A DNA stretch of 64,000 nucleotides, from NCBI GenBank assembly GCA_963786445.1, contig CAWAZU010000037.1, positions 5,809 to 69,808 of the forward strand, read 5' to 3'. Shown one piece after another: positions 1 through 64,000 of this stretch. The notes below the pieces were generated by a model. The model ran no database searches. It saw nothing but the letters and a program-made list of their open reading frames with translations, and had not been told where the DNA came from. Numbering within the stretch: position 1 is the first letter of the stretch; the number at the start of each line of letters is the position of its first letter. The position numbers and the translations under genes were made by a program. Origin of the DNA: an uncultured Pseudomonadota bacterium. Its GTDB lineage: Bacteria > Pseudomonadota > Alphaproteobacteria > Acetobacterales > Acetobacteraceae.

Positions 1-66
1 TTATCGAGATGAGGCGTCGTCCACCGCCAGTGCCATCGTGGCCAGATGGGGACGCAACGCGGCGGC

Positions 67-381
67 TCACACCAGACGGACAGGGGCGGGATAGCGGGCG
101 ACGCGAGGGTCGGTGGCCAGCAAGGTGACCTCCTCGACGAGCGCCTGCACGACCAGGATGCGGTCGAACGGGTCCTTGTGCAGCCGCGGCAGGGTCGCGG
201 TCCCCACCGCATGAGCGCCGGTAACCGGCAACTCCTCATAGCCGGCGTCGAGCAGCCCATGCCGCAGGACATGCGCCTCCCAGCGGAAATCGTCACGGCC
301 GAGCGCCATCGCTGGCTGCGCCAGAAAGCTCCTCGTCTTCGCCAACACCGTCGTCCAGCGCGGCTCACCCTGGATAACCAA
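67..381 (-). pseudogene. N-terminally truncated PIN-domain (VapC-like) toxin remnant
   Basis: The 104-aa ORF aligns to the C-terminal two-thirds of the adjacent full VapC (shared ELPVTGAHA, HKDPFDRILV.QA, ARYPAPVRLV). It lacks the N-terminal LLDTH acidic motif. An in-frame TAA sits directly upstream of its TTG start, and there is no cognate antitoxin ORF. Confidence 0.6.
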
Positions 382-413
382 GCCGGAACAAACTTAATGG
401 TTGCTACGCTCGC

Positions 414-800
414 TCAGACCAGCCGGACGGGGGCCGGATAGCGCGCGAGGAGGGGGTCGGCGGTCAGCAGCAACGCATTTTCGACGATGGCCTGGGCGAC
501 GAGGATGCGGTCGAACGGGTCCTTGTGAATCGGCGGGAGCGTGCCGGTCGCGAGCGCATGGGCGCCCGTCACCGGCAATTCGTGACAGCCGAAGTCGAGC
601 ATCGTGCGGTGGAACGCGGTCGGGTCTTGAGGGAAATCCTTGCGCCCCTGCGCGTGCTTGATCGCCATCTCCCACAGGCTCGCGGCGCTGAGCAGCAGCG
701 TGTTGGACGGGTCGGCAATCATGGTGCGGGCCGCAGCAGAGAGCATGGCCGGGCGCCCTGCCGCCCATATCAACAGATGCGTATCGAGCAGCAGTCTCAC
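414..800 (-). CDS. vapC: Type II toxin, PIN-domain ribonuclease (VapC family)
   Basis: GTG start overlaps the antitoxin stop (GTGA). N-terminal VRLLLDTHLLIW and C-terminal HKDPFDRILVAQA...LLTAD are typical PIN/VapC signatures. Length is about 128 aa. Confidence 0.8.
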   Translation of the reverse strand: MRLLLDTHLLIWAAGRPAMLSAAARTMIADPSNTLLLSAASLWEMAIKHAQGRKDFPQDPTAFHRTMLDFGCHELPVTGAHALATGTLPPIHKDPFDRILVAQAIVENALLLTADPLLARYPAPVRLV

Positions 801-1045
801 TCGTCTTCGCCATAAAACATCTTCTCGATTTCGTCGTCCCCGATCCGATCGAATTTCTCCGGCACGGCGATCTTGCCTTCCAGGAAGCCGAGCCGACGGG
901 GAGCCTGTTCTGCCGGGCGTTCGACCGCCTCGACCTTGACCATCGGTTTGCCGGCCTTGGCGATGATGAACGGCTCGCCCTTCGCGGCCTCGTCGATCAG
1001 GCGCGACAGATGCGTCTTGGCTTCGTGAATGTTGACGATGCGCAT
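797..1045 (-). CDS. Type II antitoxin, Phd/YefM family
   Basis: 82 aa. MRIVNIHEAKTHLSRLIDEAAKGEPFIIAKAGKP matches the Phd/YefM N-terminal fold signature. The stop overlaps the start of the downstream PIN toxin by 4 nt. Confidence 0.8.
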   Translation of the reverse strand: MRIVNIHEAKTHLSRLIDEAAKGEPFIIAKAGKPMVKVEAVERPAEQAPRRLGFLEGKIAVPEKFDRIGDDEIEKMFYGEDE

Positions 1046-1104
1046 GTCTCAGGCCCTCCGGACTTAGTCCGATAAACTTAGTCCATCTTCGCGCTGGCAT
1101 CAAC

Positions 1105-3338
1105 TCATAGAAAACTCATCGGGTCCACGTCCACGTCGATCCGGGCCGCCCCGCGCGGTTGCACCTTTTCGAGCCAGGACCGTAACAAGGGTTGCACCGC
1201 GATGTCGCGCCGCGTCTTCAGCAGCAGCCGCCGCCGGTGCCGCCCGCGCAGGATCGCCAGCGGCGCCGGCGCCGGGCCGAGCACCGCGATGCCGTCGCCG
1301 TGCGGTGCGGCGCGCGCCAGGTCGCGGGCGGTGGCGTCGGCCGCCTCGGCCGACTCGGCGCTGACGATCAGCGCCGCCAGCCGGCCATAGGGCGGCCAGT
1401 GGCCGGGCCGGCGCTGCGCCGCCTCGCTCGCCATGAAGCGGGCGAGGTCGCCGGCGAGCAGCGCCTGCATCACCGGATGCGCGGGGTCGAACGTCTGCAG
1501 CAGCACCTCGCCGGGCGCCTCGGCGCGGCCGGCGCGGCCGGCGACCTGGTGCAGCAACTGCACCGTCCGCTCCGCCGCGCGCAGATCGCCGCCCGCCAGG
1601 CCCGAGATCGGCATCGACCACGCCGACCAGCGTCAGATGCGGAAAATGCCAGCCTTTGGCGACGATCTGCGTGCCGATGATGAGGTCGATCTCGCGCGCC
1701 GCGATGGCGCGTGCCGCCTCGGCCGCGGCGTGCGGGCCGGGGATGGTGTCGCTCGCCATCACCAGCGTCCGCGCCGCCGGGAAGGTCGCGGCGGCTTCCT
1801 CGGTGATGCGCTCGACGCCCGGACCCACGGGCGGTGAGGCTCGCCTCGGCACCGCAGACCGGGCACGCCTGCGGGATCGGCTCGGCGTGGCCGCAATGGT
1901 GGCATTGCAGCTGGCGGCGCACGCGATGCTCGACCAGCCAGGCGGTGCAGTTCGGGCATTGCATGCGGTGGCCGCAATGCCGGCACAGCGTCAGCGGCGC
2001 GTAGCCGCGGCGGTTGAGGAACAGCATCGCCTGCTCGCCGCGCGCGAACGCCGCCTGCACCGCAGCGACCAGCGGCGGCGACGAGAAACCGCCCGCGCTC
2101 CGGCGGCGCGTCGCGCAGATCGACCAGCCGCACCGTCGGCAGCGCCGCCCCGGCGTGGCGCGAGGGCAGGTGCAGGCGGCGATAGCGCCCGGCCTCCACG
2201 TTCGCCATCGTCTCCAGGCTGGGCGTGGCCGAGACCAGCACCGCCGGCGCCGCGCACAGGCGGGCGCGCACCACCGCCATGTCGCGGGCGTGGTAGATCA
2301 CGCCCTCCTCCTGCTTGAACGCGGTCTCGTGCTCCTCGTCGATGACGACCAGGCCGAGATCGGGGAACGGCAGGAACAGCGCCGAGCGCGCGCCGACCAC
2401 CACCGGCGCCGTGCCCGCCGCCACCGCCCGCCAGGTGATCCGCCGCGTGCGCGAGGACAGGTCGGAGTGCCAGACCGCCGGCGCCACGCCGAAGCGGCGC
2501 TCGAACCGCTCCAGCCATTGCGAGGACAGCGCGATCTCCGGCAGCAGCACCAGCGCCTGCCGCCCCGCGCGCAGGCAGGACGCCACCGCCTCCAGATACA
2601 CTTCGGTCTTGCCCGAGCCGGTGACGCCATCCAGCAGCGTGACCGAGAACGCGCGCGCCGCCACCGCCTCGCGCAACGCCTCGGCGGCTTGCCTCCTGCG
2701 CGGCGGAGAGCAGCGTGCCGGGACAGTCCGGGTCGGGACGAGCGAACGGATCGCGCGGCGGCAAGGTGATCGGCACGATCAGCCCGGCATCGGCCATGCC
2801 GCGGATGACACCGGCGGTCACCGCGGCCGCCCGGGCCAGATCGGCGCCGCCGCGCGGGCCGTCGGCGAGCGCGGCCAGCACGCGCAGCCGCGCCTCGGTC
2901 AGCCGCGACTCGGGCGGCGGCGTCTCGGCGGCCTGCCAGCCGACCGGCGCGGAGTCCGGCCGCAGCGCGTTCACCCGCAGCGCCATCGCCAGCACCTCGC
3001 CGGGCGCGGCCAGCGTGTAGGCGGCGATCCAATCGACCAGCCGGCGCAGATCCTCGCGCATGCGCGGTGCGTCGAGCAGCGCGGCGAGCGGCTTCAGCCG
3101 CGCCTCCGGCACTGTGGCATCGGGCGCGCCGTCCCACACCACGCCCAGCGTCTCGCGCCGGTTGAGCGGCGCCAGCACGAGGTCGCCCGGCGCCGGCGCC
3201 ATGCCGTGCGGCACCGCGTAGTCGAACGGAGACGGGGAACGGGTAGGGCAGCAGCACCCGCACCCGCCGCAGCGACGCCGGCTCACGCGCCGGTACCGCT
3301 TCTTGCTTGCGCCCCCGCCTTCTGTCCGCCGCCGCCAT
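1105..3338 (-). pseudogene. priA: Primosomal protein N' (PriA helicase), reading frame broken five times
   Basis: PriA hallmarks appear in order but in six frame segments: [11 protein letters not shown] / FDYAVPHG...; [15 protein letters not shown]...VVIDEEHE; [29 protein letters not shown]; [10 protein letters not shown]...[12 protein letters not shown]; [21 protein letters not shown]. Junctions I reconstructed fit 1-nt indels (for example gggcctggcg near 1600 and cgcgggcggttt near 2085). Confidence 0.85.
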
Positions 3339-3376
3339 CCTATATGGTCAGGTGCATCACGCAGGGACGCACTCCC

Positions 3377-4060
3377 ATGAAATTCTTCATCGATACCGCC
3401 GACACGCAGGAAATCCGGTCGCTCGCCGCCAGCGGGCTGCTCGACGGGGTCACCACCAACCCCACGCTGATCGCCAAGTCCGGCCGCAAGATGCTCGATG
3501 TCATCGCGGAAATCTGCGACGTGGTGTCCGGGCCGGTGAGCGCCGAGGTCGCCGCCACCGAATACGACCACATCATGGCCGAGGCGGCCGTGCTGCGCCG
3601 CATCGCCCGCAACGTCACGATCAAGGTGCCGCTGACGCCGGACGGCTTGCGCGCCTGCAAGGCCCTAACCTCGGACGGCGCGATGGTCAACGTCACGCTC
3701 TGTTTCTCCGCCGCCCAGGCGGTGCTGGCGGCCAAGGCGGGGGCCACCTTCATCAGCCCGTTCGTCGGCCGGCTTGACGACATCGGCCACGACGGCATGG
3801 AGCTGGTCGCCGACATCGTGCAGATCTACGCGAACTACGACTATTTCCACACCGAGGTGCTGGTGGCGAGCGTGCGCAGCCCGCTGCACGTCATCACCGC
3901 CGCAAAACTCGGCGCGCATGTCGCGACCCTGCCGCCGGCGGTTTTGCGCAGCCTCTACAACCACCCGCTGACCGAGAAGGGGCTGGCGACCTTCCTCGCC
4001 GACTGGGCCAAGACCGGCCAGCACATCGAGGAACTCAAGACCGCGGCCGGCACGCGGTGA
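3377..4060 (+). CDS. fsa: Transaldolase-family protein (fructose-6-phosphate aldolase / TalC type)
   Basis: 227 aa. [14 protein letters not shown]...GVTTNPTLI...IKVPLT...VNVTLCFS...[15 protein letters not shown] is the short transaldolase/FSA signature. Confidence 0.85.
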
Positions 4061-4704
4061 CCGATCCGGCCCCCGAGCGCGGTGCCACGCTGCAGGCGGC
4101 CGAGATCGCCGCCTGGCTGCGCGCGCATCCGCGCTTTCTTGCCGAACGGCCTGACCTGTATCGCTGGCTGGCGCCGCCGGAGCGCGTGCATGGCGAGCGG
4201 CTGGCCGACCACATGGCGGCGATGCTGCGCGCCGAGCGGGCGCATGCCGCGGCGATGGCGGAGCGGGCCGACGGCGTGCTGGCCGCCGGCCGCGCCGCCG
4301 CCGGGCTGTCGGCGCGGGTGCAGGAGGCGGTGCTGGTGCTGATCCGTGCCGAGCACCCTGCCGAATGCGTGGCGGCGGAGCTGCCGGCGCTGCTCGGCGT
4401 GGATGCGGCCTCGCTGTGCGTGGAGGCGTTGCTGCCCGGCACCCGTCCGCTGCCGCAGGGGACGGTGGCGCGGCTGCTGGACGGGCGCGCGGTGCTGTTC
4501 CGCGACCTGCCGGACGAGGCGCGGCTGCTGCACGCCGAGGCGGCGGAACTGGCGCAGCACGACGCGCTGGTGCGCGTGCCGGGCGAGGGGCCGCCGGCCT
4601 TGCTGGCGCTGGTGGCGCGCGACGGCAGAGCGCTCGACCCCGGCCAGGGCGCAGGGGCGCTGGCGTTCCTCGGCCGGGCGGTGGCGGCGGCGCTGGGCCG
4701 CTGA
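4057..4704 (+). CDS. DUF484 family protein
   Basis: 215 aa. The N-terminal [17 protein letters not shown] and a GAF-like C-terminus match DUF484. It holds the classic position immediately upstream of xerC. The start overlaps the fsa stop. Confidence 0.7.
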
Positions 4705-4705
4705 G

Positions 4706-5618
4706 GTGCTGGCCGAGGCGGTGCGGCAGGATTTTCTGGTGTGGCTCGCCGCCGAACGCCGCGCCTCGCCGCTCACGATCGAGGCGTATGCAGCTGATCT
4801 TGCGGCATTTTTATCATTTCTGACCGGCCATCTCGGGGATGAGCCAGACACTGGCGGCGCTGGGCGAGCTACGGGCTGCGGATTTCCGCGCCTGGCTGGC
4901 GGCCGAGGCGTCTGCGGGCAAAGGCAACGCGACGCGGGCGCGGCACCTGGCGGCGGTGCGCAGTTTCTTCCGGTTCGTGGCGCGGCGGCATGGCGTGAGC
5001 AACGCCCAGGTGCGGCTGCTGACCGCGCCGAGGGTGCGCCGTCCGCTGCCGCGGGCGCTGGACCCGCCGGCGGCGCGCAGCGTGGCCGAAGACATTGGCG
5101 TGATGTCGGATGCCGCCGCGGTGCAGGCGCGCGACGTGGCGCTGTTCACGCTGCTCTACGGGTGCGGGCTGCGCATCGCCGAGGCGCTGGCGCTGAACGT
5201 CGGCGACGCGGGGCGCGCGCGACTGGGCAGGACGCTGCTGGTGACCGGCAAGGGATCGAAGCAGCGGCTGGTGCCGGTGCTGCCGGCGGTGCGCGCGGCG
5301 ATCGAGGCGTGGCTCGCTTTGCATCCGCGGCCGGTGCCGGAGGCGCCGCTGTTCCTGGGCGTGCGCGGCGGGCGGCTGGATGCGGCGGTGGCGCAGCGGA
5401 CGCTGCGCGAATTCCGCCGACTGAGCGGCTTGCCGGAGCATGCGACGCCGCACGCGCTGCGGCACTCGTTCGCGACGCATCTGCTGGCGGCGGGCGGCGA
5501 CCTGCGGGCGATCCAGGACCTGCTCGGGCACGCGAACCTGTCCACGACGCAGCGCTACACGTCGGTGGATGCGGCGCGGTTGCTGGAGGTGTGGCGGCAG
5601 ACGCATCCGCGCGGTTAG
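4706..5618 (+). pseudogene. xerC: Tyrosine recombinase XerC with one apparent frameshift near 4835
   Basis: The N-terminal SAM-like part (FLVWLAAERRASPLTIEAYAADLAAFLSFL) is in frame 2. The rest (ATRARHLAAVRSFFRF ... HALRHSFATHLL ... LLGHANLSTTQRYT) is in frame 0. The switch lies at a gggg run (ctcggggatgag). Confidence 0.8.
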
Positions 5619-5790
5619 GTCCGCGCCGGGCAGCGCTCGGCTTCTTTCCATAATATCCCTTATGCGGCAATCGTCGGGCGGGACCGACGGCGCGGCGGCC
5701 CGCCACTTGCCATGCCTGCCGCCCGGCGCGATCATCCCGCGAACGTCGCAAAAGCAACCCGACAGCGACCTGAAACCACGGAGGACCGCC

Positions 5791-6870
5791 GTGCTCGACC
5801 GCAGCCCGATCAAGGATGCACTGGGCACCCCGACCGGCCGGCGCGGCCTGCTCGGCGGATCCGCGGCCCTGCTCGCGTTCGCGGCCTCGCTGCGCGGCGC
5901 CAAGGCAGCCGGGACGCTGACGGTCGCCGATCCCGGCGGCGCCTGGTCGCCGGCCTGCGACGCGGCTTTCGTGAAGCCGTTCGAACAGGCGTCCGGCATC
6001 TCGATCGACCACATCGCCCGGCAGCACTATCCGAGCGTGGAGATCAAGGCGAATGTCGAGGCGCACACCTATAGCTGGGACGCCGTGATCGCGACGGACG
6101 CCGACGTGGCCGAGCTGTCGCCGCAGAAGCTGCTGGAGATGCTGGACTGGAGCGGTCCGGACATGGCGCAGATCATGCCCGCCGCCCGCAAGCCCGACTG
6201 GATGGGAACCGACACCTACGCGACGGTGATCGGCTATCGCACCGACAGGTTCGGCAAGAACGGGCCGGACAGCTGGGCCGATTTCTGGAATGTGGCGAAA
6301 TTTCCCGGCCGTCGGGCGATGCACAAGCACCCGATCGACACGCTGGAAGAGGCCCTGATGGCCGATGGCGTGGCAATGGACAAGCTCTATCCGATCGACA
6401 TGGACCGCGCCTTCAGGAAGCTCGACCAGATCAAGCCGCATGTGGACGTCTGGTGGACCGGCGGGGCGCAGACCACGCAGATGCTGGAGAGCGGCGAGGT
6501 GGACATGGTGCCGCTGTGGAATGCCCGCGCCCAGGTCATCATCGACGCCGGAAAGCCGGTCGGCATTTCCTGGAACCAGGGCATCTTTGCGCTTGAAGGC
6601 TGGGTGATCCCGAAGGGCGATCCGCGCGCCGACACCGCGCGCAAGTTCGTCGCGTTCTGCGCCAATGCCAAGCGTCAGGCGGAATTCGTCTCCTCGCTGT
6701 CGTACGGGCCGACCAACCCGAAGGCGTACGACTACATTTCCCCCGAGCGGGCGAAATATCTTCCGACCGCGCCTGCCAACCTCAAGCTGATGGTGCAGTC
6801 GAGCACCGAGTGGTGGGGCAGGAACAAGGCGCAGGCGATCGAGCGCTTCAATGCCTGGTTGCTGACTTAG
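5791..6870 (+). CDS. ABC transporter substrate-binding protein, polyamine (PotD/PotF)-like
   Basis: GTG start 5 nt after GGAGGA. Tat-like signal RRGLLGGSAALLAFAASL. Length and overall pattern resemble the extracellular solute-binding family 1, and ABC ATPase and permease genes follow. Confidence 0.75.
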   Translation: MLDRSPIKDALGTPTGRRGLLGGSAALLAFAASLRGAKAAGTLTVADPGGAWSPACDAAFVKPFEQASGISIDHIARQHYPSVEIKANVEAHTYSWDAVIATDADVAELSPQKLLEMLDWSGPDMAQIMPAARKPDWMGTDTYATVIGYRTDRFGKNGPDSWADFWNVAKFPGRRAMHKHPIDTLEEALMADGVAMDKLYPIDMDRAFRKLDQIKPHVDVWWTGGAQTTQMLESGEVDMVPLWNARAQVIIDAGKPVGISWNQGIFALEGWVIPKGDPRADTARKFVAFCANAKRQAEFVSSLSYGPTNPKAYDYISPERAKYLPTAPANLKLMVQSSTEWWGRNKAQAIERFNAWLLT

Positions 6871-6910
6871 CCCGGCATGCGGCCGGCGCGTCCCCGGCCC
6901 GGAGGCGGCC

Positions 6911-8002
6911 GTGACGGCGCGTAACATCAAACTGTCGATCCGCGACGTTTCCAAGACCTATGGTGCGGTGACGGCGCTCGATGCTGCCAGCCTGGACCTG
7001 GCCGAGGGCGAGTTCCTGACGCTGCTCGGCCCTTCCGGCTCCGGCAAGAGCACGCTGCTCATGCTGATCGCGGGTCTGATCGCGCCGAGCGGAGGCGAAA
7101 TCTGGATCGACGGCCGGCTCGCCACCTACCTTCCGGCCAACCGGCGCGACATCGGCGTGGTGTTCCAGAACTACGCGCTGTTCCCGCACATGACGATCGC
7201 CGAGAACGTCGCCTTCCCGCTGCGCATGCGTCGCATGGCGGCGGGGCGGATCGCGTCGGAGGTGACGCGGGCGCTGGAGATGGTGCGGCTTGCGCATGTC
7301 GCCGGCCGGTTCCCGCGCGAGCTGTCCGGCGGCCAGCAGCAGCGGATCGCGCTGGCGCGCTGCATGGTCTATGGCCCGTCCATCATCCTGATGGACGAGC
7401 CGCTCGGTGCGCTGGACCGCAAGCTGCGCGACCACATGCAGATGGAGATCAAGGAGCTGCACCAACGGCTTGGCATCACGGTCCTCTACGTCACCCACGA
7501 CCAGGACGAGGCGATGGCGATGTCGGATCGGATCTGCCTGATGAGCAGCGGGCGGATCGAGCAGATCGGCACGCCGCGCGAATTGTATTTCCAGCCGCGC
7601 AGCCTGTTCGCGGCCGACTTCCTGGGCGAATCCAACATTGTCGATGCGGTCGTCGTCGGGCGCGGCGAGACGGCGGTGCTGCGTGCCGCCGGCGGGCTGG
7701 AAATCCGCGTCGGCGCCGGCGTTCCGGCGCAGGGGCCGGTCAAGCTGATCCTGCGCCCCGAAAGCCTGCGGCTGCTGGCCGCCGGCGAGCGGGCCGACAA
7801 CGAGGCCGCGGCGACGCTGCGCGAGAGCGTATTCACCGGCGGCGCGTCCCGCCATTTCGTGACGCTGGCCAGTGGCCTCGTGCTGTCGGTCAGAGCGCTC
7901 ACCGACCGTGTGGCGCCGGTCGTGCAACCGGGCCAGGCGGTGCGGGTCGGCTGGGATCTGGACCAGGCCGTGGTGCTGCCGGCGGACGGCGCAGCGCCAT
8001 GA
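6911..8002 (+). CDS. ABC transporter ATP-binding protein (PotA-like)
   Basis: Walker A GPSGSGKST, signature LSGGQQQRIALAR, Walker B IILMDEP, and a C-terminal TOBE-like extension. Confidence 0.85.
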   Translation: MTARNIKLSIRDVSKTYGAVTALDAASLDLAEGEFLTLLGPSGSGKSTLLMLIAGLIAPSGGEIWIDGRLATYLPANRRDIGVVFQNYALFPHMTIAENVAFPLRMRRMAAGRIASEVTRALEMVRLAHVAGRFPRELSGGQQQRIALARCMVYGPSIILMDEPLGALDRKLRDHMQMEIKELHQRLGITVLYVTHDQDEAMAMSDRICLMSSGRIEQIGTPRELYFQPRSLFAADFLGESNIVDAVVVGRGETAVLRAAGGLEIRVGAGVPAQGPVKLILRPESLRLLAAGERADNEAAATLRESVFTGGASRHFVTLASGLVLSVRALTDRVAPVVQPGQAVRVGWDLDQAVVLPADGAAP

Positions 8003-9810
8003 GCGCCACCGCCACGCTGGCGGCCGGACGACGCAGGCCGCTGCGGCAGGCGGGATGGATTCAGGCCTGGCCGCTCTATCCGCTGTTGCTGCTGATCTTG
8101 GCGGTGTTCGTCTATCCGGTCGCGCAAATTCTCTGGCTCAGCGTCGTCGATCCGGCCGGCGCGCTCACGCTCGCGAACTTTGCCCGGGTCGTGCGGACGC
8201 CGGTCTATCTGCTGACGCTCGGCATCACGCTCAGGATCGCGCTGTGGACGACGCTGATCTCGCTGCTGGCCGGCTACCCGGTCGCCTATCTGCTCGCCAC
8301 GGCCGGGCCGCGCGCGCGGGACGTGCTGACCATCCTGGTCCTGATGCCGTTCTGGACCAGCTTCCTGGTCCGTACCTTCGCCTGGATGATCCTGCTGGGC
8401 CGCAACGGGGTGGTCAACCGGCTGTTGATGGCGTTGGGCGTGACCGATGCGCCGCTGCGCCTCATCTTCAACTTCACCGGCGTCATGATCGGCATGGTGC
8501 ATGCCATGATGCCGCTGGCGGTGGTGGCGATGCTGTCCGTGATGCAGCGGATCGACCTGACGCTGCTGAAGGCAGGGCGCACCCTGGGCGCGCGGAGCGG
8601 CCAGGCGTTCTGGCGCATTTATGTGCCGCTTTCCTGGCCCGGCGTGGCGGCGGCCGGCTTGCTGGTGTTCATCACCGCCCTCGGCTTCTTCATCACCCCG
8701 GCGCTGCTCGGCGGGCGGCACGAGACCATGCTGGCGCAAATCATCATTTCGGTGATCGAGGAGCTGATGGACTGGCGGTTTGCCGCGACGCTTTCGGTCG
8801 TGCTGCTGGTCGCGTCGGGGATCGTGTTCTGGCTCTATGACCGGATCCTCGGCCTCTCGACGCTCGCGGGCGGGGATCTGGCAGCAGGGCGGCAGCGGCG
8901 GCCGGGCCTGCTGGCGCAGGCCGGCGCGCTGGCCGGGCGTGCGCTGGTCACGCTGCTCGGCCGGATGTCGGACGCGGCGGAGCGCCTGTGGGAGGCGGTT
9001 GTGCCGGTGCGCGCGGGCCGTCCGCAGCCTCGCGTCGGGCGCGTCGTGCTGTGGATCGTCGTCGCCGCGATCATCGGCTTCCTGTGTCTGCCGTCGCTCT
9101 TCGTCATCCCGGTCTCCTTCACCTCGGGCAACTTCATCGACTTCCCGCCGAGCGGGTTTTCGCTGCGCTGGTATGCGGCCTATTTCGGCTCGTCGGTCTG
9201 GCTGCATGCGACGCTCCGGTCGTTCATCGTGGCGGGCGCGACCAGTGTTCTCGCCACCGTCCTCGGCACCGGCGCGTCGTTCGTGCTGGTTCGCCAGAGG
9301 CTGGTCGGGCGGATGGCGATCCTGTCGCTGATCCTGGCCCCCCTGGTGCTGCCGCGAATCATCCTGGCGGTGGGACTGTTCTATCTCTATGCGCGGCTCG
9401 GCCTGATCGGCACGGTGCTCGGCCTGGTGCTCGGGCATACGGTGCTGGCCGTGCCCTATGTCGTGATCACGGTCATGGCGGTGCTGCGCACCTACGACGA
9501 GTGGCTGGACCATGCCGCGCTGAGCCTCGGGGCGAGCTGGTTGCGGACCTTGTGGCACATCACCCTGCCGCAGATTCGGGGGGGCCTGATCGCGGGTTTT
9601 CTGTTCGCCTTCATCACCTCCTTCGACGAGCTGACGGTTGCGCTGTTCATCAGCGGCGGCAGCAGTTCGACGCTGCCGCGGGAAATGTGGAACGACCTGC
9701 TGTTGCAGGTGAACCCGACACTGGCCGCAGTCTCCAGCGTCATCCTGGTGTTCGCCATGACATTGATCCTGGCGGCCGAGGCGCTCCGCCGGCGGACGAC
9801 GGTGCGCTGA
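7999..9810 (+). CDS. Fused double ABC permease (PotB-like + PotC-like in one 603-aa polypeptide)
   Basis: There are two successive six-helix permease modules, each with an EAA-type loop region (LLKAGRTLGA... and DHAALSLGAS...), joined by an Arg/Ala-rich linker near 8880-9050. The ATGA start overlaps the ATPase gene. Confidence 0.8.
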   Translation: MSATATLAAGRRRPLRQAGWIQAWPLYPLLLLILAVFVYPVAQILWLSVVDPAGALTLANFARVVRTPVYLLTLGITLRIALWTTLISLLAGYPVAYLLATAGPRARDVLTILVLMPFWTSFLVRTFAWMILLGRNGVVNRLLMALGVTDAPLRLIFNFTGVMIGMVHAMMPLAVVAMLSVMQRIDLTLLKAGRTLGARSGQAFWRIYVPLSWPGVAAAGLLVFITALGFFITPALLGGRHETMLAQIIISVIEELMDWRFAATLSVVLLVASGIVFWLYDRILGLSTLAGGDLAAGRQRRPGLLAQAGALAGRALVTLLGRMSDAAERLWEAVVPVRAGRPQPRVGRVVLWIVVAAIIGFLCLPSLFVIPVSFTSGNFIDFPPSGFSLRWYAAYFGSSVWLHATLRSFIVAGATSVLATVLGTGASFVLVRQRLVGRMAILSLILAPLVLPRIILAVGLFYLYARLGLIGTVLGLVLGHTVLAVPYVVITVMAVLRTYDEWLDHAALSLGASWLRTLWHITLPQIRGGLIAGFLFAFITSFDELTVALFISGGSSSTLPREMWNDLLLQVNPTLAAVSSVILVFAMTLILAAEALRRRTTVR

Positions 9811-9960
9811 GCGCCGGCGGGCGCCTGGGGCCGGGCAGGACCTTGCCAACCGGCGCCGCGCGCCGCCCCCTGCGACCGCATTGACACTCCGCGATCCAGC
9901 GACCCATGCTGCCCACGCGTCATGCGACGCAGCGGCGCGCGAGGAGAATGCAGGAGCGGC

Positions 9961-10734
9961 ATGACGAATTTCGTGGTTTCCGAACAACGTGGCGCGGTCT
10001 CGCTGATCCGGCTGAACCGGCCGGAGATCCTGAACGCCTGGCACACGCGCATGCGCGAGATGCTGGTGGCGCGGCTGGAGGAAGCGGAGGCCGACGACGC
10101 CATCCGCGCCGTCGTGCTGACCGGGACCGGCGAGCGCGCCTTCTGCGCCGGACAGGACCTGAACGAGACGAAGACATTCGACCCTGACCGCGCCGAGCTC
10201 TGGATCAGGGAGTGGGAGCATCTGTACGGAACGATCCGCTCGCTGTCCAAGGCGCTCGTGATCGCACTGAACGGACTGGCCGCCGGATCGGGCTTTCAGG
10301 TGGCGCTGCTCGGCGACATCCGCATCGGCCATCCGGGCGTGACGATGGGCCAGCCCGAGATCAACGCGGGCATCGCGAGCACCACCGGGCCGTGGATCAT
10401 GCGCGAGATTCTCGGCCTGGCGCGCACCATCGACCTGACGCTGACCGGCCGCATGATGGACGCCGAGGAGTGCCGCGCGATCGGCGTGCTCAATCGCGTG
10501 GTGCCGCCGGAGCGTGTGCTGCCGGAGGCATTGGCGCTGGCCGGGGAGCTGGCCGCCAAGGCGCCGGTGGCGATGCGGCTGAACAAGGCCCGCTTCCGGG
10601 AGGTGACCGAGCCGGGCTTTCGCGATTGCATCGCCGCCGGCGTCCGCAACCAGCGGATCGCCTATGCCACCGGCGAGCCGGCGCGGATGATGGAGCGCTT
10701 CCTGGCCGAGCGGGCCGCCCGCAAACAACGCTGA
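9961..10734 (+). CDS. Enoyl-CoA hydratase/isomerase (crotonase) family protein
   Basis: RLNRPEILNAW...VVLTGTGERAFCAGQDL...ALNGLAAGSGFQVALLGDIRI is a crotonase-fold signature. Confidence 0.8.
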   Translation: MTNFVVSEQRGAVSLIRLNRPEILNAWHTRMREMLVARLEEAEADDAIRAVVLTGTGERAFCAGQDLNETKTFDPDRAELWIREWEHLYGTIRSLSKALVIALNGLAAGSGFQVALLGDIRIGHPGVTMGQPEINAGIASTTGPWIMREILGLARTIDLTLTGRMMDAEECRAIGVLNRVVPPERVLPEALALAGELAAKAPVAMRLNKARFREVTEPGFRDCIAAGVRNQRIAYATGEPARMMERFLAERAARKQR

Positions 10735-10738
10735 TCCC

Positions 10739-12319
10739 ATGTCGAATGCAGCCACGGACGGCGTTCCGGACGGCAGCGACGGGTTTCTGCCGCGCTTCCT
10801 GGCGCAGGCGTCGCAGGCCCCGCAGCGGCCGTTCGCGCGCTGCGGGGACGAGCAGGTCAGCCTGGGCTGGCTGCATCGCGCCTCCGATGCGGTGGCCGCG
10901 CAGCTGCATCGGCGGGGCATCCGGCCGGGCGATCGTGTCGCCGTCATGTTGCGCAACAGCGCCGCCATGCTGGCGGTGTTCTATGGCCTGGCGAAGGCAC
11001 GCGCCGTGTGGGTGCCGGTGAACGTGCAGCTCCAGCGCGAAGGATTGCGCTATATCCTGGAGCACGCCGAGCCGGCCCTGGTGATCGCCGAGCGGGACCT
11101 TTGGCCGGCCATCGAAGCCAGCGCGGCCGCCTGCCCGGACATCGTGTTCGCCGGCGCACCGGAAGGGCTGGCGGCCTGGCTTGCCGACCCGACCGAATTC
11201 GCGGCCTCTCTGCCGGCGGCCGACGATCTGTTGGCGATCATGTACACGTCCGGCACCACGGGACCGCCGAAGGGCGTGATGGTGTCGCACCGCATGCTGC
11301 GGCTGGCCGGCGAGGCGGTCGTGCGCGTCGCCGACCTCTGCGACGGCGACGTAATGTTCGTCTGGGAGCCGTTGTACCACATCGGCGGCGCGCAGCTGCT
11401 TGTCGTGCCGCTGCTGCGCGATGTGCGGCTGGCGATGGTGCCGCGGTTCAGCGCCAGCCGGTTCTGGCCCGAGGTGCGCGAAAGCCGTGCCACCCACATT
11501 CATTTCCTCGGCGGCATCCTGCAGATCCTGCTGAAGCAGCCGGCAGATCCGCTGGATCGCGACCATTGCGTACGGATCGCGTGGGGCGGCGGCTGCCCGG
11601 CGCCGATCTGGCGGCCGTTCGAGGCGCGCTTCGGCGTGCAGATCCGCGAATGCTACGGCATGACCGAGGCTTCCAGCATTACCACCTGCAACGACCGCGG
11701 CGTGGCCGGCGCGGTCGGGCGGCCGGTGCCCTGGTTCAGCGTCGCGCTGCTCGATCCATCCGGCCGGCCGGTGGGCCATGGCGGGCGCGGCGAGATCGTC
11801 GTCCGCACCAGCATCGCGGGTGCGATCTTTCCCGGCTATTTCCGCAATCCCGAAGCCTCGGCCAGGGCCTTGCGCGACGGTGCGCTGCATACCGGCGACC
11901 TCGGCTCCTGCGATGACGCCGGCAACCTGATCTTCCACGGACGCGTCACCGACAGCGTGCGCTGCCGCGGCGAGAACGTGTCGGCGTGGGAGGTGGAGCA
12001 TGTCGCCGCGCTGCACCCGTCGGTCGAAGACTGCGCAATGATCGGTGTCGCGGCCGAAATCGGCGAGCAGGACATCAAGCTCTTCGTCAAGCCGAAGCCC
12101 GGCCACCGGCTCGATCCGGCGGAGCTGTCGGCGTGGCTGGCGCAGCGCCTCGCGCCCTACCAGATGCCCCGCTACATCGCCGTGGTCGCGGCGTTCGAAC
12201 GCACGCCGAGCCAGCGGATCATGAAGCACCTGCTGCCGTCCGATCTTGCCGGCTGCTGGGACCGGCGGGCGGGCGGCGATGCCGGCGAACGACCAAAGAT
12301 GCAGGAGACGGCGCCATGA
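10739..12319 (+). CDS. AMP-dependent acyl-CoA synthetase/ligase
   Basis: AMP-binding motif IMYTSGTTGPPKGV, plus YGMTE, TGDLG and a C-terminal lysine-loop region. 526 aa. Confidence 0.85.
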   Translation: MSNAATDGVPDGSDGFLPRFLAQASQAPQRPFARCGDEQVSLGWLHRASDAVAAQLHRRGIRPGDRVAVMLRNSAAMLAVFYGLAKARAVWVPVNVQLQREGLRYILEHAEPALVIAERDLWPAIEASAAACPDIVFAGAPEGLAAWLADPTEFAASLPAADDLLAIMYTSGTTGPPKGVMVSHRMLRLAGEAVVRVADLCDGDVMFVWEPLYHIGGAQLLVVPLLRDVRLAMVPRFSASRFWPEVRESRATHIHFLGGILQILLKQPADPLDRDHCVRIAWGGGCPAPIWRPFEARFGVQIRECYGMTEASSITTCNDRGVAGAVGRPVPWFSVALLDPSGRPVGHGGRGEIVVRTSIAGAIFPGYFRNPEASARALRDGALHTGDLGSCDDAGNLIFHGRVTDSVRCRGENVSAWEVEHVAALHPSVEDCAMIGVAAEIGEQDIKLFVKPKPGHRLDPAELSAWLAQRLAPYQMPRYIAVVAAFERTPSQRIMKHLLPSDLAGCWDRRAGGDAGERPKMQETAP

Positions 12320-13068
12320 ACGACAGCCCTTCGGCGACGCGCGACAACGCGGCGGAGACGCAGCAGGCCCGCATCGACCTGGCCGCCGCTTTCCGGATGG
12401 CGGCCCGGCTGAACCTGCACGAAGGCGTGTGCAACCACTTCACGGTCATGCTGCCGGGGCGCCGCTTCCTCATCAATCCGAAGGGGCTGCATTTCGCGCG
12501 GATCACCGCGGGCCGCCTGATCGTGATCGATGAGCAGGGCCGCACCGTCGAGGGCACCGGCCGGCCGCCGACCACCGGCTACGCAATCCACACGCGCATC
12601 CACCTGCTGCATCCCGCGGCGCGCGTGGTGATGCACCTGCATTCGCCCTACGCCACCGCGATCACCGCGATGCAGGGCGGCCGTCTGCAGATGGTGCATC
12701 AGAACGCCGCCCGCTTCTTCGGCAGCATCGCCTATGACGACCACTTCAATGGCATCGCCGATGCGGTCACCGAAGGTGAGCGCATGGCCCGGGCGATGGC
12801 CGACAAGCGCATCCTGTTCCTCGCCAACCACGGCGTCGTGGTGGTCGGCGAAACCATCGCTCAGGTGTTCGACGACGTATATTACCTGGAGCGTAGCTGC
12901 CAGGTGCAGATACTGGCGATGCAGGCTGGCCACAAGCTGAATGTCATGTCCGATGCGATGGCGCAGAGCACGCACGACCAGTTCGCGCGCTTCGCGGTCA
13001 ACGCGGATCTTCACTTCAACGAGTTGAAGGCGATCCTGGACGAGCACGAGCCGGCCTACGCGTCCTGA
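12316..13068 (+). CDS. Class II aldolase/adducin family protein
   Basis: EGVCNHFTV..., HTRIHLLHP...VMHLHSPYATA..., LANHGVVVVG are signatures of the class II aldolase fold. The ATGA start overlaps the ligase gene. Confidence 0.8.
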   Translation: MNDSPSATRDNAAETQQARIDLAAAFRMAARLNLHEGVCNHFTVMLPGRRFLINPKGLHFARITAGRLIVIDEQGRTVEGTGRPPTTGYAIHTRIHLLHPAARVVMHLHSPYATAITAMQGGRLQMVHQNAARFFGSIAYDDHFNGIADAVTEGERMARAMADKRILFLANHGVVVVGETIAQVFDDVYYLERSCQVQILAMQAGHKLNVMSDAMAQSTHDQFARFAVNADLHFNELKAILDEHEPAYAS

Positions 13069-13453
13069 ATTCCCGGCCTGCCCGGCATCGCACCCGCAAC
13101 GGGCAAGCTGCGGTTGCGATCGCCGGCCAGATGCTCAACCGCGTGGTAAAGACCGCAGCGTAACCGTGGGCGTGACGTAACGCCTGCTTGGGGCACGCTG
13201 GACCGCCGATCGCGTCACGACGGCCACCGCCGGCGGTGCGGGCGGGTGCGATAATGACGACGCGCCACAAAATTACGCACACGTACCGAAACGACAACTT
13301 CGCAGTTATTCATGGCGCGCACCATAATCCAAGAATCGGAACATTGCGACCGGGCCAGGATAAGACACTCGTGGCTGTTGACGCGACTCTCTAGTTTGCG
13401 TGTATCACGCCGGCGTGCATCACGGCATACGAGATCCCGCTCAGTAACCCAGC

Positions 13454-13466
13454 ATCAACTGTTGAT
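13454..13466. promoter_or_regulatory. Perfect 6-1-6 palindrome ATCAAC-T-GTTGAT just upstream of the GH16 gene RBS
   Basis: Read directly from the sequence. It lies about 15 nt upstream of AAAGGAAAGGA and the ATG at 13482, within a lower-GC 413-bp intergenic region. Confidence 0.4.
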
Positions 13467-13481
13467 CGAAAGGAAAGGATC

Positions 13482-14807
13482 ATGTCCGGAACACTTAACT
13501 CGGCCGACTACCAGACGGTCTGGAATGATAACTTTACGGAAAGCGCCTCGCTCGACAGCAGCCTGTTCCCGATTCAGTGGGGCGACGCCAGCGAGTTCTC
13601 ATTCGGCGGCAATGGGCTGACACTCACCTCCAACGGCACCGCTGCGGGCTTTCTGACGCCGGACCAAGGCGCCGGCGACTCCTACGGCTACGGTCTGTAC
13701 AGCGTAGCCTTCACCATGCCGACGAGCCAAGCGGCTGGAGCCTATATCTGCCTGTGGCCGGCAACAAACGACTGGCCGGGGCCAGAGATCGATCTGACGG
13801 AACAGCTAAACGGGCAGTCGTATCTGACGGTGCATTGGCAAGGCAGCGGCGACAGCAACCAGTACCAGTCGTTCTACTTCAACGCAAATACATCCCAGCC
13901 GACCACAGTGGCAGTGGATTGGGAGGCGAACAGCCTCACCTTTTACGTCAACGGAAAGGAAGTGGTGCAATATCCGTCTGGCGGCCCCGTCCCTGTTCCC
14001 AAAGACTACGCTGACGGCGGCGAGAACGAAGCATTCGGCATCGGCAATGTCGGCCCGTCGGGAACGGCGCTGACGGTTTCCGACATGAGCTATTCCACAT
14101 CTACCGGCGGCGGCTCATCAACTTCATCTACCGGCGCCGGCTCATCAACTTCATCTACCGGTGGCGGCTCGTCAACTTCGACTTCGTCGGGATCGACCGG
14201 AACATCGCCCAGCACAACGATCGACCTATCCAGCCCCGGCACTGTGCCGGAAACATCCGCTGGCGCCGGTGTGACAGTCCCGATCACGATTTCTGACCCA
14301 GGGTCGAGCGAAGTCTACGCCTTTGTCATGAATTCGAACAACGTGGCGGAGGAGAACTGGATACCAATCAGCCTCAACAGCCTCGGCCAGGCCACCTACG
14401 ATTTCCATTTCGAAAATACCGGCGATTATGTGCTGGCGGTGAATAACACAACGACCCAAACCGATCGTGGTACCTCCTCCCCCATCACAATCACCGATCC
14501 TGCCACTGCTCCCAGCAGTACGATTGAGGTGTCGAATCCCGGCACGCAACATGTCGCCAATACAAACGCTGGTGCCACCGTTCCGATCACTTTTTCCGAT
14601 CCTGGCCTAAGCGAAGTGTATGCATTCGTCATGAATTCCCACAACGTCGCGGAAGAGAACTGGATCGCGATACCGCTGAACTCCCAGGGGCAAGCGACGC
14701 ACGACTTCCACTTCGAACATACCGGCGATTACGTGCTGGCCGTCAGCAATATCAACACCGAGGCCGACAAAGGCTGGTCAGCGCCCATCACGATACTGCA
14801 TAGCTAA
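13482..14807 (+). CDS. GH16-like beta-glycanase with Ser/Thr/Gly linker and two C-terminal repeat domains
   Basis: WPATNDWPGPEIDLTE fits the GH16 ExDxxE catalytic motif. A STGGGSSTS x3 linker follows, then two roughly 95-aa domains that are highly similar (VYAFVMNS.NVAEENWI...DFHFE.TGDYVLAV). There is no N-terminal signal peptide. GC is lower than the flanks. Confidence 0.7.
   Translation: MSGTLNSADYQTVWNDNFTESASLDSSLFPIQWGDASEFSFGGNGLTLTSNGTAAGFLTPDQGAGDSYGYGLYSVAFTMPTSQAAGAYICLWPATNDWPGPEIDLTEQLNGQSYLTVHWQGSGDSNQYQSFYFNANTSQPTTVAVDWEANSLTFYVNGKEVVQYPSGGPVPVPKDYADGGENEAFGIGNVGPSGTALTVSDMSYSTSTGGGSSTSSTGAGSSTSSTGGGSSTSTSSGSTGTSPSTTIDLSSPGTVPETSAGAGVTVPITISDPGSSEVYAFVMNSNNVAEENWIPISLNSLGQATYDFHFENTGDYVLAVNNTTTQTDRGTSSPITITDPATAPSSTIEVSNPGTQHVANTNAGATVPITFSDPGLSEVYAFVMNSHNVAEENWIAIPLNSQGQATHDFHFEHTGDYVLAVSNINTEADKGWSAPITILHS
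14100..14180 (+). repeat. 3 x 27-nt tandem repeat encoding the STG(G/A)GSSTS linker
   Basis: tctaccggcggcggctcatcaacttca occurs three times with 1-3 substitutions per unit, in frame inside the GH16-like CDS. Confidence 0.9.
14792..14803 (+). repeat. Copy H of the recurrent GAWWCTGCATAG motif (function unknown)
   Basis: GATACTGCATAG. It overlaps the last codons and stop of the GH16 gene and lies 180 nt upstream of the ATG at 14983. Confidence 0.6.
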
Positions 14808-14982
14808 ACCACGCCTGCCCGCGCTCCGATCGGGCCTTTCCCGCGGCGCCTGCGCCGCCATCTCGTGCGCATCGCGTCGTCATCCCGGTCACGCCCGCGC
14901 GAATGGCGCAAGCAACACGACAGTTCCGGGCAACCGCCCGACGCTGGGCACGTTGGCGTGAGTTGGCTTGTAGGAGGCGGAA

Positions 14983-15225
14983 ATGGCGGTGTTTGAGGAC
15001 ATGTTTAAGGGTGCCAGTCTGCCCGGTCTCGCGGTCGGAATTGGGGTGGCGGTGTTGGTGCCGGTTGTGCTGCCGGCGGTTGGGCGGGCCTTGCGGCCGA
15101 TCGCGAAGTCCGTCGTCCGCACCGGCATCACCGTCTGGCGCGAAGCCTCCTCCCAGATCGCGGAGAGCACCGGGCCGATCGTCGCCGAAGCACGGTCGGA
15201 GATGGCTGCTGCGCGCAAGTCATAG
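14983..15225 (+). CDS. Small membrane protein, paralog 1 (DUF5132-like, assigned from memory)
   Basis: 80 aa. MAVFEDMFKG + hydrophobic helix GLAVGIGVAVLVPVVLP + amphipathic tail ending AEARSEM. Clear paralog of the 19388-19636 ORF. Confidence 0.65.
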   Translation: MAVFEDMFKGASLPGLAVGIGVAVLVPVVLPAVGRALRPIAKSVVRTGITVWREASSQIAESTGPIVAEARSEMAAARKS

Positions 15226-15281
15226 CGTAGTGTCATCGAGATTTCGCCGCAGCGTCACGCGGCGGTCATGCCCGCGTGTTA

Positions 15282-15309
15282 GCCGCCCTCTCGGTCATGG
15301 AGAGGCGGC
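15282..15309 (+). other. GC-rich hairpin overlapping the RBS of the 15316 gene
   Basis: GCCGCCCTCTC-ggtcatg-GAGAGGCGGC (10-bp stem with one bulged C). The 3' arm contains the GGAGAGG Shine-Dalgarno-like tract, and the ATG lies 7 nt after the stem. Confidence 0.5.
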
Positions 15310-15315
15310 GCGGCG

Positions 15316-15648
15316 ATGTTTCACGTTGCTCACGAATTGCCGGGACGGTTGCGGCTGCGCTCCTCCCGGCTCCGGCGTGACCCGGTGCTGACGGAGGCGA
15401 TGGCGGCGCGGCTCCGCACGTCGCCGGGGGTACTGTCCGTCACCGTCAGCCCGCGCACCGGCAGCCTGCTGATCCACCACGACGGCGCCCCCGGCCGCGC
15501 CGACGCCCTGCGCGCCAAGTTCGCCGTCACATCCGGGGCGCAAGCGCCGGGTCGTAGCGTGGACGCAGCGGTGGAGCGGCTGACCGCGGCGCTGCTGGGA
15601 CACATGGTCGAACGCCTGCTCGGCGCGGTGGCGGCGGCGCTGATCTAG
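15316..15648 (+). CDS. Stand-alone HMA-like (HMA_2-type) domain protein without cysteines
   Basis: 110 aa. HELPGRLRLRSSRL....PGVLSVTVSPRTGSLLIHHD parallels the N-terminal domain of the neighbouring P-ATPase. It has no Cys, so no CxxC site. Confidence 0.65.
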   Translation: MFHVAHELPGRLRLRSSRLRRDPVLTEAMAARLRTSPGVLSVTVSPRTGSLLIHHDGAPGRADALRAKFAVTSGAQAPGRSVDAAVERLTAALLGHMVERLLGAVAAALI

Positions 15649-16208
15649 CCGCCGTCCCGCTTGTCCCGCGCCAGGTCGCGCGCGGCGAGGGCGTAGAACA
15701 GCAGCGACGACGCCGAGCCGAGGACCTGGCCACGGGCAAGCTGCAATACCCCGATGCCGACCAGCGCGCGCGATACCGACGGCAGGCCGAGGCGTCGGCT
15801 CGCCTGAAAGCCGTTCCAGAGCAATTCCACCGCATTGCCCGCGAAACGGCCGCGCGCAGCCTGCATCGCCCCCAGCCCGGCAAGACCGCCGGCAACCAGC
15901 GCCAGGGCCGGCAGGCGCCGCCCCGCGCGACGCGGCCTCGCGGGCACCGCGGGCGGCGTGCTGACGGCGAACAGTCCGGCCGACCGAGCCGCCGCCGCCA
16001 CCGGCGCGAAATCGCCTGCGTGGCGCACGACGAGGCTGCCGAGGCGGGGCGTCGCGGCCACCGCCGCCACGCCCGCCGCTGCGCGCAGGGCCGTCACGGC
16101 CGTCGCGAAGAAGGCCGTATCGCCGCGGCGCGCCGGCACCACGAGTCGCGTCCGCCCCGCGACCGCGTGCGCGACATGCGCTTGCGGCAGCCTGTCAGGG
16201 CCGGACAT
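15645..16208 (-). CDS. HMA-like domain protein with C-terminal transmembrane segments
   Basis: ATG at 16208 lies 7 nt after GGGAGG. N-terminal HAVAGRTRLVV....GVAAVAATPRLGSLVVRH is followed by 2-3 predicted TM helices (LALVAGGLAGLGAM..., ALVGIGVLQLA...). There is no Cys. Its stop shares a CTAG with the convergent 15316 gene. Confidence 0.6.
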   Translation of the reverse strand: MSGPDRLPQAHVAHAVAGRTRLVVPARRGDTAFFATAVTALRAAAGVAAVAATPRLGSLVVRHAGDFAPVAAAARSAGLFAVSTPPAVPARPRRAGRRLPALALVAGGLAGLGAMQAARGRFAGNAVELLWNGFQASRRLGLPSVSRALVGIGVLQLARGQVLGSASSLLFYALAARDLARDKRDGG

Positions 16209-16305
16209 GATGCGCCTCCCCGCCGAGTGTACCGGTGCCGCTGCGAACCGGTCGCATCCGGCGACGTTGAGGCGCGGGCACAAGGAATGCACTGGGGGGC
16301 CAACC

Positions 16306-16572
16306 ATGCCGCGCAGCTACGGGGCCGGACTTGCAACTGGAATCGCGATCAGCGTTATCGCCGCGGTGCTCGCGCCACTGTGGCGGCCGGCGGCGTCGCG
16401 CTATGGACGGCAGGCCGCCAAGGCGGCGCTCAAGCAAAGCATGGTCGCCTTCGAACTCGGCCGCGACCGCCTCGCCGAGGTATCCGAGACTGTCGCCGAC
16501 ATGATGGCGGAGGCACAGGTCGAACTCGCCGCCGACCGTGTGAACGGCGAAGATCCGGCCGAACCATCCTGA
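16306..16572 (+). CDS. Small membrane protein, divergent paralog 2
   Basis: 88 aa. It has an N-terminal TM helix GLATGIAISVIAAVLAP, then an amphipathic tail (AEVSETVADMMAEAQVE) with the same architecture as the 14983 and 19388 proteins. Confidence 0.5.
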   Translation: MPRSYGAGLATGIAISVIAAVLAPLWRPAASRYGRQAAKAALKQSMVAFELGRDRLAEVSETVADMMAEAQVELAADRVNGEDPAEPS

Positions 16573-16576
16573 CAGC

Positions 16577-19387
16577 TCAGATCGCCGCATCGCGCGCGCG
16601 CGCCTCGTTGACCAGATAGGGCACGAGGCCGCCGGCCAGAATCGCGGCGCTCGCGGCCGCGCCGACCGGGGTGACGCCGAGCAATCCGCGCACCCCGGGC
16701 AACAGCATCGCCGCCCCCTGCCCCGCCAGCGACAGCGCGATCGTGCCGGTCAGCACCCGGTTCGGCGCCCGCCCGACGCCGCGCGGACGGCAGGTGAAGG
16801 CGTGAAGCAACTGGGCAATGGTCAGGCTGCCGAAGGCGACGCTGCGCGCCTCCGCCCGGCCACGCACCAACAGGCTGCTCGCCAGCGCGCCGGACGCGAT
16901 CACCCCACCGTCCACGGCGAGCCGCCGCAGCGCCCTGCCGTCGATCACCGGAGCCTCCCGCGGCGGCGGCGGGCGCTGCATCAGCCCCGGCGCAGCATCC
17001 TCCGCGACCAGTGCCAAGCCGGGCATGACGTCGGAAACGAGGTTGATCCACAGCAGCTGCAAGGGCGTGAGCGCCGCCGCAGCGCCTCCGGCGGTCGCGG
17101 CCAGCACCAGCGCGATCTCGCTCAGATTGGTGCCGAGCAGGTATCTCGCGGCGCGACGCACATTCTCCCGCGCGGCGCGGCCGTGCCGCATGCCCGCCAC
17201 CACCGCCGCGAGCCCGTCGTCCTGCAGCACGATGTCGGCCACCTCGCGCGCCGCTTCGGCAGCGTTGCGGCCCATGGCGATGCCGACATCGGCCGCCTTC
17301 AGCGCCGGCCCGTCGTTCAGGCCGTCGCCTACCATGGCGACGGTGACGCCGGCGTTCTGCAGCACCTGCACGATGCGCAACTTCTGCGACGGCGTCACCC
17401 GTGCGAACACGTCGGTCTGCCGTGCCGCGGCGGCGAGGACGGCGTCGCTCAACCCATCCAGCGTGACGCCATCGATCACGCGCGGCCCGTCAGCACCGCC
17501 GAACCCGGCCGCGACCGCCACGGCCCGGGCCGTCGCGTTCTGGTCGCCAGTCAGCACCAGACAGTGCACGCCCGCCTGGCTCAACGCCGCGAGCAGCGCC
17601 GGCACCTCCGCCCGCAGCGGGTCGGATAGCCCGGCGATGCCCAGGAAGTCCAGGCGCGCAACCCGCGCCTCCGCCGCCGGCGCCAGGTGCGCGGACGCGA
17701 ACCCCAGCACCCGCAGACCCTCGCGCGCCATCGCGACGTTCCCTCGCTTGGCTTCGGCGCGGGCAGTCGGGTCGATTGCACACAGGTCGAGCACGGCGTC
17801 CGGGCTGCCCTTGACCGCAACCAAGGTGCCGCCGTCCGGCAGGGCGTGGAAGGTGGCCATGAAACGCCCGGATTCGCTGCGATGCTGCACGGACAGCCGT
17901 GGCTGCGCCGCCCGCAGCGCCGCCACGTCAAGGCCCGCCGCCTGGGCGCGCTCCAGCAGCGCCGTCTCGGTGGCGGACCCGAGCGGCGAGCCGTCGCCAT
18001 CGAGCTGCGCGTCGCTGCACAGCACACCGATTGCCAGCAGACGCCGCTCGTCGGCGGCGGCGATGGCGGCGACCGACATCAGATTGCGGGTCAGCGTGCC
18101 GGTCTTGTCGAAGCAGACCACCTGTGCCGCTCCCAGCGTCTCCAGCGCGTCGAGCCGGCGCACCAGTGCGCCCTCGCGCCGCATCGCCTCGATGCCCCGC
18201 GCGAGGGCCGCGGTGGCGACGGCGGGCAGCCCTTCCGGGATCGCAGCCACGGCAAGCGAGACCGACGTGGCGAGCGTCGGGCCGAGCGCCAGCCCGCGCA
18301 GCATGCCGATGCCGAACACCGACGCGCAGGCCAGCAGCGACACGCCGATCAGCCTTCGGCCAAGCTCCGCGAGCTGCCGTTCCATCGGCGTCGCGGGTCG
18401 CTTGGCGCTGCCCAGGAGGCGCTGGATGCGCCCCATCTCTGTCCGCGCCCCGGTCGCGACGGCGAGAGCCGTGCCGGTGCCGCCGGTGATCGCGGTGCCG
18501 CGGAAAACCATGTTGGCGCGCTCGGCAAGCGGCAGCTTCGCGCAGAGCGGGCCGGCGGTTTTCGCCACCGGCAGGCTCTCGCCGGTCAGCATGGCCTCGT
18601 TCACCGACAGTTCGCGCGCCTGCACGATCCGCGCATCGGCGGCGACCAGCGTGCCGGGACGCAACAGCAGCAGGTCACCCGGCACGACATCGGCGAACGG
18701 CACCTCGCGCGGCGCGCCGTCGCGCATCACGCGGGCGGTGGCAGAGGGCGGCCGGCTCAGGCCGGCGATGCGACGCTCCGAGCGGCTTTCCACGGCGTAG
18801 GCCAGGCCGCCGCTCAGCAGCAGCACACCGGCGATCGCCGCCGCTTCCAGCAGCGCGCCGGTGACCACAGAGAGCGTGGCGGCGCCGGCCAGCAGCAGCA
18901 CCGGCAGGGTCGCGAACTGGTCGGCGGCAATCGCGAGCGGCGGTCGCGGCTGACGCTGGTACAACGTGTTGCGGCTGACCTTCGCGAGTCGCGCCCGGGC
19001 CGCCTCGCTGCCGAGGCCATCCGTCGCCGAGGACTGCAGCGCGAGCGCCGCCGCACCGGCGTCCTGCGCCGGCCAATCCGGGTCCGCTTCGGGCGCCGCC
19101 GCGCGGCGGGCGGCCAGCTGCGCCAGCCGTCCGGCCACGCGCGCCAGCGGCAGCTCCGGATCGAACAGCACCAGGACGTTGCCCGTGCGCGCGCTCGCCG
19201 ACACGCCATGCACGCCGGGTTGCGCCGCCATACCCTGTTCGATGGCCGTGGCCAGGGCCGGCGCGCGACGCAGCTCCGTCAGGTGCAACCGCGCGCGGCC
19301 GGGAAGCGCGGCATGCACCACGCGCACACGCCGCCCGGCGCGACCGGCCGCGCCGGGCGGCGCGACCGCCCTGCCCCGCACATGCAC
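16577..19387 (-). CDS. Cation-translocating P-type ATPase (P2-like PEGLP type) with N-terminal Cys-less HMA-like domain
   Basis: 936 aa with TGES, IPEGLPAV in M4, DKTGTLT, TGDQ, MVGDGLNDGPALKAADVGIAMG and LLWINLVSD. The N-terminus is HAALPGRARLHL...RTGNVLVLFDP. There is no CPx metal motif. Confidence 0.85.
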   Translation of the reverse strand: MHVRGRAVAPPGAAGRAGRRVRVVHAALPGRARLHLTELRRAPALATAIEQGMAAQPGVHGVSASARTGNVLVLFDPELPLARVAGRLAQLAARRAAAPEADPDWPAQDAGAAALALQSSATDGLGSEAARARLAKVSRNTLYQRQPRPPLAIAADQFATLPVLLLAGAATLSVVTGALLEAAAIAGVLLLSGGLAYAVESRSERRIAGLSRPPSATARVMRDGAPREVPFADVVPGDLLLLRPGTLVAADARIVQARELSVNEAMLTGESLPVAKTAGPLCAKLPLAERANMVFRGTAITGGTGTALAVATGARTEMGRIQRLLGSAKRPATPMERQLAELGRRLIGVSLLACASVFGIGMLRGLALGPTLATSVSLAVAAIPEGLPAVATAALARGIEAMRREGALVRRLDALETLGAAQVVCFDKTGTLTRNLMSVAAIAAADERRLLAIGVLCSDAQLDGDGSPLGSATETALLERAQAAGLDVAALRAAQPRLSVQHRSESGRFMATFHALPDGGTLVAVKGSPDAVLDLCAIDPTARAEAKRGNVAMAREGLRVLGFASAHLAPAAEARVARLDFLGIAGLSDPLRAEVPALLAALSQAGVHCLVLTGDQNATARAVAVAAGFGGADGPRVIDGVTLDGLSDAVLAAAARQTDVFARVTPSQKLRIVQVLQNAGVTVAMVGDGLNDGPALKAADVGIAMGRNAAEAAREVADIVLQDDGLAAVVAGMRHGRAARENVRRAARYLLGTNLSEIALVLAATAGGAAAALTPLQLLWINLVSDVMPGLALVAEDAAPGLMQRPPPPREAPVIDGRALRRLAVDGGVIASGALASSLLVRGRAEARSVAFGSLTIAQLLHAFTCRPRGVGRAPNRVLTGTIALSLAGQGAAMLLPGVRGLLGVTPVGAAASAAILAGGLVPYLVNEARARDAAI

Positions 19388-19636
19388 TCAGACCGGCTCC
19401 GCGCTGCCCGGCTCGTGCATTTCGCTGCGCGCCTCGGCGGCGAGGTCGCTGGCGGTCTCGCTGACATAGCCGACGGCGCCCTGGACGCGGTCGTAGGCCA
19501 TCAGGCCCGCCTTGATCACCGCCTTGGCCGCCGGCCGCAGCACCGGGCGCAGGACAGGCAGCAGCACGGCCGCGCCGATCCCGACCGCGAGACCCGGACC
19601 AACTCCGCCCTCGAACATATTCTCGAACCACGCCAT
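19388..19636 (-). CDS. Small membrane protein, paralog 3 (DUF5132-like)
   Basis: 82 aa. MAWFENMFEGG...GLAVGIGAAVLLPVL...AAEARSEM. Its TGA stop is immediately followed by the ATPase ATG with a zero-nt gap. Confidence 0.7.
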   Translation of the reverse strand: MAWFENMFEGGVGPGLAVGIGAAVLLPVLRPVLRPAAKAVIKAGLMAYDRVQGAVGYVSETASDLAAEARSEMHEPGSAEPV

Positions 19637-19718
19637 GGCTTACCTCCACGCGAACAGGGAAAGCTGCAAAGGCTAGCGGCCGGCAGCCGTATTGCACGGC
19701 CCCTCACGCCGTGTTGCG

Positions 19719-20180
19719 TCACCAGTCTTCAACCAACACCTGTGCCGCTTGGTCCAGAATCGCGCGCCGACGCGGCGACGCGCGTTCCTGCGCCCGTGCC
19801 AGCGCACGACGGAAATGCGCAACGTGGCGGTGGTACCGGCTCGCAGCGTCATCGTCATTCCAGGCATAGCGCCGGGATCGTGTGCGCGCCGCCCCCTCGA
19901 ACCTCTGCACGGTTTCCCGCGCCAGTTGCTGCCGGTGTTCGCGCGTGCCGGAACCGGAGATCGTTTCCAGCAATATCTTGACGGCGGTTTCGGCAAGCTT
20001 GCTCATCGCGCCGCCCTCCGCCTCGGCCTCCGCCTCGAGAAACAAGGCGAGGCCGGATCTAAGCGCCGTGCGCAGCGGCCGCGCGAGCTGGGGCAGAATG
20101 ACCGGCAGCACCAGCGTCGCCGCACCCGCAGCCGCGAGCACCGCGATGTTGCCCTCCAGGGCGCTTTCAAACATGGCCAT
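19719..20180 (-). CDS. Membrane protein, paralog 4 with extended C-terminal region
   Basis: 153 aa. The N-terminus MAMFESALEGN + helix AAAGAATLVLPVILP matches the paralog family. The 90-aa charged C-terminal extension is unique to this copy. Confidence 0.55.
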   Translation of the reverse strand: MAMFESALEGNIAVLAAAGAATLVLPVILPQLARPLRTALRSGLALFLEAEAEAEGGAMSKLAETAVKILLETISGSGTREHRQQLARETVQRFEGAARTRSRRYAWNDDDAASRYHRHVAHFRRALARAQERASPRRRAILDQAAQVLVEDW

Positions 20181-20434
20181 GCGGCAGGAACGCAGATGGG
20201 GCGGCGGCGTTCGCTACCATTCGGGTCCGATCAGCGCCCCGCTGGCGGCGCTCTACGCGCCGATCGTATCGGCAGCAGCACGACGGATGCGAACGACAGC
20301 ACGATCATGCGGCCCATGGCAGCGCCTCGGAAAATGGCCATGCGCCTCCTGCGGGCGTTCGGGTGAGCCTGCGGATGCGCATGCCGCATGTCCAAAACTG
20401 GTCAGTTTCCATCAACCCCTTCCCGGTCGCCCAT

Positions 20435-21334
20435 TTAGAAGCGGAAGCCGACGGCGAGCACCGGGCCGTAGGCGACCAGATTAAGCTCACGTGAACTGCC
20501 GTCCGGCCGGACCTGGATGCTGCGGTCGGTGCCAAGGGCGGCAAAGGCAAGACCCACGTCGAGCCATCGCGTGATCAGGTAGGACGCGCCGAGCCGAGCG
20601 TTCCATCCCCATACGCCCCCATCGACACCCAGGCCCGTGATTGCCGACGCGAGCTCGATCCGCCAGTGCGGCGAGGGATAGTAGTCGGCGCGGAAGCCGA
20701 GCCATGGCTGCACGAAGTCGTAGCTGACGCTGGCCCCACCGAAGCGGGATTCTGCGAACGACACCGATGCGCTGGTCGCGAAATACGAGATGCCGGCGCG
20801 CACGTCGAAGGAGACGTTGTTGGGGGCAAAATTCGGAATGATCTGGTAGCCGATCCCCGGCGAGACGTATACGACAGAGTCGCTGGCCTCCAGCCTGGCT
20901 TGCGGCACATTGACCAGCGCCGGAAAGGTCTTGGTCTGGTGCGCCGAGATCCAATCGACGTCAAGCTCTGCGGACCATGGTCCGTAGCGGACCAGCCCAT
21001 CGCCGACGAACGCGCCGTTCAGTGAATCCACCAAGTTGGAAACCGTCACGCGGGGCCGGTTGATGCTGATATCCGTGCCGGGCGGCCGGTTCAGCCCGAT
21101 CGTCGCATTCAGCGCGGGCAGCCACAGATACGGCGTCAGCTCGACCTGAATACGATACGATCCGTCTGGCGAATAGCCATCCCGGTTAGAGAACAACTGT
21201 GCCCGCGCGGGCCCGGCAGACGTGATTGTGATCGCGAGGGCGGCCGCTACCAATACGCCCCCTGCGGCTGGCTTCGGCGGGATGTTGGCGATGCGTGCCA
21301 CACGCACGAGTTTGCCGCGATCACGGCCCATCAT
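20435..21334 (-). CDS. Putative outer-membrane beta-barrel protein
   Basis: Signal-like AALAITITSAGPARA. Alternating hydrophobic beta-strand pattern, aromatic-rich, with a terminal ...AVGFRF ending in Phe. The start is uncertain (the ORF extends to 21472). Confidence 0.55.
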   Translation of the reverse strand: MMGRDRGKLVRVARIANIPPKPAAGGVLVAAALAITITSAGPARAQLFSNRDGYSPDGSYRIQVELTPYLWLPALNATIGLNRPPGTDISINRPRVTVSNLVDSLNGAFVGDGLVRYGPWSAELDVDWISAHQTKTFPALVNVPQARLEASDSVVYVSPGIGYQIIPNFAPNNVSFDVRAGISYFATSASVSFAESRFGGASVSYDFVQPWLGFRADYYPSPHWRIELASAITGLGVDGGVWGWNARLGASYLITRWLDVGLAFAALGTDRSIQVRPDGSSRELNLVAYGPVLAVGFRF

Positions 21335-21473
21335 CGCCTCGCGCCTGCGTCGTACCAATCCGGTCAAGCCGGTCGGCTCTGCGATGCACTGGCGCGCCGG
21401 AACGGCCGACACCGGCGCCGGCACATGGCTGGCTGTTATCATGGCCGAACGGCTGCGGCCGTTCATGCGCATG

Positions 21474-21908
21474 TCAGTCGGCGAGCGATACCTTCAGGCC
21501 CTCGGCCGCCAGCGAGAGGCTCAGGCCGGACGTGGTGGACGTCAGGTGGATCACCACGCCGTTCTGGTTCCGCATCGCCGCGATGCTGCCGCCGCCGCCG
21601 AGCGTGGCGCCGGCCGCGACCGAGGTGAAGACGCCGTTGATGCCCTGTGGCGTCTTCAGCCCCTCCACGCTTCCGGCCGCGGTGTATTGGGTGACGCCGA
21701 CGCTTGCGAGCGAGACGCCGCTGATGTTGAGCGGATAGCGATTGCCCTGGAAGATGAGGGTGCCTTTGCCCCAGCTGTAGCCGATGCCTGCGGCGACGGA
21801 GCCGCCCGACAGTTCGATGACGCCATCCGGCGTCTGAGCCGAAGACGGGACAGGATGGGCCAGGAGCAGCCCGAGGCCGACGCCAAGGGTGGCGAGTGAC
21901 GTACGCAT
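21474..21908 (-). CDS. Exported Gly-rich hypothetical protein (paralog of 35332-35862)
   Basis: ATG at 21908 follows GGAGG. Signal peptide MRTSLATLGVGLGLLLAHPVPSSAQ. It shares G.L..QG..YP...G...NGVV.HL....L.LSL with the 35.3-kb lipoprotein. Confidence 0.6.
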   Translation of the reverse strand: MRTSLATLGVGLGLLLAHPVPSSAQTPDGVIELSGGSVAAGIGYSWGKGTLIFQGNRYPLNISGVSLASVGVTQYTAAGSVEGLKTPQGINGVFTSVAAGATLGGGGSIAAMRNQNGVVIHLTSTTSGLSLSLAAEGLKVSLAD

Positions 21909-22060
21909 TGCATGACCTCCTTCAGGGTATATTCCTCCGCTTCGCCAGCGCTTCTGGCGCTCCGGCAGCGGCGGAGGCCGTATTGAGGGATCCGACACGC
22001 CCCACTGAGGAGTTTGGCAAATCCCGCGGTGTCAGATTGAAATGCCGCCGGGCTTCCCGA

Positions 22061-22072
22061 CTATGCAGATTT
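22061..22072 (-). repeat. Copy A of the recurrent motif (AAATCTGCATAG on the minus strand)
   Basis: It overlaps the stop codon of the AraC gene and lies about 153 nt upstream of the start at 21908. Confidence 0.6.
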
Positions 22073-23071
22073 GGCAAGTCGCGCGGAAAAATGTGGACCT
22101 CGGAGGCGTCGCAGAGTGGTCGAAGGGCTTTCACCGAAGACGGTCCGGTAGATGACCGCGAAGCGGCCAAGTTCGGTAAAGCCGTGGCGCCTCGCGTGCT
22201 CAGCCACTGTCGCTGTCGCCGGATCAGCGCGAAGCAGCGCCCTGCGGACTCGGTTGAGCCGCCGCAGGATCAGATACCGGCGCGCGCTGATGCCGAGGAA
22301 CTCATGACAGCAAGCGCGCAAGGTCAGCCCCGACACGCCGACGGCGGCGCACAGTTCGGATATGCGCCACGCATAGTCAGGGTCCACTGCGAGCGCATCC
22401 TCGAACCGAACCATGATGCTGGCGTGCCTGCGCTTCTCCGTCCAAGCGGGACGGATTTCGGCTTCGGTCAGACATGTCACCAGCGCCACGGTCAGATCCT
22501 GCTCAAGGCTGCGGGCAACCTCGGGGTGTGTGATCATATCCGCCCGCCTCTCGGCGAACCGGCCGGCCTGGGCATACAGGCGCATCAGCCGCGCCGTCGC
22601 GCGCGCGGGCGGCCGCAGCGCCTTGCCGGTGACCGGGACGAGGAGATCCGCTCCCGAGAGCGCCCGGCCATAGCCGGCAAGGTATTCAGGTGCGAGCGAT
22701 ATCCAGCCCCAGCGGCTGGGCCCGCTGGTCCGCTGGTAGAAACGCTCGCCGCGGCAATGGAACACGACGTCACCCACGTGCAGTTCCACCCCATTCCAGA
22801 TCGGCGGCGGGTCCGAGTGGAGCGGGAACGCGATGATGTTCCGATGCCGCGTCAGCGCAATGGAGGCAATGCGGGGCAACTCTTCCCTGGCGCGCAGCAA
22901 GCTGAGGTTGTGCAAGTCGGTGCTGGTGAGGCACGCCGTGAAATCGCCGGGGGCCGTGAGGACAAGGTCGATCGACGCACCAGGAATACTGATCTCGTAG
23001 GCCTCGGGATCGATGAAGTTATATGTGCCACTCCCAGGCATTCGAAAGGCCTCGCTGCACTGGCCGCTCAC
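22061..23071 (-). CDS. AraC family transcriptional regulator
   Basis: 336 aa. The C-terminal double HTH is ISELCAAVGVSGLTLRACCHEFLGISARRYLILRRLNRVRRAL...VAEHARRHGFTELGRFAVIYRTVFGESP. Confidence 0.85.
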   Translation of the reverse strand: MSGQCSEAFRMPGSGTYNFIDPEAYEISIPGASIDLVLTAPGDFTACLTSTDLHNLSLLRAREELPRIASIALTRHRNIIAFPLHSDPPPIWNGVELHVGDVVFHCRGERFYQRTSGPSRWGWISLAPEYLAGYGRALSGADLLVPVTGKALRPPARATARLMRLYAQAGRFAERRADMITHPEVARSLEQDLTVALVTCLTEAEIRPAWTEKRRHASIMVRFEDALAVDPDYAWRISELCAAVGVSGLTLRACCHEFLGISARRYLILRRLNRVRRALLRADPATATVAEHARRHGFTELGRFAVIYRTVFGESPSTTLRRLRGPHFSARLAKSA

Positions 23072-23387
23072 CGATCGAACTCGTGATGTTCCCTCCAGCG
23101 TGCCGCACCGGTTCGGGCGTGGCTATGCGATATCGGCCGGCTTGAGCGAGCGAGTTCGCACGCTTGGCCTGGGCGCCGGTCCTGCGCAATTGCGATCGAT
23201 AAGATTGCGGTGACATCGGCAGGGCGGCCGCAACTGTCACGGTGCGGGTTGCGCGCGAGACTGTCGTCGACAACTCTCCTTCTGGTTTGGCCAGGAGCAG
23301 GAGAGCACGTTCATCCCTGCCGTGCCGCCGCAATCCTGCGCGGGAATTGCCCTTGCCGAACGGAAGAGCATCCGGGTCGGCAGACGA

Positions 23388-24011
23388 TCAGAACCAGCCC
23401 CGCGGCGCAGGCTGGATCGAGACGGCGAGCGTCTCGCTTACCACTGCGGTGATGGTGTCACCGACCTTCAACTGTGAGAGCATGGGGATTCGTGCAGGGT
23501 CGGTGACGTCCACCGTGTAGACGCCGCCGCCAGATGGGCTGACGACGTCGACACGGTGCGCCGCCATGTCGATACCCACGACGAGGCCGCTCATCTTCGT
23601 GACACGCACGCCGACGCCGCCGGGTGCCTGCGCAGGTTGGCTGGTGACCAGCGTACTTTCATCGACAGACCGTGGGGTGCCATTGCCGCCTTGCGGCTGC
23701 GAGACGACAAAGGCCACCGAACGATAGTACTTGGCGTTCACCGTATCGCCGACCTTCAGCAGGTCGAGGCGCACAATTGGTCCAGCAGTGACGGTAACCC
23801 GCGAGCCCGAACGGCCGAGAAGCGTCACCTTCCGTGTGCTGGGATCAATCGACTGGATCTTGGCGTAGACGGTCACCGCCTCGGATTCGGGCACGACATT
23901 CGCCACTGCCGGATTGCCTTGCGCCGCCGCAAAAGGCGCAAGCGACATCGGCAGGCAGGCAGCGCAGATGATCAGTGCTGCTTCCATGGCCCTTCGAGGG
24001 AACGCTATCAT
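23388..24011 (-). CDS. Exported hypothetical protein with an internal duplicated KVGD-containing beta module
   Basis: Signal peptide ...AALIICAACLPMSLAPFAAAQG. There are two similar segments (LLKVGDTVNAKYY..., QLKVGDTITAVVS...). The alternative start is 23987. Confidence 0.5.
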   Translation of the reverse strand: MIAFPRRAMEAALIICAACLPMSLAPFAAAQGNPAVANVVPESEAVTVYAKIQSIDPSTRKVTLLGRSGSRVTVTAGPIVRLDLLKVGDTVNAKYYRSVAFVVSQPQGGNGTPRSVDESTLVTSQPAQAPGGVGVRVTKMSGLVVGIDMAAHRVDVVSPSGGGVYTVDVTDPARIPMLSQLKVGDTITAVVSETLAVSIQPAPRGWF

Positions 24012-24156
24012 TGGGTCCGCTTTCCTTCGCTGCTGGATTGAGGAGCAGTATCGCGATTGCCGGGGCAAAATGGCCCGTGGCCATAACGACCGGGGCGGAT
24101 GCACCAGAGCCGAGGCTTTGCCCGCGTCGGAACCTGGGCGCGATCCGGCTGGCTGG

Positions 24157-24168
24157 CTATGCAGATTC
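24157..24168 (-). repeat. Copy B of the recurrent motif (GAATCTGCATAG on the minus strand)
   Basis: It lies in the 268-bp gap between the sulfatase stop and the 24011 start, 146 nt upstream of that start. Confidence 0.6.
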
Positions 24169-24279
24169 AGCCCTGCCTCTGGCGGATGCAGCGTCCGCAG
24201 GCAGCGGGGCGCGGCACGCTCGCAGCCGCCCGCCCCGGCCTGGCCTTGGGCGGGCGGCGTCATCGAAGCCGTGCGCCGG

Positions 24280-25944
24280 CTACTCCGTGGCGCCTTTCAT
24301 CGCCTTGATGCGTGCTTCGATTTCGGCCTTGACGGCTTCAAGATTGAAGCTCGCCCCGCGCTGCATCGGCGGGTAGTCGATGAAAGTGAGCGCGTATTCG
24401 GCGACTTTCTGCTGGAGGAACACGAATCGCCAGAATTCGTGGATGTAGAAATCCCCCACGTATTCGAACGAGCCGTCGTTGCCCCGCATGAACCCCATCC
24501 GCTCGAACGGATCGAGCCGCAGATTGGTGAGGATCGGCATATCAACGTGGACCGTTCCGCCAATCCATCCGTTTGGCTGATCGATCATCCTGAACTTCCA
24601 GTCGTCGATGCGAACCGCGCCCAGGGTCCCTTCCGCGAAATAGAAAATCTCGTGGCGGCTGGACGGTCCTTTGCCGGTCAGCACGTTGGTCTGGTCGTAG
24701 CCGTCGAGATGAACCTTGTAGGTGCTCTCACCGAGTTGCTTGCCTTTCAGCAATTCTTCTTTGATGCCCGGGCTGCCGGCGAAGGCGACCAGGGTCGGAA
24801 AGAAGTCCAGACCCGAGAAGATACCGTTCTCGACCTTGCCGGCGGGGATATGCCCCGGCCAGCGGGCGATCATCGGCACCCGCATGCCGCCTTCCATGAT
24901 CGTCCCCTTTCCGGCGGCGAACGGCGTGTTGCCGCCGTCGGGCCAGGTGAAGTTCTCGGCGCCGTTGTCGGTTGTGAACACGACGATCGTGTTGTTCTCG
25001 AGGCCGTCGGACTTCAACTTCTCCAGCACGCCGCCGACGATGTCGTCCAGCTGAGACATCACGCCTTCCTCCAGATACCACCCGTTCTCCGGCGTCAGCC
25101 GGTTCTGGTATTTGGGTGACAGATGCGAGATGACGTGCACGCGCGTGGGGTTCAGCCAGACGAAGAACGGCTTGCCGTCCTTTTCGGCCTTGTCGATGAA
25201 TTTCACGGTGTGATCGAGAATGTCCTCGTCGACGGTCTCCATGTTGTACTTGATGCCGGGCATCGGGTGCGGCGGCAGCGGCCCCTCATCGACAATTCGC
25301 TGCTTGCCGACCTTGCCCCAGCGCGGTTGCACGGTCTGATCGTCGGTGTCGGCGGCAAACGTGTGCAGCAGGTTGCGCGGGCCGATGGTGTCCTTCAGCG
25401 CCGGTGGATAAGAGTGCCAGAACGGGTCTTCCATCGCGTCGAGGTGGTAGAGATAGCCCCAGAACTCGTCAAATCCGTGCAAAGTCGGCAGGTACTGGTT
25501 CAGGTCGCCGAGATGGTTCTTGCCGAACTGGCCGGTTTCGTAGCCCAGTGCCTTCAGCGCGGTGGCGATCGTGGGGGCCGCGTCGGGCATGCCGACCTTG
25601 GCGCCGGCTTGGCCAACCGTGGTCAGGCCGGTGCGGATCGGCAGTTCGCCGGTGATGAAGTTGGCGCGGCCGGCGGTGCAGCTCGGCTCCGCGTAATAGT
25701 CGGTGAAGCGCATGCCGTCGGCCGCTAGCTTATCGAGATTCGGCGTCGTGTTATACATGAGTCCCTGGTGATACGCGCCGACGTTCGACCAGCCGACATC
25801 GTCACCCATGATGACGATGATATTGGGTTTCTGCGCCGGGCTCTGCGCCTGTGCAGAGCCGGCAGCGAACAGCGTACCGGCCAGCAGAGGCCCGATAGCG
25901 AGCCCGCTAAAAAAGCCTGGGCGATGACTTTCGCAACATTGCAC
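24280..25944 (-). CDS. Arylsulfatase (Cys-type, formylglycine-dependent sulfatase family)
   Basis: NIIVIMGDDVGW...PSCTAGRANFITG carries the C-x-A-x-R sulfatase motif. Signal peptide GLAIGPLLAGTLFAAGSAQA. The GTG start at 25944 follows AGGAG, and the ORF is open up to 25998. Confidence 0.85.
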   Translation of the reverse strand: MQCCESHRPGFFSGLAIGPLLAGTLFAAGSAQAQSPAQKPNIIVIMGDDVGWSNVGAYHQGLMYNTTPNLDKLAADGMRFTDYYAEPSCTAGRANFITGELPIRTGLTTVGQAGAKVGMPDAAPTIATALKALGYETGQFGKNHLGDLNQYLPTLHGFDEFWGYLYHLDAMEDPFWHSYPPALKDTIGPRNLLHTFAADTDDQTVQPRWGKVGKQRIVDEGPLPPHPMPGIKYNMETVDEDILDHTVKFIDKAEKDGKPFFVWLNPTRVHVISHLSPKYQNRLTPENGWYLEEGVMSQLDDIVGGVLEKLKSDGLENNTIVVFTTDNGAENFTWPDGGNTPFAAGKGTIMEGGMRVPMIARWPGHIPAGKVENGIFSGLDFFPTLVAFAGSPGIKEELLKGKQLGESTYKVHLDGYDQTNVLTGKGPSSRHEIFYFAEGTLGAVRIDDWKFRMIDQPNGWIGGTVHVDMPILTNLRLDPFERMGFMRGNDGSFEYVGDFYIHEFWRFVFLQQKVAEYALTFIDYPPMQRGASFNLEAVKAEIEARIKAMKGATE

Positions 25945-26040
25945 GAGATCTCCTGGTGGGACTGAATCCGGGCCGCTGCCATGCCGGTGGCGGCTCAAGA
26001 TCCTGTCGCGCGCAGGCTATTGGCCGGGGAGCGTCGCCGC

Positions 26041-26052
26041 CTATGCAGATTG
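26041..26052 (-). repeat. Copy C of the recurrent motif (CAATCTGCATAG on the minus strand)
   Basis: It lies 97 nt upstream of the proposed sulfatase start at 25944. Confidence 0.6.
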
Positions 26053-26137
26053 GGCGGATCGCCGCATCCGCTCGCGCCCGGCCGGCCGCGGGTGGGACCG
26101 GTCGTTCCCCCGGGCTTGCGGCCCGCCACCACCTGGA

Positions 26138-27215
26138 TCACGTACCCCTGAGCATCGTCGTGCTTAGGTGGGACGAAAGCGGCGCTCCGTGCCGGGACGC
26201 CGTTTCGAACCGCCGCAATGTCACAGACGGCAATTCCCCGAAGGTCGCACGATACATGACCGCGAACCGGCCAAGCTCCCAGAAGCCGAATTCGGTTGCG
26301 ATCGCCGTGACGTTCGCACCCGCCGGGCTGCCGCGCATCAGAGCGCGTCGTGCGAGATGCAGCCGGCGCAGGGTCAGGAATCGACGGGGGCTCATTCCCA
26401 GCGCCTCCTGGCAATATTGTCGGAGAATGCGCGCGGAGACACCCACCGTCCGGCAGAGATCGGTCACATAAAGCGGTTGATCGAGGTCAGCTTCCACTGC
26501 GTCCATGAATTTCGTCATGATCTTGTCGCGGTGGCCCGTTGACCCCGGCTGGCTCTTGACACCTTCACCGGCAAGGCAGGCCAGCAGGTACTCGCGTTGC
26601 GGCTTCGGCGAAGGCGCGTGCGACCTCCGTCCCCGGGCGAACGCGGGGCGCCATCCGGATCAGTTCGCTGGCGGAGTTGGCAAGCGAGAAAAATCGCCCC
26701 AGCGCACCGGGAGAGGGTCTGACGATCCGGGCGGATTTGACGTCGACCGGATGGCCGATCAATGCGCGGGCGGCGCAACTCAGATGCTCGGGTGACGCCA
26801 TGACCCACAGGATATCGTTGCCGGGCGCGCTGCGCTGGACGGATTCCCCTCCGGGTGCGCCGACCTTGAGCTCCCCGGCGAGCATTTGTCTTCCCCGCAC
26901 GATCGGAAGCGGACCGGTGCCAATCCACCCCGTCAGTGCCAATCTGTCGGGCGGCAACGCGACGCGCATAATCCGCGCCAAGTTCACGCGCCCATACTGA
27001 AGCAGAATGGCGCCAGCATCGATTGCGGCCAGGCTGGCGTGAAAGTCGCCAGGCTCAATCACCTTGTATTCCACGTTGACGCCACAAATTCCGGCCTGCA
27101 GATCATCAGCGTCCACAAATGTGCGTTGTAATGCCGTAATCACTACAGGCCCTGTCTCTGTTGGGTGTATTTTAACAGAATGGATAATGATTCCGATATC
27201 GGAGCACTGACACAT
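26138..27215 (-). pseudogene. AraC family regulator with one frameshift near 26570-26590
   Basis: The N-terminal sensing part (26565-27215) and the C-terminal double HTH (LCRTVGVSARILRQYCQEALGMSPRRFLTLRRLHLARRAL...ATEFGFWELGRFAVMYRATFGELP, 26138-26518) are in different frames. Read-through in the HTH frame gives a continuous QREYLLACLAGEG... linker. The 5' end is lower in GC. Confidence 0.75.
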
Positions 27216-27436
27216 TGACGTAAATCAACACCGCAGTACGGATACGGAGTGCGGCATGTATTACAGGTGCAGTCGCGAGTATTGTGGCTCAACCATATGG
27301 TGAGCGCAGCGGTATATCTTCTGTTGACTCTGCCGTAACCTCAGACGGTTCTCACCAACAGTTAATTTAGGTGTCAAATGCCTGTGTGGCCGAGCGAGTG
27401 GTCTTACCGGCTTGAACTATCGGCTCGCCGCCCGAT

Positions 27437-28771
27437 TCAGGCCGCCTGCGCCCTGCCGACCGCCGATGCCGGTCCACCCGCCAAGGTGCCGGTCGGTGCA
27501 CCGGCGTCCCACATCAGGCGCGGATCGAAGCCCTCCGCGGCGAGCATGGTCAGGATCACCACGGCACAAAACGCGACCGCTCCGGCGCCAGGCTCGATCG
27601 TGACGATCGTGCCGAACCGGACCAGCGCCCCTAGCAATGCCTCCATGAAGATGTCGATCATCGACCATCGCCCGATCCACCGCACGACATGGTAGAGCCG
27701 AGTTCGATCACGCAGCCACCCCGAGCGCCCGGTCTGCGTTGCGACCAGCATGACGGTGAGTCCGATGAGCTTCAGCATCGGCACCGCGATGCTGGCGAAG
27801 AACACAAGCGCGGCCAGCGGATACATGCGGGACGAGATCAGTTCCCGGACTCCGCCGATGATCGTGCTCGGCGTTCCGGCGCCCAGTTGGACGACGGTGA
27901 GCACCGGGTAGTAGTTGGCAGGCAGATAGAGCACCGCGGCGGCGATCAGCAACGCCCAGGTGCGCTGCACGCTGTTCGGCTTGCGCGCGTGCAGCACCGA
28001 GCCGCAGCGTGGGCAGCTTGCCTCATCATTCCCCACGACGCTGACCAGCCCGCAGGCCTCGCAACCGCGAGCATCTGCCAGCCGGCGCGGCGGCAGCGCG
28101 GGCACCGCCCCGCGGCGCCCCGGTTCGCGCCGGTCCAGTGCGTCCCATACGGCATCCCGGTCGAGCGCACCCTCCGCCCACACCATGACGAAGGTGAGCG
28201 CCAGGAGCGCGAACACACCTGTTCCGAGATCGATCGTCACCAGGTCGCCGAGTTTCACATAGGCGACAAAGACCCCGAAGACGAAGACCTCGATCATCGA
28301 CCAGGGCGTCAGCCGTTCGACCATGACGAATATGCGACGCAAGTGGCGCGGCGGTGTCGCTTCGTGCAGGCGGATCAGCACATAGAGGGTGCCTGCCAGT
28401 TTCGCGAACGGCGCCAGGGCCGTCGTGAAGAGGACAGTCGCTGCCAGCGGGCCCATTCCGCGCCGCAGCAACTCCACCGGTCCCGCGAAGAGGTCGGCAT
28501 GGTGCAGCATGCCCGCGGCCTGGACCCGCATCAGCGTCGTGGTGCAGACGACCGCCAGCAGCACGAGGGCCGAGAGGGTGAGAGCGATGCTGCGTTCCAG
28601 CGGATGCACCCGGGCGCGGCGCAGCGTGGTGGTGCAGCGGCTGCAGCGGGCAACGGTGCCGGGCGCCAGCTCCGGTATGACCTGGAATAGCCCACATCCC
28701 GGGCACTCGCGCAGAGCGGCTTCGGTAAGCCCATCGTCATCGGACGCCGCAATGGACCAGGGCGGCGTCAT
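27437..28771 (-). CDS. pqiA: Paraquat-inducible protein A family membrane protein (two PqiA modules)
   Basis: There are two CxxC...CxxC zinc-ribbon-like motifs (CPGCG...CSRC and CEACG...CPRCG), each followed by 4 TM helices. 444 aa. Confidence 0.8.
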   Translation of the reverse strand: MTPPWSIAASDDDGLTEAALRECPGCGLFQVIPELAPGTVARCSRCTTTLRRARVHPLERSIALTLSALVLLAVVCTTTLMRVQAAGMLHHADLFAGPVELLRRGMGPLAATVLFTTALAPFAKLAGTLYVLIRLHEATPPRHLRRIFVMVERLTPWSMIEVFVFGVFVAYVKLGDLVTIDLGTGVFALLALTFVMVWAEGALDRDAVWDALDRREPGRRGAVPALPPRRLADARGCEACGLVSVVGNDEASCPRCGSVLHARKPNSVQRTWALLIAAAVLYLPANYYPVLTVVQLGAGTPSTIIGGVRELISSRMYPLAALVFFASIAVPMLKLIGLTVMLVATQTGRSGWLRDRTRLYHVVRWIGRWSMIDIFMEALLGALVRFGTIVTIEPGAGAVAFCAVVILTMLAAEGFDPRLMWDAGAPTGTLAGGPASAVGRAQAA

Positions 28772-29385
28772 CGGGGCGCCGGCCCTGCTGTCAGCATGGC
28801 AGCCAGCCCGTCCGCAAGTTGGCCGACTGCGGAACTGATCGATGTCACCTCGGCGGTCGTGTCCGGCGAGGATGTCGGCGCGACGAAGCGGAACGTACGC
28901 AGGCGCGGCGCCCTCCGCCCCTTGACGTCAACTGACGCCTGGGCCTGCAGCACGAGTGCGCCGCTGGCGTCCTTGTCGAGCCGCTCGATATTGATCTCGA
29001 CCGTCGCATCGGCCGGAACGGACACGGCACCGCTCTCGTTCACGACCGCGCTCCCCGGCAGGCGCTGCCTCAGCTCCTCGGCCAGGAGCCTTCCCAGCAT
29101 CGCCGACAGCGGCTCCCCCCACCAGTCGTTGGCCATCACGTCGAGCCGATAGCCGGCCGAGGAGCGGACGATCTGCAACTGCTGCAGGTAGCGTGCGAGC
29201 GAAACCTCCCGCAGCCCGATCACTTTCGGTGCGCCGGCCTGTGTCTGCCCGGCGACGGGCGCGATCGTGTAGAGCGCCGGACGCGGCGAGCTGCAAGCGG
29301 CGACGGCGATCGCGAGCACGAAGCAGACCGCGGCGGCGGCGAGTGCAGGGCGACCCCGCGAGCTGGCTTCGCCTGCCGGCATCAC
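28768..29385 (-). CDS. pqiC: PqiC-like ABC-type transport auxiliary lipoprotein (DUF330)
   Basis: Lipobox AIAVAACSS. Size is about 205 aa and it sits directly after the MCE protein. It overlaps both neighbours by 4 nt. Confidence 0.65.
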   Translation of the reverse strand: MMPAGEASSRGRPALAAAAVCFVLAIAVAACSSPRPALYTIAPVAGQTQAGAPKVIGLREVSLARYLQQLQIVRSSAGYRLDVMANDWWGEPLSAMLGRLLAEELRQRLPGSAVVNESGAVSVPADATVEINIERLDKDASGALVLQAQASVDVKGRRAPRLRTFRFVAPTSSPDTTAEVTSISSAVGQLADGLAAMLTAGPAPR

Positions 29386-31112
29386 TCGACCCCGCCCTGG
29401 GGCCGGCCCTTGACCAGCGCCTCCGGGTGGCGCGTGAGCAGGTCGGACAGCGCCTGGATCGAGCGGACCCCGTCGTTCAGTTGAACCAGGAGCCGCTCCA
29501 GTTCGCGTTCGAACCTGGTATTGTCGCCATAGGCGGACCCGACCGATACCATCAGGCCGTTGGCTTCGGTCAGCGTCCTCTGCAGACCCGCCGCGATGTC
29601 GGGCAGTCGTTTGGCCGCGGGGGCAAAGCCCTTGTCCAGATTCTGCACCGTCGCCTGCGCGCTCGCCATTGTCGCTGCCATGGATGCGAGCGTCTGCTTG
29701 AGTTGCGCGCCTCCCGCGATGTCGTTCAGGTTCTGGGTGAGGTCGAGCACGTTCTTTCCGATGGTATCGAACGGGATGGCGTTCACCTTGGCCATCAACT
29801 CGCCTGCCGAGGCCGTCAGGCTGTTCAGCCCTCCTGAGTTGGTGGCCGGCACCACGAAGCTTGCGCCGTCCATGGTCACCGATGCCGGGGGCGCGCCATG
29901 GATGAACTCGAGTGCCACGACCTGCTGGCCGGTAAGCAGATTGCCGCTCTGCAGACTCGCCCGCAGGCCCTGCTTGAGCAGCGCGCCCACTCCCTCCGCG
30001 ACGGTGGCATAGGCGCGCTTGCCGATCCCGATCACGCGCTCCGGCTCGACATCGAAGTGTACCGGCGCCAGCACTGCATCGGCGGTGGCGTCGTAGGTCA
30101 GACGTACATCGGTGACGTGGCCAACCGTGAGGCCGCGCAGCGTCACCTCCGCGCCGGGTGCGAGGCCGCGGATCGAGCCGGTGAAGTAGGATACCAACGG
30201 AATTTTGCGGCTGTACGACGCACCTTCGGCAGCGTCCTGGTTCGGGAACAACGGAAAGGCGTGATTTACGGCGGCCATCGCGGCTGCGCTCTTGCCGCGG
30301 GGCGTATCGAAGGCAACGCCGCCCAGCAGCAGCGCGCGCAGCGATTCGAGCTGCACCTCCACGCCCGCTCCGGCCAGCTTTACGCTGACACCAGAAGCAT
30401 TCCAGAACCGCGTCTCGTCACGTACATACTTGTCAAAAGGCGCGCGCACAAATACGTGAATCGCAACGCTCTCTGCCATGTCGTCCACGTCCCAGCCCAG
30501 GACCTCGCCCACGGCGAGATCGCGGAAGAACACCGGCGAACCGACGGAGACCGCGTTCAGCCGGGCGCTGCGCAGCAGAAAGCTGCGTCCAGGCACGTCG
30601 GCTCGCAGGACGGGCGGGTCCTCCTGCCCAGCGAATTCCCGTTTTGCCTTGCCGCCGTCTGCTCCCGGCAGCATCCCGATGTAGGATCCAGAGATCAAGG
30701 TGCCGAGCCCGGACAGATTGCCGGCAAACAGCCGCGGCTTTTCCACCCAAAACACTGTCCTGTCGGTCAGCAGCGGCCGGGCTTCGCGCGTGGTCGCGAC
30801 CGTGACCAGAACGTGACTGTGGTCGCGCGCAAGAGCCAGCCTCTGCACCGTGCCAAGGGGGAAATCCCTGAACCTGAGCTGCGACTGGCCCGCCTGCAGG
30901 CCTTCGGCCCCTTCGAATGAAATCGTGATCGTTGGCCCCTCCTTGGATAGCGTGTTCCAGGCGAGCCAGAGCCCGATGACAATGGCGACGATCGGGATGA
31001 TCCAGATGATCGACAGACGCCGGGCTGCGCGAACAGAAGCGCGGCCGACGACGTGTGGGTTCGTGAGCTCGCTCATCCCTGATCTCCCTGTGCGCATGGT
31101 CGTGGACAACAC
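29382..31112 (-). CDS. pqiB: PqiB-like multi-MCE (MlaD-domain) intermembrane transport protein
   Basis: N-terminal TM helix IIWIIPIVAIVIGLWLAW, then repeated MCE-type modules (GLQAGQSQLRFRDFPLGTV..., SPVFFRDLAVGEV..., GAEVTLRGLTVGHV...). The alternative start is 31076. Confidence 0.8.
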   Translation of the reverse strand: MLSTTMRTGRSGMSELTNPHVVGRASVRAARRLSIIWIIPIVAIVIGLWLAWNTLSKEGPTITISFEGAEGLQAGQSQLRFRDFPLGTVQRLALARDHSHVLVTVATTREARPLLTDRTVFWVEKPRLFAGNLSGLGTLISGSYIGMLPGADGGKAKREFAGQEDPPVLRADVPGRSFLLRSARLNAVSVGSPVFFRDLAVGEVLGWDVDDMAESVAIHVFVRAPFDKYVRDETRFWNASGVSVKLAGAGVEVQLESLRALLLGGVAFDTPRGKSAAAMAAVNHAFPLFPNQDAAEGASYSRKIPLVSYFTGSIRGLAPGAEVTLRGLTVGHVTDVRLTYDATADAVLAPVHFDVEPERVIGIGKRAYATVAEGVGALLKQGLRASLQSGNLLTGQQVVALEFIHGAPPASVTMDGASFVVPATNSGGLNSLTASAGELMAKVNAIPFDTIGKNVLDLTQNLNDIAGGAQLKQTLASMAATMASAQATVQNLDKGFAPAAKRLPDIAAGLQRTLTEANGLMVSVGSAYGDNTRFERELERLLVQLNDGVRSIQALSDLLTRHPEALVKGRPQGGVE

Positions 31113-31401
31113 CGCGCCGCGGGCGCACAGACCCGCGCTCTTGGCGATTGAGCCCGCCAGGCCGTGACCGCGACGGCGGGCGTATCATCGCCGCGGAGCT
31201 GACGAGCAGCCGCTGCGAGGACGAGTTCGCGGCTCGGTGTCGTGCTCGATCAGTCAGAGGAGCGGTGTCGTCGACGGCGCCGCCAAGATTCCCGACGCCA
31301 GAAAACCAAACGCGGATGCTTGCGCCCCCCCGATATCCCATTGACCGGATTGCAGGAAACATCGGGTGTCAGCGACACTGTAGCGGCTTCGCCAGGGCCG
31401 A

Positions 31402-31626
31402 CTATGCAGTTTCGGCGAGCGGGGCGCCCCCGCTTTGGAACGCCGGTTGGCGATATTGCTCGCACGCTTGCTGGATCAGCGGTGACGAACACCGACGCTC
31501 CGAATACCGACCGTGTGCTGCCATCACATTGCCGTCATCCGGCCGAAATCTGCCCGTGCCTTGCGACATCGGCGCTCCCGACGCGATCCAAAAGCCACCA
31601 GCGTCCAGGACGCCGATTCTGCATAG
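31402..31626. repeat. Inverted pair of the recurrent motif (copies D and G) bounding 225 bp
   Basis: The left end is CTATGCAGTTTCGGCG. The reverse complement of the right end is CTATGCAGAATCGGCG (14 of 16 identical). It lies in the divergent region between pqiB (-) and the 31868 gene (+). Confidence 0.6.
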
Positions 31627-31867
31627 TCAGCCCATGCACCGTTGCCTCAAGATCACGCCGGCGATACTCGACGGCAACGTTGTCCATGCCAGGGAACATT
31701 CACCCGGCAACAAGGGCGGCGACCCGACCGCCGACGATGACCTGCTGTGCAGCCGACGGCATTCAACCCGCGCGGCGACACCGTCGAACAGGACATCGCT
31801 GCCTGTGCCGTCGGTAGCGCCAAGCCCGTCAACGTATCGATCATCGCGCGGAGATGGAGAGCGCGCT

Positions 31868-32461
31868 ATGCGCAATGACCCAGGTCAGACCTACGATCCC
31901 GCAGCGGTTGCCGCCAAAGGCGGCTCAGATAGACCTGGGCGAAACCTAAAGAAATGGGCGGTAGGAGAACTCAAGCAGTTTCTCATAATCACCCTGTATC
32001 TCTGGGCAATGTTGGCGCTGTTCAACTTCCATAAGACTATTGTTCTCGAACAGAATCACATCGACTATCAGTCCCAGGGATTCGCCATCGTCAACGCTCT
32101 GATATTGGCGAAAGTCATGCTGGTTGCCGAAGGTCTGCGCCTGGGCAATAGGTTTAAGGATCATCCGCTGATCTATGCAGTGCTTTACAAGAGCTTTGCC
32201 TTTGCCGTCGTCCTGGTCTGTTTCCACATCGTCGAAGGTGTGGCTGTCGCACTGTTGCGTAGCCAACCACTCACCGAAAATCTCGCCGAGTTCGGAGGCG
32301 GGGGCTTGAAAGGGATCGTGTCGGTGGGCGCGATCCTGTTCGTGGCGCTCATTCCCTTCTTCATGTTCCGCGAGGTCGCACGCGTGATTGGTGCCGACCA
32401 GCTATGGCAGCTGCTGTTCAGCCGCGGAACCAAGACGTTCACGCTGTCGGTCCAGGAGTGA
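31868..32461 (+). CDS. Hypothetical integral membrane protein
   Basis: 197 aa with 4 predicted TM helices (FLIITLYLWAMLALF, FAIVNALILAKVMLVA, FAFAVVLVCFHIV, IVSVGAILFVALIPFFMF). GC is lower than surrounding genes. Confidence 0.55.
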   Translation: MRNDPGQTYDPAAVAAKGGSDRPGRNLKKWAVGELKQFLIITLYLWAMLALFNFHKTIVLEQNHIDYQSQGFAIVNALILAKVMLVAEGLRLGNRFKDHPLIYAVLYKSFAFAVVLVCFHIVEGVAVALLRSQPLTENLAEFGGGGLKGIVSVGAILFVALIPFFMFREVARVIGADQLWQLLFSRGTKTFTLSVQE

Positions 32462-33387
32462 TGGTCACGTCTGGAAGCACTGGAGAAATCGCGATGGACG
32501 CGCCGATGTCCGGCCCCAGGCCGAAGCAGTTGTGGAAGCGCGTTTGCGCGCAGGTGCAGGCGGGAATTCGACGCTCGCTGCGAACGTGCCTGCCGGCATT
32601 GGTGATTGTCGGGCTGACGCCAGGCGGGCCGGTCGTGGCGCAGCAGTCAGCGGCCACCCCGACGCCGGCCGCTGCGCCGCCCACGATCGAGCCGGCGGCG
32701 GTCGCCATTCTCAAAGCCGCAACCGAGACACTCGCCTCCGCGAAAACCATGTCGTTCACTGCCGTAAGCACCTACGAACGCTTTGCGCTGAACGGACAAC
32801 CATTGTTCTACGCCACGCTCAATCAGGTGACGCTGCAGCGGCCGGACAAGCTGCGCGTGATCACCATCGGCGACGGGGTGCCTGACGAGTTCTATTATGA
32901 CGGCAAGACCATGACCGCCTATGTGCCGTCCCTTGACGTGGCGGCAGTGGCCGAAGCGCCGGCGACGATGGACGAGATGATCGACGCGGCATGGGACAAG
33001 GCGGCGATCTACTTTCCGTTCGACGACGTGATGCGCTCCGATCCCTATGCGGTGTTCGCGAAGGTGATGTCCTCGGCGTTCTACGTCGGCCAGTCGAAGG
33101 TGGTGGGCGGCATCACCACCGACATGGTCGCGGTGGCCGGCGAGGACGTGCAGGCGGAGATCTGGATCGGAACGGCCGATCATCTCCCACGCCTCGTGCG
33201 CGTCGTCTATCCGCACGAGCCCGCCCATGCGCTGTATCAGACCGAATATTCCGCGTGGCGTCTTGGAGAGACGTTGGCGCCTGGCGAGTTCACATCCGAG
33301 CAGGCGGCGAAGGCCAAGCGCATGCAGTTTGCGCCGCCCGGTCCGGGCGAGACGCCGCAGGCCGGCGAACCGCCGCCGCAGCGTTAA
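32461..33387 (+). CDS. DUF2092-like (LolA-fold) periplasmic protein
   Basis: FTAVSTYERF...TLQRPDKLRVITIGDG.PDEFYYDGKTMTAY...EAPATMDEMID resembles DUF2092. The start is uncertain (32461 overlapping the upstream stop, or 32494). Confidence 0.6.
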   Translation: MVTSGSTGEIAMDAPMSGPRPKQLWKRVCAQVQAGIRRSLRTCLPALVIVGLTPGGPVVAQQSAATPTPAAAPPTIEPAAVAILKAATETLASAKTMSFTAVSTYERFALNGQPLFYATLNQVTLQRPDKLRVITIGDGVPDEFYYDGKTMTAYVPSLDVAAVAEAPATMDEMIDAAWDKAAIYFPFDDVMRSDPYAVFAKVMSSAFYVGQSKVVGGITTDMVAVAGEDVQAEIWIGTADHLPRLVRVVYPHEPAHALYQTEYSAWRLGETLAPGEFTSEQAAKAKRMQFAPPGPGETPQAGEPPPQR

Positions 33388-33404
33388 CAGAGGAGCATCA
33401 TGTG

Positions 33405-34079
33405 ATGAGGACCGTTCTGTTGCTGGCAACGGGCTTGCTCTCGACCGGCCTTGGGTTGCAGGACGCGCAGGCCTGGATGCAACGGACCGCGGGCGGCGGA
33501 TACTCGCACGGCGGCAGTTACGGCGGCTTTCAGCACAGCACCAGCGTCGGGCCGCAAGGCGTGTCGCACGAAGGCAGCGCCGGCGGCTTCGAGCACGGCA
33601 CGGCCGCCAACTCGCAAGGTATGGCCCACGCCGGCGACGCCGGCGGCGCTTGGCACGGATCTGCGGCGAACTCGCAAGGTGTCGCGCATGCCAACGCGTA
33701 CGGCACCACGACGGCGTCCTCCGGGGCGTACTATCACCAGCCGCCTGCGGTGAACAACTACGCGGCTGGCGGTTGCTACAACTGCGGCGGCGGCTGGGGG
33801 GCGCCCGCCGGGGCGGCGGTGGTGGCCGGCAGCGTGGCGGCGGGCGCGATGGTGGGCGCCGCGGTCGCCAACACCGCGAATGCCAACGCCTATGCCGCTG
33901 GCGTGGCGGCCGGCGCCGTTGCACCGCATTACGCGATCGGCGCCAGCTACGCGGCACTGCCCACGGGATGCGCCTACAGCCCCTACGGGGGAGCGCCCTA
34001 CTACCAGTGCATGGGAGGCTGGATGGCGCCGGCCTACGGCGCCAACGGGGTCTACTATCGTGTTGTGGCGGCGCCCTGA
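33405..34079 (+). CDS. Exported Gly/His/Ala-rich repeat protein with Cys/Tyr-rich C-terminus
   Basis: AGGAG lies 9 nt upstream. Signal MRTVLLLATGLLSTGLGLQDAQA. There are degenerate repeats of the GG(F/Y).H....QG..H type, then CYNCGGGWG...CAYSPYGG.PYYQCMGGW. Confidence 0.55.
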   Translation: MRTVLLLATGLLSTGLGLQDAQAWMQRTAGGGYSHGGSYGGFQHSTSVGPQGVSHEGSAGGFEHGTAANSQGMAHAGDAGGAWHGSAANSQGVAHANAYGTTTASSGAYYHQPPAVNNYAAGGCYNCGGGWGAPAGAAVVAGSVAAGAMVGAAVANTANANAYAAGVAAGAVAPHYAIGASYAALPTGCAYSPYGGAPYYQCMGGWMAPAYGANGVYYRVVAAP

Positions 34080-34081
34080 TC

Positions 34082-34732
34082 ATGGGAATCGATGCATTCG
34101 CTCTACCACACAGCGCGAGGAATGCTTTGAAACCCGCATGGAGTGCCGACTGGGCGTGGGGTGTGCCACTCACGGCACTCACTCTCGCAATTCACGGCGC
34201 CGCTATCAGCATGATCGCGGTGCTGCTGACACGCACGGGAACACTGATCGAACGCCGGAGACCGGGGCAGACCGCAATGGCGCTGCTTGTGGCTGCGACC
34301 GTCGGTATCGTCGGCGGGACACTGGCGGTTCTCCATGGCGCGGAAGCGTCAATCTGGGCTGGTGCCTACCTGCTGTTGGGAGCCGTCGGCACACTGGCGG
34401 ATGCCATGCTGTATTCGGTCGACTCCATCACGGCACGCGGGTCGTCAGGGCTGGAACTCCAGCCCCACTGGAAAATGTTGGGGGCTTTGGAGGCGGTCAA
34501 TGGGTTGCTGCTGTTCGGCATCAGCACCGCGTTCCTGGTTTCCGTCATCACTGAAGTTTGGAGCCTGCTTCGCAGGTTGGCCCGCGGGCTGGAAAGGAAC
34601 CCTGCCGTCATGCCGGATAGCGAGATGGACCGAGCAGAATACGCGATCGTCCAGCACAAGCGTGGGCAGCACCAGGACCTGTTGCGGAACCGGCGCGCAG
34701 CAGCGTTGTCCGCGCTTCGCCCGCCCACATAG
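34082..34732 (+). CDS. Two-TM ion-channel-like membrane protein with degenerate selectivity-filter region
   Basis: The helix-pore-helix layout (WAGAYLLLGAVGTLADAMLYSVDSITARGSSGLELQP...LEAVNGLLLFGISTAFLVSVI) resembles the Ion_trans_2 family, but ITARGSSG replaces T.GYGD. The 3' tail runs into an IS630 remnant on the opposite strand. Confidence 0.4.
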   Translation: MGIDAFALPHSARNALKPAWSADWAWGVPLTALTLAIHGAAISMIAVLLTRTGTLIERRRPGQTAMALLVAATVGIVGGTLAVLHGAEASIWAGAYLLLGAVGTLADAMLYSVDSITARGSSGLELQPHWKMLGALEAVNGLLLFGISTAFLVSVITEVWSLLRRLARGLERNPAVMPDSEMDRAEYAIVQHKRGQHQDLLRNRRAAALSALRPPT

Positions 34733-34843
34733 GCGCGGCATCTTGGCGGCAGCCCTGGTCTCGTCGATGAGCACCAGGTACGCCGGATCGAGCACATCAA
34801 TGCAGCCGTCGTTGTCTGCCGAACCTCGGCGGACACAATGGGA
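34650..34843 (-). mobile_element. IS630-family transposase fragment (remnant)
   Basis: IDVLDPAYLVLIDETRAAAKMPRLCGRAKRGQR matches the DDE_3 region around the first catalytic Asp (consensus LVFIDETgakTnMtRlyGRAprGeR). There is no intact ORF and no inverted repeats were found. Confidence 0.55.
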
Positions 34844-34880
34844 CCTTCAGAAAGCCCATCATCGCAGAAGTCGGTGCTTT

Positions 34881-35249
34881 TCAGCTCTTGATTTTCCAGG
34901 TTCCGTCCGCCGTACGGCACCAGGTCAGGTCGTACGGACGGGGCGGCGTGCGCCCCTGCGCGGCGATCTCGTGGTGCAGGAGGTGGCAGGGGAGACCCGC
35001 CGAGTTGAAGATGCGCGCAACCGTCGAGCTGCCGTGGCTGCCGGTCGCCGGGTTGCTCCAGCCTTCGGACGCGCCGACCCGAATTGAACTCTCTGCGTTC
35101 AAACGTGCGATGCTTGCGAGCATCTGGTTGAGGTCATCGCCGGAAAGCTGCGGCCCGTATTTGCTGCTCCGGAACGGATTGATCTGCGCCAGCGCAGGCA
35201 GCGGCACCGCCAGGAGCAGAGCCATCGCCAGGCGTCGCACCGTTTTCAT
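34881..35249 (-). CDS. Exported surface-antigen-like protein (COG4520-type, assigned from memory)
   Basis: Signal MKTVRRLAMALLLAVPLPALAQ. The pattern W.NP.TG..G........G..C.......WCRT.DGTWK is typical of small alphaproteobacterial surface-antigen domain proteins. Confidence 0.5.
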   Translation of the reverse strand: MKTVRRLAMALLLAVPLPALAQINPFRSSKYGPQLSGDDLNQMLASIARLNAESSIRVGASEGWSNPATGSHGSSTVARIFNSAGLPCHLLHHEIAAQGRTPPRPYDLTWCRTADGTWKIKS

Positions 35250-35331
35250 CCCGCATTCTTCATATGATCGGCGCTGCGCAGGTGAGGCGGGCGGCGTTCC
35301 AAGCCTCTCGCAAGCGAGCATCCCCGGTCGC

Positions 35332-35862
35332 TCATTTCATCGAAATGAAAATGGCATCGCCGCCGAGGCTGAGCATCAACCCCGTCCGCTTCGCCTTGAG
35401 GTGCATGACGACGCCGTTCTCGTTCTGCATCCACAGATCGCCGCCGCTCTGCGTTCCGAATGCAAACCCATAGCGGCCCTGCGCATAGCTGCCCGGGAAT
35501 TGGCCAAGACTCGAAAGATGATAGACATCGCCTGTGGCGTCGAGGGTCGAGGCACCGATGCCGCCGATGCCGGCTCCGCCCACGGTGAACGGGTAGCTGT
35601 GTCCCTGGTAATACAGCACGCCGCTGCCGACGTTCCCGCTGGCGATATAGGCGGCCTGTACCTGGTGCATCTCCACTCTACCCGACGGCGGCTGCCCTTC
35701 CAGCGCCGTCGCGCCGCCGGGCGCCGACTGGCCGGAACAGGCCGCCAGCACCAGCGTCCAGGCACCCAGCAGCACTCCGGCGAGCACCGCTGGCCGGCAC
35801 GTCGGCTGCCGCGACTCAGCGTGCCGATCGTATGCGTGTCGGCCGCGGCCACGTGTGCTCAT
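35332..35862 (-). CDS. Gly-rich lipoprotein, paralog of 21474-21908
   Basis: Lipobox LVLAACSG. YYQGHSYPFTVGG...NENGVVMHLKAKRTGLMLSLGG aligns with the 21.5-kb protein. Confidence 0.6.
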   Translation of the reverse strand: MSTRGRGRHAYDRHAESRQPTCRPAVLAGVLLGAWTLVLAACSGQSAPGGATALEGQPPSGRVEMHQVQAAYIASGNVGSGVLYYQGHSYPFTVGGAGIGGIGASTLDATGDVYHLSSLGQFPGSYAQGRYGFAFGTQSGGDLWMQNENGVVMHLKAKRTGLMLSLGGDAIFISMK

Positions 35863-35987
35863 CCGACGATCTCTCTCTGCCCCGTTACCGCCGCCCGCGT
35901 CACTCTGTTCCCGGCACTGCACAGATGCTGGTTCCCAATCGCTCGCCGCCGCCGTGGCGAAGGGTGGGAGCAAGTGGGGATGGCTGG

Positions 35988-36076
35988 CTATGCAGATTCG
36001 ACGGTGCTCGGAATCGTGCGGCGCTGTCCGCAACTGCATGGGCTGCGGCTTCGCGCACCTGACCGAAACTGCATAG
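35988..36076. repeat. Inverted pair of the recurrent motif (copies E and F) bounding 89 bp
   Basis: The left end is CTATGCAGATTCG and the right end is CGAAACTGCATAG. It lies in the divergent region between 35862 (-) and 36246 (+). Confidence 0.6.
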
Positions 36077-36245
36077 CGGACCTCCTGCCGCCCGCCCATG
36101 GTGTCAGCACGCTTACCGGCGTGGGGAATGACGCTCTGCCCCACGCAAGCGGGACGGTGGCTATGGCGGTGGCTCGCAACCCGCCTGTTCATCCTGCACG
36201 AGGGTGCTGTTGGCTACGACGAAAAAGCATAAGGATGGGACTCAC

Positions 36246-36644
36246 ATGCTGAAAGCTGCACTATGCACAGGCTTGGCGCTGACGGGCATTTCGCTGCCGG
36301 CAATGGCGCAGGCGCCGCGGACGAGTGACTGGATGAACATGACAGTCAGGAAGCAGCAAGCCTCGGGCTGCGACGAAATGTCGTGGAACCTGCGGCGCGA
36401 CGAGCAGAACCAGATCCGCGGCGTGATCTGGTACACCGGCGGCGCGGGCGTCAGCAGCGCGCTGGGCATGGCCAATCCGGATGGAACGTTTACCATCAAG
36501 GTCACGCCAATCTACGGCAGCGGGCCGAACGGCACCGTCACCGGCCAGCGCAACAAGGACGGCAGCATCGATGCAAACCTGACCGGCCCGGTCTGCTCGA
36601 CGGGCAAGATGCACCTCATGGCAGGGGCAACCTCGACGCAGTAG
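36246..36644 (+). CDS. Exported hypothetical protein
   Basis: 132 aa. Signal MLKAALCTGLALTGISLPAMAQA. There are two Cys residues in the mature part. I recognise no family. Confidence 0.5.
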   Translation: MLKAALCTGLALTGISLPAMAQAPRTSDWMNMTVRKQQASGCDEMSWNLRRDEQNQIRGVIWYTGGAGVSSALGMANPDGTFTIKVTPIYGSGPNGTVTGQRNKDGSIDANLTGPVCSTGKMHLMAGATSTQ

Positions 36645-36827
36645 GAACGGCGACGGAGCGACCGGGTGCGGTGCTGGATGTGCCGGGCGTTCGACTGAGC
36701 GCCCGTTCGTCCCGGCCGGTCCGACCACACGGCCAACTGCCAAGCTGAGGATGCCCGGCGAGGTGCCTGCAAGATGTCCAAACTCGGCCGCAGAAAACCG
36801 ACCCAAGGAGAAGCGTCGGGGAGGGCC

Positions 36828-38165
36828 ATGCGAACCGGCGCGCTGCGGGTGGGTTCGATCATCGCGGCCGTTTCGCTGATCCTGCCGCCGCCTGCATTCG
36901 CGCAGACCGCAGCGCCCGCGGCTGCTTCGGCGCCACAAGCCGCAGCCTCTGCCGACTTCAACCCTGAGCAGCTTGATGCGCTGCTGGCGCCGATCGCACT
37001 GTATCCGGACACGCTGCTCGTGCAGGTGCTGATGGCATCAGCGTTCCCGCTCGAAATCGTCGAGGCGTCGCGCTGGCGGGACAAGGACAGCAACCAGGCA
37101 CTCACCGGCGATGCACTGGCGAAGGCGCTGGAGACGCTGGGCTGGGACCCGAGCGTGAAGTCGCTGGTGCCGTTCCCGCAGGTGCTCGCGCAGATGAACG
37201 AGAACCTGAGCTGGACGCAGCAGCTTGGCTACGCGTTTGCCGCGCAGCAGGGCGATGTGATGGATTCCGTCCAGCGGCTGCGCGCGCAGGCGCAGGCCGC
37301 CGGCACGCTCAAGACCACCGAACAGCAGGTGGTCACGACCCGAGCCGTCGTGGACGACGAGGGCGCGCCCACGCCGCAGCAGACGGTCGTGATCCAGCCG
37401 GCGAACCCGCAGGTGGTCTATGTCCCCAGCTACAACCCGACGGTCGTCTACGGCACCTGGCCCTATCCAGCGACGCCGCCGGTGTACCTGCCGCCACCGC
37501 CCGGCTATGCGATCGGGACCGCGCTGGTTACCGGCATGGCGTTTGCGGCCGGGGCCGCGGTGGTCGGTTCGTTGTGGGGCTGGGCCTCGCCGGGCTGGGG
37601 CTGGGGACGCAGCAGCGTCAATGTCAACGTCAACCGCTACAACCACATCACCGTCAACAACGTCCATCGTGCGAACTTCAGCGGCAACCAGTGGCGCCCG
37701 CCGCCGGCGGGCGTCGGCGGCCGGCCGGTGCGGCCGCCGGGCGGCCCGGTCGGCGTTCCGCAGCGCGCCAACGGCCTGCCGCCCAACGCCATCGGACGGC
37801 CCAGCGTGACGGTGCCGGCCAGCGCCGTGAACCGCCCCAATATCGGCGCCGGCGGGAACCGGACGAATGTCGGCCAGGTCACTATCGGCGGCGGCAACAC
37901 GACCAACCGCCCCGGCGTCGGCAGCGGCAACGCCGCCAATCGGCCAGGGGCAACGCCGCAGCGCCAGGTGGCAACTCCCAATCGGCCTGCCGCGCCGCCC
38001 AGAGTCGCGACCAACCGGCCGAACAGTGCGTTTTCGGGCGTCAACGACGGCGCGCGGACCGGCCAGTTCCAGGCGCGCGGCGCGCAGAGCCGCGCCATCC
38101 AGCAGCAGGCACGCGGCGGCAGTGCGGGCGCGCGGAACCCGGGCGTCGCTCGGCGGCCGGGCTGA
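36828..38165 (+). CDS. DUF3300 domain-containing exported protein
   Basis: LDALLAPIALYPDTLLVQVLMASAFPLEIVEASRW is the DUF3300 signature. It has a Pro/Gly/Asn/Arg-rich low-complexity C-terminal half. The ORF is open from 36774. Confidence 0.75.
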   Translation: MRTGALRVGSIIAAVSLILPPPAFAQTAAPAAASAPQAAASADFNPEQLDALLAPIALYPDTLLVQVLMASAFPLEIVEASRWRDKDSNQALTGDALAKALETLGWDPSVKSLVPFPQVLAQMNENLSWTQQLGYAFAAQQGDVMDSVQRLRAQAQAAGTLKTTEQQVVTTRAVVDDEGAPTPQQTVVIQPANPQVVYVPSYNPTVVYGTWPYPATPPVYLPPPPGYAIGTALVTGMAFAAGAAVVGSLWGWASPGWGWGRSSVNVNVNRYNHITVNNVHRANFSGNQWRPPPAGVGGRPVRPPGGPVGVPQRANGLPPNAIGRPSVTVPASAVNRPNIGAGGNRTNVGQVTIGGGNTTNRPGVGSGNAANRPGATPQRQVATPNRPAAPPRVATNRPNSAFSGVNDGARTGQFQARGAQSRAIQQQARGGSAGARNPGVARRPG

Positions 38166-38177
38166 GGGGACAAAGCC

Positions 38178-39146
38178 ATGAGCGACCGCTTCGCCGCGCG
38201 TGCCCTGCTGGCCGCCCTGGCGCTTGCCGGTGGCTGCGTCCTCGGCGGCCTGTCGCCGCATCCGGCCTGGTCGGAGAGCGCGACGGCGCAGGCTGCCCGG
38301 ACCTTCGGCACGCCGGACGCGGCAGTGGACGCGCTGATCGCCGCGCTGCGCGGCAATGATGAGAACGCGCTCCCCGCCATCCTCGGACCTGGCAGCAGCA
38401 AGCTGATCGACAGCGGCGACCACGTTGCCGATACCGAGGCGCGCAAGAGGTTCGTTGCGTCCTACGACGCCAAGCATGCGATCGTCGCCGATGGCGCCGA
38501 CCGCATGGTGCTGCACGTGGGCGTCAACGACTGGCCGATGCCGTTTCCCCTGGAGCAGGCCGGTGGGCGCTGGTATTTCGACAGCCGCCGTGGCGCGCAG
38601 CACATCGTGGACCGGCGGATCGGCCGCAACGAGATCGCCGCCATCCGCACCGCGCTCGCCTTCGTCGATGCCGAAAAGCTGTATTTCAGCCTGATAAACG
38701 AGTCCGGCGCCGGTCAATACGCGCAACGCCTGGTCAGCTCACCGGGTCAGCGTGACGGCCTCTATTGGCCAGCCACCGACGGCGAACCGGAAAGCCCGCT
38801 TGCGCCGCTGGTCGCACAGGCGCAGGACGAGGGCTATCCGGGTGAACTCGTCGCCGGCAAGCCGGCGCCGTACCAGGGCTATTTTTTCCGGATCCTCAAG
38901 GGCCAGGGAGCGAATGCGCCGGGCGGCGCCATGGACTACATCGTTGACGGGCGCATGACCAAGGGCTTCGGCCTGATCGCGTGGCCCGCCCGCTATGGCG
39001 CCTCGGGGATCATGACGTTCGTCGTCAATCAGGACGGCATCGTGTTCCAGAAGGATCTCGGGCGGCAGACCGGTACTCTCGCGCCTGCGACGAAGCTGCT
39101 CGACCCCGACCTGAGCTGGGCGCGCGTCGACCTCGCCGATCAGTAG
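38178..39146 (+). CDS. DUF2950 family exported protein
   Basis: FGTPDAAVDALIAAL......LGP......D.V.D...R..F...Y...H and WPMPFPL...GRWYFD, plus YFRIL...G.NAPGGA..Y, are DUF2950-like. This is the usual partner of DUF3300. Confidence 0.7.
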   Translation: MSDRFAARALLAALALAGGCVLGGLSPHPAWSESATAQAARTFGTPDAAVDALIAALRGNDENALPAILGPGSSKLIDSGDHVADTEARKRFVASYDAKHAIVADGADRMVLHVGVNDWPMPFPLEQAGGRWYFDSRRGAQHIVDRRIGRNEIAAIRTALAFVDAEKLYFSLINESGAGQYAQRLVSSPGQRDGLYWPATDGEPESPLAPLVAQAQDEGYPGELVAGKPAPYQGYFFRILKGQGANAPGGAMDYIVDGRMTKGFGLIAWPARYGASGIMTFVVNQDGIVFQKDLGRQTGTLAPATKLLDPDLSWARVDLADQ

Positions 39147-39335
39147 CCGCCTTCCGCCGGCGGCGCGGGCGCGTCTGCTCGCGGTTCCCAAGATGGTCGA
39201 TGTCTGCCGGAAGCTCCCTGAAACGGTTGTTCGGGATCGAGCCATGGCGGATGATAAGGGCGGCCCGGAATCGGCCGGGGCCGTTACCAGATGCGACGGC
39301 GGCTTCTGGTCTTCGCCGATATCGTGGGAGGTTTC

Positions 39336-40388
39336 GTGACCGAACCAGCAGGACGGACAATAAGGCAGCGTGCGCTGTTCGGCTTTGACACGGCGTGGCT
39401 CGCAAAGCATCGCGAACCGGCCCTCGAACCCGAGCTGCCGATCATCGATCCGCATCATCATTTGTGGGACCGCGACTCACGCTACCTGTTCGACGAGTTC
39501 TCCGCCGACGTCGCGACCGGACACGACATCCGCGCGAGCGTGTTCGTGCAGTGCGACGAGATGTATCGTGCCGACGGCGACCCGGCCTTGGCGCCGGTGG
39601 GCGAGACGGAATTCGTGAACGGTGTCGCGGCAATGAGCGCGAGCGGCCAGTACGGCCCTGCCCGCGTCTGTGCCGGGATCGTCGGGTTTGCCGACTTCCT
39701 GCTCGGGGCGCAGGTCGATGCGGTGCTGGAGGCGCATCTCCGCGCCGCCGGCGACCGGTTCCGCGGCATCCGCGCCCGCTCGGTCTGGGATGCCGACCCG
39801 ACGATCAAGGGATCGGCCAGCGACTTCCCGAAAGGCCTTCTGCTCGACGCGCAGTTTCGCGAAGGCTACGCCCGCCTCGCCCGCTACGGCCTGTCCTTCG
39901 ACGCCTGGCTGTTCCATCCGCAGATCCCCGAGCTTGCGGACCTCGCCGGGGCATTTCCCGACACGATGGTCGTGCTTGATCATATCGGCGCCCCACTCGG
40001 CATCGGCGTGTATGCCGCAAAGACGGACGAGGTGTTCGAGCACTGGCGTCGCAACATGGCCGAACTGGCCCGGCGCCCCAACGTCGTGGTGAAGCTCGGC
40101 GGGCTGGGCATGCACCTGTTCGGCTTCGACGTCGACTTCGCGCATCGCGACTCCCCGGCCCCCTCCGAGGAACTGGCGCGGCTCTGGCGCCCCTACCTGG
40201 AAACCTGCATCGAAATCTTCGGCCACGACCGCTGCATGTTCGAGAGCAATTTCCCGGTGGACAAGCGGGCCGCCAGCTACGCCGTGCTGTGGAACGCATT
40301 CAAGCGGGTGGCCGCCGCCAGCTCGGCCACGGAGAAGGCCGCGCTGTTCCACGACACCGCCCGGCGGGTGTACCGCTTGGCGGTCTGA
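39336..40388 (+). CDS. Amidohydrolase-2 family metal-dependent hydrolase
   Basis: GTG start follows GGGAGG. IIDPHHHLWD..., VVLDHIGAP..., MFESNFPVDK are amidohydrolase_2 (TIM-barrel) motifs. Confidence 0.75.
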   Translation: MTEPAGRTIRQRALFGFDTAWLAKHREPALEPELPIIDPHHHLWDRDSRYLFDEFSADVATGHDIRASVFVQCDEMYRADGDPALAPVGETEFVNGVAAMSASGQYGPARVCAGIVGFADFLLGAQVDAVLEAHLRAAGDRFRGIRARSVWDADPTIKGSASDFPKGLLLDAQFREGYARLARYGLSFDAWLFHPQIPELADLAGAFPDTMVVLDHIGAPLGIGVYAAKTDEVFEHWRRNMAELARRPNVVVKLGGLGMHLFGFDVDFAHRDSPAPSEELARLWRPYLETCIEIFGHDRCMFESNFPVDKRAASYAVLWNAFKRVAAASSATEKAALFHDTARRVYRLAV

Positions 40389-40415
40389 CAGGGCGGCGCC
40401 GCAAACCCGCGCCGG

Positions 40416-41933
40416 CTAGGCAAGGTAGCACTGCGCGGCGATGCGCGCCTCCGTCAACGCCTCGCCGCCCAGTTCGCCGGCGATCTCGCCGTGGCGGAAG
40501 ATCAGGACGCGGTGGCAGAGGTGGGCAAGCTCGTCGTATTCGGCGGAGGCGATCAGGACCGCCGTGCCGGAGGCCGCGATGTCCGCGATCTTCTGCAGCA
40601 GCTGCCGCCGCGAGCCGACGTCCACGCCCTGCGTCGGCTCGTGCAGCAGCATCGCCAGCGGATCGGTCCGCAGCCATTTCCCCAGCAGCGCCTTCTGCTG
40701 GTTGCCGCCGCTCAGCGTGCGCAGCCGCCGGTCGGGATCGGCGGGGCGCACATCGAGCATGTCGAGCACAATCTGCACCGCCCGTCGTTCGGCCCGATGG
40801 TGCAACCAGCCATTCCGCATGAAGCGGCCGCCGTCCGTCATCGCGACGTTCTCCAGCAGCGTCGCGTTGGGGATGCCGCTCTGGCGCTGCCGGTCGGCCG
40901 GCAGCAGCGCCATGCCGGCTTCGATGGCCCGCTCCGGCGTGAGACCGGGGAGCGGCCGGTCCCCGACCCGCACGGTGCCGCCGCTCGCGCGCTCCGCGCC
41001 GAACACGAGGTAGGGCACCTCGTCGTGTCCCATGCCGAGCAGGCCGGTCAGGCCGAGGATTTCGCCTGCGTGGACATCGAAGGTGGCGTTGCGCACCATG
41101 CGGCCGCAAAGTCCCTCGACACCGAGGACGCGCCGGCCGCACGCCGCCGTGCGGGCGGGATACAGCGTCTCCAGCTCACGGCCCAGCATTGCCGCGACGA
41201 GTTGCCGCGCGCTCGTCTGCGCGGTCGTGACGGTCTGCACCAGCTGCCCGTCGCGCAGCACCGAAACCCGGTCGGCGATCTCCATGATCTCGTCGAGCCG
41301 ATGGCTGACGAAGATCACCCCGGACCCGCGCCGCGCCACATCCCGCATGGCGCCGAACAGGGTCTTGACCGACGGCGCAGGCAGGAAGGCGGTCGGCTCG
41401 TCGAGCACCAGGACGTCGCCGCGCCCGTGGTCGAGGTCCTGCATCGCGCGCGCGAAACCGAGCAGGGCGCGCTCGGCCGCCGGCACGTCGCGGACGCGCG
41501 TATCGGGATCGATGTCCAGCCGCATCGCGGCGAGCGTCTCCCGTGCCGCCCGCCGCTCCTCCGGCCAGCGCACGCGGCCGTAGGACGTCGTCCGGTATCG
41601 TCCGGCGCGCAGGTTCTCCAGCACCGTCATGGTGCCGACGACGCCCACGTCCTGATGCAGGAAATGAAGCCCGAGCCGCCGCGCGTCCCCGGGCCGGATC
41701 GGCAGGGGGACGCGCTCGCCGCGCAGCGCGACGCTGCCGCGGTCGGGCGCGTGATAGCCCGACAGCAGCTTGATGAGCGTGGACTTGCCGGATCCGTTCT
41801 GGCCGATCAGCGCGTGGATCTCGCCCGTGCGGACATCGAGATCGACCGACGACAGCACCCGCACGCCGCTGAAGCTCTTGGTAAGGCCGCGGAGTTCCAG
41901 CAGGGCGGGCCGACGGTCCGGCATGGCCGGCAT
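40416..41933 (-). CDS. Sugar ABC transporter ATP-binding protein (duplicated ABC domains)
   Basis: 505 aa. Walker A GQNGSGKST. There are two signature motifs (SHRLDEI context and LSGGNQQK), typical of the RbsA/MglA type. Confidence 0.85.
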   Translation of the reverse strand: MPAMPDRRPALLELRGLTKSFSGVRVLSSVDLDVRTGEIHALIGQNGSGKSTLIKLLSGYHAPDRGSVALRGERVPLPIRPGDARRLGLHFLHQDVGVVGTMTVLENLRAGRYRTTSYGRVRWPEERRAARETLAAMRLDIDPDTRVRDVPAAERALLGFARAMQDLDHGRGDVLVLDEPTAFLPAPSVKTLFGAMRDVARRGSGVIFVSHRLDEIMEIADRVSVLRDGQLVQTVTTAQTSARQLVAAMLGRELETLYPARTAACGRRVLGVEGLCGRMVRNATFDVHAGEILGLTGLLGMGHDEVPYLVFGAERASGGTVRVGDRPLPGLTPERAIEAGMALLPADRQRQSGIPNATLLENVAMTDGGRFMRNGWLHHRAERRAVQIVLDMLDVRPADPDRRLRTLSGGNQQKALLGKWLRTDPLAMLLHEPTQGVDVGSRRQLLQKIADIAASGTAVLIASAEYDELAHLCHRVLIFRHGEIAGELGGEALTEARIAAQCYLA

Positions 41934-41953
41934 CGGCCCTGTCGCGCCCCCGT

Positions 41954-43084
41954 CTATGGCAGGCCCCAGAGCTTGCGGTACTCGGCGACGAAGTCGCCGC
42001 CGAACAGCGCGTTCTCGTCGTTGGACACGTTCTCCAGGTTCGCCTTGACGAACAGCCGCAGCGGAATCTGCTCATCGACGGCCGTCAGGCCGAGCATCCC
42101 GCGCGCCACCTCGTCGATCGCCGCCCAGCCGCACCACACGTCCGGCTCGCCCACGTCCGCGACCTGCACGTTGCCCTGGCGGATCCAGTTCAGATTGCCG
42201 TCCACGGCATCGGACCCGACGACCGCGGGCGGGTTGCTGAGATTGGCGGCCTTGATCGCCGGCACGATGTAGATCGCCTGCGCGTCGTAGGTCGGCAACA
42301 CCGTGGTCACGTCGGGATCGCGCCGCAGCAGCGTCTGCGCCATCTGCCCGAGCCGCACGCCGAGATTGCCGACCTGGGTGTCCTGCACGATGACGGTGCA
42401 GTCCGGGCACAGCGTCTTGAACTCGTGCCGCATCCCTTCGACGCGCGACACCTCGCCCGGGAACTCGTTGTCGCCGAAGATCAACACATGCGCCTTGCCG
42501 CCCGAACTGGCGATCGCATAGTCCGCCTGGATCTGGCCGGAGTGGTAGAACGAGATCGTCACGTGGGCGAAGGTGCCGGGCACCAGCGGCGCCGCCTTGT
42601 CGGCCGTCAGCGCATCGACCACCGGAATCTTGGCGGCGAGCGCGTCAGCGGTCGGCCCCTTCATCAGTTCCGGCGAGGCGCCGACCGTGACGATCCCGTC
42701 GGCGTGCTGGCTGACGGCCTGCGCCATGCCGCGGTTCCACTCCGACACGTCGCCCTTGCCGTCGAACAGCGTGGTACCGAGGCCGGCGACCTTCGCCGCG
42801 GCTTCGACGCCGTGGGCGATCGTGGCAACGAACGGGACCGCCATGGTCGATGTGATGATCCAGACGTGCTTGCCCTTCAGCTTGCCGATGTCGAAGCCGG
42901 CGCCAGGGGCAACGAAGCTCGGCCGCGCCTCGGCCTTCGCGACCTCGGCCTGGGCCTGCGCAACCCCGTCGGCGGCCTGCGACGGCGCGGCCGGCAGCAG
43001 CGCCCAGGCGGCGCCGGCGGCAAGGAAGAGCATGGCGGCGCGGGCGCGGCGCCCCCACCGGATCGGACGTTTCAGCGAGCGCAT
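41954..43084 (-). CDS. Sugar ABC transporter periplasmic substrate-binding protein
   Basis: Signal AAMLFLAAGAAWALLPAAPSQA. It has a periplasmic-binding-protein type I layout and sits between the permease and ATPase genes. Confidence 0.75.
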   Translation of the reverse strand: MRSLKRPIRWGRRARAAMLFLAAGAAWALLPAAPSQAADGVAQAQAEVAKAEARPSFVAPGAGFDIGKLKGKHVWIITSTMAVPFVATIAHGVEAAAKVAGLGTTLFDGKGDVSEWNRGMAQAVSQHADGIVTVGASPELMKGPTADALAAKIPVVDALTADKAAPLVPGTFAHVTISFYHSGQIQADYAIASSGGKAHVLIFGDNEFPGEVSRVEGMRHEFKTLCPDCTVIVQDTQVGNLGVRLGQMAQTLLRRDPDVTTVLPTYDAQAIYIVPAIKAANLSNPPAVVGSDAVDGNLNWIRQGNVQVADVGEPDVWCGWAAIDEVARGMLGLTAVDEQIPLRLFVKANLENVSNDENALFGGDFVAEYRKLWGLP

Positions 43085-43164
43085 TCGAGACTCCCTCCTG
43101 TTGTTTCCTTGCGGCCTGTTCCGGCGACGGACGCGGATCGCCGCGTCCGTGCCGGCGAAGTCGG

Positions 43165-44104
43165 CTAGACGGCCTGCCCCCGCGCGACCAGGCGCGCAAA
43201 GGTCACGGCGATCAGCAGGGCGATGCCGTTGAACATCTCCTGCACCCAGGACGAGGAGCCGAGCAACTCCAGGCCGGTGACGCCGGTGATCAGCAGGTAG
43301 AGCGCGACGACGGTGCCCCAGGCGTTGAAGCGGCCCGGCTTGATCGTGGTCGCGCCGAGAAAGGCGGCGGCGTAGGCCGGCAGCAGGAAGCTTGGCCCGA
43401 CGGACGGATCGGCGGCGCCGAGTTGCCCGGCGGTGAAGACGCCGGCAAGCGCACTGATGGCCCCCGAGGCGATGAAGGCGCCGAAGCGCAGCCGGTCCAC
43501 GCGCAGCCCGACGAGTCGCGCCGCCTCCCGGCCTTCCCCCACGAAGTAGAGGTTCCGCCCGAGCGGCGTGTGCTCGTAGACGTACCAGAGCAGGAACGAG
43601 AGCGCAAACGCCAGGTAGACCGGCACGGGAAAGCCGAAGACCCGGTGCTGCACGAAGGTGCTGAGCGGCGGCGCGACCGTGTCGAGGATCTGCCCGCCGG
43701 AGACGGCCAGCGTCAGGCCGGTGAGAATCGTCGAGGTGCCGAGCGTGCCGATGAAGGCGTTGACGCCGACCCGGACGACGAAAAACCCGTTGAGCGTCCC
43801 GGCCGCCACGCCGACCAGGATGGTGGCGACGACCACGGCCGCCGAGCGGCCAGTGCATCTCGCCGGTGAAGAAGGCGGTCAGCACCGCGGCGGCGCCAAG
43901 CATGGAGCCGATCGACAGGTCGAACTCCCCGGTGGTGAGCGGCAGGGTCAGGCCGAGGGCGAGGATCATCAGCACGGCCTGCGAACTGACGATGGTCCGC
44001 ATGTTGCCGAGCGTGAAGAAGGTCCGCGGCAGTAGAATGGAGAAACCGACGAGGAAGGCGGCGAGCGCGATCACCACGGCATAGCGGTAAACGATCAGGC
44101 GCAT
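43165..44104 (-). pseudogene. Sugar ABC permease (RbsC/AraH type) with one frameshift near 43840
   Basis: The N-terminal 85 aa (MRLIVYRYAVVIALAAF...LTTGEFDLSIGS...) are in one frame. The remainder (VVVATILVGVAAGTLNGFFVV...) is in another. The junction is at ggccgctcggcggcc. Confidence 0.75.
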
Positions 44105-44326
44105 CGCCGGCCCGCGCTTCCGCCCGCCCCCGTCCGGCCGGACGCCCGCCCCGAGCGGATGCGCGAGCGTGTCCTCGAGCGCCGCCCCGGCCGCGCCGCG
44201 TGGACGCCGTCTCCCCTCATCCCGGCCGTTGCCGCGGTCCTGCTGCATGCGACCAACGATGCCTTGCATTCGCGATCCGACGCCAGCTAATATATTACCA
44301 CCATATCAGAGACCGCCTCAAGCGCA

Positions 44327-45172
44327 ATGACGTGTCTGATGTTCACGCCCGCCCTGCGCAGTGACCGCGCCCTCAAGGCGTGGTCGTACGGCGTCGATTC
44401 GGTCATCCTCGACCTCGAGGACGCGGTGCCGGCGGATCGCAAGGACGAAGCGCGGGCCGCGGCTGCGTCCCTGCTCGGCACGCTGGCGAAGCCCTGGACG
44501 GTGCGCATCAACGACCTCGCATCCCCGTGGTGGCGGGACGACATCGCGTCGGTGCTGCACCCCAACCTGGCCTGCCTCATGGTCCCGAAGGTGCAGTCGG
44601 CGGATATGATCTGCGCCGTCAGCGATATATTGGGGAGCCATGAGGCGCGGGTTGCCCGGCCGGAGCCGGTCCGGCTGCTGCCGATCATCGAAAGCGTGCA
44701 GGGCCTCGCCGAGGCGCGCGCCATCGCCCGGGCGAGCCGCCGCGTCGCCGCCCTCACCTTCGGCGAGGGCGATTTCTCACTCGATCTCGGCCTCGACTGG
44801 GACCCGTTCGGCACGACGCTGACGGTGGCCAAGGTGCAGTTGGTGCTCGACTCCCGGCTTGCCGGGATCGAACCGCCGCATGCGGGCGCCTATCCGCGCC
44901 TGCGCGACGACGAGGGGCTGGAGCGAAGCTGCGCATTGGCGAAAAGCCTCGGCTTCGCCACCAAGCACTGCATCCATCCGGAGCAGGTGCCGACGGTGCG
45001 GCGCGTGTTCGCGCCGGCGCCGGCGCGGCTGGCGCAGGCGCGCGAGATCGTCGCGCGGTTCGAGGCCGCGCTCGCCGGCGGCTCCGCCGCGATCGAGGTG
45101 GACGGCGGCTTCGTGGACTATCCCGTGTATCGGCGCGCACAGCAGACGCTCAGGGATGCGGAACGGCCATGA
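44327..45172 (+). CDS. HpcH/HpaI aldolase / citrate lyase beta (CitE)-like CoA-ester lyase
   Basis: MFTPA...D.VILDLEDAV......AR and IESVQGL...FGEGDFSLDLG are CitE-family motifs. Confidence 0.75.
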   Translation: MTCLMFTPALRSDRALKAWSYGVDSVILDLEDAVPADRKDEARAAAASLLGTLAKPWTVRINDLASPWWRDDIASVLHPNLACLMVPKVQSADMICAVSDILGSHEARVARPEPVRLLPIIESVQGLAEARAIARASRRVAALTFGEGDFSLDLGLDWDPFGTTLTVAKVQLVLDSRLAGIEPPHAGAYPRLRDDEGLERSCALAKSLGFATKHCIHPEQVPTVRRVFAPAPARLAQAREIVARFEAALAGGSAAIEVDGGFVDYPVYRRAQQTLRDAERP

Positions 45173-45224
45173 ACGCGCCGTGCTGCCGCCAGGCCGCGCC
45201 CGCATTGGCGCAGGACTAGCGGCG

Positions 45225-46412
45225 ATGGGCTTGTTCAGCGGATACCGCGTGGTCGATGTCGCGACCCTGTTCGCCGGCCCGCTCGCCGCGACGCTGCTCG
45301 GTGACCACGGCGCCGAGGTGATCAAGATCGAGCACCCGCGCGGCGACGACGTCCGCCGCTGGGGCGGGCAGAAGGATGGCAAGTCGCTGTGGTGGAAGGT
45401 GATCTCGCGCAACAAGCGTTGCGCCGCGATCGACCTCAACCACCGGCAGGGCCAGCAGGCGGTCCGGGACCTGGTCGCGCACGCGGATGTCCTGGTCGAG
45501 AACTTCCGGCCCGGCCGGATGGAGGCGTGGGGCCTGGGTTGGGAGGACCTGCACCGTCTCAACCCGCGCCTCGTGATGCTGCGCATGACCGGGTTCGGTC
45601 AGCAGGGGCCATACAGCGGCTTCGCCGGATTCGGCACGCTGGCCGAGGCGATGAGCGGCTTCGCCGACATCACCGGGCAGCCGGACGGGCCGCCGACCCT
45701 GCCGCCCTTCGGGCTGGCCGACGGCATCGCCGGCATCGCCGGCGCTTTCGCGGTCGCCGGCGCGCTGCTCAAGCGCGAGCGCACCGGCGAGGGCGAACTG
45801 ATCGACGTGGCGCTCTACGAGCCGCTGATGTGGATCCTCGGCTCCTCCCTGGTGGAGTTCGACCAGCTTGGGATCATCCAGAAGCGCAGCGGCAACCAGT
45901 CTTCCCGCTCCTCGCCGCGCAATACCTATCCGACGAAGGACGGCAAATGGATCGCGCTGTCGGCCAGCGCGGATTCGATCGCGCGCCGCGTGCTGACGGC
46001 CATCGGCCGCCCCGACCTCGCGACCCATCCCGACTACGCCACGAACCGCGAACGCATCCGTCGCCGCGACCAGATCGACGCGCTGGTCACGCAATGGACC
46101 ATGAGCCTCGACCAGGCCGAGGCGCTCGCGGCGCTGCGCGCCGCAGATGCCGCCGTCGCGCCGATCTACGACGTAAGCCAGGTCGCGGCCGATCCGCATT
46201 TCCGTGCGCGCGGCAGCGTGACGACGGTGGACGATCCGGATTTTGGGCCGTTGACCATGCAGGGCGTGTTCCCGCGGGTGGTCGGCGACCCGGCCTCGAT
46301 CCGCACGACGCCGCCCGACGCGATCGGCGCGCAGACCGATGAGGTGCTGCGGGAGGTCGGCTACGACGCCGACCGGCTGGCGGCGCTGCGCCGGGACGGA
46401 GCGATCCGCTGA
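45225..46412 (+). CDS. Family III CoA-transferase (CaiB/BaiF)
   Basis: RVVDVATLFAGPLAATLLGDHGAEVIKIE...DVLVENFRPG...LNPRLVMLRMTGFG is the CaiB/BaiF signature. Confidence 0.85.
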   Translation: MGLFSGYRVVDVATLFAGPLAATLLGDHGAEVIKIEHPRGDDVRRWGGQKDGKSLWWKVISRNKRCAAIDLNHRQGQQAVRDLVAHADVLVENFRPGRMEAWGLGWEDLHRLNPRLVMLRMTGFGQQGPYSGFAGFGTLAEAMSGFADITGQPDGPPTLPPFGLADGIAGIAGAFAVAGALLKRERTGEGELIDVALYEPLMWILGSSLVEFDQLGIIQKRSGNQSSRSSPRNTYPTKDGKWIALSASADSIARRVLTAIGRPDLATHPDYATNRERIRRRDQIDALVTQWTMSLDQAEALAALRAADAAVAPIYDVSQVAADPHFRARGSVTTVDDPDFGPLTMQGVFPRVVGDPASIRTTPPDAIGAQTDEVLREVGYDADRLAALRRDGAIR

Positions 46413-47089
46413 TGCCCGCAATCTCGCAGACCAAGACCGACCGCGCCATCCGCGAAATCCGCGCCCGCATCCTGAACCGCCAGTTGCGGCCAGGCGAGAT
46501 GGTGCGGCAGGGCGCGCTCGCCAGCGAGATGCAGCTTGGCATCACGCCGGTGCGGGAGGCGCTCCTGCAACTCGCCAGCGAAGGGCTGGTGACGAAGATT
46601 CCCTATGTCGGGGTCGTCGTCGCCGACATGACCGCCGAGTCGACGCACCAGATCTACGAGGTGCGCCGGCTGCTGGAGGCGTATGCGACGCGCCAGGCCT
46701 GCTTGCGGGCGACCGCCTCGGAGATCGCGCATTTCCGCGACGCCAACGAGCACATGGCGGCAGCACTCTCCGCCGAGGAGCCGGAACGCTATAGGCAACT
46801 CAACCAGGATTTCCACATGGCGATCTATCGTCTGGCCGGGAATCCCGCGCTGCACGAGATCATCGCGGCGCAATGGCGGCGGTTCCCGCGCGACACGCTC
46901 GTCCTGATGGAGCACCGCATGGCACAGTCCCTCGCCGAGCACCGCAAGATCGTCGCGGCCTTCGAGCAGCGTGACGCAGGCTATGCCGAGGCGCTGATGG
47001 CGGCGCATATCGGCGCGGCGCAGCATGAGGTCGCCGCCCTGGTCACGGAGCGCTCGCCTTCTCCCGACAGCACCGGCGCCGCGCCATGA
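46412..47089 (+). CDS. GntR family transcriptional regulator (FCD C-terminal domain)
   Basis: The N-terminal winged HTH (IRARILNRQLRPGEMVRQGALASEMQLGITPVREAL) is followed by an FCD-type helical domain with His residues. Confidence 0.8.
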   Translation: MPAISQTKTDRAIREIRARILNRQLRPGEMVRQGALASEMQLGITPVREALLQLASEGLVTKIPYVGVVVADMTAESTHQIYEVRRLLEAYATRQACLRATASEIAHFRDANEHMAAALSAEEPERYRQLNQDFHMAIYRLAGNPALHEIIAAQWRRFPRDTLVLMEHRMAQSLAEHRKIVAAFEQRDAGYAEALMAAHIGAAQHEVAALVTERSPSPDSTGAAP

Positions 47090-47808
47090 GCGGCCACGGG
47101 CTTTACCGGCCGCAGGCCACCCTGCGGGACGAGGACTTCGAGCGCATCGCGCGGGCGGGATTCGGACGGCGCATGGGCATCGGCCACCGTCCCGCCGTGC
47201 TGTGCATCGACGCGCAGCGCTACATGTTCGGCGAAGACGGGCGCGACGACGCCTATCCGTCGAGTTGCGGCCCGGAGGCCCGCCATGCGCTGCCGCGGCT
47301 GCAACGACTGCTCGACGCCGCCCGGCAGCGCGGATGGTTCGTCGTGTTCACCCGGTTCGTCATCGACGACCCGGAGGACATGGGAGTGTACGGCCGCAAG
47401 CGCGCGTTCTCCGACTCGCCGAACTGGTGCCGGCGCGGCACGCCGGGCGCCGAGATCGTGCCGGACCTGGGCCCGCGCGGCGGCGACCGCGTGATCGTCA
47501 AGAAGAAGCCGAGCGCCTTCTTCGGCACCCCGCTCGCCGCGATGCTGATCGACCGCGGCGTGGACACCGTCATCGTCTGCGGCGGTTCCACCAGCAACTG
47601 CGTGCGGGCCACGGTGTTCGATTCCTCCTCCTACAATTTCCGCACGATCGTGGTGGCCGACGCGGTGATCGACCGCGTGAAGGCATCGCAGGAGATGAGC
47701 CTGTTCGACATGGACCGCCAGTTCGCCGACGTGATGTCGCTGGACGCGCTGCTGGAGATGGCCGGTGGCCCCGACCCGCGCGGCGGTGCGGCGCACGCGG
47801 ATGGCTGA
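47086..47808 (+). CDS. Isochorismatase-family cysteine hydrolase
   Basis: VLCIDAQ..., KKKPSAFFGTPL...L...GVDTVIVCGGSTSNCVRAT carries the catalytic Cys motif of the isochorismatase/amidase family. Confidence 0.8.
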   Translation: MSGHGLYRPQATLRDEDFERIARAGFGRRMGIGHRPAVLCIDAQRYMFGEDGRDDAYPSSCGPEARHALPRLQRLLDAARQRGWFVVFTRFVIDDPEDMGVYGRKRAFSDSPNWCRRGTPGAEIVPDLGPRGGDRVIVKKKPSAFFGTPLAAMLIDRGVDTVIVCGGSTSNCVRATVFDSSSYNFRTIVVADAVIDRVKASQEMSLFDMDRQFADVMSLDALLEMAGGPDPRGGAAHADG

Positions 47809-48733
47809 CCCGGAGCGCAGCATGGAACCGGCGCGCGACTTCGTCGGCTACGGGCGGCATCCGCCAAGGGTGGAGTGGCCGGACGGGGCGCGGGTCGCGC
47901 TCAGCCTCGTGCTGAACTACGAGGAGGGCAGCGAGCGTTCGTTCTGGGCCGGCGACGCCCGCAACGAGGGGCTCGGCGAGGTGCCACGCGCCGTCGATCC
48001 ATCGTACCGCGACCTCGCGACGGAATCGGTCTACGAGTACGGCAGCCGCGCCGGCGTCCAGCGCCTGCTGCGGCTGTTCGACCGTTGCCGGGTCCGCTGC
48101 ACCCTGTTCGCCGCAGCGGTCGCGCTGGAGGTCAATCCCGAAATCGCCGCCTGGGCGCGCGAGTCCGGCCACGAGGTCTGCGGCCACGGCTATCGCTGGA
48201 GCGAGGACTGGACGGTCTCGCGCGAGGAGGAAGCCGAGCGCATCCGCCTTGCCGTCGCCTCGATCGCGGCCACTGTCGGCCAGCGTCCGGTCGGCTGGTA
48301 CAACCGCTGGATGCCGAGCCGGCACACGCGGGCGCTGCTGGTCGAAGAGGGCGGGTTTCTCTATGACTCGAACGCCTACAACGACGACCTGCCCTACTAC
48401 GTGACGGTCTGCGGCAAGCCGCATCTCGTGGTGCCGTACACGCTCACCTACAACGACAGTCACTACACGTACGGCCATTTCGGCGGGCCGGACGATTTCC
48501 TCGCCTATTGCAGGCGCGGCCTCGACTATCTGTGGGAGGAAGGGGCGGACGTGCCGCGGATGATGTCGATCGGCCTGCATCCGCGCCTGACCGGGCAGGC
48601 CGCCCGCGCCAGCGCGCTGCGCGATTTCATCGAATACGCGCTGGCCAAGGACCGGGTATGGATCGCCACGCGCGCTGAAATCGCCTCCTGGTGGCGCTTG
48701 CGACAACCTCCGGCTGCAGGCGTCGCGCAGTAG
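47801..48733 (+). CDS. Polysaccharide-deacetylase-fold protein, PuuE allantoinase-like
   Basis: RDFVGYG..PP...WP.GARVALSLVLNYEEGSE...YEYGSRAGV.RLL... resembles PuuE. The start overlaps the upstream gene by 8 nt. Confidence 0.7.
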   Translation: MADPERSMEPARDFVGYGRHPPRVEWPDGARVALSLVLNYEEGSERSFWAGDARNEGLGEVPRAVDPSYRDLATESVYEYGSRAGVQRLLRLFDRCRVRCTLFAAAVALEVNPEIAAWARESGHEVCGHGYRWSEDWTVSREEEAERIRLAVASIAATVGQRPVGWYNRWMPSRHTRALLVEEGGFLYDSNAYNDDLPYYVTVCGKPHLVVPYTLTYNDSHYTYGHFGGPDDFLAYCRRGLDYLWEEGADVPRMMSIGLHPRLTGQAARASALRDFIEYALAKDRVWIATRAEIASWWRLRQPPAAGVAQ

Positions 48734-48750
48734 GCGGTTCCATCCGGCGG

Positions 48751-51700
48751 TTACCGGAAGCTTCTTGTCGGCACCCGGATGCCCTCGTGGCGCCCCATTG
48801 CTCCCGAAGCTTTCTGGCTGCCGCTCGGGCCGCCGCCTGCCTCGCGCGGATCAGGCCCATTCTGGTGCGTGACGCCATCGCCGCGACCATGCGGCACCGG
48901 AAACGGTTGCTGTCGGTTCCCGACACTGCGGAGCAAATCCGACAAGTCCTCGACCTGCTCCGCCACCACGTGAATGACGTCGCCCTCGCGCTGCACGCGG
49001 CCCCGGCACGCGAGCATGCTGGCGGAGAGGACGATCCGGCGCTGCCGCTCGAACAGGCTTGACCACACGACCAGATTGGCGATGCCGGTCTCGTCCTCGA
49101 GGGTGATGAAGATGACACCGGTCGCCGTGCCGGGACGCTGCCGCACCAGCACCAGGCCCGCCACGGTAACGCGCTGACCGTCGCGGCTGGCCAACAGATC
49201 GGCACAAGGGAGGATGCCGCGCGGCCGCAACTCGCCCCGCAAGAACGTCACCGGGTGCTGACGCAGCGTCAGGCCGACGCTGGCATAATCCTCCACCACA
49301 TTGCGCCCGGCGGGCATCGGCACGAGCGGCACCGGAGGTTCGACGATCTCCGGCTGCGGGGCGCGTCCCTTGTCGGCCGCGGCGAACAGCGGCAGCACTT
49401 CAGTTCGCAGGCCGCGGATGGCCCACAACGCCGCACGCCGCTCCAGGCCGAGACCCTGGAATGCATCCGCTTCGGCGAGCCGTTCCAGGGCCGCCGGCGG
49501 GACACGTGTTCGTCGCAACAGTTCATCGACCGAGGCATAGGCGTGGTCGCCGCGTGCAGCGACGATCTCCGCGGCATGCGCATTCGACAGACCTTTGATC
49601 ATGCGCAGGCCAAGACGCACCGCGGAAAAGCGGCCCGCCGCCGGCTCCAGCGTGCAGTCCCAGCGACTGTGGTTGACGCAGACCGGCCGGACCTCGACAC
49701 CATGCTCGCGGGCATCGCGCACGATCTGCGCCGGCGCATAGAACCCCATCGGCTGCGCGTTCAGCAGCGCGCAGCAGAAAACGTCCGGATGGTGGCATTT
49801 CATCCACGAACTCGCGTAGGCGATCAGCGCGAAACTCGCTGCATGGCTCTCAGGAAAACCATAGGAACCAAAGCCCTCGATCTGCGAGACGGTCTGCTCC
49901 GCGAACTCGCGCGTGTAGTGACGCTCGACCATGCCGCTGATCAGCTTCTCCTTGAAGTGCGCAATGCCGCCGGTGACCTTGAACGTCGCCATCGAGCGCC
50001 GCAGCTGATCGGCCTCGCTCGGCGTGAAGCCGGCGCAGACGATGGCCACCTGCATCGCCTGCTCCTGAAACAGCGGCACGCCCAGCGTCTTGCCGAGCAC
50101 CCGTTCCAGTTCCGCCGTCGGAAAGTTCGGCTTCTCCTTGCCTTCGCGCCGGCGGAGATAGGGATGCACCATGTCGCCCTGGATCGGACCAGGGCGGATG
50201 ATCGCAACCTCGATGACCAGATCGTAGAAGGTGCGCGGCTGCAACCGGGGCAGCATCGCCATCTGCGCCCGGCTCTCGATCTGGAACACGCCGATCGTGT
50301 CGGCCTTGCGGATCATGGCGTAGGTGGCGGGATCCTCCGTGGGCACGCTCGCCAGATCGAGCCGCTCGCCGCGATGCTCCTCCAGCAGATCGAAGGCACG
50401 ACGCATGCAGCCGAGCATGCCGAGCCCGAGCACATCCACCTTCATCCAGCGCAGGATGTCGATGTCGTCCTTGTCCCACTCGATGACCTGCCGGTCCTGC
50501 ATCGCCGCCGGCTCGATCGGCACCAGCTCGTCGAGCCGGTCGCTTGTCAGCACGAACCCGCCCGGATGCTGGCTGAGATGCCGGGGAAAGCCGATCAGTT
50601 CGCGGGCCAATTCGAGCGTCAGGCGGAGGCGCCGGTCCTGCAGGTTGAGGTTGAGCTCGGCCGCGCGCTCCTCGGTCACGCCGTCTTCCGACCATTCCCA
50701 GAGCTGCGAGGCGAGCGCGCTGGTCACGTCCTCGGTCAGGCCCATCACCTTGCCGACCTCGCGCACGGCGCCGCGGGCGCGGTAGCGGATCACGGTGGCG
50801 CAAATGGCGGCCCGGTCGCGGCCATAGCGCTCGTAGACCCATTGGATGACCTCTTCGCGTCGCTCGTGTTCGAAATCCACGTCGATGTCGGGAGGCTCCT
50901 TGCGCTCGGCCGAGACGAAGCGCTCGAACAGCAGGCCCGATCGCACCGGGTCGATGCTGGTGATGCCGAGCACGTAGCAGACGGCACTGTTCGCCGCGCT
51001 GCCGCGTCCCTGGCAAAGAATGCCCTTGGATCGCGCAAAGCGGACGATGCTGTTCACCGTGAGGAAATATGGCGCATAGCTGAGGTCCGCGATCAGCCGC
51101 AGCTCATGCTGCAACTGCCGCTCCACGCCCTCCGGCAACCCTGCGGGATAGCGCTGCGGCGCGCGCTCGCGGACCAGCTTTTCCAACGTCTGCTGTGGCG
51201 TCAGCGCCGGATCCTGAACTTCGTCGGGATACTGGTAGCGAAGATCGGTCAGGGAGAACCGGCACCGTTCGACGATCTCCCGCGGGCGGGCGACGGCCTC
51301 GGGATGACGTGCGAAAAGCCGCGCCATTTCGTCGGGGGATTTCAGGCATCGATCCACGGTGCGCTCGCGCCGGAAGCCCGCCTGCTCGATCGTGCAGCCC
51401 TCGCGGATGCAGCTGACCACATCCTGCAGGATGCGTCGTTCCGGCACGTGATAGAGCACGTCCCCGGTCGCGACCGTCGGCACACGCGCAACCTGCGCCA
51501 TGTCGGCCAGCATGCGCAGCCGTCCCGCGTCGCCCGGCCGGCGGCGCAGCGTCAGCGCGAGATAGCCCCGGTCGGGAAAACCCGTCCGCAGAGCTGCGAG
51601 GCTATCCGCGAGCGCGGCATCCGGGGCGTCCGGCAGAAGAACGACGAGCAGGCCGTCACCATACGCGACGAGGTCCTGCCAACCCAGTTCGCAGGCCCCC

Positions 51701-52005
51701 TTCCCTGCCCGCCCCTTGCCGAGCGTCAGCAGGCGACAGAGCCGTGCGTACGCAGCCCGGTCGGTCGGATAGACGAGGACCGGCAGACTGTCGCGCAGAT
51801 CCAGCCGGCAACCGACCACGAGCCGGACGCCGGCTTCCTCGGCGCGCTGATGCGCCCGCGCCATGCCGGCCAGCGTGTTGCGGTCGGTGATGCCGATCGC
51901 CGGCAGACCAAGCAGGCGGGCCTGCGCGAACAACTCCTCGATATGCGATGCGCCGCGCAGGAAGGAGTAGTTCGAGGTGACCTGCAGTTCCGCGTAGCCG
52001 GTCAC
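48751..52005 (-). CDS. dnaE2: Error-prone DNA polymerase III alpha-like subunit DnaE2 (ImuC)
   Basis: 1084 aa. [25 protein letters not shown] and pol III alpha core motifs, and an OB-fold C-terminus. It follows imuA and imuB. Confidence 0.9.
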
Positions 52006-52250
52006 GGCTTGTCCGGCTCCCGGTCGGCCGCCCTCGTGTGGCGGCTCGCGCTCGGCGCCGCGGCATCCGGCTCCTTCATCAGCCGGAAGCCGCAGCGCTG
52101 CAGATGCTCAACGAGGTGCGCGGCCGTGATCTGCGCCATCAGGCTGCTCGATTGCGGGAACGGTCTGCGACCGTCGAACCGCAGGGCGAACGACAGCGCT
52201 TCGGCGATCTCCTCAGGTGTGGCGGCACGAAGTTCGAAGCGGTCGGCCAT
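52002..52250 (-). CDS. Small hypothetical ORF between imuB and dnaE2
   Basis: 82 aa. It starts 18 nt after the imuB stop, and its TGA overlaps the dnaE2 GTG (GTGA), which suggests translational coupling. I recognise no family. Confidence 0.4.
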
Positions 52251-52268
52251 GGATCACCGTGAGGGAAC

Positions 52269-53793
52269 TCAGAAAAATCCGTGCAGGAACCAGCGAAGGT
52301 CGCCGGTCGCGGGATCGACGGCGTCACCGCTGCGGTAGAGCCAGAACCGGCGGCCTGCCTCGTCCTCGACCTGCCAATAGTCGCGGGTTGCGCTGCGCTC
52401 GCGATCGGTCGCCCACCACTCTCCGGCGATGCGCTCGGGTCCATCCGCCCGCCTGATCCGGTGCCGCCTGCGGCGCCAGATGAACTGTGCCGGCGGGTGG
52501 TCGGGCAGCATCGCCAGGGCCTCAACCGGCTGCGGCGGCTTCAGCAGGCGGGCGGGCCGCGGCAGAGCGGCGGGCCAGGCGGTTTTGGTCGGCGGGGTCA
52601 GCGGCCCGATGCGGCGCACGCTGCGCTCCGGCACATCGCTCTCGACCGGTGCGGCACGGTAGACCCGCCGGGCACCCAGCCTGTTCACCAACCGGTCGAC
52701 CAGCACCGACACGTCAGGGCCGGTGTTCTCGCCTGCGATGAGACCCGCCCGCGGCTGTTCGAAGGTCAGCTTCTCGGTCAGTGGCGCCGCCAGATGCATG
52801 GCCTCGATGCCAAGCCCGGGATCGACCCGTTCGAGCTGCTCGTCCAGCAGCCTGGCCAGGTGGTCGGGCCGGTGGCTCGGGCGGGCGGTGCCGACACGGA
52901 TCAGCTGCTCGCGTGCGGTCGACGCGCTCGAAGGTCAGATCGAGCCGCCGCGCCCCCTGGCCGCGGCGTTCGAGCTCGGCACACACCATGCCGGACAGAC
53001 GGGCGATCACGCCGGACAGGGCCTCCGGCGTCAGCAAAGGCTCGGGGAATGCCAGCCGACCGGCCACCATATCCGGGGGCGAGATCGGGTCGATGGGCTC
53101 GCGGAGGCGGCCCAGCGCCTGATCGAGACGGCGAACGAGCTCCGGGCCGAACCGCAGGGTGAGCGGCGCCCGCGGCGCCGCCAGAAGCTGGTCGAGGCGT
53201 TCGAAGCCGAGCCGTACAAGACCCGCAATCGTCTCATCTGGCAGCCGCAGGGCGGCGATCGGCAACGGGCGGAGCGCGGCTGCCATCTCGCCGGCCGGCA
53301 CCACGGTCACGGCGGCCTCCGCGTATCGCGCGACCGCCCAGGCGGTGCCCGCCGTGTCAGCGATCGCGACCCGGGACGCGACGCCGGCCCGCGCGAGGCG
53401 CTCGACGAGATCCGCGAGCATCCCGGCCTCGCCACCGAACAGGTGTGCGCACCCCGTGGCGTCGATCCAGACGCCATCAGGCCGATCGGGCGCCGTGAGC
53501 GGTGCATAGCGCAGGCACCATGCGGCCAGCTCGTCGAGCGCCCGTGCATCGCCCTCCGGCTCCGCCATCACCACGGTCAGGCCCGGCACCACAGCCTGGG
53601 CCTGTGCGAGCGGCATGCCCGCAAACAGGCCCAAGGATCGGGCGACCCGGTCCGCGGCAGCCACAATCTGGCGGCGGCCGTCGCGGGCGGCAGTGACCAA
53701 TGGCCTATCCGCCGGCGGCACGACGGCGTTCGGGGGGCGCCGCAACCGGTCGGTCGGCCAGGTCGGCAGGAAGACCGAGATGACCCGTCGCAT
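52269..53793 (-). pseudogene. imuB: ImuB (Y-family polymerase-like) with one frameshift near 52915
   Basis: The N-terminal 290 aa (MRRVISVFLPTWPTDRL...) and the C-terminal 175 aa (...HLAAPLTEKLTFEQ...WFLHGFF) are in different frames. Read-through of the downstream frame gives continuous EQLIRVGTARPSHRPDHLARLL. Confidence 0.8.
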
Positions 53794-54487
53794 CGCTTGC
53801 CTCCACGATCCAGGATGCCGGTTCGCCGCCGCGGCAGCGCACCAGGTCGAGCCGCCAGCGCGGCCGTGCCAGGCCGGGCGTTGCGGGGGAATGCGCCAGC
53901 AGAGGCGGCGAAGGCAGGGCCGTGACGCGCCATCGGGTCACGGCGGCCGTCGGCTCGCCGACCAGCGCGTCGTCATGGCTGCGGCTGCGCCTGAGTGCGA
54001 AGCAGGTCACGCCGGACTGCTCCGCCGCCAATTGCAGGCGGCGCGATGCGGTCAGCGTCAGTCGGCCCGACAGCTCGCCCACCACGCCCGCCAGCCCGGC
54101 ATGGCGCAGGCCCTCCTCCATGGTCAGGAGGACGGTCCTGGACTTGCCCGCCTCCGCGTAGATGACGCGATCCGGATGCAGCCCGACGGCATCGAGCGCC
54201 GGCGCGAACAGATCCGGCCGCTCCAACACCCACAGGGCCTGGCCGGGCAGCCTTGCCAGGACGCCGGCGGTCAGCAGCGCCGCGGCGGCGCCGTGCTCGA
54301 TGTCCGGTCCGCCCCCCGCCACCTCATGCAAGGCGCCGAGAGCCAGGCCGCCGCCGGGCAGCCGGGCATCGACGGCCGGAATCCCGAACGGGAGGCTCGC
54401 GATGCCAGCCCTTGCCGGTCGCCCGACAGGGGCGATGCTGGCCTTCAACGCGGCCAAACGGGCTGCTGTCGTGTTACCTTGTTCCAC
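53705..54487 (-). CDS. imuA: ImuA (RecA-fold SOS mutagenesis protein)
   Basis: 260 aa. LPFGIPAVDARLPGGGLALGALHEV... is typical of ImuA. It is the first gene of the cassette, and its 3' end overlaps the imuB start region. Confidence 0.8.
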   Translation of the reverse strand: MEQGNTTAARLAALKASIAPVGRPARAGIASLPFGIPAVDARLPGGGLALGALHEVAGGGPDIEHGAAAALLTAGVLARLPGQALWVLERPDLFAPALDAVGLHPDRVIYAEAGKSRTVLLTMEEGLRHAGLAGVVGELSGRLTLTASRRLQLAAEQSGVTCFALRRSRSHDDALVGEPTAAVTRWRVTALPSPPLLAHSPATPGLARPRWRLDLVRCRGGEPASWIVEASDATGHLGLPADLADRPVAAPPERRRAAGG

Positions 54488-54519
54488 CGTGCCCCTCGCA
54501 CCACCTCGCGAAGAGCCGA

Positions 54520-54534
54520 GAACATATAGAGAAC
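54520..54534 (-). promoter_or_regulatory. Alphaproteobacterial-type LexA (SOS) box GTTC-N7-GTTC
   Basis: The forward strand reads GAACATATAGAGAAC. It lies 33-47 nt upstream of the imuA start at 54487. Confidence 0.75.
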
Positions 54535-54671
54535 CCCTGCCCCGAGTCGAGTCCTCTTCAGCCTCGGCAGTGACGCAGTTTCAACGCGAGCGACCGCAAA
54601 ACGCCTGCCCCCATCGCAGGCTAGTATGTTTCTATGTCGGAACATTTTAGGCGTGCGGGGGCGCCGCGCGG

Positions 54672-55229
54672 TCAGGCGGGAACGGGCGGGATGCCGGGGA
54701 CGGGCGGGGAGAGGATGCGGGGCCGCGCGCGCGGCGGCGGCCGGGGACGGCAGGCGGGACGGGACGGGGCCGCCGGCCGGACCGGCGGCGGCGGGCGCTG
54801 CGCGGGCGGCGGCGGGCGGACGCCCAGCATTTGGCAGAGCGGGCGGAGCAGCCGCCCGGCCTGGGGGGCTGCGGCGAGCAGGTCGGCCATCGCCGGATCG
54901 GCGAGCAGGTGCTGCAACTGCGAGGCCGCGGACGGCGGCCTGCGGCAGCCGGCGCACGAGCCAGGCGACGCCGCGCGGCAGCCGCAGCGGCGGGGGCCGG
55001 GCCGGGCGGGGAGAGCGGAGGCGGCGGCGCGGCGGCGGCAGCGTGCCGGCGCGGACTTTTGCCGCGAGGCGGGCGAACCGCTCCGCGGTGCGGCGCAGCC
55101 GCGACCAGAGCAGCAGCATCAGCGGCACGGCGAGCCAGGCCCGGCGCCGCGCGCGGCGATGGCGCGGCGCAGGCCCTCGACCAGACGGGCAAAACGGTCG
55201 GCCAGGGCGGGGGAAGCGGCGGGTGGCAT
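54672..55229 (-). pseudogene. Pro/Arg/Ala-rich conserved-looking hypothetical, apparently split over three frame segments
   Basis: Collinear pieces are MPPAASPALADRFARLVEGLRRAIAARG / PLMLLLWSRLRRTAERFARLAAKVRAG...VAWLVRRLPQAA / QLQHLLADPAMADLLAAAPQAGRLLRPLCQMLG, in frames 2, 0 and 2. Extreme GC makes this call weak. Confidence 0.3.
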
Positions 55230-55341
55230 GGCAGCGATACTAACACGACCCCCGGCGGGCTGGGCAAGCCAGCGCCGGATCGTGCTCGGCGCAAAGCTGG
55301 CGCCGCAGCAAGTCCGCCAACTCGGCCACACGGCCCACTGA

Positions 55342-55393
55342 GTAGATTCCGAAACCCTCCGCGCGCCGCCTTGCGTAGATTCCGAACCTCCTC
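55342..55393 (+). repeat. Two direct copies of GTAGATTCCGAA(N)CC(T)CC, with a third related copy at 58699-58718
   Basis: 55342 GTAGATTCCGAAACCCTCC; 55375 GTAGATTCCGAACCTCCTC; 58699 GTAGAATCCGAGCCTTCCCC. All are on the plus strand. Confidence 0.5.
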
Positions 55394-55666
55394 ACAGATG
55401 ATGATGTCGATATTATTCGGCCTGACGTCGTTGCCCGAAGCCTCAAGATAAAACAACGGCGGCAGGCGCTCAAACGTCTTGATTGCGTAAGACGACCAGA
55501 TAACGGTCAGATATGTTACAGTACAATAAAGGGTACATCAATGCAATCACGTGCAGGTTCCTCCGCTTGCCCGGCCATCTTGCGTTTGTTGTCTGCCGCT
55601 TCGGGACATCGTAGAGCACAAGATCGGCCGACTGTCCGCGCCGCTGCACCAACTCGAAAGCATGCT

Positions 55667-56527
55667 GTGGTGCGCTCCGGTACCCAATTTGCGCTGGCCA
55701 TCGGTTTTGCCATCGCAGGTTACGGCAGCGCAAGGGCGGACCCAATAACATTTACATGGGATCCGTCGGCCATTGGTCTTACCACCTCGCCAGCAAACTC
55801 GCAGATTGTGGCCGACAACTTCAACGTGTCCGATTTTTTTGACGTGACTGTGGCCAGCAACGGCGCCTTTACCGAGAGTTCCGCACTGACGGCCTTGCAG
55901 TTCCTGAACGGCGGCAATCCTGTCGCGCTGAACGGTCTGCAATCCACCTACAGCTTCTACGTCACCTTCTCCTCCACCGGCATGCAGGCTCCAGTACCCG
56001 CGCTGGGCTCGGGGCTCTCATCGCCCGGGGCGTTCACCACCGGCAACTACACCTTCTGGGCCAATCCCAACAGCCAACCCGTCGTGACACCCGTCCCCGG
56101 CGGCGCGCCGGTCATCAGCGGCAATGCGGGCGCGATCCCGCTGTTCAGCGGAACGCTTGTCAATGGAACGAGCACACTGACCGCGCCCGCCGGCGGCGGC
56201 TATTCGCCCACCGCCAATCTGGATTTGACGCTGACCGCCTGCTCGGCGGCGGGACAGCCTCTGGCGACCGGCGGCACCTGCACCGGCAATGAGACCGCCT
56301 TCTTCGTCAATCCGCCGCCGGCCGCCTTCAACCTTGCCGTCAGCAACTTCAGCGCCACCCCCTCGGTCACCACGCTCGCGGCGGGATCTTCGACCTTCCT
56401 CGATGTCGATGGCGGCGGCGGCAACGTGACCTTTGCCAGTGATATTCCGGAGCCGGCCTCATTGGTGGTCCTGGGTTCCGGCCTGATCGGGCTGGGAATG
56501 GTGCGCCGCCGCCGAATCAATGGCTGA
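55667..56527 (+). CDS. PEP-CTERM sorting-domain exported protein
   Basis: The C-terminus IPEPASLVVLGSGLIGLGMVRRRR is PEP + TM helix + Arg cluster. Signal-like FALAIGFAIAGYGSARA. The GTG start was chosen by signal position, and the ORF is open from 55541. Confidence 0.75.
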   Translation: MVRSGTQFALAIGFAIAGYGSARADPITFTWDPSAIGLTTSPANSQIVADNFNVSDFFDVTVASNGAFTESSALTALQFLNGGNPVALNGLQSTYSFYVTFSSTGMQAPVPALGSGLSSPGAFTTGNYTFWANPNSQPVVTPVPGGAPVISGNAGAIPLFSGTLVNGTSTLTAPAGGGYSPTANLDLTLTACSAAGQPLATGGTCTGNETAFFVNPPPAAFNLAVSNFSATPSVTTLAAGSSTFLDVDGGGGNVTFASDIPEPASLVVLGSGLIGLGMVRRRRING

Positions 56528-56647
56528 CATCGCTGGGCGCCAGCGGTTGACAGGTGGCGACGACCGGACATCGCCGCGTGTGTTTGTGAGACAGACAAGC
56601 CACGGGCCGACGGGAACTCCCCCGAATGTCCGGCAAAAGTCGCCGGC

Positions 56648-58633
56648 ATGACCGACGCACCGCACTTTCGCTACGATCTCGCGTTCGAACGAAACCTTGG
56701 GTGGATCACCGAAGCCGAGCAGCTTGCCCTTCGCGGCAAATGCGTTGCGATCGCCGGCCTGGGCGGCGTTGGCGGGGTCCATCTGCTGACGCTGGCGCGA
56801 CTCGGGATCGGCGCATTCCATATCGCGGACTTCGACACATTCAGCGTCGCCAACTTCAATCGGCAGATTGGTGCGACAGTCCAGACCATCGGTCGCCCGA
56901 AGGTCGACGTGCTCGATGAAATGGCGCGCGCCATCAACCCGGAGCTCCGGATACGGCGGTTCGACACGGGGGTCACAACCGAGAACATCGACCGGTTCCT
57001 GGACGGTGTGGATCTGTTCGTGGATGGCTTTGACTTTTTCGTCATCGACATGCGCCGCCAGGTCTTCAGCCGTTGCAGGGAACTGGGCATTCCGGCGGTC
57101 ACGGCCGCACCCGTCGGCCTGGGAACGGCATTCCTGGCGTTCACGCCCCGGGGGATGACATTCGAGGACTATTTCCGGCTGGAGGGACACCGGGAGAACG
57201 AGCAGTACCTTCGCTTTCTCCTGGGTCTCACGCCCAAGGGCCTGCATCGCGGATATCTGATGGATCGCACGCGGGTCGATCTGGCCGCACAGCAGGTCCC
57301 CTCGACGATCGCCGGCTGCCAGCTTAGCGCGGGCGTCGCGGCGGTCATGGCGATCAAGTTGCTGCTCGGACGGGGCGATGTGAAGGCCGCACCGTACCAC
57401 CATCACTTCGACGCCTATCGCGCCAAGCTCTCGGTCACCAGGCTGACGTTCGGGAACGCCGGACCGATCCAGCGGCTCAAACTTGCCTTTGCCCGGAAGG
57501 CTTTCGCCGGAATGGTGCAGCGCGCGCCGGCTGGCGATCCCGAAATCGCCCAGTCGCCGATTGCGGAAATCCTGCGCGCCGCGCGCTGGGCACCGAGCGG
57601 CGACAATGCGCAGCCGTGGCGTTTCGAACTGCTCGGCGACGACGCCGTCGCCGTCCGCCTGACGAAGCCGGACGCTGACAATGTCTACGAATATCGCAAC
57701 GGCGAACCGCTGCTGCTCGCCGGCGGCATGCTCCTGGAGAGCCTGCGTATCGCTGCGACCGCGCACGGCAGGACCATGGAGTGGCGGCACGAAGGCTCCG
57801 GCTGGCCCGACCGCATCGTCGTGCGTTTCGCGCCGGTGCCGGGTCTGGAAGTTGACGTTCTCAACTCTTATCTCGGGCTGCGATCGGTGAATCGCCGGCC
57901 CTACCGGATGCGGCCGCTCCACGAACAGGAGCAGGCTGCGCTGAAGGGTGCGCTCGGCGACCGGCTCGTCCTCGACTGGTATCCCCGGCTGGTGCAGCGT
58001 GGGCAATTCGCGTGGCTCAGCGCTCGGGCGACTGATATCAGACTGCGCGCGCCGGAAACTTTTCCAACGCACCAGCGGGTCGTCGATTGGCAGCGCATGC
58101 TCAGCCCCACCGGCGTTCCCGCCGGCGCGCTGGGCCTCGGCCGCCCGACGCTCGTGCTGATGCGCTGGGCCATGCGGAGCTGGCCGCGGATGCGCATCCT
58201 GAACGGCTTCGGCAGCACGGCAGTGGCTGCGGTTCAGATGGATTTCGCGCCTATTCTGGCCAGCGCCGCGTGTTTCACCGTGCGATTGGCGCGGTCCGCA
58301 CCGGCAGCGGAGGACCATGTGCCATCGCTGCTGCTGGCGGGCCAGCATCTGCAACGCTTCTGGCTAACCGCGACCCGCCTCGGCCTGTCGCTGCAGCCGT
58401 TGCTGGCCATGCTGATCTTCGCGGATTATGGCGAAGGCAAGCCGGCGTTCACCGTCAACGCTGCGGTCCAGAACAAGTCGGCAGCTCTCGCGAGGTCGTT
58501 TCGGCAGACCCTTGGCGCCGGCGCGAGCGATTTTATCTTCGCGGGCCGGATCGGCGAGCCACGGGCCACGCGGGCCGATTGCCGGTCAGTGCGGCGTCCT
58601 CTTGTCGAGCTCCTCCAGCAAGGGATTGGTTAG
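56648..58633 (+). CDS. ThiF/MoeB-type E1-like adenylyltransferase fused to a nitroreductase-like domain (Rv1355c/MoeY-like, from memory)
   Basis: The N-terminal 270 aa carry the Rossmann motif IAGLGGVGGVHLLTLARLG and NFNRQ. The C-terminal 380 aa carry RWAPSGDNAQPWRF and a second nitroreductase-like half. 661 aa. Confidence 0.7.
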   Translation: MTDAPHFRYDLAFERNLGWITEAEQLALRGKCVAIAGLGGVGGVHLLTLARLGIGAFHIADFDTFSVANFNRQIGATVQTIGRPKVDVLDEMARAINPELRIRRFDTGVTTENIDRFLDGVDLFVDGFDFFVIDMRRQVFSRCRELGIPAVTAAPVGLGTAFLAFTPRGMTFEDYFRLEGHRENEQYLRFLLGLTPKGLHRGYLMDRTRVDLAAQQVPSTIAGCQLSAGVAAVMAIKLLLGRGDVKAAPYHHHFDAYRAKLSVTRLTFGNAGPIQRLKLAFARKAFAGMVQRAPAGDPEIAQSPIAEILRAARWAPSGDNAQPWRFELLGDDAVAVRLTKPDADNVYEYRNGEPLLLAGGMLLESLRIAATAHGRTMEWRHEGSGWPDRIVVRFAPVPGLEVDVLNSYLGLRSVNRRPYRMRPLHEQEQAALKGALGDRLVLDWYPRLVQRGQFAWLSARATDIRLRAPETFPTHQRVVDWQRMLSPTGVPAGALGLGRPTLVLMRWAMRSWPRMRILNGFGSTAVAAVQMDFAPILASAACFTVRLARSAPAAEDHVPSLLLAGQHLQRFWLTATRLGLSLQPLLAMLIFADYGEGKPAFTVNAAVQNKSAALARSFRQTLGAGASDFIFAGRIGEPRATRADCRSVRRPLVELLQQGIG

Positions 58634-59032
58634 TGGGGGACCTTGTCGAAGGGGTGAATGGCCGCCTTTTGAAAACCGCGTTCTTCACGGGCGACTAAGT
58701 AGAATCCGAGCCTTCCCCTTGTCGCCGACGTTGCTACCATGGCACCATCGCCATGAGGCGAACTTGATGCGACCGAGGAGGGTTGAGCTCCGCTGATCGC
58801 TAACGCTGCTGCGCGCCGGCGTCCTAAGGTTACACAGCCGCCCCGTTCGCACACCGTTCGGCGGGTTCAAATCCGACCATCCGCGTACACGGACGCTGGT
58901 TCGCGGCGTGACCGGCTCGTGCGGCCGATCGGAGCGAAACAGGCGGGTCCCGAACAGTTTTCTCGGAGCCCGTGTCCCCATGCGCTTGTCCGCGAATTTG
59001 GTTAAGACCAGTGGAGCTTGCCAGGCATTTCC

Positions 59033-60925
59033 ATGCATATAAACTCAAAGGAGCAACGTAAATCACCTCGCCATTTGGATCAGCTGCGACAGCAGACGGT
59101 TCTAGCAAAATTCGGTGAACTCGCCCTGAAGTCCGACAGCCTGGATAAGATTTTGGCCGAGGCCTGCCGTCTCGTAGGCGAAGGGCTGGGCACCGACCTC
59201 GCCAAGGTGATGAAGTTGGAGGATGACGGCGAGACGTTGCTGGTGCGTGCCGGCGTCGGCTGGAAGCCAGGCATCGTCGGCGTGCTGACCCTCAAGGTGG
59301 CGGACAGCACGTCGGAAAGCCTTGCCCTCAAGACGGGAGACCCGACGATCTCCCCGAACGTCGCGACCGAGACGCGGTTCAAGTATCCGCAGTTCCTGAT
59401 CGACAACGGCGTCAAGGCAATGGCCAACGTGGCGATCATCGGGAGCGAAGGCAGGCCCCCGTTCGGCATCCTGCAGATCGACAGCCGCGAGCCCCGCCAG
59501 TTTACCGACGACGACACCGCTTTCTTGCGCAGCTATGCAAACCTCATCGCGGCGGCCGTGGACCGTTTGCGTGTGATCGGGGAGATGCGCCATGCGCTGA
59601 TCGAGGCATCGAACGCCCGGGATGAGGCGGATCGCGCCAGCCACGCCAAATCGCGGTTTCTGGCGAATATGAGCCACGAGTTGCGCACGCCGTTGAACGG
59701 CATCCTGGGCTACGCCGAGCTGCTGCGTGTCGAAGGCGGGCTGAGCGTCATTCAGAAGGCGCGGGTGGACGCCATGAGAGGTCCGGGCGCGCACCTGCTC
59801 CTGATGATCAACCGCGTGCTCGACCTGTCGGGGATCGAGGCCGAGCTCGTCAAGCTGGAACCGGTCGAATGTGATTTGCGCAGCCTCGCGGAGACATGCC
59901 TCAGTTTCGTCCGGCCGGCGGCGGAGGCAAGAAGTCTCAGGCTCGGCCTGGTCGCGGCGCCGGACATGCCGCCCACCGTCTTCATCGACCCCGTGCGGCT
60001 GCGGCAGGTGCTGCTCAACCTGCTCGGCAACGCGGTGAAGTTCACGAAGCAAGGCTCCGTGGAGTTGCGCCTGCGGCGGTCGTCGGACAAAGCCAGGCTG
60101 CTTGTCGAGGTGGTGGATACCGGACCAGGCATACCGGCGGAGCAGCGCCATCGCCTGTTCCGGGAATTCGAGCGGCTCGATGCCAACAGCACCAGCTTGG
60201 TCGAAGGCACCGGCCTGGGCCTCGCCATCTCGGCCCGGCTCGCAGCCTACATGGGCGGCCGGCTTCACTATGAGGACAACCCGCCGGGCGGCAGCATATT
60301 CCGGCTGGAACTTCCGCTGGCGGCCGGCTCGCGTCCCGCACCACCTCCAGCCAACGTACCTGCCCGCGGCCCACCGGATACTCCGGCAGTCCCAACTCCT
60401 GCGCGCGCTCTACGCGTGCTGGTCGTCGATGATATCGCCATGAACCGCGACATCGCCGGCTCGCTCCTGCGCGCCGGCGGCCACGAGGTCGCTTACGCTG
60501 AAGGCGGGGCGGCGGCGGTCGAAGCCGTTGCGGCCGGAGATTTCGATGTTGTTCTCATGGACGTACGCATGCCTGAAGTGGACGGGATCGAGGCGACACG
60601 CCGCATCCGCCTCCTGACGGGTACCCGACGGCAGGTGCCCATCGTGGCCCTGACCGCGCTGGCCTTCCCCGAACAGGTTGAGATATGCCGCCGAGCGGGC
60701 ATGAAAGGCCACGTGACCAAGCCCTTTACTCTGGATACGCTGAACGATGCGATCGCGCGCGCCACTCGCGAAGCGCAGGCAGACGGCGAAGTCGCGGCAG
60801 CAGGGCCCGAAGTTCCGCCAACGGAAGTTGCGGCGAGCCACACGGACACCGTCCCCGTTTCCCGCCCCTCCCTCGCACCTGGCACCACCGGTGCTGAATC
60901 TGCGAGCGTTCAAGGCACGGGCTGA
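59033..60925 (+). CDS. Hybrid sensor histidine kinase (GAF - HisKA - HATPase - REC)
   Basis: GAF-like N-terminus ([12 protein letters not shown]...FGILQIDS). H-box [18 protein letters not shown] boxes [27 protein letters not shown]. Receiver LVVDDIAMN...[12 protein letters not shown]...KP. Confidence 0.85.
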
Positions 60926-61238
60926 CTCTCTCGCACCCGAGAAGCTCGCCGATTATGTCCGGACCATCGCCGGGCGCACCGAAGATATCCTGCGTGGGCT
61001 GTGCATGCCGGACGCCTTGGCAACCAACGACACCAAGCTTGCCGACGCTGCGCACGCCCTCGCGGGCAGCGCCATCATGTTCGGCTTCGAGCGCCTGGCG
61101 GCCGCAGCCCTTGGTTTCGAGCGCGCCGTCCAGACCGGTGCCGTAGAGACACCGGCTTTTGCCGACGATCTCCGTGCCGCCGCGACGATCACGCTTGAAG
61201 AAATCCACACCCGCAACGCGGACCGCGCGGAGGCGTGA
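60891..61238 (+). CDS. Hpt (histidine phosphotransfer) domain protein, or frameshifted C-terminal Hpt of the kinase
   Basis: AAHALAGSAIMFGFERLA fits the Hpt H..KG.A..G motif. The candidate GTG at 60891 overlaps the kinase 3' end by 35 nt in another frame. Confidence 0.55.
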   Translation: MLNLRAFKARADSLAPEKLADYVRTIAGRTEDILRGLCMPDALATNDTKLADAAHALAGSAIMFGFERLAAAALGFERAVQTGAVETPAFADDLRAAATITLEEIHTRNADRAEA

Positions 61239-61265
61239 ATCGCGCGTTGGCAACGAAAGGCGGGA

Positions 61266-62237
61266 TTACTGCGTCCCTCGTGCTGATCCGTGCAACACGG
61301 CCGTGGCTGCCGTCGGGGGGCTCCACCCTGTCGGAACCGGCGAGGCAGCCGCGAAGCGGTCGAGGTCGGCGAGCGCGGACTGCAACAGCCGGCCGGAAAA
61401 CCCTGAGCTATCTGCCTGGAACTCGTGACTCAGCATGCGCAGCTTCAACGCAACATCGGCCGCGTCCCGTGCCGGAGTCCGAGCGAGGCGCTCGCCAGCG
61501 AGCCATCCGGCGCCGATACGGCTCGCGCGTTCGTCGTCGAATATGCTGCCATCATTGGCCGGCGCGGTTGCGGCCGGGAGCATGCCGAACCAGGTCCCGC
61601 CATCGGTCAGGTAGTTCCAGACCTGCCATTGTTCAGACCGCATCCGGGCGAGCACAATGGCGATGTTGCCGACCGTTGGCTGGCGGATCCCGTGGTAGGA
61701 TACGAGGGGACCGACCGGCTGGAAGTGGATGCCGTTCCGCTGATTCAGTCGCAGCAGACTCGGCTCCATGACGGCCAGCCAATGGGTCAATCCCATGTCG
61801 CTGCTGATCTGCACGACCCCGCGCAGCAGCGCCAGCCGCAGCAGTGACGCGGTCGCGCAAGAGATCCGTCGCTGCTTGGAGATGGCGAAGCGCGATACCT
61901 CGCCTGTCGTGCGCAGCGGCAGGGGACGAAACCACGACGCGTCGCACAGGCGCTGCATCGGGAAACTGTCGTCCAAATTGGCCAGATTGGCGGCGAGAAC
62001 CCTGACAGTTCCGACGACCTCGCCATCGCTGGCATGACGCAGAAGAGCGTGACGGGAGCGGGCGTCGAATTCGTCAGTCTCCTCCTCCCCCACGGCGCTT
62101 TCGAATCCACGCTCAACGCAATAGACCTGATGGCGGAGGCGAAATACCTCGCGCAGCTGCTCGGCGCTTGTAGCCTGTTCCAGGGTAAACTGGGTTGCGG
62201 CGAGCGAGATCTCGTCGCCAGTATCTGGAACGTCCAT
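61266..62237 (-). CDS. GNAT-fold N-acyl amino acid synthase-like acyltransferase (PEP-CTERM/exosortase-associated type) with C-terminal extension
   Basis: ATG at 62237 lies 7 nt after GGAGG. LRHQVYCVERGFE...DEFD..S.H.LL...VGTVR...SRFAISK resembles the FeeM/autoinducer-synthase-like fold. About 100 extra C-terminal residues have no recognisable motif. Confidence 0.6.
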   Translation of the reverse strand: MDVPDTGDEISLAATQFTLEQATSAEQLREVFRLRHQVYCVERGFESAVGEEETDEFDARSRHALLRHASDGEVVGTVRVLAANLANLDDSFPMQRLCDASWFRPLPLRTTGEVSRFAISKQRRISCATASLLRLALLRGVVQISSDMGLTHWLAVMEPSLLRLNQRNGIHFQPVGPLVSYHGIRQPTVGNIAIVLARMRSEQWQVWNYLTDGGTWFGMLPAATAPANDGSIFDDERASRIGAGWLAGERLARTPARDAADVALKLRMLSHEFQADSSGFSGRLLQSALADLDRFAAASPVPTGWSPPTAATAVLHGSARGTQ

Positions 62238-62733
62238 AGCCACCCTCCTGAAAATCGGCAAGCGCTATGCGAATTCATCACGATTGTATATCATGATGTT
62301 CGCGGCATAAAATTAACAATTTCCGAAATGTTCAAAATTAATGAGTTTATCGCGACGCGGCACGGGTCCATTTTACGAGATCCCGCAACAATATAAGAGA
62401 TCAGTGATATATTGTGGGAAGTTACGTATCTGCAGAGTTGACGCCTATTGAAAAACCTCTGTGCCATTCCTAACCTCTTCTACCGGTGCATACAAGATAA
62501 TATTGGATTGGCGAGAATGCTACGGTCATTCGACGCGCCACTCGCGCAGGTTCAAGGAACATTTGCGGCCCCTGCCAGCCAATCCCGGCAGCAATGGAAC
62601 CACTATGCCGCCGGGAGGGACCAACATCACGATGCGTAGCATCGTAACGAGATAGCAAATGGTTCTCTGAGGTTGCGGCACGATGATTGCAAACTTGTGT
62701 GCGACGTTACGATGACCGGTATGGAGGAGTTCA
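62238..62733. promoter_or_regulatory. Unusually AT-rich 496-bp divergent intergenic region
   Basis: Visibly AT-rich, with tracts such as ataaaattaacaatttccgaaatgttcaaaattaatgagtttatc. It lies between the acyltransferase (-) and the double-receiver regulator (+). Confidence 0.5.
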
Positions 62734-63729
62734 ATGCCCCGTGCGTCAAACAATCAGACTCCGCGAGCTCGCATCCTGATCTTGGAAGATGACCCGCTGC
62801 AGGCGCAGATCCTCGAATCCGTCATGGTTGCCGCGACCTTCGAGGTGGATGCCGTCAGCAGCGGGCTGGACGCGGTGCGGCAGATGCAGCGGGTTCACTA
62901 CGACGTGGTCGTCGTCGATTACCAGGTTCCCGAGATCAATGGCCTCGCACTCGCGAAATTGGCCGACGACTTCATGGGGCCGGTGGTCCGGCCCATTCTG
63001 ATCGCACTCACCGCGACGCCGGAGCATCTGCGCGCCATGGAGAGCGGAGCGCACAGCGCATTCGACGCCGTCATTGGCAAATCCTCAGATTTCTCTTCGC
63101 TCCTATCCGCCATCACCCGCTGCCTCGCAGCCATGCCCGACAGCGCGACGCGGCAGACGGCCGAGTCCTCGCTCCTCCGCAAGGACCGGCTGGATTACGA
63201 GGCAGAGCCGTGCCGTCCGGGAGCCCAGGGCGACGATCCCGGCCCGCCGCGGATTCTCGTCGTCGAGGACGAGGAGTGCCAGCGATTGCTGCTGACATCC
63301 GTACTCGAGCAGCGAGGATATGTTGTTGAGAATCTTTCCAATGGCCTGGAGGCGGTCAGGCAAATTCGCGAGGGCTGCTACGACCTGGCTCTCGTCGACT
63401 ACAATTTGCCCGAGATGGACGGCCTGGCGGCGGGAACGCTCATACTGGATCTGCTGCAGGAGCATTTGCGCCCAAGGCTGATCGCTCTGACATCGACGCC
63501 AGCTCGGCTGCGCGACCGAGAAATGCTGGTCGGCAGCGTATTTGACGAGATTATCGAAAAGTCCACCGATCTGCATGACTTGATCTGTGCGGTGGATCGT
63601 CATCTGAGATCTTCGCCCAATCCGGCAACGCGGCGCGCTGCGCGCATCCACTCCGGCGATGGCGCCGTCAAGGACGGCAAATCACTTGAACCGAAGTCCC
63701 ATGCGGCAGGGATCGCCGGGGTTGGGTAA
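62734..63729 (+). CDS. Response regulator with two receiver domains and no output domain
   Basis: GGAGGAG RBS. REC1 is ILILEDDP...VVVVDYQVPEINGL...K. REC2 is ILVVEDEE...LALVDYNLPEMDGL...K. 331 aa. Confidence 0.8.
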   Translation: MPRASNNQTPRARILILEDDPLQAQILESVMVAATFEVDAVSSGLDAVRQMQRVHYDVVVVDYQVPEINGLALAKLADDFMGPVVRPILIALTATPEHLRAMESGAHSAFDAVIGKSSDFSSLLSAITRCLAAMPDSATRQTAESSLLRKDRLDYEAEPCRPGAQGDDPGPPRILVVEDEECQRLLLTSVLEQRGYVVENLSNGLEAVRQIREGCYDLALVDYNLPEMDGLAAGTLILDLLQEHLRPRLIALTSTPARLRDREMLVGSVFDEIIEKSTDLHDLICAVDRHLRSSPNPATRRAARIHSGDGAVKDGKSLEPKSHAAGIAGVG

Positions 63730-63749
63730 CCTGTGAGCGTCTTGCCTGA

Positions 63750-64000
63750 TGCCGCGCGGCTTCGGCGGCCCGCGTGCCGTTCCTGCGCTTCTTCGACGGG
63801 TTTCGGATCAGCTGTGAAGTCAACACGCTGGACCTGGTCGACGATGCCGCCACCCGCGCCATGATCGACGACGACCTGTTGCGCGCGCCCGCGCCCGCGC
63901 CCTCGACCCGGAGCGGCCGGCGGTGCGCGGCACGGCGCACAACTTGGACACGTTCTTCCAGGCGGGCGAGACGGCGTCGGCCTTGCTGTGCGCGGCGAGT
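63750..64000 (+). pseudogene. 5'-truncated, frameshifted remnant of pyruvate:ferredoxin/flavodoxin oxidoreductase (PFOR/NifJ-like)
   Basis: ARVPFLRFFDGFRISCEVNTLDLVD..., then in another frame ALDPERPAVRGTAHNLDTFFQAGE. These match PFOR residues around 150-230 (consensus VPF.HFFDGFRTSHE ... NPEHP.VRGTAQNPD.FFQ.RE). An in-frame TGA sits at 63747-63749, and the upstream space is occupied by the regulator gene. Confidence 0.55.

Follow-up and report, generated by a model that had tools for sequence, protein, structure and literature searches.

A promoter-linked motif ahead of envelope genes and its probable AraC/XylS-type regulator in soil Alphaproteobacteria

Regulators of the AraC/XylS family that combine a sensor domain with a double helix-turn-helix (HTH) domain are predominantly activators, and many full-length AraC proteins bind DNA as dimers. 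AraC itself recognizes at araI asymmetric 17-bp half-sites with two contacted blocks, of which I2 overlaps the -35 by a few bp; it uses paired half-sites and DNA looping, and its gene is autoregulated. The marbox of the MarA/SoxS/Rob proteins has the consensus AYnGCACnnWnnRYYAAAY, and pqiA of E. coli is induced by SoxS. Class II marboxes are defined by a centre between -36 and -55 (PMC12052159). The XylS box of Pseudomonas putida, TGCA-N6-GGNTA, occurs at the Pm promoter as direct repeats, the proximal copy of which overlaps the -35 (PMC4225500).

The window, by which we mean the whole stretch of 64,000 nucleotides analysed here, encodes two related proteins of this family:

22061..23041, minus strand: AraC1, candidate cognate regulator, 326 aa, in which a cupin-like sensor domain precedes a double HTH DNA-binding domain
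26138..27215, minus strand: AraC2, a paralog of AraC1 split by one frameshift near 26587-26592, either a pseudogene or an assembly indel; its ORF of 126 aa results from the frameshift

AraC1 matches Pfam HTH_18 (E=2.9e-15); its N-terminal domain has no Pfam match and belongs to a family of 713 clusters at 50% identity (E at most 1e-10). The AlphaFold2 model (pLDDT 90) consists of an N-terminal beta-barrel (strands in residues 5-116), a helical linker and seven C-terminal helices, so that the protein has the double-HTH domain of about 100 aa, joined by helices to a cupin-like barrel, that characterizes AraC/XylS regulators and that XylS shares. None of the cut-offs of the curated families was reached, the best match, XylS-like AndR, lying far below its own. 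In Foldseek searches the top matches to the full-length model were CuxR of Sinorhizobium meliloti, ToxT and Rns; the RhaR regulatory domain and cupins matched as well. CuxR, ToxT and Rns also carry a cupin-like ligand domain and a double HTH, and all three activate surface or secreted products; however, identity to AraC1 is only 9-13% and the TM-scores are 0.28-0.41, hence the domain arrangement differs. Their operators are unrelated in sequence to the motif described below and their ligands (c-di-GMP, fatty acids) are not transferable to AraC1. The DNA-binding domain reaches TMt 0.82-0.85 against SoxS and against AraC DNA-binding domains in isolation, and it superposes on SoxS in the micF class II complex (7w5w).

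A sequence-only reading of the window had drawn attention to the 8-mer CTGCATAG, of which it listed eight copies. All eight are present, with coordinates and strands correct. The window contains nine exact copies versus 0.72 expected from 100 dinucleotide shuffles (shuffle maximum 3), an approximately 12-fold excess. Two copies do overlap stop codons, as that reading had it, the TAG of the copy at 22061 being the stop codon of AraC1. Its statement that no copy lies in the body of a coding region was wrong, since the ninth does. This copy and one of the eight differ from the remainder:

14787..14803, plus strand: doubtful copy ATCACGATACTGCATAG, position weight matrix (PWM) score 11.0, in the last codons of a GH16-like coding sequence
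32173..32180, minus strand: 8-mer copy that looks like chance, PWM score below 8, antisense within the membrane-protein coding sequence 31868-32461 (plus strand)

The copy at 32173-32180 is without the A-W-W prefix. The copy at 14796 may be a second chance occurrence; an nAnnnT hexamer was looked for at +37/+38 and is absent, and at PWM scores of at least 10 shuffles yield 2.3 hits per window. With a mean of 0.72 the probability of at least two chance copies is about 0.16. The claim that the copies stand ahead of exported or envelope genes thus holds for seven of the eight, which have the extended 17-mer, a correctly spaced -10-like hexamer and an exported or membrane gene downstream in the orientation of the motif, and is doubtful for the one at 14796.

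Two copies of nine that resemble chance would be in keeping with the view that all are chance, a REP/MITE-like mobile or structural repeat, or an RNA element. This view is nevertheless extremely improbable in the face of the excess over shuffles and of the conservation of orthologous positions across genera; moreover, similarity between the copies ends within about 20-30 nt without a palindrome, repeat families end 20-33 nt around the motif, and Rfam gave 0 matches.

We consider it probable that CTGCATAG is the core, the promoter-proximal half, of an asymmetric promoter-linked operator of 17-19 bp. The full motif, TTGCCGAAWnTGCATAG(Y)(C), consists of two conserved blocks that an A-rich spacer sets about one helical turn apart, and contains about 24 bits across 17-19 contiguous bp; the 17-mer also emerges from related loci, and the form that best explains the operator, of about 19 bp, is (w)(T)yTGCCGAAWnTGCATAG(Y)(C). 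The extended form given by the earlier reading corresponds to positions 6-19. A PWM trained on sites outside the window and then scored on it recovered the following sites (scores 12.7-29.4), each directed at its downstream gene:

22061..22077, minus strand: TTGCCAAATCTGCATAG, PWM 29.4, TAG = AraC1 stop codon; -10-like CAATCT at 22034-22039, ATG with Shine-Dalgarno sequence at +169; probable operator for a Gly-rich exported protein (21474-21908) and an OMP (20435-21472)
23123..23139, minus strand: CGGCCGATATCGCATAG, PWM 17.0, diverged and absent from the earlier list; -10-like CACGCT at 23097-23102; putative autoregulatory promoter of AraC1, 98 nt ahead of its ATG
24157..24173, minus strand: GGGCTGAATCTGCATAG, PWM 20.8; -10-like CAGGTT at 24131-24136, ATG at +162; likely operator for an exported hypothetical protein (23388-24011)
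26041..26057, minus strand: CCGCCCAATCTGCATAG, PWM 12.7, downstream of AraC2; -10-like TAGCCT at 26014-26019; probably the operator for an arylsulfatase (24280-25944; sulfatase family assigned)
31402..31418, minus strand: TCGCCGAAACTGCATAG, PWM 26.8; -10-like CAGTGT at 31375-31380; putative operator, probably serving pqiB-pqiC-pqiA (31076 down to 27437; pqi families assigned)
31610..31626, plus strand: ACGCCGATTCTGCATAG, PWM 20.2; -10-like CAAGAT at 31648-31653; candidate operator that likely drives the four-gene unit below
31868..34732, plus strand: four-gene unit of membrane protein (31868-32461), DUF2092 (32494-33387), Gly-rich exported protein (33405-34079) and membrane protein (34082-34732)
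35988..36004, minus strand: CCGTCGAATCTGCATAG, PWM 17.5; -10-like CACCCT at 35961-35966; presumed operator, a probable one, for a lipoprotein (35332-35862) and probably also for a 17-kDa-antigen-like protein (34881-35249)
36060..36076, plus strand: TGACCGAAACTGCATAG, PWM 24.1; -10-like CATGGT at 36097-36102; predicted operator, with good probability, for an exported protein (36246-36644), in a unit that probably continues into DUF3300 (36774-38165) and DUF2950 (38178-39146; Pfam assignments)

In many alphaproteobacterial MAGs, and across genera, the motif is conserved upstream of the orthologs of these genes: of DUF2092 (loci L003, L004, L012, L013, L032, L061, L063, L065, L069, L076 and L079), pqiB (L063, L065, L076, L164), the lipoprotein (L010, L023), the sulfatase and the exported hypothetical protein (L033); in L164 it also precedes DUF3300. 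The diverged variant GATAT-n-GCATAG is found ahead of AraC1 orthologs too (L065, 2924-2940; L164, 9750-9766). Over 1.45 Mb of DUF2092-anchored loci plus the window, a gene begins downstream of 54% of the motif hits in motif orientation, versus 9% in the opposite one, and only 5% of the hits lie in CDS-like frames versus 45% of random positions.

At all eight good window sites an nAnnnT hexamer lies 20-21 nt past the motif (+37/+38; binomial p ~1e-10). It does so at 22 of 46 sites, compared with about 1.5 per offset, and at 104 of the 141 unique metagenome sites outside the window (74% versus a background of 5.5%). This -10-like hexamer, TAnnnT/CAnnnT, is generic and conserved only weakly; from its position alone we infer that the motif extends from about -49 to -33 relative to the transcription start and overlaps the -35 region, with its centre at about -41, within the range of the class II marboxes (PMC12052159). 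A fixed orientation, overlap with the -35 and a fixed distance to the -10 are what a class II promoter has, the position again being that given by the hexamer only.

A fixed spacing to a downstream hexamer and a common envelope theme are also typical of ECF regulons, and the motif might be the -35 element of a promoter for an ECF-type or other alternative sigma factor. We regard this as very improbable, because a -35 element would be shorter than this stretch of about 24 bits over 17-19 contiguous bp, the hexamer that follows is not a specific ECF -10, the genes at 20-42 kb of the window include none for a sigma or anti-sigma factor, and the linked gene encodes an AraC regulator. The motif is not a sigma-54 promoter (TGGCAC-N5-TTGCW) either: in the flanks inspected no copy has GG 11 nt upstream of the core TGC.

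A site that overlaps the -35 might just as well belong to a repressor, AraC1 or another protein, that occludes the -35 of otherwise constitutive promoters. The hexamer in question, TAGYCR, is poor, but it shares 3-4 of 6 positions with TTGACA, hence some basal recognition is conceivable. Nevertheless, the strict orientation and the 20-21 nt phasing to the -10 are expected for recruitment rather than occlusion, regulators with the architecture of AraC1 are mostly activators, and no consensus sigma-70 promoter was found in 21-37 kb of the window, which fits activator dependence. Repression is therefore unlikely.

Compared with the XylS box, TGCC-N6-GCATA has the same 4-bp box, 6-bp spacer and 5-bp box and agrees at 7 of the 9 specified positions, and as at Pm the site closest to the promoter overlaps the -35 (PMC4225500). 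It is not a XylS-type operator, since the sequence differs from TGCA-N6-GGNTA and no second repeat is conserved upstream; at Pm a dimer is served by two direct repeats and the target is a catabolic pathway, whereas here a single conserved site precedes genes for exported and envelope proteins. Like the class II sites of MarA, SoxS and Rob, the motif forms one asymmetric site of about 20 bp that is orientation-specific and lies over the -35 (PMC12052159), and envelope functions are abundant in both regulons. However, it does not match the marbox consensus and lacks the RE2 block YAAA, AraC1 has 326 aa with a sensor domain versus about 110-130 aa without one in MarA and SoxS, and those proteins come from enterobacteria rather than Alphaproteobacteria. 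With araI the motif shares the asymmetric two-block layout of 17 bp, the overlap with the -35 and, putatively, autoregulation, but there is no evidence for paired half-sites or looping.

No second half-site is conserved upstream of the motif (less than 0.15 bit of information in each column). As dimer binding is common in AraC proteins, this counts against the reading that we favour, and so does the frameshift that AraC2 carries in this assembly.

The connection to AraC1 comes from 80 metagenome loci that were picked only for encoding an AraC1 homolog. In 77 of them the motif flanks the gene on at least one side, with 174 hits across 385 kb. Among loci with enough flank it takes two preferred positions, always on the strand of the gene: 50-144 nt upstream in 53 of 68, and between -13 and +36 nt relative to the gene end in 61 of 77. 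Short contigs that bear only the AraC gene still have sites on both sides. The layout of AraC stop followed by motif is seen in L065 and L076, and the TAG of the motif is the AraC stop codon in nine unrelated metagenome loci. Many metagenome loci repeat the order AraC, motif, (FGE), arylsulfatase, and an annotated plasmid of B. japonicum, pS11L-1, has motif, AraC, motif, FGE, arylsulfatase; the homolog in B. japonicum is WP_304501400.1. Site variants seem to co-vary with AraC sub-clades, an association inseparable from shared ancestry. The proposal that a local AraC regulator serves the motif thus gains support from genomic linkage.

When loci were anchored on DUF2092, only 23 of 80 carried the motif, 6 of 7 with an AraC homolog versus 17 of 73 without (Fisher p=0.002). 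Most of the DUF2092-anchored loci with the motif lack an AraC homolog within 10 kb, hence either the regulator must frequently act on distant sites or the motif is bound by another factor. Such an unlinked factor could be an OmpR-type response regulator that reads the TGC repeated at motif positions 2-4 and 11-13, with the AraC genes as mere members of the regulon. We find this rather unlikely: the repeat has a period of 9 bp, not 10-11 bp, the box-N6-box arrangement fits AraC/XylS operators, the motif is steadier at AraC-anchored (77/80) than at target-anchored loci (23/80), and contigs with nothing but the AraC gene retain it on both sides.

We therefore favour, as probable on present sequence comparisons, that the motif serves the cupin-AraC subfamily that includes AraC1 as a class II activator site, with autoregulation. 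AraC1 and its relatives, among them the frameshifted AraC2, would bind the operator directly, probably as a single site, with TGCC and GCATAG lying in neighbouring major grooves and read by the two HTH motifs. Once bound, the regulator would bring RNA polymerase, in a class II manner, to sigma-70-type promoters, the operator overlapping the poor -35 hexamer TAGYCR 20-21 nt upstream of the -10 (T/C)AnnnT. The weaker site ahead of the regulator's own gene would give autoregulation, and the strong one at or over its stop codon would drive the next gene. Eight promoters in the part of the window from 20.4 to about 39 kb would in this way drive a compact envelope regulon, comprising the Gly-rich exported protein and OMP, the exported hypothetical protein, the arylsulfatase, pqiBCA and AraC1 itself, as well as the unit of membrane, DUF2092, Gly-rich and membrane proteins, the lipoproteins, and the exported protein with DUF3300 and DUF2950.

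The suggestion that the motif is the operator of a regulon, or a promoter element, serving an envelope programme is thus supported by intergenic, oriented sites, by their phasing to the -10 and by linkage to the AraC1 subfamily. The motif travels with an uncharacterized AraC/XylS-type regulator across soil Alphaproteobacteria, and therefore marks a regulon that is real and new, of an ordinary type.

The 8-nt core CTGCATAG occurs nine times in the 64-kb window, whereas dinucleotide-preserving shuffles average 0.72 copies and reach 3 at most. The eight copies that a sequence-only reading had placed upstream of exported and envelope protein genes were all recovered at their positions and on their strands; seven of them are true sites and one, within 14787-14803, is doubtful. 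The observation was essentially right, but the list was incomplete: it missed a diverged site at 23123-23139 and a ninth core copy at 32173-32180 (minus strand), which lies within a membrane-protein gene (31868-32461) on the opposite strand, lacks the A-W-W prefix common to the other eight copies and looks like a chance occurrence. The genes around these sites, mapped by Pfam and ORF analysis, are the following.

Genes in the motif-bearing region of the window (coordinates, strand, product)
13482-14807, plus, GH16-like protein
14983-15225, plus, DUF5132 protein
20435-21472, minus, outer membrane protein (OMP)
21474-21908, minus, Gly-rich exported protein
22061-23041, minus, AraC1 (AraC-type regulator)
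23388-24011, minus, exported hypothetical protein
24280-25944, minus, arylsulfatase
26138-27215, minus, AraC2 (paralog of AraC1), one frameshift near 26587-26592
27437-31076, minus, pqiA, pqiC and pqiB
31868-32461, plus, membrane protein
32494-33387, plus, DUF2092 protein
33405-34079, plus, Gly-rich exported protein
34082-34732, plus, membrane protein
34881-35249, minus, 17-kDa-antigen-like protein
35332-35862, minus, lipoprotein
36246-36644, plus, exported protein
36774-38165, plus, DUF3300 protein
38178-39146, plus, DUF2950 protein

In 80 loci fetched around DUF2092 homologs from species-representative genomes the bare 8-mer is near background (33 copies in 1.39 Mb), and its gene-upstream copies share the 17-mer TTGCCGAAWnTGCATAG, followed by Y and then by C or G; two further upstream positions (w, T) are weakly conserved in a larger site set. 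The motif is non-palindromic. Its two conserved blocks, TGCC and GCATAG, flank an A-rich spacer and are separated by about one helical turn. A position weight matrix (PWM) trained on non-window sites only scored the listed copies as given below, picked up the diverged site at 23123-23139 (score 17.0) and passed over the coding copy at 32173. With a score of at least 15, eight matches were observed in the window as compared to a mean of 0.33 in shuffled windows.

PWM scores of the eight listed core copies (8-mer start, score)
22061, 29.4
31402, 26.8
36069, 24.1
24157, 20.8
31619, 20.2
35988, 17.5
26041, 12.7
14796, 11.0

A -10 element was searched for in 46 aligned sites by its two most informative positions, written nAnnnT. 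It peaks at +37 (12 sites) and +38 (10 sites) from motif base 1, with about 1.5 per offset elsewhere, and is found in phase in all eight good window sites (binomial p about 1e-10) and in 104 of 141 unique sites of an independent metagenome set, versus 5.5% of random positions. If the hexamer is taken as -12 to -7, the 17-mer would span about -49 to -33 with its center near -41, and TAGYCR (the last three motif bases and the next three) would occupy the position of the -35 hexamer, with a spacer of 17-18 nt to the -10. A consensus sigma-70 promoter was not found anywhere in 21-37 kb of the window. The sites 14787-14803 and 62265-62281 are doubtful because both are without the -10 hexamer. The latter (minus strand, GTGATGAATTCGCATAG, score 16.6) has a start codon 44 nt from motif base 1, about 27 nt past the end of the 17-mer, and is probably not functional; the gene that it precedes (61266-62237, minus strand) encodes a FeeM/LuxI-like N-acyl amino acid or autoinducer synthase.

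Among the 56 matches with a PWM score of at least 15 in 1.45 Mb (DUF2092-anchored loci plus the window), 54% have a gene start 25-350 nt downstream in the orientation of the motif and 9% in the opposite orientation, the value for random positions being 23.5%; only 5% lie in strongly coding-like frames, versus 45% of random positions. The proposal of an envelope regulon thus survives a scan for similar density in coding sequence and random orientation, an outcome that the sequence-only reading had named as refuting, since the motif is oriented and rare in coding frames. A repressor site is possible, although strict orientation and phasing are unexpected for a protein acting by occlusion. With 17-19 contiguous conserved bases, a generic -10 and no sigma gene in the vicinity, the motif is unlikely to be the -35 element of an alternative sigma factor. 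The data exclude a mobile repeat as well as an RNA element. Several known elements were considered and, on inspection of the flanks, rejected: sigma-54 -24/-12 (GG absent at the required spacing), CcrM GANTC (found in only 3 of 8 copies), the sigma-28 -10 (GCCGATAA-like; no conserved TAAA -35, non-flagellar targets), the RpoH -10 (CCCCATNT-like; wrong spacing), the Pho box (CTGTCAT repeats with an 11-bp period, versus 9 bp in the motif) and a contiguous promoter of the T7/SP6 type with a terminal ATAG (single-subunit RNA polymerase absent; motif followed by a -10 hexamer).

Two pairs of promoters are divergent and back to back (31402-31626 and 35988-36076), with the operators facing outward and their first bases 192 bp (31418/31610) and 56 bp (36004/36060) apart. 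The 36060 site is preceded, at a distance of 35 bp, by a weak extra site (36025-36041, PWM score 9.4), and in some metagenome loci (L135, L142, L147, L148, L153/L154) two same-strand sites 45-46 bp apart precede an AraC gene; such extra upstream sites may have an auxiliary role or belong to tandem promoters.

Orthologs of these genes also have the motif upstream in different genera, as listed here for related loci from other genomes (L numbers).

Orthologous genes with the motif upstream
DUF2092 operons: L003, L004, L012, L013, L032, L061, L063, L065, L069, L076, L079
pqiB: L063, L065, L076, L164
lipoprotein of the 35332 type: L010, L023
sulfatase-like genes: L008, L023, L033
protein of the 23388 type: L033
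DUF3300 protein plus OmpA-like gene: L164

AraC1 homologs are encoded in 7 of the 80 DUF2092-anchored loci, and the motif is present in 6 of these 7 versus 17 of the 73 without a homolog (Fisher p = 0.002). As the decisive test, metagenomes were scanned with the AraC protein as sole anchor, using alignment A3 in place of A2, whose nine AraC paralogs were too diverse for pattern scanning; this yielded 80 loci (385 kb) with homologs at 44-56% identity. The motif (PWM score of at least 13) was found in 77 of the 80, with 174 matches in total. A site is located 50-144 nt before the AraC gene in 53 of 68 loci having enough upstream sequence, and a site starting -13 to +36 nt of the end of the gene in 61 of 77 having downstream sequence; the flanking sites are all on the strand of the gene. 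Those upstream of the AraC gene are systematically weaker variants (e.g., CTTCCGAAG..GCATAG; in the window CGGCCGATATCGCATAG). In nine metagenome loci (e.g., L090, L114-L116, L139, L142, L147, L148) the TAG of the motif is the stop codon of the regulator, as at 22061 in the window, where 22061-22077 (TTGCCAAATCTGCATAG) and, in the nine loci, its variants encode the tail ...(L/F)A(K/E/D)SA-stop. The operator and the final codons of the regulator coincide, and therefore C-terminal tail and downstream promoter share the same bases.

The genes past the downstream site are mostly those of arylsulfatases, formylglycine-generating enzyme (FGE), OmpA-like lipoproteins, small exported proteins and DUF2092 proteins; on the annotated plasmid pS11L-1 of Bradyrhizobium japonicum the order is motif, helix-turn-helix regulator, motif, FGE, arylsulfatase. 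Binding of the motif by a different, unlinked factor is disfavored because the motif is linked far more tightly to the AraC gene than to a target gene. Variants of the first operator block (TGCCG, TTCCA, TTCCG) co-vary with AraC sub-clades, which is inseparable from phylogeny and was hence kept out of the evidence. Phased -10, orientation, orthologous promoters and AraC linkage together support the original interpretation of the core as operator or promoter element of an envelope program.

AraC1 contains the Pfam domain HTH_18, gives only sub-threshold matches to curated NCBIfam families (AndR, EutR) and has homologs with generic names in databases. In its AlphaFold2 model (pLDDT 90) a helical linker joins an N-terminal beta-barrel to a DNA-binding domain of seven helices. 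In Foldseek the best full-length matches were CuxR, ToxT and Rns, the N-terminus matched cupins and the RhaR regulatory domain, and the DNA-binding domain superposed on SoxS in the class II micF complex. The N-terminal domain family has 713 clusters at 50% identity (E<=1e-10). AraC2 and AraC1 share 54% identity over the DNA-binding domain and 27% over their N-terminal parts; AraC2 consists of two ORFs separated by a single frameshift, and a homolog in L065 can be aligned over the break in two frames. The break reflects either a pseudogene or an assembly indel.

The layout of the motif, TGCC-N6-GCATA, parallels that of the XylS box, TGCA-N6-GGNTA, the proximal copy of which overlaps the -35 of Pm (PMC4225500), and a class II marbox is defined as a single asymmetric, orientation-specific site centered at -36 to -55 and overlapping the -35 (PMC12052159). 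From both we infer that AraC1-type proteins would read the TGCC and GCATAG blocks with their two helix-turn-helix motifs. Once bound, such a protein would bring the housekeeping RNA polymerase holoenzyme to promoters whose -35 is weak; activation of class II promoters by AraC/XylS proteins is a textbook mechanism. No second half-site is conserved around the motif in the aligned site set, and binding would therefore be monomer-like or involve a non-conserved partner site. The site layout makes it appear that the regulator autoregulates via the weaker site before its own gene. That an AraC paralog follows pqiBCA in the window, L065 and L164 suggests a read-through feedback.

The G+C content is 63-66% at 12-36 kb of the window, versus about 70% in the flanks (about 68% overall), and 68.6% in the related island of L164; the motif-bearing envelope island may have been horizontally acquired. 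By the homologs of its DUF2092 protein, the window belongs among Acetobacteraceae-like Alphaproteobacteria. The Gly-rich exported protein 21474-21908 and the lipoprotein 35332-35862 are paralogs (tblastn cross-matches) with a common DNA repeat (21544-21576/35399-35431, 85% identity), and the motif lies before both genes. Within the GH16-like gene there are a 27-nt tandem repeat (14098-14178, three copies, 93-96% identical) and a 228-nt internal duplication (14264-14794, spaced 303 nt, 71% identity), the second unit of which ends directly at the doubtful 14796 core copy. Of two small DUF5132 proteins encoded in the regions 14983-15648 (plus) and 16577-19636 (minus), one is followed by an HMA_2 protein and the other precedes a P-type cation ATPase (936 aa) with its own N-terminal HMA_2-like segment, so that the DUF5132 plus HMA_2 theme is duplicated around the ATPase. 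The DUF3300-DUF2950 pair (36774-39146) is downstream of the 36060 promoter; these secreted proteins of unknown function are universally co-localized in a genome survey of root-nodule bacteria and were induced in two RNA-seq transcriptome studies cited there (PMC4653623). A scan of genome contigs with PqiB alone found no relatives, an exact-protein lookup of PqiC gave no record, and the lookup of the window's own DUF2092 protein yielded two short Logan contigs only.

Literature searches found no description of the AraC1 subfamily, its operator or regulon, nothing on regulation in searches for the motif, DUF2092 or DUF3300/DUF2950, only primers for CTGCATAG or GCATAG, and nothing relevant linking AraC, arylsulfatase and FGE in Bradyrhizobium. 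Judged from sequence, the motif is a putative operator and promoter signature of an uncharacterized cupin-AraC regulon, represented in the window by an envelope gene island of about 18 kb, and the putative regulon recurs widely in soil Alphaproteobacteria. We lean, with modest confidence, toward a widespread and so far undescribed envelope regulon in Alphaproteobacteria from soil or associated with plants (Acetobacteraceae, Stellaceae, Bradyrhizobium and others), in which several paralogous cupin-AraC sensors would share one operator, often within the last codons of the regulator (xAxSA-stop), and would couple PqiABC lipid transport, LolA-like DUF2092, DUF3300/DUF2950, arylsulfatase and its maturase FGE, and the OmpA-like and Gly-rich lipoproteins to a small-molecule signal. 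If this is true, one regulator and one motif would provide a single handle on the function of several large DUF families. The motif joins about 20 genes without assigned function in a putative co-regulated envelope module, which recurs in many soil Alphaproteobacteria and on a symbiont plasmid of B. japonicum, and with the PWM the regulon can be annotated in further genomes. DUF2092, DUF3300, DUF2950 and PqiABC are tied to one testable regulator, and the defined operator and regulator make the module genes experimentally tractable, e.g., by inducer screens with reporter fusions.

Follow-up and report, generated by a model that had tools for sequence, protein, structure and literature searches.

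The analysed window, a stretch of 64,000 nucleotides from an uncultured Acetobacteraceae bacterium, carries seven genes between positions 14983 and 20180, herein designated A to G. Four of them (A, D, F and G) encode single-pass proteins of the DUF5132 type, two (B and C) encode small HMA_2/CoBaHMA proteins devoid of cysteine, and one (E) encodes a P2A-type ATPase:

A, 14983-15225, + strand, 80 aa: DUF5132 protein of type 1, upstream of B
B, 15316-15648, + strand, 110 aa: CoBaHMA (HMA_2) protein
C, 15645-16208, - strand, 187 aa: CoBaHMA domain, then four predicted membrane helices
D, 16306-16572, + strand, 88 aa: DUF5132 protein of type 2, divergent from C
E, 16577-19387, - strand, 936 aa: P2A-type P-type ATPase
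E N-terminal CoBaHMA domain, 19109-19327, - strand: residues about 21-93
F, 19388-19636, - strand, 82 aa: DUF5132 protein of type 1
G, 19719-20180, - strand, 153 aa: DUF5132-like N-terminus, first gene of the G-F-E unit

The start of C was set at the ATG giving 187 aa, where its homologues begin; the mechanical ORF runs to 16307. Long spurious ORFs are abundant in high-GC DNA (in 12 kb, 88 ORFs reach 50 aa or more), and a chance juxtaposition, or a set of spurious small ORFs of a GC-rich genome, was therefore considered, but its probability is negligible. GC3 is of the coding type in all seven genes (0.76-0.90), Shine-Dalgarno-like motifs precede most of them, and packing is tight, with B and C overlapping by 4 nt, D and E separated by 4 nt, and the stop of F abutting the start of E. 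Furthermore, six of the seven proteins, all except G, have Pfam matches, four of them above the cut-offs (25 bits for DUF5132, 30 bits for HMA_2); the other two, C and E in its HMA_2 domain, score lower. Homologues of all seven occur in conserved gene order in other genomes, and the chance reading is refuted by the synteny statistics given below. The first-pass annotation had listed seven packed ORFs and predicted matches of the HMA_2 and DUF5132 types; each ORF is present where it was placed, and both families were recovered by the Pfam search.

The HMA-like domain found in B, C and the N-terminus of E already has a name, CoBaHMA (PMC8890360), which corresponds to Pfam HMA_2. All three domains carry the motif H..PGR.RL ... 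PGV ... TGS/N.L(V/I), and B, C and residues 1-100 of E are free of cysteine, just as the initial description of three cysteine-less HMA-like domains had it. CoBaHMA offers neither Cys nor an evident metal site, its conserved residues being Arg and one His; the domains are net basic, and all CoBaHMA proteins of the locus are membrane-tethered. Fusion of CoBaHMA to P-type ATPases was reportedly noted in an earlier paper. B exceeds the HMA_2 cut-off (E = 4.7e-8, 33.6 bits), ends in a short hydrophobic tail, and equals the ferrosome-cluster protein RPA2337 in length and motif (HVAHELPGRLRLRS in B, EIAHHLPGRIRLKLK in RPA2337). C is only weakly matched by Pfam HMA_2 (E = 0.005, 17.2 bits) and far better by our own CoBaHMA HMM (4.5e-16). 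Its AF2 model shows a b0-b1-a1-b2-b3-a2-b4 fold at residues 9-83 (pLDDT 96-98), for which HMA domains are the best Foldseek matches, followed by four helices predicted to form two 'GxxQxxRGxxLGxA' membrane hairpins, an architecture resembling FezC and CoBaHMA-DUF454 proteins. Similarly, the N-terminus of E is reached by Pfam HMA_2 at E = 6.6e-5 (23.3 bits) and by our own HMM at 8.3e-20; its model has strands and helices at 21-93, a low pLDDT at 96-98, and a disordered linker connecting the domain to the pump. This domain bears His25 and the 'R-rich' motif Arg31-x-Arg33, and among 70 E homologues G30, R31 and R33 are invariant and H25 nearly so. The published hypothesis for CoBaHMA is anionic-lipid binding, rather than a protein partner, a counterpoint to the scaffold reading presented below.

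Among the small membrane proteins, A, D and F are all recognized by Pfam DUF5132 (A, E = 1.2e-7, 32.1 bits; D, E = 1.5e-5, 25.4 bits; F, E = 8.5e-7, 29.4 bits), with values of 8e-26 for A and 3.1e-26 for D from our own HMM. A represents type 1 ('MAVFEDMFKG') and D type 2 ('LAPLWRPAASRYGR'). The layout common to A, D, F and G is a TM helix with a GxxxG motif, then a basic amphipathic helix and an acidic one rich in Glu and Ala. In the DUF5132 proteins the TM helix is neutral, the next helix carries a charge of +2 to +5 and the following one of -2 to -6; the most conserved part is this cytoplasmic acidic helix, with invariant E68 and A67, not the TM helix. The TGA stop of F is immediately followed by the in-frame GTG start of E, which suggests that the two are translationally coupled. 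For G, no Pfam or NCBIfam family was found; its N-terminus is nevertheless DUF5132-like (own DUF5132 HMM, E = 3.9e-10; phmmer values of 1e-3 to 1e-4 against DUF5132 proteins), bearing out the proposal that the 153-aa protein is a relative of the other small ones. G also contains a literal EAEAEAE repeat, and a basic helical segment extends its C-terminus. It belongs to a small uncatalogued family, for which a set of 1.84 billion proteins yields 76 cluster representatives. Homologues at equivalent positions are found in L090 for A, and in L089 and L090 for G.

Pump E combines Pfam P-type ATPase domains, including Cation_ATPase_N and Cation_ATPase_C, with the motifs DKTGT, TGES, PEGLP and GDGLNDGP, and among PDB structures it is closest to LMCA1, SPCA1 and SERCA (AF2 model, pLDDT 86, pTM 0.82). 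The residues of the Ca2+ site are E385, N754, E757, N782, S785, D786 and Q859, with invariant residues identified over the 70 homologues. Apart from E908Q and T799S, the site agrees with the ligands of SERCA sites I and II, and its signature, E-N-S-E-N-S/T-D-Q-H, is invariant in the CoBaHMA-ATPase clade and common to many ordinary bacterial P2A pumps. E is predicted to be a catalytically intact P2A-type ATPase, in a clade of bacterial SERCA/LMCA1-like pumps that splits cleanly from 69 control P2A pumps. It reaches none of the NCBIfam equivalog cut-offs (448.6 bits for the PMR1-type model, which requires 798.3), so these models assign it no substrate. E shares its ion-site residues with bacterial Ca2+ pumps; judged by homology, the cargo exported from the cytoplasm is most likely Ca2+, possibly a similar divalent cation.

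The association of these families is conserved. Of 19 CoBaHMA-ATPases, from loci of Alpha-, Gamma- and Deltaproteobacteria, Nitrospirae and Binatia, 16 have a separate gene for a DUF5132 or small CoBaHMA protein beside them; of 69 generic P2A ATPases, none does (Fisher p = 6.7e-15). In the reverse direction, a CoBaHMA ORF is present in 61 of 74 DUF5132-seeded metagenomic loci, and a CoBaHMA-ATPase in 10 of the 12 DUF5132 loci that have 3 kb or more of flank to either side, so that the synteny with the pump proposed by the first-pass annotation holds both ways. Immediately upstream of the pump, L001, L002, L003, L087, L089, L090 and numerous loci from metagenomes carry a DUF5132 gene. Among Rhizobiales and Rhodospirillales the module is common. 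DUF5132-then-CoBaHMA gene pairs, often overlapping, recur in L002, L007, L009, L013, L014, L015, L085 and L088, and the pairing of D with C is likewise repeated in other genomes, for instance at 11132-11443 and 11448-12023 of L002. Since such adjacency is kept even where a nearby pump is absent (L088, L143, L162), it points to DUF5132 and CoBaHMA acting as a functional pair. The two do not occur at a 1:1 ratio within a locus, a point against the scaffold reading. One pair adjoins an MgtE/CBS transporter and others adjoin P1B pumps.

Comparison with characterized systems places the locus in a wider context. FezB and FezC are required for ferrosomes, with which Fez proteins co-purify. The ferrosome "R-rich motif" of FezB, FezC and RPA2337 is the CoBaHMA signature; the R-rich strings of FezB (RPA2333 VEIVHRLPGRIRLRY), RPA2337, FezC and CtpC match the motifs of the window. 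In addition, fez-like P1B-6 loci (L172, L173) encode Pfam HMA_2 proteins, one with a full-length match at 3.8e-52, together with small proteins weakly resembling DUF5132. Comparison of DUF5132 with the FezA-type, DUF1490 and DUF6110 families gave hhalign E of about 1e-4 at a probability of about 50% and no Pfam cross-match, which falls short of establishing homology; the small-protein family possibly also accompanies P1B-6 iron pumps in fez clusters. Ferrosome clusters pair CoBaHMA with P1B-6 iron pumps, whereas the present locus pairs it with a P2A pump. The ferrosome analogy, originally offered as inference, is stronger than first stated because Fez clusters and the module have protein families in common; an organelle role would be one possibility, and the equally good precedent that follows acts in the plasma membrane. 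Mycobacterial PacL1, encoded upstream of its pump in the same operon, consists of a TM helix and E/A repeats, through which it binds residues 1-85 of CtpC; it is needed for CtpC abundance and forms membrane foci, and the pair acts in the plasma membrane (PMC9374683). PacL1, part of a zinc-efflux system, is a tested architectural analogue of DUF5132. Furthermore, in iACC-forming Microcystis the CoBaHMA family accompanies a Ca2+/H+ exchanger beside the calcyanin gene: DUF5132, CoBaHMA-DUF454 and cax adjoin ccyA and are co-expressed with it (10.1101/2024.07.07.602159).

The best explanation, with a probability of roughly 0.55, is a pump of the Ca2+ type, serving export or sequestration, which a CoBaHMA/DUF5132 scaffold stabilises and clusters. 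The region would constitute a self-contained 'pump plus scaffold' module in which E moves Ca2+, or a similar divalent cation, away from the cytoplasm. B is anchored in the membrane by its tail and C by two helical hairpins, and on the cytoplasmic side of the membrane all three CoBaHMA domains would expose a beta-sheet face rich in His and Arg. DUF5132 proteins would bind these basic domains through their acidic Glu/Ala helix, and would in this way stabilise E and gather it, B and C in a specialised membrane assembly. The genes present, the families they belong to, the fold, the conserved synteny and the identity of motifs with Fez proteins are observed; to these, this reading adds Ca2+ as substrate, a DUF5132-CoBaHMA contact and the clustering of the pump with B and C. 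We infer all three, the contact from adjacency, charge and the PacL1 analogy. The CoBaHMA family accompanies P1B-6 iron pumps and a Ca2+/H+ exchanger, and the module therefore represents the P2A (Ca-type) branch of a general system that organises cation pumps. Its helper families are common to ferrosome iron-storage, zinc-efflux and carbonate-granule systems, making it a putative calcium version of a widespread toolkit for organising pumps. The claim of an undescribed system stands for the P2A module, for which the literature searched holds no characterisation, DUF5132 being named there in a single paper, but not for the HMA-like domain, already named CoBaHMA/HMA_2.

Three alternatives were weighed against the pump-plus-scaffold reading. 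The module could build or load an internal membrane-bounded Ca-rich storage compartment, as a calcium counterpart of the ferrosome or a loader of Ca/polyphosphate 'acidocalcisome-like' or amorphous carbonate granules, with the GxxxG and amphipathic small proteins shaping or marking the membrane. We regard this as possible but unlikely, and see about one chance in three to four that what lies beyond the pump is an internal lumen rather than the periplasm. P2A pumps such as SERCA and SPCA move ions away from the cytosol, a direction that fits lumen loading, and four paralogous small membrane proteins exceed the needs of a simple regulator. The CoBaHMA accessory family also occurs in fez clusters, whose FezB and FezC ferrosomes require, and the same families lie beside ccyA and cax in the iACC former. 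Membrane-bound Ca/polyP granules exist in the Alphaproteobacteria Agrobacterium and Rhodospirillum (PMC3198990), and the module is prevalent in Rhizobiales and Rhodospirillales, but so far nothing links such granules to the module genes. The window holds no mineral-nucleating or lumen-specific gene, including any calcyanin-like GlyZip ORF, and ferritin-like, carbonic anhydrase, polyP and H+-PPase genes are lacking among the annotated flanks. Moreover, the plasma-membrane precedent of PacL1-CtpC is equally good as the ferrosome one, and a CoBaHMA domain fused to a lipid kinase (L171) argues for a general membrane-surface regulatory domain.

That same fusion, together with the conserved basic patch, the published anionic-lipid hypothesis and the tethering of every CoBaHMA protein here, would suit a CoBaHMA that binds anionic lipids and tunes an ordinary plasma-membrane Ca2+ efflux pump. 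DUF5132 proteins would then be independent intramembrane small subunits, like sarcolipin, phospholamban, FXYD or KdpF, with no CoBaHMA contact; small single-pass regulators are indeed common for P2 and P-type pumps. This is quite unlikely, given the pump-independent DUF5132-CoBaHMA adjacency, the conservation peak in the cytoplasmic acidic helix and the contact of PacL1 with its pump's N-terminal domain via Glu/Ala repeats. More doubtful still is a cargo of Mn2+, Mg2+, Sr2+ or Fe2+, with His-bearing CoBaHMA proteins serving as CopZ-like donors to the N-terminal domain of the pump. E does lie below all equivalog cut-offs, SPCA/PMR1-type relatives also carry Mn2+, the combination of small HMA-like proteins and an HMA-like pump N-terminus mirrors CopZ-CopA, and DUF5132-CoBaHMA pairs adjoin MgtE/CBS or P1B transporters. 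Against these points, no metal-responsive riboswitch or regulator is found near the module, CoBaHMA has no evident metal site, and the ion-site residues of E are those of many ordinary bacterial P2A pumps and, with two exceptions, of SERCA.

The seven packed ORFs described by the first-pass annotation are all present in 14983-20180 of the window, and comprise small proteins of the DUF5132 and CoBaHMA families around a single P-type ATPase.

A: 14983-15225, plus strand, 80 aa, small single-pass DUF5132-type protein
B: 15316-15648, plus strand, 110 aa, small Cys-less CoBaHMA/HMA_2 protein
C: 15645-16208, minus strand, 187 aa, small Cys-less CoBaHMA/HMA_2 protein
D: 16306-16572, plus strand, 88 aa, small single-pass DUF5132-type protein
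E: 16577-19387, minus strand, 936 aa, P2A-type ATPase with N-terminal CoBaHMA domain
F: 19388-19636, minus strand, 82 aa, small single-pass DUF5132-type protein
G: 19719-20180, minus strand, 153 aa, small single-pass DUF5132-type protein

Third-position GC is of the coding type in all seven ORFs (0.76-0.90), and Shine-Dalgarno-like motifs precede most of them. The genes form four tight units (A-B; C; D; G-F-E), in which C converges on B with a 4-nt overlap and D diverges from C across 97 nt. The small transmembrane (TM) protein said to abut the ATPase start was confirmed to the nucleotide, as the TGA stop of F stands directly before the GTG start of E, without a gap and in frame (window 19385-19390). 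Since stop and start share one frame, read-through would yield a DUF5132::pump fusion. Just such a DUF5132::ATPase fusion exists as a database protein of 1058 aa (P0041). As strands b0/b1 of its CoBaHMA domain are missing and it may stem from faulty assembly or gene calling, it was dropped as Rosetta-stone evidence. The GC content reaches 73-74% in the module core (window 16001-20000), compared with 64-66% in the flanks (12001-16000 and 20001-24000). Genes annotated around the cluster encode an acyl-CoA ligase, a sulfatase, an aldolase, an AraC regulator, an OMP and a GH16-like protein. A promoter and terminator scan gave nothing informative.

Profile searches recovered the anticipated families. 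Against Pfam DUF5132 (PF17195; cut-off 25 bits), A, D and F score 32.1, 25.4 and 29.4 bits, respectively. G matches no family in Pfam or NCBIfam. At its N-terminus it resembles DUF5132 (own HMM 3.9e-10; phmmer matches to DUF5132 proteins), and its full-length relatives amount to 76 cluster representatives among 1.84 billion proteins. The common build of these proteins consists of a neutral GxxxG TM helix, a basic helix (+2 to +5) and an acidic Ala/Glu-rich helix (-2 to -6). The GxxxG-type string in F and A reads G15-LAV-G19-I-G21, and in the acidic helix E68 is invariant and A67 near-invariant, with EAEAEAE in G. By the positive-inside rule, the C-terminal helices are predicted to be cytoplasmic.

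Against Pfam HMA_2 (PF19991; cut-off 30 bits), B scores 33.6 bits, as expected of an HMA_2-type protein, while C (17.2) and the N-terminus of E (residues 24-77; 23.3) both fall below the cut-off. An HMM seeded on the three window domains matches independent CoBaHMA proteins at 1e-11 to 1e-23. In the literature, CoBaHMA is an HMA fold to which a strand b0 with a conserved His is added; conserved basic residues lie in b1/b2, and CxxC is absent (PMC8890360; 10.1101/2024.07.07.602159). In line with the earlier description of Cys-less HMA-like domains sharing one motif, no cysteine occurs in B, in C or in residues 1-100 of E, and the string H..PGR.RL ... PGV ... TGS/N.L is seen in all three. The basic/His signature is strongly conserved: among 70 pumps R31 and R33 do not vary and H25 hardly does, and H14, R19, R21 and R28 are invariant among C-type proteins. 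The CoBaHMA domains carry a net basic charge, and all three are likewise predicted to be cytoplasmic.

An AlphaFold2 model of C, built from an 11-sequence alignment, places residues 9-83 at pLDDT 96-98 in the order b0-b1-a1-b2-b3-a2-b4 (strands 9-16, 19-23, 47-53, 58-63 and 81-83; helices 31-42 and 68-76), followed at moderate confidence by four helices that form two hairpins. The equivalent elements at the N-terminus of E are modelled as strands 21-25, 31-36, 59-65 and 70-75 and helices 43-54 and 81-93. Foldseek searches of C against the PDB returned HMA domains (MerP, CopZ, Atx1-type, rice HMA, iHMA) at a probability of 0.97-1.0 and about 2 A rmsd, with E-values that are weak (0.03-0.3), as is usual for a 60-residue domain, and that serve as fold support only, beside probability, rmsd and Pfam. 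The occurrence of CoBaHMA on transporters and its fusion to P-type ATPases were reportedly noted by Gaschignard et al. in 2024.

The pump itself retains its catalytic motifs intact. E has the invariant DKTGT (D427-K-T-G-T431), 'LTGES' and 'GDGLNDGP', the TM4 motif P384-E-G-L-P388, and the Pfam domains PF00690 (Cation_ATPase_N) and PF00689 (Cation_ATPase_C). In its AlphaFold2 model (70 sequences; pLDDT 86, pTM 0.82), the helices are consistent with M1-M10, and a disordered linker joins the CoBaHMA domain (21-93) to a normal P2-type body. The best relatives of solved structure are Listeria LMCA1 (362 bits), human SPCA1 (331) and SERCA (307). Across 70 homologues E385, N754, E757, N782 and D786 are invariant, corresponding to SERCA E309, N768, E771, N796 and D800; the equivalent of SERCA T799 is Ser or Thr (S785 in E), and the position of SERCA E908 holds an invariant Gln859, with Arg in LMCA1. 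The SERCA numbering follows established knowledge rather than a tool alignment. Gln859 and His862 were considered as a special ion site and rejected, as the same residues occur in many of 69 ordinary bacterial P2A pumps; E-N-x-E-N-T-D-Q-H is common there, which argues only for a normal Ca-type site.

The nearest NCBIfam models are PMR1-, SERCA- and PMCA-type Ca2+ pumps, and E lies below every equivalog cut-off (TIGR01522, 448.6 against 798.3 bits; TIGR01116, 377.9 against 703.4; TIGR01517, 322.2 against 507). E is thus a P2-class pump and not an equivalog of a characterised subfamily. Together, the CoBaHMA-bearing pumps form one cluster apart from all controls, with a mean identity of 48% within the cluster and 37% to controls. 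Rfam returned no riboswitch, and the annotated flanks contain no metal regulator, that would name the pump's ion; given the Ca-type site, Ca2+ is the best inference for the substrate of E. Literature searches for a TCDB/FUPA class gave nothing relevant.

Conservation of the synteny between the small proteins and the pump across genomes was found in both a forward and a reverse test. In the forward test, 80 P2A-type loci (one genome per species) were used, and every ORF was searched with HMMs from the window paralogues. The 19 CoBaHMA-bearing pumps were those of the window and of comparison loci L001-L015 (without the duplicate L004), L085, L087, L089 and L090. Separate DUF5132 or small CoBaHMA genes lie near 16 of these 19 pumps, compared with 0 of 69 pumps without the domain (Fisher p = 6.7e-15). 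The three exceptions are L005 (Crocosphaera), which covers 8 kb downstream of the pump and only about 1 kb upstream, and L008 and L011 (Bryobacteraceae), which are on short or cut contigs. In Methylobacterium nodulans (ORS 2060; locus near 5.836 Mb of CP001349), Sinorhizobium garamanticum and one further genome, a DUF5132 gene lies directly upstream of the E homologue, with HMA_2 genes beside it. The P2A module is widespread, with loci from Nitrospirae, Binatia and the Alpha-, Gamma- and Deltaproteobacteria; the cyanobacterial and Acidobacterial pump relatives show no separate accessory gene on the short DNA covered.

The closest relatives, L089 and L090 (pumps 70% and 65% identical), keep the order G-F-E / D / C (/A) within unrelated flanks, which, with the GC excess of the core, fits a mobile cassette and suggests horizontal mobility of the module. 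The reverse test was a metagenome scan seeded on a narrower DUF5132 alignment, and is biased to type-1 DUF5132 proteins like F. A CoBaHMA ORF was found in 61 of 74 informative loci, most of the others being cut within 1 kb, and a CoBaHMA-ATPase in 10 of the 12 loci having at least 3 kb on both sides. The pair of a DUF5132 gene followed by a CoBaHMA gene recurs, often with overlap, and is therefore the core unit; it is present three times in the window (A-B, D/C and F-E), and with a CoBaHMA-TM gene it stands alone in three loci (L088, L143 and L162). In L162 the pair (3258-4031) is divergent from an MgtE/CBS divalent-cation transporter gene (838-2892, minus strand). In loci of the rhizobial type, the module repeatedly has a gene for a DUF445 membrane protein beside it (L143:3111-4412, minus strand; L003:11946-13244; L087:5081-6382).

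Ferrosome (fez) clusters match the window cluster in layout. In them, the P1B-6 ATPase FezB carries an 'R-rich' RxR/RxRxR motif at its N-terminus, FezC combines an N-terminal HMA domain with two TM helices and an R-rich motif, FezA is a one-TM GxxxG protein, and most fez clusters hold further R-rich and GxxxG proteins (Grant et al., 10.1101/2020.01.10.902569). The window likewise holds a small one-TM GxxxG protein, a pump with an N-terminal H..PGRxRL domain, an HMA+TM protein that bears an R-rich motif, plus an extra R-rich protein of about 110 aa. The motif strings compared are as follows, those of the Fez and CtpC proteins being taken from the supplementary tables of 10.1101/2020.01.10.902569.

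R. palustris FezB (RPA2333): VEIVHRLPGRIRLRY
S. putrefaciens FezB: LALVHHCTNRVRWRY
RPA2337 (110 aa): EIAHHLPGRIRLKLK
D. magneticus FezC (DMR_28340 compared): MIASCIEGRIRFRHP
Group 3-10 proteins of about 190 aa: TVCHQVSGRTRLRVP
M. tuberculosis CtpC type: SDAAGRMRVKVD
Window E: VVHAALPGRARLHL; R-rich part VHAALPGRARLHL
Window B (110 aa): HVAHELPGRLRLRS; R-rich part HELPGRLRLRS
Window C (187 aa): HVAHAVAGRTRLVV; R-rich part HAVAGRTRLVV, then four helices

The strings of RPA2333, RPA2337, DMR_28340 and the group 3-10 proteins of about 190 aa match E, B and C, and as judged from these strings the 'R-rich motif' of Fez proteins and the CoBaHMA b0/b1 signature are one and the same. For the Fez proteins studied by experiment, the comparison covers their published strings; profiles were run on fez-like loci, which were found by tblastn with a low-GC CoBaHMA domain as query; tblastn of the B domain against plasmids gave no match. 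In Fusobacterium vincentii (L173), a P1B pump with DYSCG in TM4, HNSTT in TM6 and the N-terminus IVHRLRGRIRIKS is accompanied by a 165-aa FezC-like protein that spans the whole Pfam HMA_2 model (3.8e-52) and by a second HMA_2 protein. A plasmid of Cereibacter azotoformans (L172) holds, among iron-uptake genes, a P1B pump that has HNGST and, at its N-terminus, IAHELSCRLRLRS, a protein annotated as 'HMA2 domain-containing protein' (Pfam HMA_2 1.9e-9), FeoA and three small ORFs. The presence of HMA_2 in fez-like loci indicates that CoBaHMA is part of a toolkit common by homology. For the small proteins, the 90-aa GxxxG protein of L173, ending in IEDLIAEKS, matches DUF5132 weakly (own HMM 9e-5; hhalign 1.3e-4, probability 54%), as does the ORF just before the pump in L172 (Pfam 0.031; hhalign 1.8e-4). 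With hhalign E-values of about 1e-4 at about 50% probability for both loci, and a likeness to the FezA-type strings at the motif level, homology of DUF5132 with FezA-type proteins is only suggested.

A plasmid of Gloeothece verrucosa PCC 7822 (L171) carries a 738-aa pump annotated as heavy-metal-translocating, with HMA_2, in which none of the P1B TM motifs tested was found. The same locus encodes a DUF5132 protein, a 522-aa 'HMA2' protein whose body recalls a P-type ATPase in degenerate form, a YegS-type lipid kinase that has CoBaHMA at its C-terminus, and a DUF1269 protein, whose family occurs near the calcyanin gene ccyA in Microcystis as well (related genes at 3009-5225, 6404-6697, 6923-8491, 10048-11550 and 12546-13037).

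The ferrosome analogy of the first-pass annotation, which already set the pump class apart, holds for the layout and the R-rich motif; the pump class and the iron context differ. FezB is a P1B-6 pump with D[Y/F]SCA and HNxxT, whereas E is a P2A pump with PEGLP in TM4, 10 TM helices and Ca-type sites, so that strict fez membership was rejected. In contrast to fez clusters, which have an iron context, no FeoA, DUF2202 ferritin-like or Fur/DtxR gene lies in the annotated flanks of the window cluster. Fez hosts are mostly anaerobes, whereas window-type hosts are aerobic soil Alphaproteobacteria, and the small proteins of the window belong to Pfam DUF5132, whose relation to FezA-type proteins is only suggested.

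An architectural parallel is provided by the mycobacterial PacL1-CtpC system of metal efflux platforms, or effluxosomes. PacL1 of Mycobacterium tuberculosis, a DUF1490 protein of 93 aa, has its TM helix at the N-terminus and Glu/Ala repeats on the cytoplasmic side; its gene lies directly upstream of that for the P-type ATPase CtpC, within the same operon. PacL1 interacts with CtpC residues 1-85, for which the Glu/Ala repeats are needed, is required for normal CtpC levels, and assembles into membrane foci and, with the pump, into complexes of high molecular weight; the PacL1-related DUF6110 proteins accompany P1B6 pumps, the FezB class (PMC9374683). Several PacL paralogues occur per genome (PMC9374683; PMC13043812). 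The DUF5132 proteins are PacL1-like in their TM helix and Glu/Ala helix, in the gene position upstream of the pump and in their several paralogues, and the N-terminal domain of CtpC has a GRxR motif (SDAAGRMRVKVD), as in E. However, CtpC is a P1B6-like Zn/Mn exporter and E a P2A pump, and no separate CoBaHMA proteins are described for the PacL system, whereas the window has B and C. DUF5132 showed no Pfam cross-match to DUF1490 or DUF6110, even at E up to 10, so the PacL likeness is used as a working analogy; strict PacL membership was rejected on this ground and on that of the pump class.

Furthermore, the same families occur in the context of intracellular carbonate granules. In iACC-forming Microcystis aeruginosa PCC 7806, ccyA has as neighbours two DUF5132 genes, two CoBaHMA genes, of which one encodes a CoBaHMA-DUF454-like hairpin protein and the other consists of CoBaHMA only, and the gene of a Ca2+/H+ exchanger (CAX). 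Co-expression with ccyA is seen for the exchanger, for the adjacent DUF5132 gene and for that of the CoBaHMA-DUF454 protein (10.1101/2024.07.07.602159). The two loci place the same Pfam families beside a transporter, the Ca2+/H+ exchanger there and the Ca-type P2A pump here, and the CoBaHMA signature (b0 His, basic b1/b2, no CxxC) fits B, C and E. Unlike the ccyA locus, which holds calcyanin, the window has no GlyZip protein: when all window ORFs were scanned crudely for periodicity, no GlyZip run like that of calcyanin emerged, and neither CAX nor BicA is present among about 20 annotated flanking genes. C was rejected as calcyanin-like, having two short hairpins only and no long GlyZip. A general DUF5132-CoBaHMA-ATPase module is not described in that study (10.1101/2024.07.07.602159).

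Compared with LMCA1, SPCA1 and SERCA, to which it is about 35-40% identical, E keeps DKTGT, TGES, PEGLP and the five SERCA-site equivalents and differs in its extra N-terminal CoBaHMA domain. Phospholamban and sarcolipin are unrelated to DUF5132 in sequence and opposite in topology, DUF5132 proteins having an N-terminal TM helix and a cytoplasmic C-terminus. The arrangement recalls CopZ-CopA in its ferredoxin-like HMA fold and in combining free HMA-fold proteins with an HMA-fold pump N-terminus; unlike CopZ-CopA, the window domains have no CxxC or cysteine, an extra b0 and a conserved Arg/His face, its free proteins sit anchored in the membrane, and a P2A pump takes the place of the P1B one.

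Gene content, protein families, fold, two-way synteny and motif identity with Fez and CtpC proteins have been shown, and are best explained by a CoBaHMA/DUF5132 scaffold that stabilises the Ca-type P2A exporter E and clusters it in a membrane assembly, a reading held at a probability of roughly 0.55. E would export Ca2+ as a P2A-type pump, while the Glu/Ala helices of the DUF5132 proteins would bind the CoBaHMA domain of E and the membrane-anchored B and C; we infer that such binding stabilises the pump and gathers it in a dedicated membrane assembly. Where the ion would then go separates this reading from a possible but doubtful one, in which the assembly would form a compartment inside the cell for storing Ca, akin to a ferrosome or an acidocalcisome. 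Membrane-bound Ca/polyP granules have been reported in Agrobacterium and Rhodospirillum (PMC3198990), and no carbonate, phosphate or iron genes were found among the annotated flanks of the cluster.

It is unlikely that the CoBaHMA domains instead sense anionic lipids while the DUF5132 proteins act independently in the membrane; the basic face of the domains would suit such a role, and the recurrent DUF5132-CoBaHMA pair points to joint action. Slightly less probable still is a pump for another cation, with the CoBaHMA proteins as donors, an arrangement that would resemble CopZ-CopA and that has to be set beside the Ca-type site of E and the Cys-less domains. The chance juxtaposition of seven genes is refuted by the synteny statistics.

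A broader proposal, which is tentative and more probably wrong than right, is that the module is the basis of a Ca-loading ferrosome-like compartment in aerobic Alphaproteobacteria and other phyla, and that CoBaHMA with DUF5132/FezA/PacL forms one ancient, interchangeable toolkit. Under the compartment reading, the module might be the missing Ca2+ pump system of the membrane-bound, 'acidocalcisome-like' Ca/polyphosphate granules in Rhizobiales and Rhodospirillales, or of non-cyanobacterial carbonate granules. If true, the toolkit would recruit P2A, P1B-6, P1B6-like and CAX transporters, perhaps also MgtE, into membrane domains or organelles, and would unify the ferrosome, effluxosome and iACC fields. 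Three lines of work, on Fez proteins, PacL effluxosomes and CoBaHMA/calcyanin, each describe a cation transporter amid the same kinds of small proteins, with no mutual mention of the families in the searchable literature; the window adds a fourth version, on a Ca-type P2A pump. The connecting observations are the identity of the R-rich motif with the CoBaHMA signature and the full-length HMA_2 match of a FezC-like protein in a fez-like P1B-6 cluster. A DUF5132-CoBaHMA contact, if real, would supply a general, testable rule for stabilising and positioning P-type pumps, and tractable hosts (Methylobacterium, Sinorhizobium, Rhizobium) for asking about bacterial Ca-storage compartments. Even if the module is only a regulated plasma-membrane Ca2+ exporter, no earlier bacterial P2-type pump would have scaffold subunits dedicated to it. 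The component families are already catalogued and the CoBaHMA domain is published; the module of P2A pump, DUF5132 and CoBaHMA with its association statistics, the identification of the Fez R-rich motif as CoBaHMA and the PacL-like reading of DUF5132 appear to be undescribed in the searchable literature.

In other versions of the module, the pump gene is directly followed or overlapped by a full-length gene for a MetK-like protein (S-adenosylmethionine synthetase fold), in eight genome loci and six further metagenomic ones (two near-identical) spanning Cyanobacteria, Nitrospirae, Binatia and Delta-, Alpha- and Gammaproteobacteria; the window's sub-clade lacks it. The genes are located as follows.

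L005:4066-5274, L006:4805-6004, L007:10606-11847, L008:3796-4860, L009:10936-12117: MetK-like genes
L010:7072-8265, L015:11204-12391, L085:11723-12910: MetK-like genes
L014:5541-7202: mechanical ORF, the MetK-like part being the last ~400 codons
L102:5102-6298, L110:4979-6178, L123:5349-6554, L131:5409-6608: MetK-like genes
L006:952-1686, L007:6826-7527, L008:23-469, L010:3134-3772, L085:7857-8561: conserved ~230-aa protein

The MetK-like proteins score 307-384 bits against a metK cut-off of 309.4, and with scores near or just above this equivalog cut-off, pipelines will name them MetK. They keep the triphosphate-binding residues, while Asp118 and Asp238 are replaced, the latter by His in all. 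In E. coli MetK, these two residues bind methionine. A literature search for MetK-ATPase operons gave nothing relevant. The conserved protein of about 230 aa, which has no Pfam or NCBIfam family, lies directly upstream of the pump in the MetK-type version.

Several further genes of the window were recorded. Immediately before the module, where the GC content is lower (about 64%), 13482-14807 (plus strand) encodes a 441-aa protein with a weak GH16/concanavalin-like N-terminal domain and a Ser/Thr/Gly-rich linker, followed by two near-identical repeats of about 110 aa ('SEVYAFVMNS.NVAEENWI...GDYVLAV'). On the other side, directly upstream of G on the same strand, 20435-21998 (minus strand) encodes two proteins, one resembling an OMP beta-barrel (345 aa, weak OMP_b-brl match) and one of 174 aa that is rich in Gly/Ser and looks secreted, neither kept beside the module in L089 or L090. 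Farther away, 48751-52005 (minus strand) encodes a 1084-aa protein of the DNA polymerase III alpha type, with PHP, finger, HHH and OB domains, which with the two small co-oriented ORFs upstream of it (52002-52250 and 52269-52799) may form an error-prone DnaE2-type cassette unrelated to the pump module.

Follow-up and report, generated by a model that had tools for sequence, protein, structure and literature searches.

In several bacterial phyla, proteins of the uncharacterized DUF5132 family are almost always encoded next to genes that carry a CoBaHMA domain, and it is this domain, not a P-type ATPase pump as such, that is the constant genomic partner of the family. The window analyzed here, a 64,000-nucleotide stretch of DNA from an uncultured bacterium of the Acetobacteraceae, contains a cassette of seven genes at positions 14983-20180. 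Four are of DUF5132 type (D1 to D4), one encodes a predicted P2A pump, and two encode stand-alone CoBaHMA proteins (H1 and H2):

14983..15225, + strand: D1, 80-aa DUF5132 protein, opening the D1-H1 pair (PF17195, 32.1 bits, E 1.2e-7)
15316..15648, + strand: H1, 110-aa stand-alone CoBaHMA (HMA_2) protein (PF19991, 33.6 bits)
15645..16208, - strand: H2, CoBaHMA domain followed by two hydrophobic segments rich in Gly/Ala (HMA_2 E 0.008; signature VAHAVAGRTRLV)
16306..16572, + strand: D2, 88-aa DUF5132 protein, divergent from H2 (PF17195, 25.4 bits)
16577..19387, - strand: predicted P2A-type (calcium-type) P-type ATPase, 936 aa, with N-terminal CoBaHMA domain (Pfam Cation_ATPase_N, E1-E2, Cation_ATPase_C, HMA_2)
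19088..19330, - strand: CoBaHMA-coding part of the ATPase gene, about residues 20-100 (HMA_2 at residues 24-77; signature VVHAALPGRARLH)
19388..19636, - strand: D3, 82-aa DUF5132 protein (PF17195, 29.4 bits)
19719..20180, - strand: D4, 153-aa divergent paralog (hhalign to the DUF5132 profile, residues 1-47)

Within the cassette, each DUF5132 unit has one CoBaHMA-bearing gene beside it: D1 leads into H1, D2 diverges from H2, and D4-D3 lead into the ATPase gene. The D3 stop codon touches the GTG start of the ATPase with zero spacer (19388/19387). An alternative start for the H2 ORF is possible at 16307.

The four ORFs that the sequence-only reading had picked out are present where it placed them, and BLASTP, Pfam and hhalign all support its view that they encode truly homologous small membrane proteins. 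D1, D2 and D3 scored above the 25-bit gathering cut-off of DUF5132 (Pfam PF17195; IPR033456), while D4 had no Pfam match at all and so falls outside PF17195. By BLASTP, D1 shared 48% identity with D3 (E 1e-20), 31% with D2 (E 5e-9), and 31% with D4 across the N-terminal 52 aa (E 2e-4). Comparison of a three-member D4 orthologue alignment with a 43-sequence DUF5132 profile gave an hhalign probability of 96.6% (E 6e-10) over residues 1-47 only, in line with the earlier view that this protein is kin by its N-terminal part alone. D4 is thus best read as a homologue of the DUF5132 membrane module, not as a Pfam DUF5132 member; its C-terminus is an unrelated charged domain of roughly 100 aa with an RYxRHVAH motif and a terminal W. 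As the Pfam model spans only the C-terminal 47 positions, it misses both D4 and true members (the copy in genome G017 and a second Stellaceae copy). Neither this model nor a more sensitive full-length profile found further copies in the 5.12-Mb, 86%-complete assembly, which confirms that the family is confined to one locus there. The family profile matches 2263 representative clusters.

All four small ORFs look like genuine genes, judged by their coding signature and purifying selection. Small ORFs of the cassette had a GC3 of 0.76-0.89 (D1, 0.81) versus a GC2 of 0.51-0.54, and Shine-Dalgarno-like sequences precede D1 (AGGAGG), D3, H1 and H2. Against orthologues, dN/dS was 0.22-0.44 for the small ORFs (D3, 0.27-0.44; D4, 0.26), similar to the 0.36 of the ATPase N-terminus. 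The genome is 70% G+C and spurious Ala-rich ORFs are plentiful, which would favor a merely compositional resemblance or untranslated ORFs. Against this stand the significant BLASTP, Pfam and profile-profile scores, the selection on orthologues, the GC3 and Shine-Dalgarno signals, and the thousands of family members. This explanation is effectively refuted and retains next to no probability.

Phylogeny did not bear out the earlier proposal of local amplification. D1, D2 and D3 each grouped with orthologues from other genomes, forming three distinct clades. The D1 clade includes copies from P0003, L118 and one from Stellaceae, and the D2 clade joins the G003 orthologue with P0200 and P0217 (support 100/99). 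In both G005 (75% identity) and G003 a D3 orthologue precedes the ATPase gene, D4 orthologues occur in four genomes, in every case upstream of a D3-type gene, and the divergent D2/H2 arrangement recurs in G003. Since each paralog groups separately with its orthologues, recent local amplification is rejected; D1 to D4 are anciently diverged, position-specific paralogs.

DUF5132 proteins consist of a short N-terminal amphipathic helix, one hydrophobic helix and a long cytosolic helix; monomer AlphaFold2 models show one long helix. The hydrophobic helix carries three conserved prolines and a conserved GxxxGxG motif (G15-x3-G19-x-G21), kept in 79-86% of 43 family representatives. GxxxG is present in D1 and D3 and lost in D2 (GIAISVI) and D4. 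Conservation peaks in the cytosolic helix of about 40 aa, not in the transmembrane segment. This helix bears a basic stripe (R34, K38, K42) followed by an acidic stripe of five near-invariant residues on a single face (E57, E60, D64, E68, E72). The acidic stripe could alternatively pair with the basic stripe of the same protein or serve to bind cations. The D1 tail is net-neutral in charge. Some family members carry a duplicated soluble helix module without a transmembrane segment, and the 379 proteins retrieved include no natural fusion of DUF5132 with CoBaHMA.

CoBaHMA is an HMA-like, Cys-free, arginine-rich domain, modeled in Pfam as HMA_2 (PF19991; gathering cut-off 30 bits). H1 scored above this cut-off, and the ATPase N-terminus (23.3 bits, E 6.6e-5) and H2 (16.6 bits) below it. 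In the alignment, all three window domains share H-x3-G-R-x-R-h-+ (H-x3-G-R-x-R-L-R in H1) and N/S-x-x-T-G-S. Their R-rich motifs are GRLRLR (H1), GRTRLV (H2) and GRARLH (ATPase), and the diagnostic features of the domain (a His in the additional strand beta0, conserved basic residues in beta1 and beta2, absence of CxxC) can be recognized by sequence. The CoBaHMA partners have 0-2 Cys, lack CxxC, and are strongly basic (pI about 12). H1, with a pI of 11.8 and no Cys, ends in a moderately hydrophobic helix. H2, whose G003 orthologue is 40% identical, has two hydrophobic maxima, around residues 98-118 and 139-176, after the CoBaHMA domain. Our custom CoBaHMA model was seeded with window sequences, making its E-values for those sequences circular.

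The window ATPase has its best solved relatives in Listeria LMCA1 (E 8e-107), SPCA1 and SERCA, every one a Ca2+ pump, with E from 8e-107 to 1e-87. The protein contains the motifs IPEGLP, NLSE and INLVSD, with N-x-x-E (TM5) and N-x-x-S-D (TM6) visible in the alignment; neither DYSCA nor HNxxT is found in it. Every NCBIfam equivalog score was below cut-off. By these relatives and motifs, the pump is probably a P2A, LMCA1/SERCA-like enzyme of calcium type, and its transported ion is predicted to be a divalent cation, most likely Ca2+. Bacterial P2A Ca2+ pumps characterized so far are known to work as exporters across the cell membrane.

Across genomes, DUF5132 tracked the CoBaHMA domain. All DUF5132 matches and all credible CoBaHMA matches in the window's genome are confined to this locus. 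Among 41 relatives, each of the four genomes positive for Pfam DUF5132 was also positive for CoBaHMA, with a distance below 500 bp between the genes. A 401-genome sample of the phylum yielded one further DUF5132 genome (G064), in which 176 bp separate the DUF5132 gene from a CoBaHMA gene downstream. Fifteen independent loci had enough context for comparison (Alpha- and Gammaproteobacteria and Nitrospirota, including Microvirga, Ensifer, Stellaceae, Acetobacteraceae-like MAGs, two Nitrospirota and a magnetotactic gammaproteobacterium). At 14 of them, a DUF5132 gene or tandem array lies directly upstream of, and co-directional with, a gene beginning with CoBaHMA; this gene encodes an ATPase in some cases and a stand-alone protein in others. 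Thermoanaerobacterium (Bacillota) shows this arrangement as well. As a control, 80 P-type ATPase loci were retrieved with generic motifs: 77 had neither DUF5132 nor CoBaHMA, and the single strong CoBaHMA match co-occurred with DUF5132.

A pump need not be adjacent. DUF5132 precedes stand-alone CoBaHMA genes without one at three loci (L098, L100 and L107, the last pair 97 kb from its pump) and in the D1-H1 pair. Copy ratios of DUF5132 to CoBaHMA ranged from 1:4 to 2:1, so the pairing is not strictly one-to-one, and a D1-type orthologue (L118) is solitary, surrounded by unrelated genes. CDF, CNNM/CorC and Nramp cation transporter genes neighbor other DUF5132 loci. The functional tie to the pump locus drawn by the sequence-only reading finds support: D3 adjoins the ATPase start, and related genomes too have a DUF5132 gene just ahead of their ATPase gene. 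Its choice of the pump as the partner does not, as DUF5132 tracks CoBaHMA and is absent from the 77 ATPase loci that lack it; nor do the copy numbers fit stoichiometric subunits.

In the literature library searched, a single paper mentions DUF5132, and it describes adjacency to CoBaHMA for Microcystis alone, where it occurs beside ccyA/cax and one DUF5132 gene is co-expressed with both (bioRxiv 10.1101/2024.07.07.602159). In Microcystis aeruginosa PCC 7806, the ccyA (calcyanin) neighborhood has a Ca2+ transporter gene and, beside it, two DUF5132 and two CoBaHMA genes in alternating order. Like D1-D3, the Microcystis members have a transmembrane segment at the N-terminus and, toward the C-terminus, a long helix bearing the Pfam domain. 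The transporters differ: Microcystis has a Ca2+/H+ exchanger and the calcyanin marker gene, whereas the window has a CoBaHMA-bearing putative P2A ATPase. DUF5132/CoBaHMA pairs are also present in the single-cell genome CCP3SC1, which comes from a magnetotactic bacterium that forms Ca-carbonate inside the cell.

In fezABC, the gene cluster for iron-storing ferrosomes, the ATPase has an N-terminal RxRxR motif and is accompanied by a small GxxxG protein and an HMA protein with two transmembrane segments (bioRxiv 10.1101/2020.01.10.902569). The window cassette is built on this three-part plan, with the named Fez proteins compared by description; the order, in which the small GxxxG protein comes first, the ATPase second and the HMA-like protein third, is often shared as well. 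R-rich motifs occur on the ATPase, H1 and H2, and H2 is FezC-like in combining one HMA domain with two hydrophobic segments; D1 and D3, but not D2 and D4, match the small hydrophobic protein with conserved GxxxG. In contrast to the P1B-6 ATPase of fez clusters, with D[Y/F]SCA and HNxxT, the window ATPase has IPEGLP. Ferrosome clusters also have an iron-homeostasis context that the window cassette lacks. At three other loci (L102, L103 and L108), ATPases with both FezB signatures are directly preceded by a small protein with GxxxG and an acidic helix. Against the DUF5132 profile, fez-type small proteins gave hhalign probabilities of 78% (three sequences, chosen by position only) and 97% (eight sequences). 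Sub-threshold DUF5132 matches among 15,845 ORFs were limited to D4-type paralogs and fez-type positional candidates. The small proteins of fez-type loci are thus probable remote homologues of DUF5132. In YtxH-like proteins (PF12732), too, a Gly/Ala-rich membrane helix at the N-terminus leads into a charged helix; fez-type small proteins matched this family at E 0.004-0.5, all far under its 37.5-bit cut-off, and window proteins had no match at E <=0.1.

We favor, by a little over even chances, a role for DUF5132 proteins as dedicated membrane-anchored partners of CoBaHMA domains rather than as classical regulin/KdpF peptides. The GxxxG helix would seat the protein in the membrane of the pump, and the conserved cytosolic helix would dock on the basic face of CoBaHMA. 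Such docking would keep the small CoBaHMA proteins tethered and exert control over the N-terminal regulatory head of the pump, assembling a multi-protein complex for export or sequestration of a divalent cation, most likely Ca2+. The regulins sarcolipin and phospholamban, which act on SERCA, and KdpF, which acts on KdpB, are likewise small single-helix membrane proteins tied to a P-type ATPase, and the sequence-only reading had drawn this comparison. DUF5132 would then bind the pump membrane domain through its transmembrane helix and tune affinity or turnover, with CoBaHMA incidental. The SERCA/LMCA1-like pump, the abutting D3 stop codon, the GxxxG packing motif, and the DUF5132(-like) genes that directly precede three classes of CoBaHMA-ATPase gene (P2, DYSCA/HNxxT-type and CPC-type) agree with this. 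However, DUF5132 proteins are longer, are most conserved in the cytosolic helix, include soluble duplicates without a transmembrane segment, are missing from the 77 sampled pump loci without CoBaHMA, and occur where no pump is adjacent. We consider regulin-type subunits unlikely.

Equally unlikely, in our estimate, is that the cassette is a calcium-type fez counterpart in which DUF5132, in the manner of FezA and other GxxxG proteins, shapes or marks an internal membrane compartment that is loaded by the pump with Ca2+ or another divalent cation. The fezABC-like architecture, the small proteins upstream of FezB-signature ATPases, the narrow set of sub-threshold matches, and the pairs in Microcystis and CCP3SC1 point this way, and the ferrosome parallel lends some support by analogy to the membrane-remodelling role suggested earlier. 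Yet the pump appears to be P2A and not P1B-6, its characterized bacterial counterparts export across the cell membrane, the homology to fez-cluster proteins is remote, inclusions are unreported for the uncultured source organism, and a Pho box of the tested consensus is absent from the window. A fuller version, in which FezA-like paralogs mark or shape the compartment, CoBaHMA proteins dock onto these paralogs and the lumen is filled by the pump, seems a shade less probable still. More doubtful than either is cation buffering or a chaperone role, whereby the acidic stripe would bind Ca2+ or another divalent cation at the membrane surface and pass it to the pump, CoBaHMA adjacency reflecting co-regulation only. 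The near-invariant acidic face and the cation transporter genes near other loci would suit this role, but a recognizable Ca-binding motif is absent, the D1 tail is neutral, and the gene-by-gene CoBaHMA pairing is left unexplained.

The earlier observation of a paralog family at this locus is confirmed and its interpretation partly supported. The coupling of DUF5132 to CoBaHMA extends beyond Microcystis to several phyla, and in this cassette it includes a putative P2A pump that itself carries CoBaHMA. If the cassette is indeed a divalent-cation counterpart of the ferrosome, there would be a common genetic toolkit for bacterial ion-storage organelles, intracellular Ca-carbonate inclusions included.

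Pairwise BLASTP comparisons related the four small membrane proteins, D1–D4, to one another. D1 aligned with D3 at 48% identity (E 1e-20), with D2 at 31% (E 5e-9), and, within the first 52 residues only, with D4 at 31% (E 2e-4). D1, D2, and D3 passed the cut-off for the Pfam family DUF5132 (PF17195), which D4 did not reach. For an alignment of D4 and its orthologues, the match to a 43-sequence DUF5132 profile was confined to residues 1-47 (hhalign 96.6%, E 6e-10). Neither the Pfam model nor a more sensitive full-length profile revealed a further copy in the 5.12-Mb, 86%-complete assembly. The sequence-only reading, which had described four paralogs at a single locus, including a weaker fourth member and an extra tail, was therefore accurate on both points. 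A wider DUF5132 profile search returned 2263 representative clusters at E <=1e-3 and 796 at E <=1e-10. Among PLSDB plasmids, a tblastn search with D3 found a single weak match, in Microvirga.

D1–D4 lie within a cassette of seven genes spanning 14983-20180, in the strand order + + - + - - -.

Genes of the cassette
14983-15225, + strand, D1, 80 aa
15316-15648, + strand, H1, a stand-alone CoBaHMA protein, 110 aa
15645-16208 or 16307, - strand, H2, a stand-alone CoBaHMA protein with two candidate starts
16306-16572, + strand, D2, 88 aa
16577-19387, - strand, P-type ATPase, 936 aa
19388-19636, - strand, D3, 82 aa
19719-20180, - strand, D4, 153 aa

These ORFs look like real genes. D1–D4 carry a coding signature (GC3 of 0.76-0.89 versus GC2 of about 0.52), D1, D3, H1, and H2 have Shine-Dalgarno-like sites upstream, and dN/dS against orthologues was 0.22-0.44, similar to the 0.36 of the ATPase N-terminus. 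H1 and H2 converge with a 4-nt overlap (15645-15648), and D2 and the ATPase converge with a gap of 4 nt (16572-16577). The H2 start at 16307 would overlap that of D2; orthologue alignment favors the shorter form starting at 16208. As the flanking genes (OMP, Gly-rich protein, GH16, and AraC) were conserved in none of the related loci, we delimited the cassette to exactly these seven genes. No Pho box (CTGTCAT-N4-CTGTCAT, <=3 mismatches) was found in the window, where 2.4 were expected.

The cassette also encodes three CoBaHMA domains, listed by Pfam as HMA_2 (PF19991). CoBaHMA belongs to the HMA superfamily; it is Cys-free, has an additional strand as well as a conserved patch of basic residues, and has been proposed as a binder of anionic partners. 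H1 scored above the Pfam cut-off, with H2 (E 0.008) and the ATPase N-terminus (E 6.6e-5) matching below it. All three share the aligned signature H-x3-G-R-x-R and are very basic, each with a pI of about 12; no other credible CoBaHMA match occurred anywhere in the genome. The core of the ATPase is P2A-like and carries the motifs IPEGLP (TM4), N-x-x-E (TM5), and N-x-x-S-D (TM6). Together with its best solved relatives, the Listeria Ca2+-ATPase LMCA1 (E 8e-107), SPCA1, and SERCA, these motifs make Ca2+ transport plausible. Every NCBIfam equivalog score fell under its cut-off.

Conservation across 43 DUF5132 representatives outlined the anatomy of the family. An N-terminal M-A-x-x-E/D precedes a hydrophobic helix with conserved G15-x3-G19-x-G21, P27, P31, and P35. 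Conserved basic residues (R/K34, K38, and K42), Y48, and an acidic stripe (E57, E60, D64, E68, and E72), whose spacing fits a single helix face, complete the pattern. In AlphaFold2 monomer models of D1 and D3 (pLDDT 80-85), residues 2-9 form a short helix and residues 12-74 a single long one. The basic residues that follow the hydrophobic helix suggest a cytosolic location for the long helix, which would put it on the side of the membrane where a P-type ATPase has its N-terminus. Some family members (P0133, P0174, P0184, P0234, P0259, and P0273) carry two or three tandem soluble modules of the form RPxAK..IKGG..Y..GR...E..D..AEA..E. These tandem copies suggest that the soluble module is an independent interaction unit.

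DUF5132 was rare within each clade (4 of 41 relatives; 1 of 400 other genomes in a random sample of the phylum). All of these positive genomes also encoded CoBaHMA, under 500 bp away from the DUF5132 gene. CoBaHMA itself was commoner (16 of 401 genomes). Further contexts were gathered from Microvirga, Ensifer aridi, a Stellaceae MAG, other alphaproteobacterial MAGs, two Nitrospirota contigs, and the single-cell genome CCP3SC1, and were scanned with profiles built in this analysis. In 14 of 15 independent loci with sufficient context, a DUF5132 gene or tandem pair lay directly upstream of, and co-directional with, a gene starting with CoBaHMA. This partner was either a P2 ATPase or a stand-alone CoBaHMA protein, and the spacer was often only 0-3 bp. 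The sole exception (L118 1999-2235) was a lone D1-type orthologue, 73% identical, between SpoU methylase and ABC transporter genes, with no CoBaHMA within 8 kb. An upstream DUF5132 gene paired with a CoBaHMA gene also occurs in Thermoanaerobacterium, which carries the pairing rule into Bacillota. The T. saccharolyticum locus (L011 2770-8418) encodes two divergent CoBaHMA-ATPases of 728 and 826 aa, with one DUF5132-like gene directly upstream of the 728-aa ATPase and a second downstream. For Microcystis, DUF5132/CoBaHMA adjacency has been described in the only paper mentioning DUF5132 found in the literature searched (bioRxiv 10.1101/2024.07.07.602159).

A search for loci based on the ATPase gave only generic P-type ATPases, and 80 P-type ATPase loci recovered with generic motifs served as controls. 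Neither DUF5132 nor CoBaHMA was present in 77 of the 80; the one strong CoBaHMA match was also DUF5132-positive. In two genomes, a DUF5132-CoBaHMA pair lacked an adjacent pump, which was 97 kb away in one (G017) and on another contig in CCP3SC1. The constant partner is thus the CoBaHMA domain and not the pump. The same observations weaken the earlier suggestion that D1–D4 act as pump micropeptides of the regulin or KdpF type. Altogether, DUF5132/CoBaHMA adjacency, which spans at least four phyla, is nearly a rule there and is specific to CoBaHMA-bearing loci.

A DUF445 (PF04286) gene is conserved within the Microvirga/Ensifer-type cassette (L091, L095, and L096) and missing from the window. 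In the two Nitrospirota loci (L098 12970-15122 and L099 12655-14941), SAM-synthetase-like and CDF cation-efflux genes lie directly 3' of the pump, and a gene for a protein of 227-267 aa with no Pfam match lies 5' of it. No DUF5132-CoBaHMA fusion occurred among 379 retrieved proteins. Copy counts across loci ruled out a strict 1:1 stoichiometry.

D1–D4 are a differentiated, old set rather than the local amplification proposed from sequence alone. In a maximum-likelihood tree, D1, D2, and D3 fell into three clades with orthologues elsewhere. The D1 clade holds close metagenomic relatives and a Stellaceae copy, and the D3 clade holds copies located immediately 5' of the ATPase gene in G005, G003, and two more MAGs. 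In the D2 clade (support 100/99), D2 groups with two database representatives and with the G003 copy, which is also transcribed divergently from an H2-type gene. D4-type genes occurred in four genomes, invariably upstream of a D3-type gene. Their products share a C-terminal domain of about 100 aa with an RY(R/H)RHVAH motif and a terminal Trp, for which no matching Pfam family was found.

D4-type genes
window, 19719-20180
L089, 5638-6099
L094, 7430-7888
L114, 4611-5069

Our data best support the view that DUF5132 proteins are membrane-anchored putative partners dedicated to CoBaHMA domains. Mechanistically, the acidic stripe would dock on the basic face of CoBaHMA. Varying DUF5132:CoBaHMA copy ratios and the L118 orphan argue against partnership, and the acidic stripe might instead pair with the basic stripe of the DUF5132 protein itself.

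The cassette also resembles ferrosome (fez) gene clusters. As described by Grant et al. (bioRxiv 10.1101/2020.01.10.902569), these encode FezA and related small proteins whose hydrophobic region contains GxxxG; the P1B-6 ATPase FezB, marked by D[Y/F]SCA and HNxxT and by RxRxR at its N-terminus; and FezC, an HMA protein that shares the R-rich motif and has two transmembrane segments. [quoted passage not shown] Its pump is of the calcium-type P2A class and lacks the FezB motifs. Among CoBaHMA-positive genomes of the random sample, three loci (L102 from Vibrio, L103, and L108) encode ATPases with both FezB signatures, each directly preceded by a gene whose small product has both GxxxG and an acidic helix. 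These three proteins, picked by position alone, matched the DUF5132 profile (hhalign 78%, E 1.7e-5), as did an eight-sequence set including equivalents from two other ATPase classes (97%, E 1e-10). Across 15,845 scanned ORFs, sub-threshold DUF5132 matches comprised only D4-type paralogs and such positional candidates. Homology of fez-type small proteins to DUF5132 is probable, though remote. That the cassette builds an internal compartment is, by analogy, attractive but unsupported for this organism.

In 36 genomes (L120-L157; Vibrio, Photobacterium, Shewanella, Ferrimonas, and others), a DYSCA/HNxxT-type ATPase is preceded by a small protein whose C-terminus (...RGEVEELKERLEDTQAELEYYRNLHK) is almost invariant and whose Tyr/Pro/Gln-rich N-terminus varies. 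In fez-type and related loci, proteins at L102 9229-9999, L103 8861-9580, and L105 8221-8520 bear long His/Pro/Met-rich N-terminal regions (e.g. PPHMHPHAYQH...) before a GxxxG-like helix, which may be metal-binding tails.

The DUF5132 family, the CoBaHMA domain, and, from one preprint, their adjacency are already known. Our analysis adds near-obligate, CoBaHMA-specific coupling tested against controls, ancient and position-specific paralogy, and a tested though remote link to fez-type small proteins; part of this may already be in print. Two families of untested function are thereby joined in one testable hypothesis, in which a membrane anchor and a basic regulatory domain would control P-type pumps, a pairing that echoes the accessory proteins of ferrosome clusters.

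CCP3SC1 derives from a magnetotactic gammaproteobacterium forming intracellular Ca-carbonate. It encodes a 1072-aa CoBaHMA-P2-type ATPase (L116, G441:C185:420-3638), 45-46% identical to the window pump, and its DUF5132-CoBaHMA pair (L100) lies on a different contig. A published study states that no P-type Ca2+ pump was identified in these genomes, and posed the genes for such biomineralisation in calcyanin-less bacteria as an open question (PMC11773610; ISME J 2025). If these cassettes do build a compartment, their genes would be candidates for a role in storing calcium inside the cell and in carbonate biomineralisation in bacteria without calcyanin.
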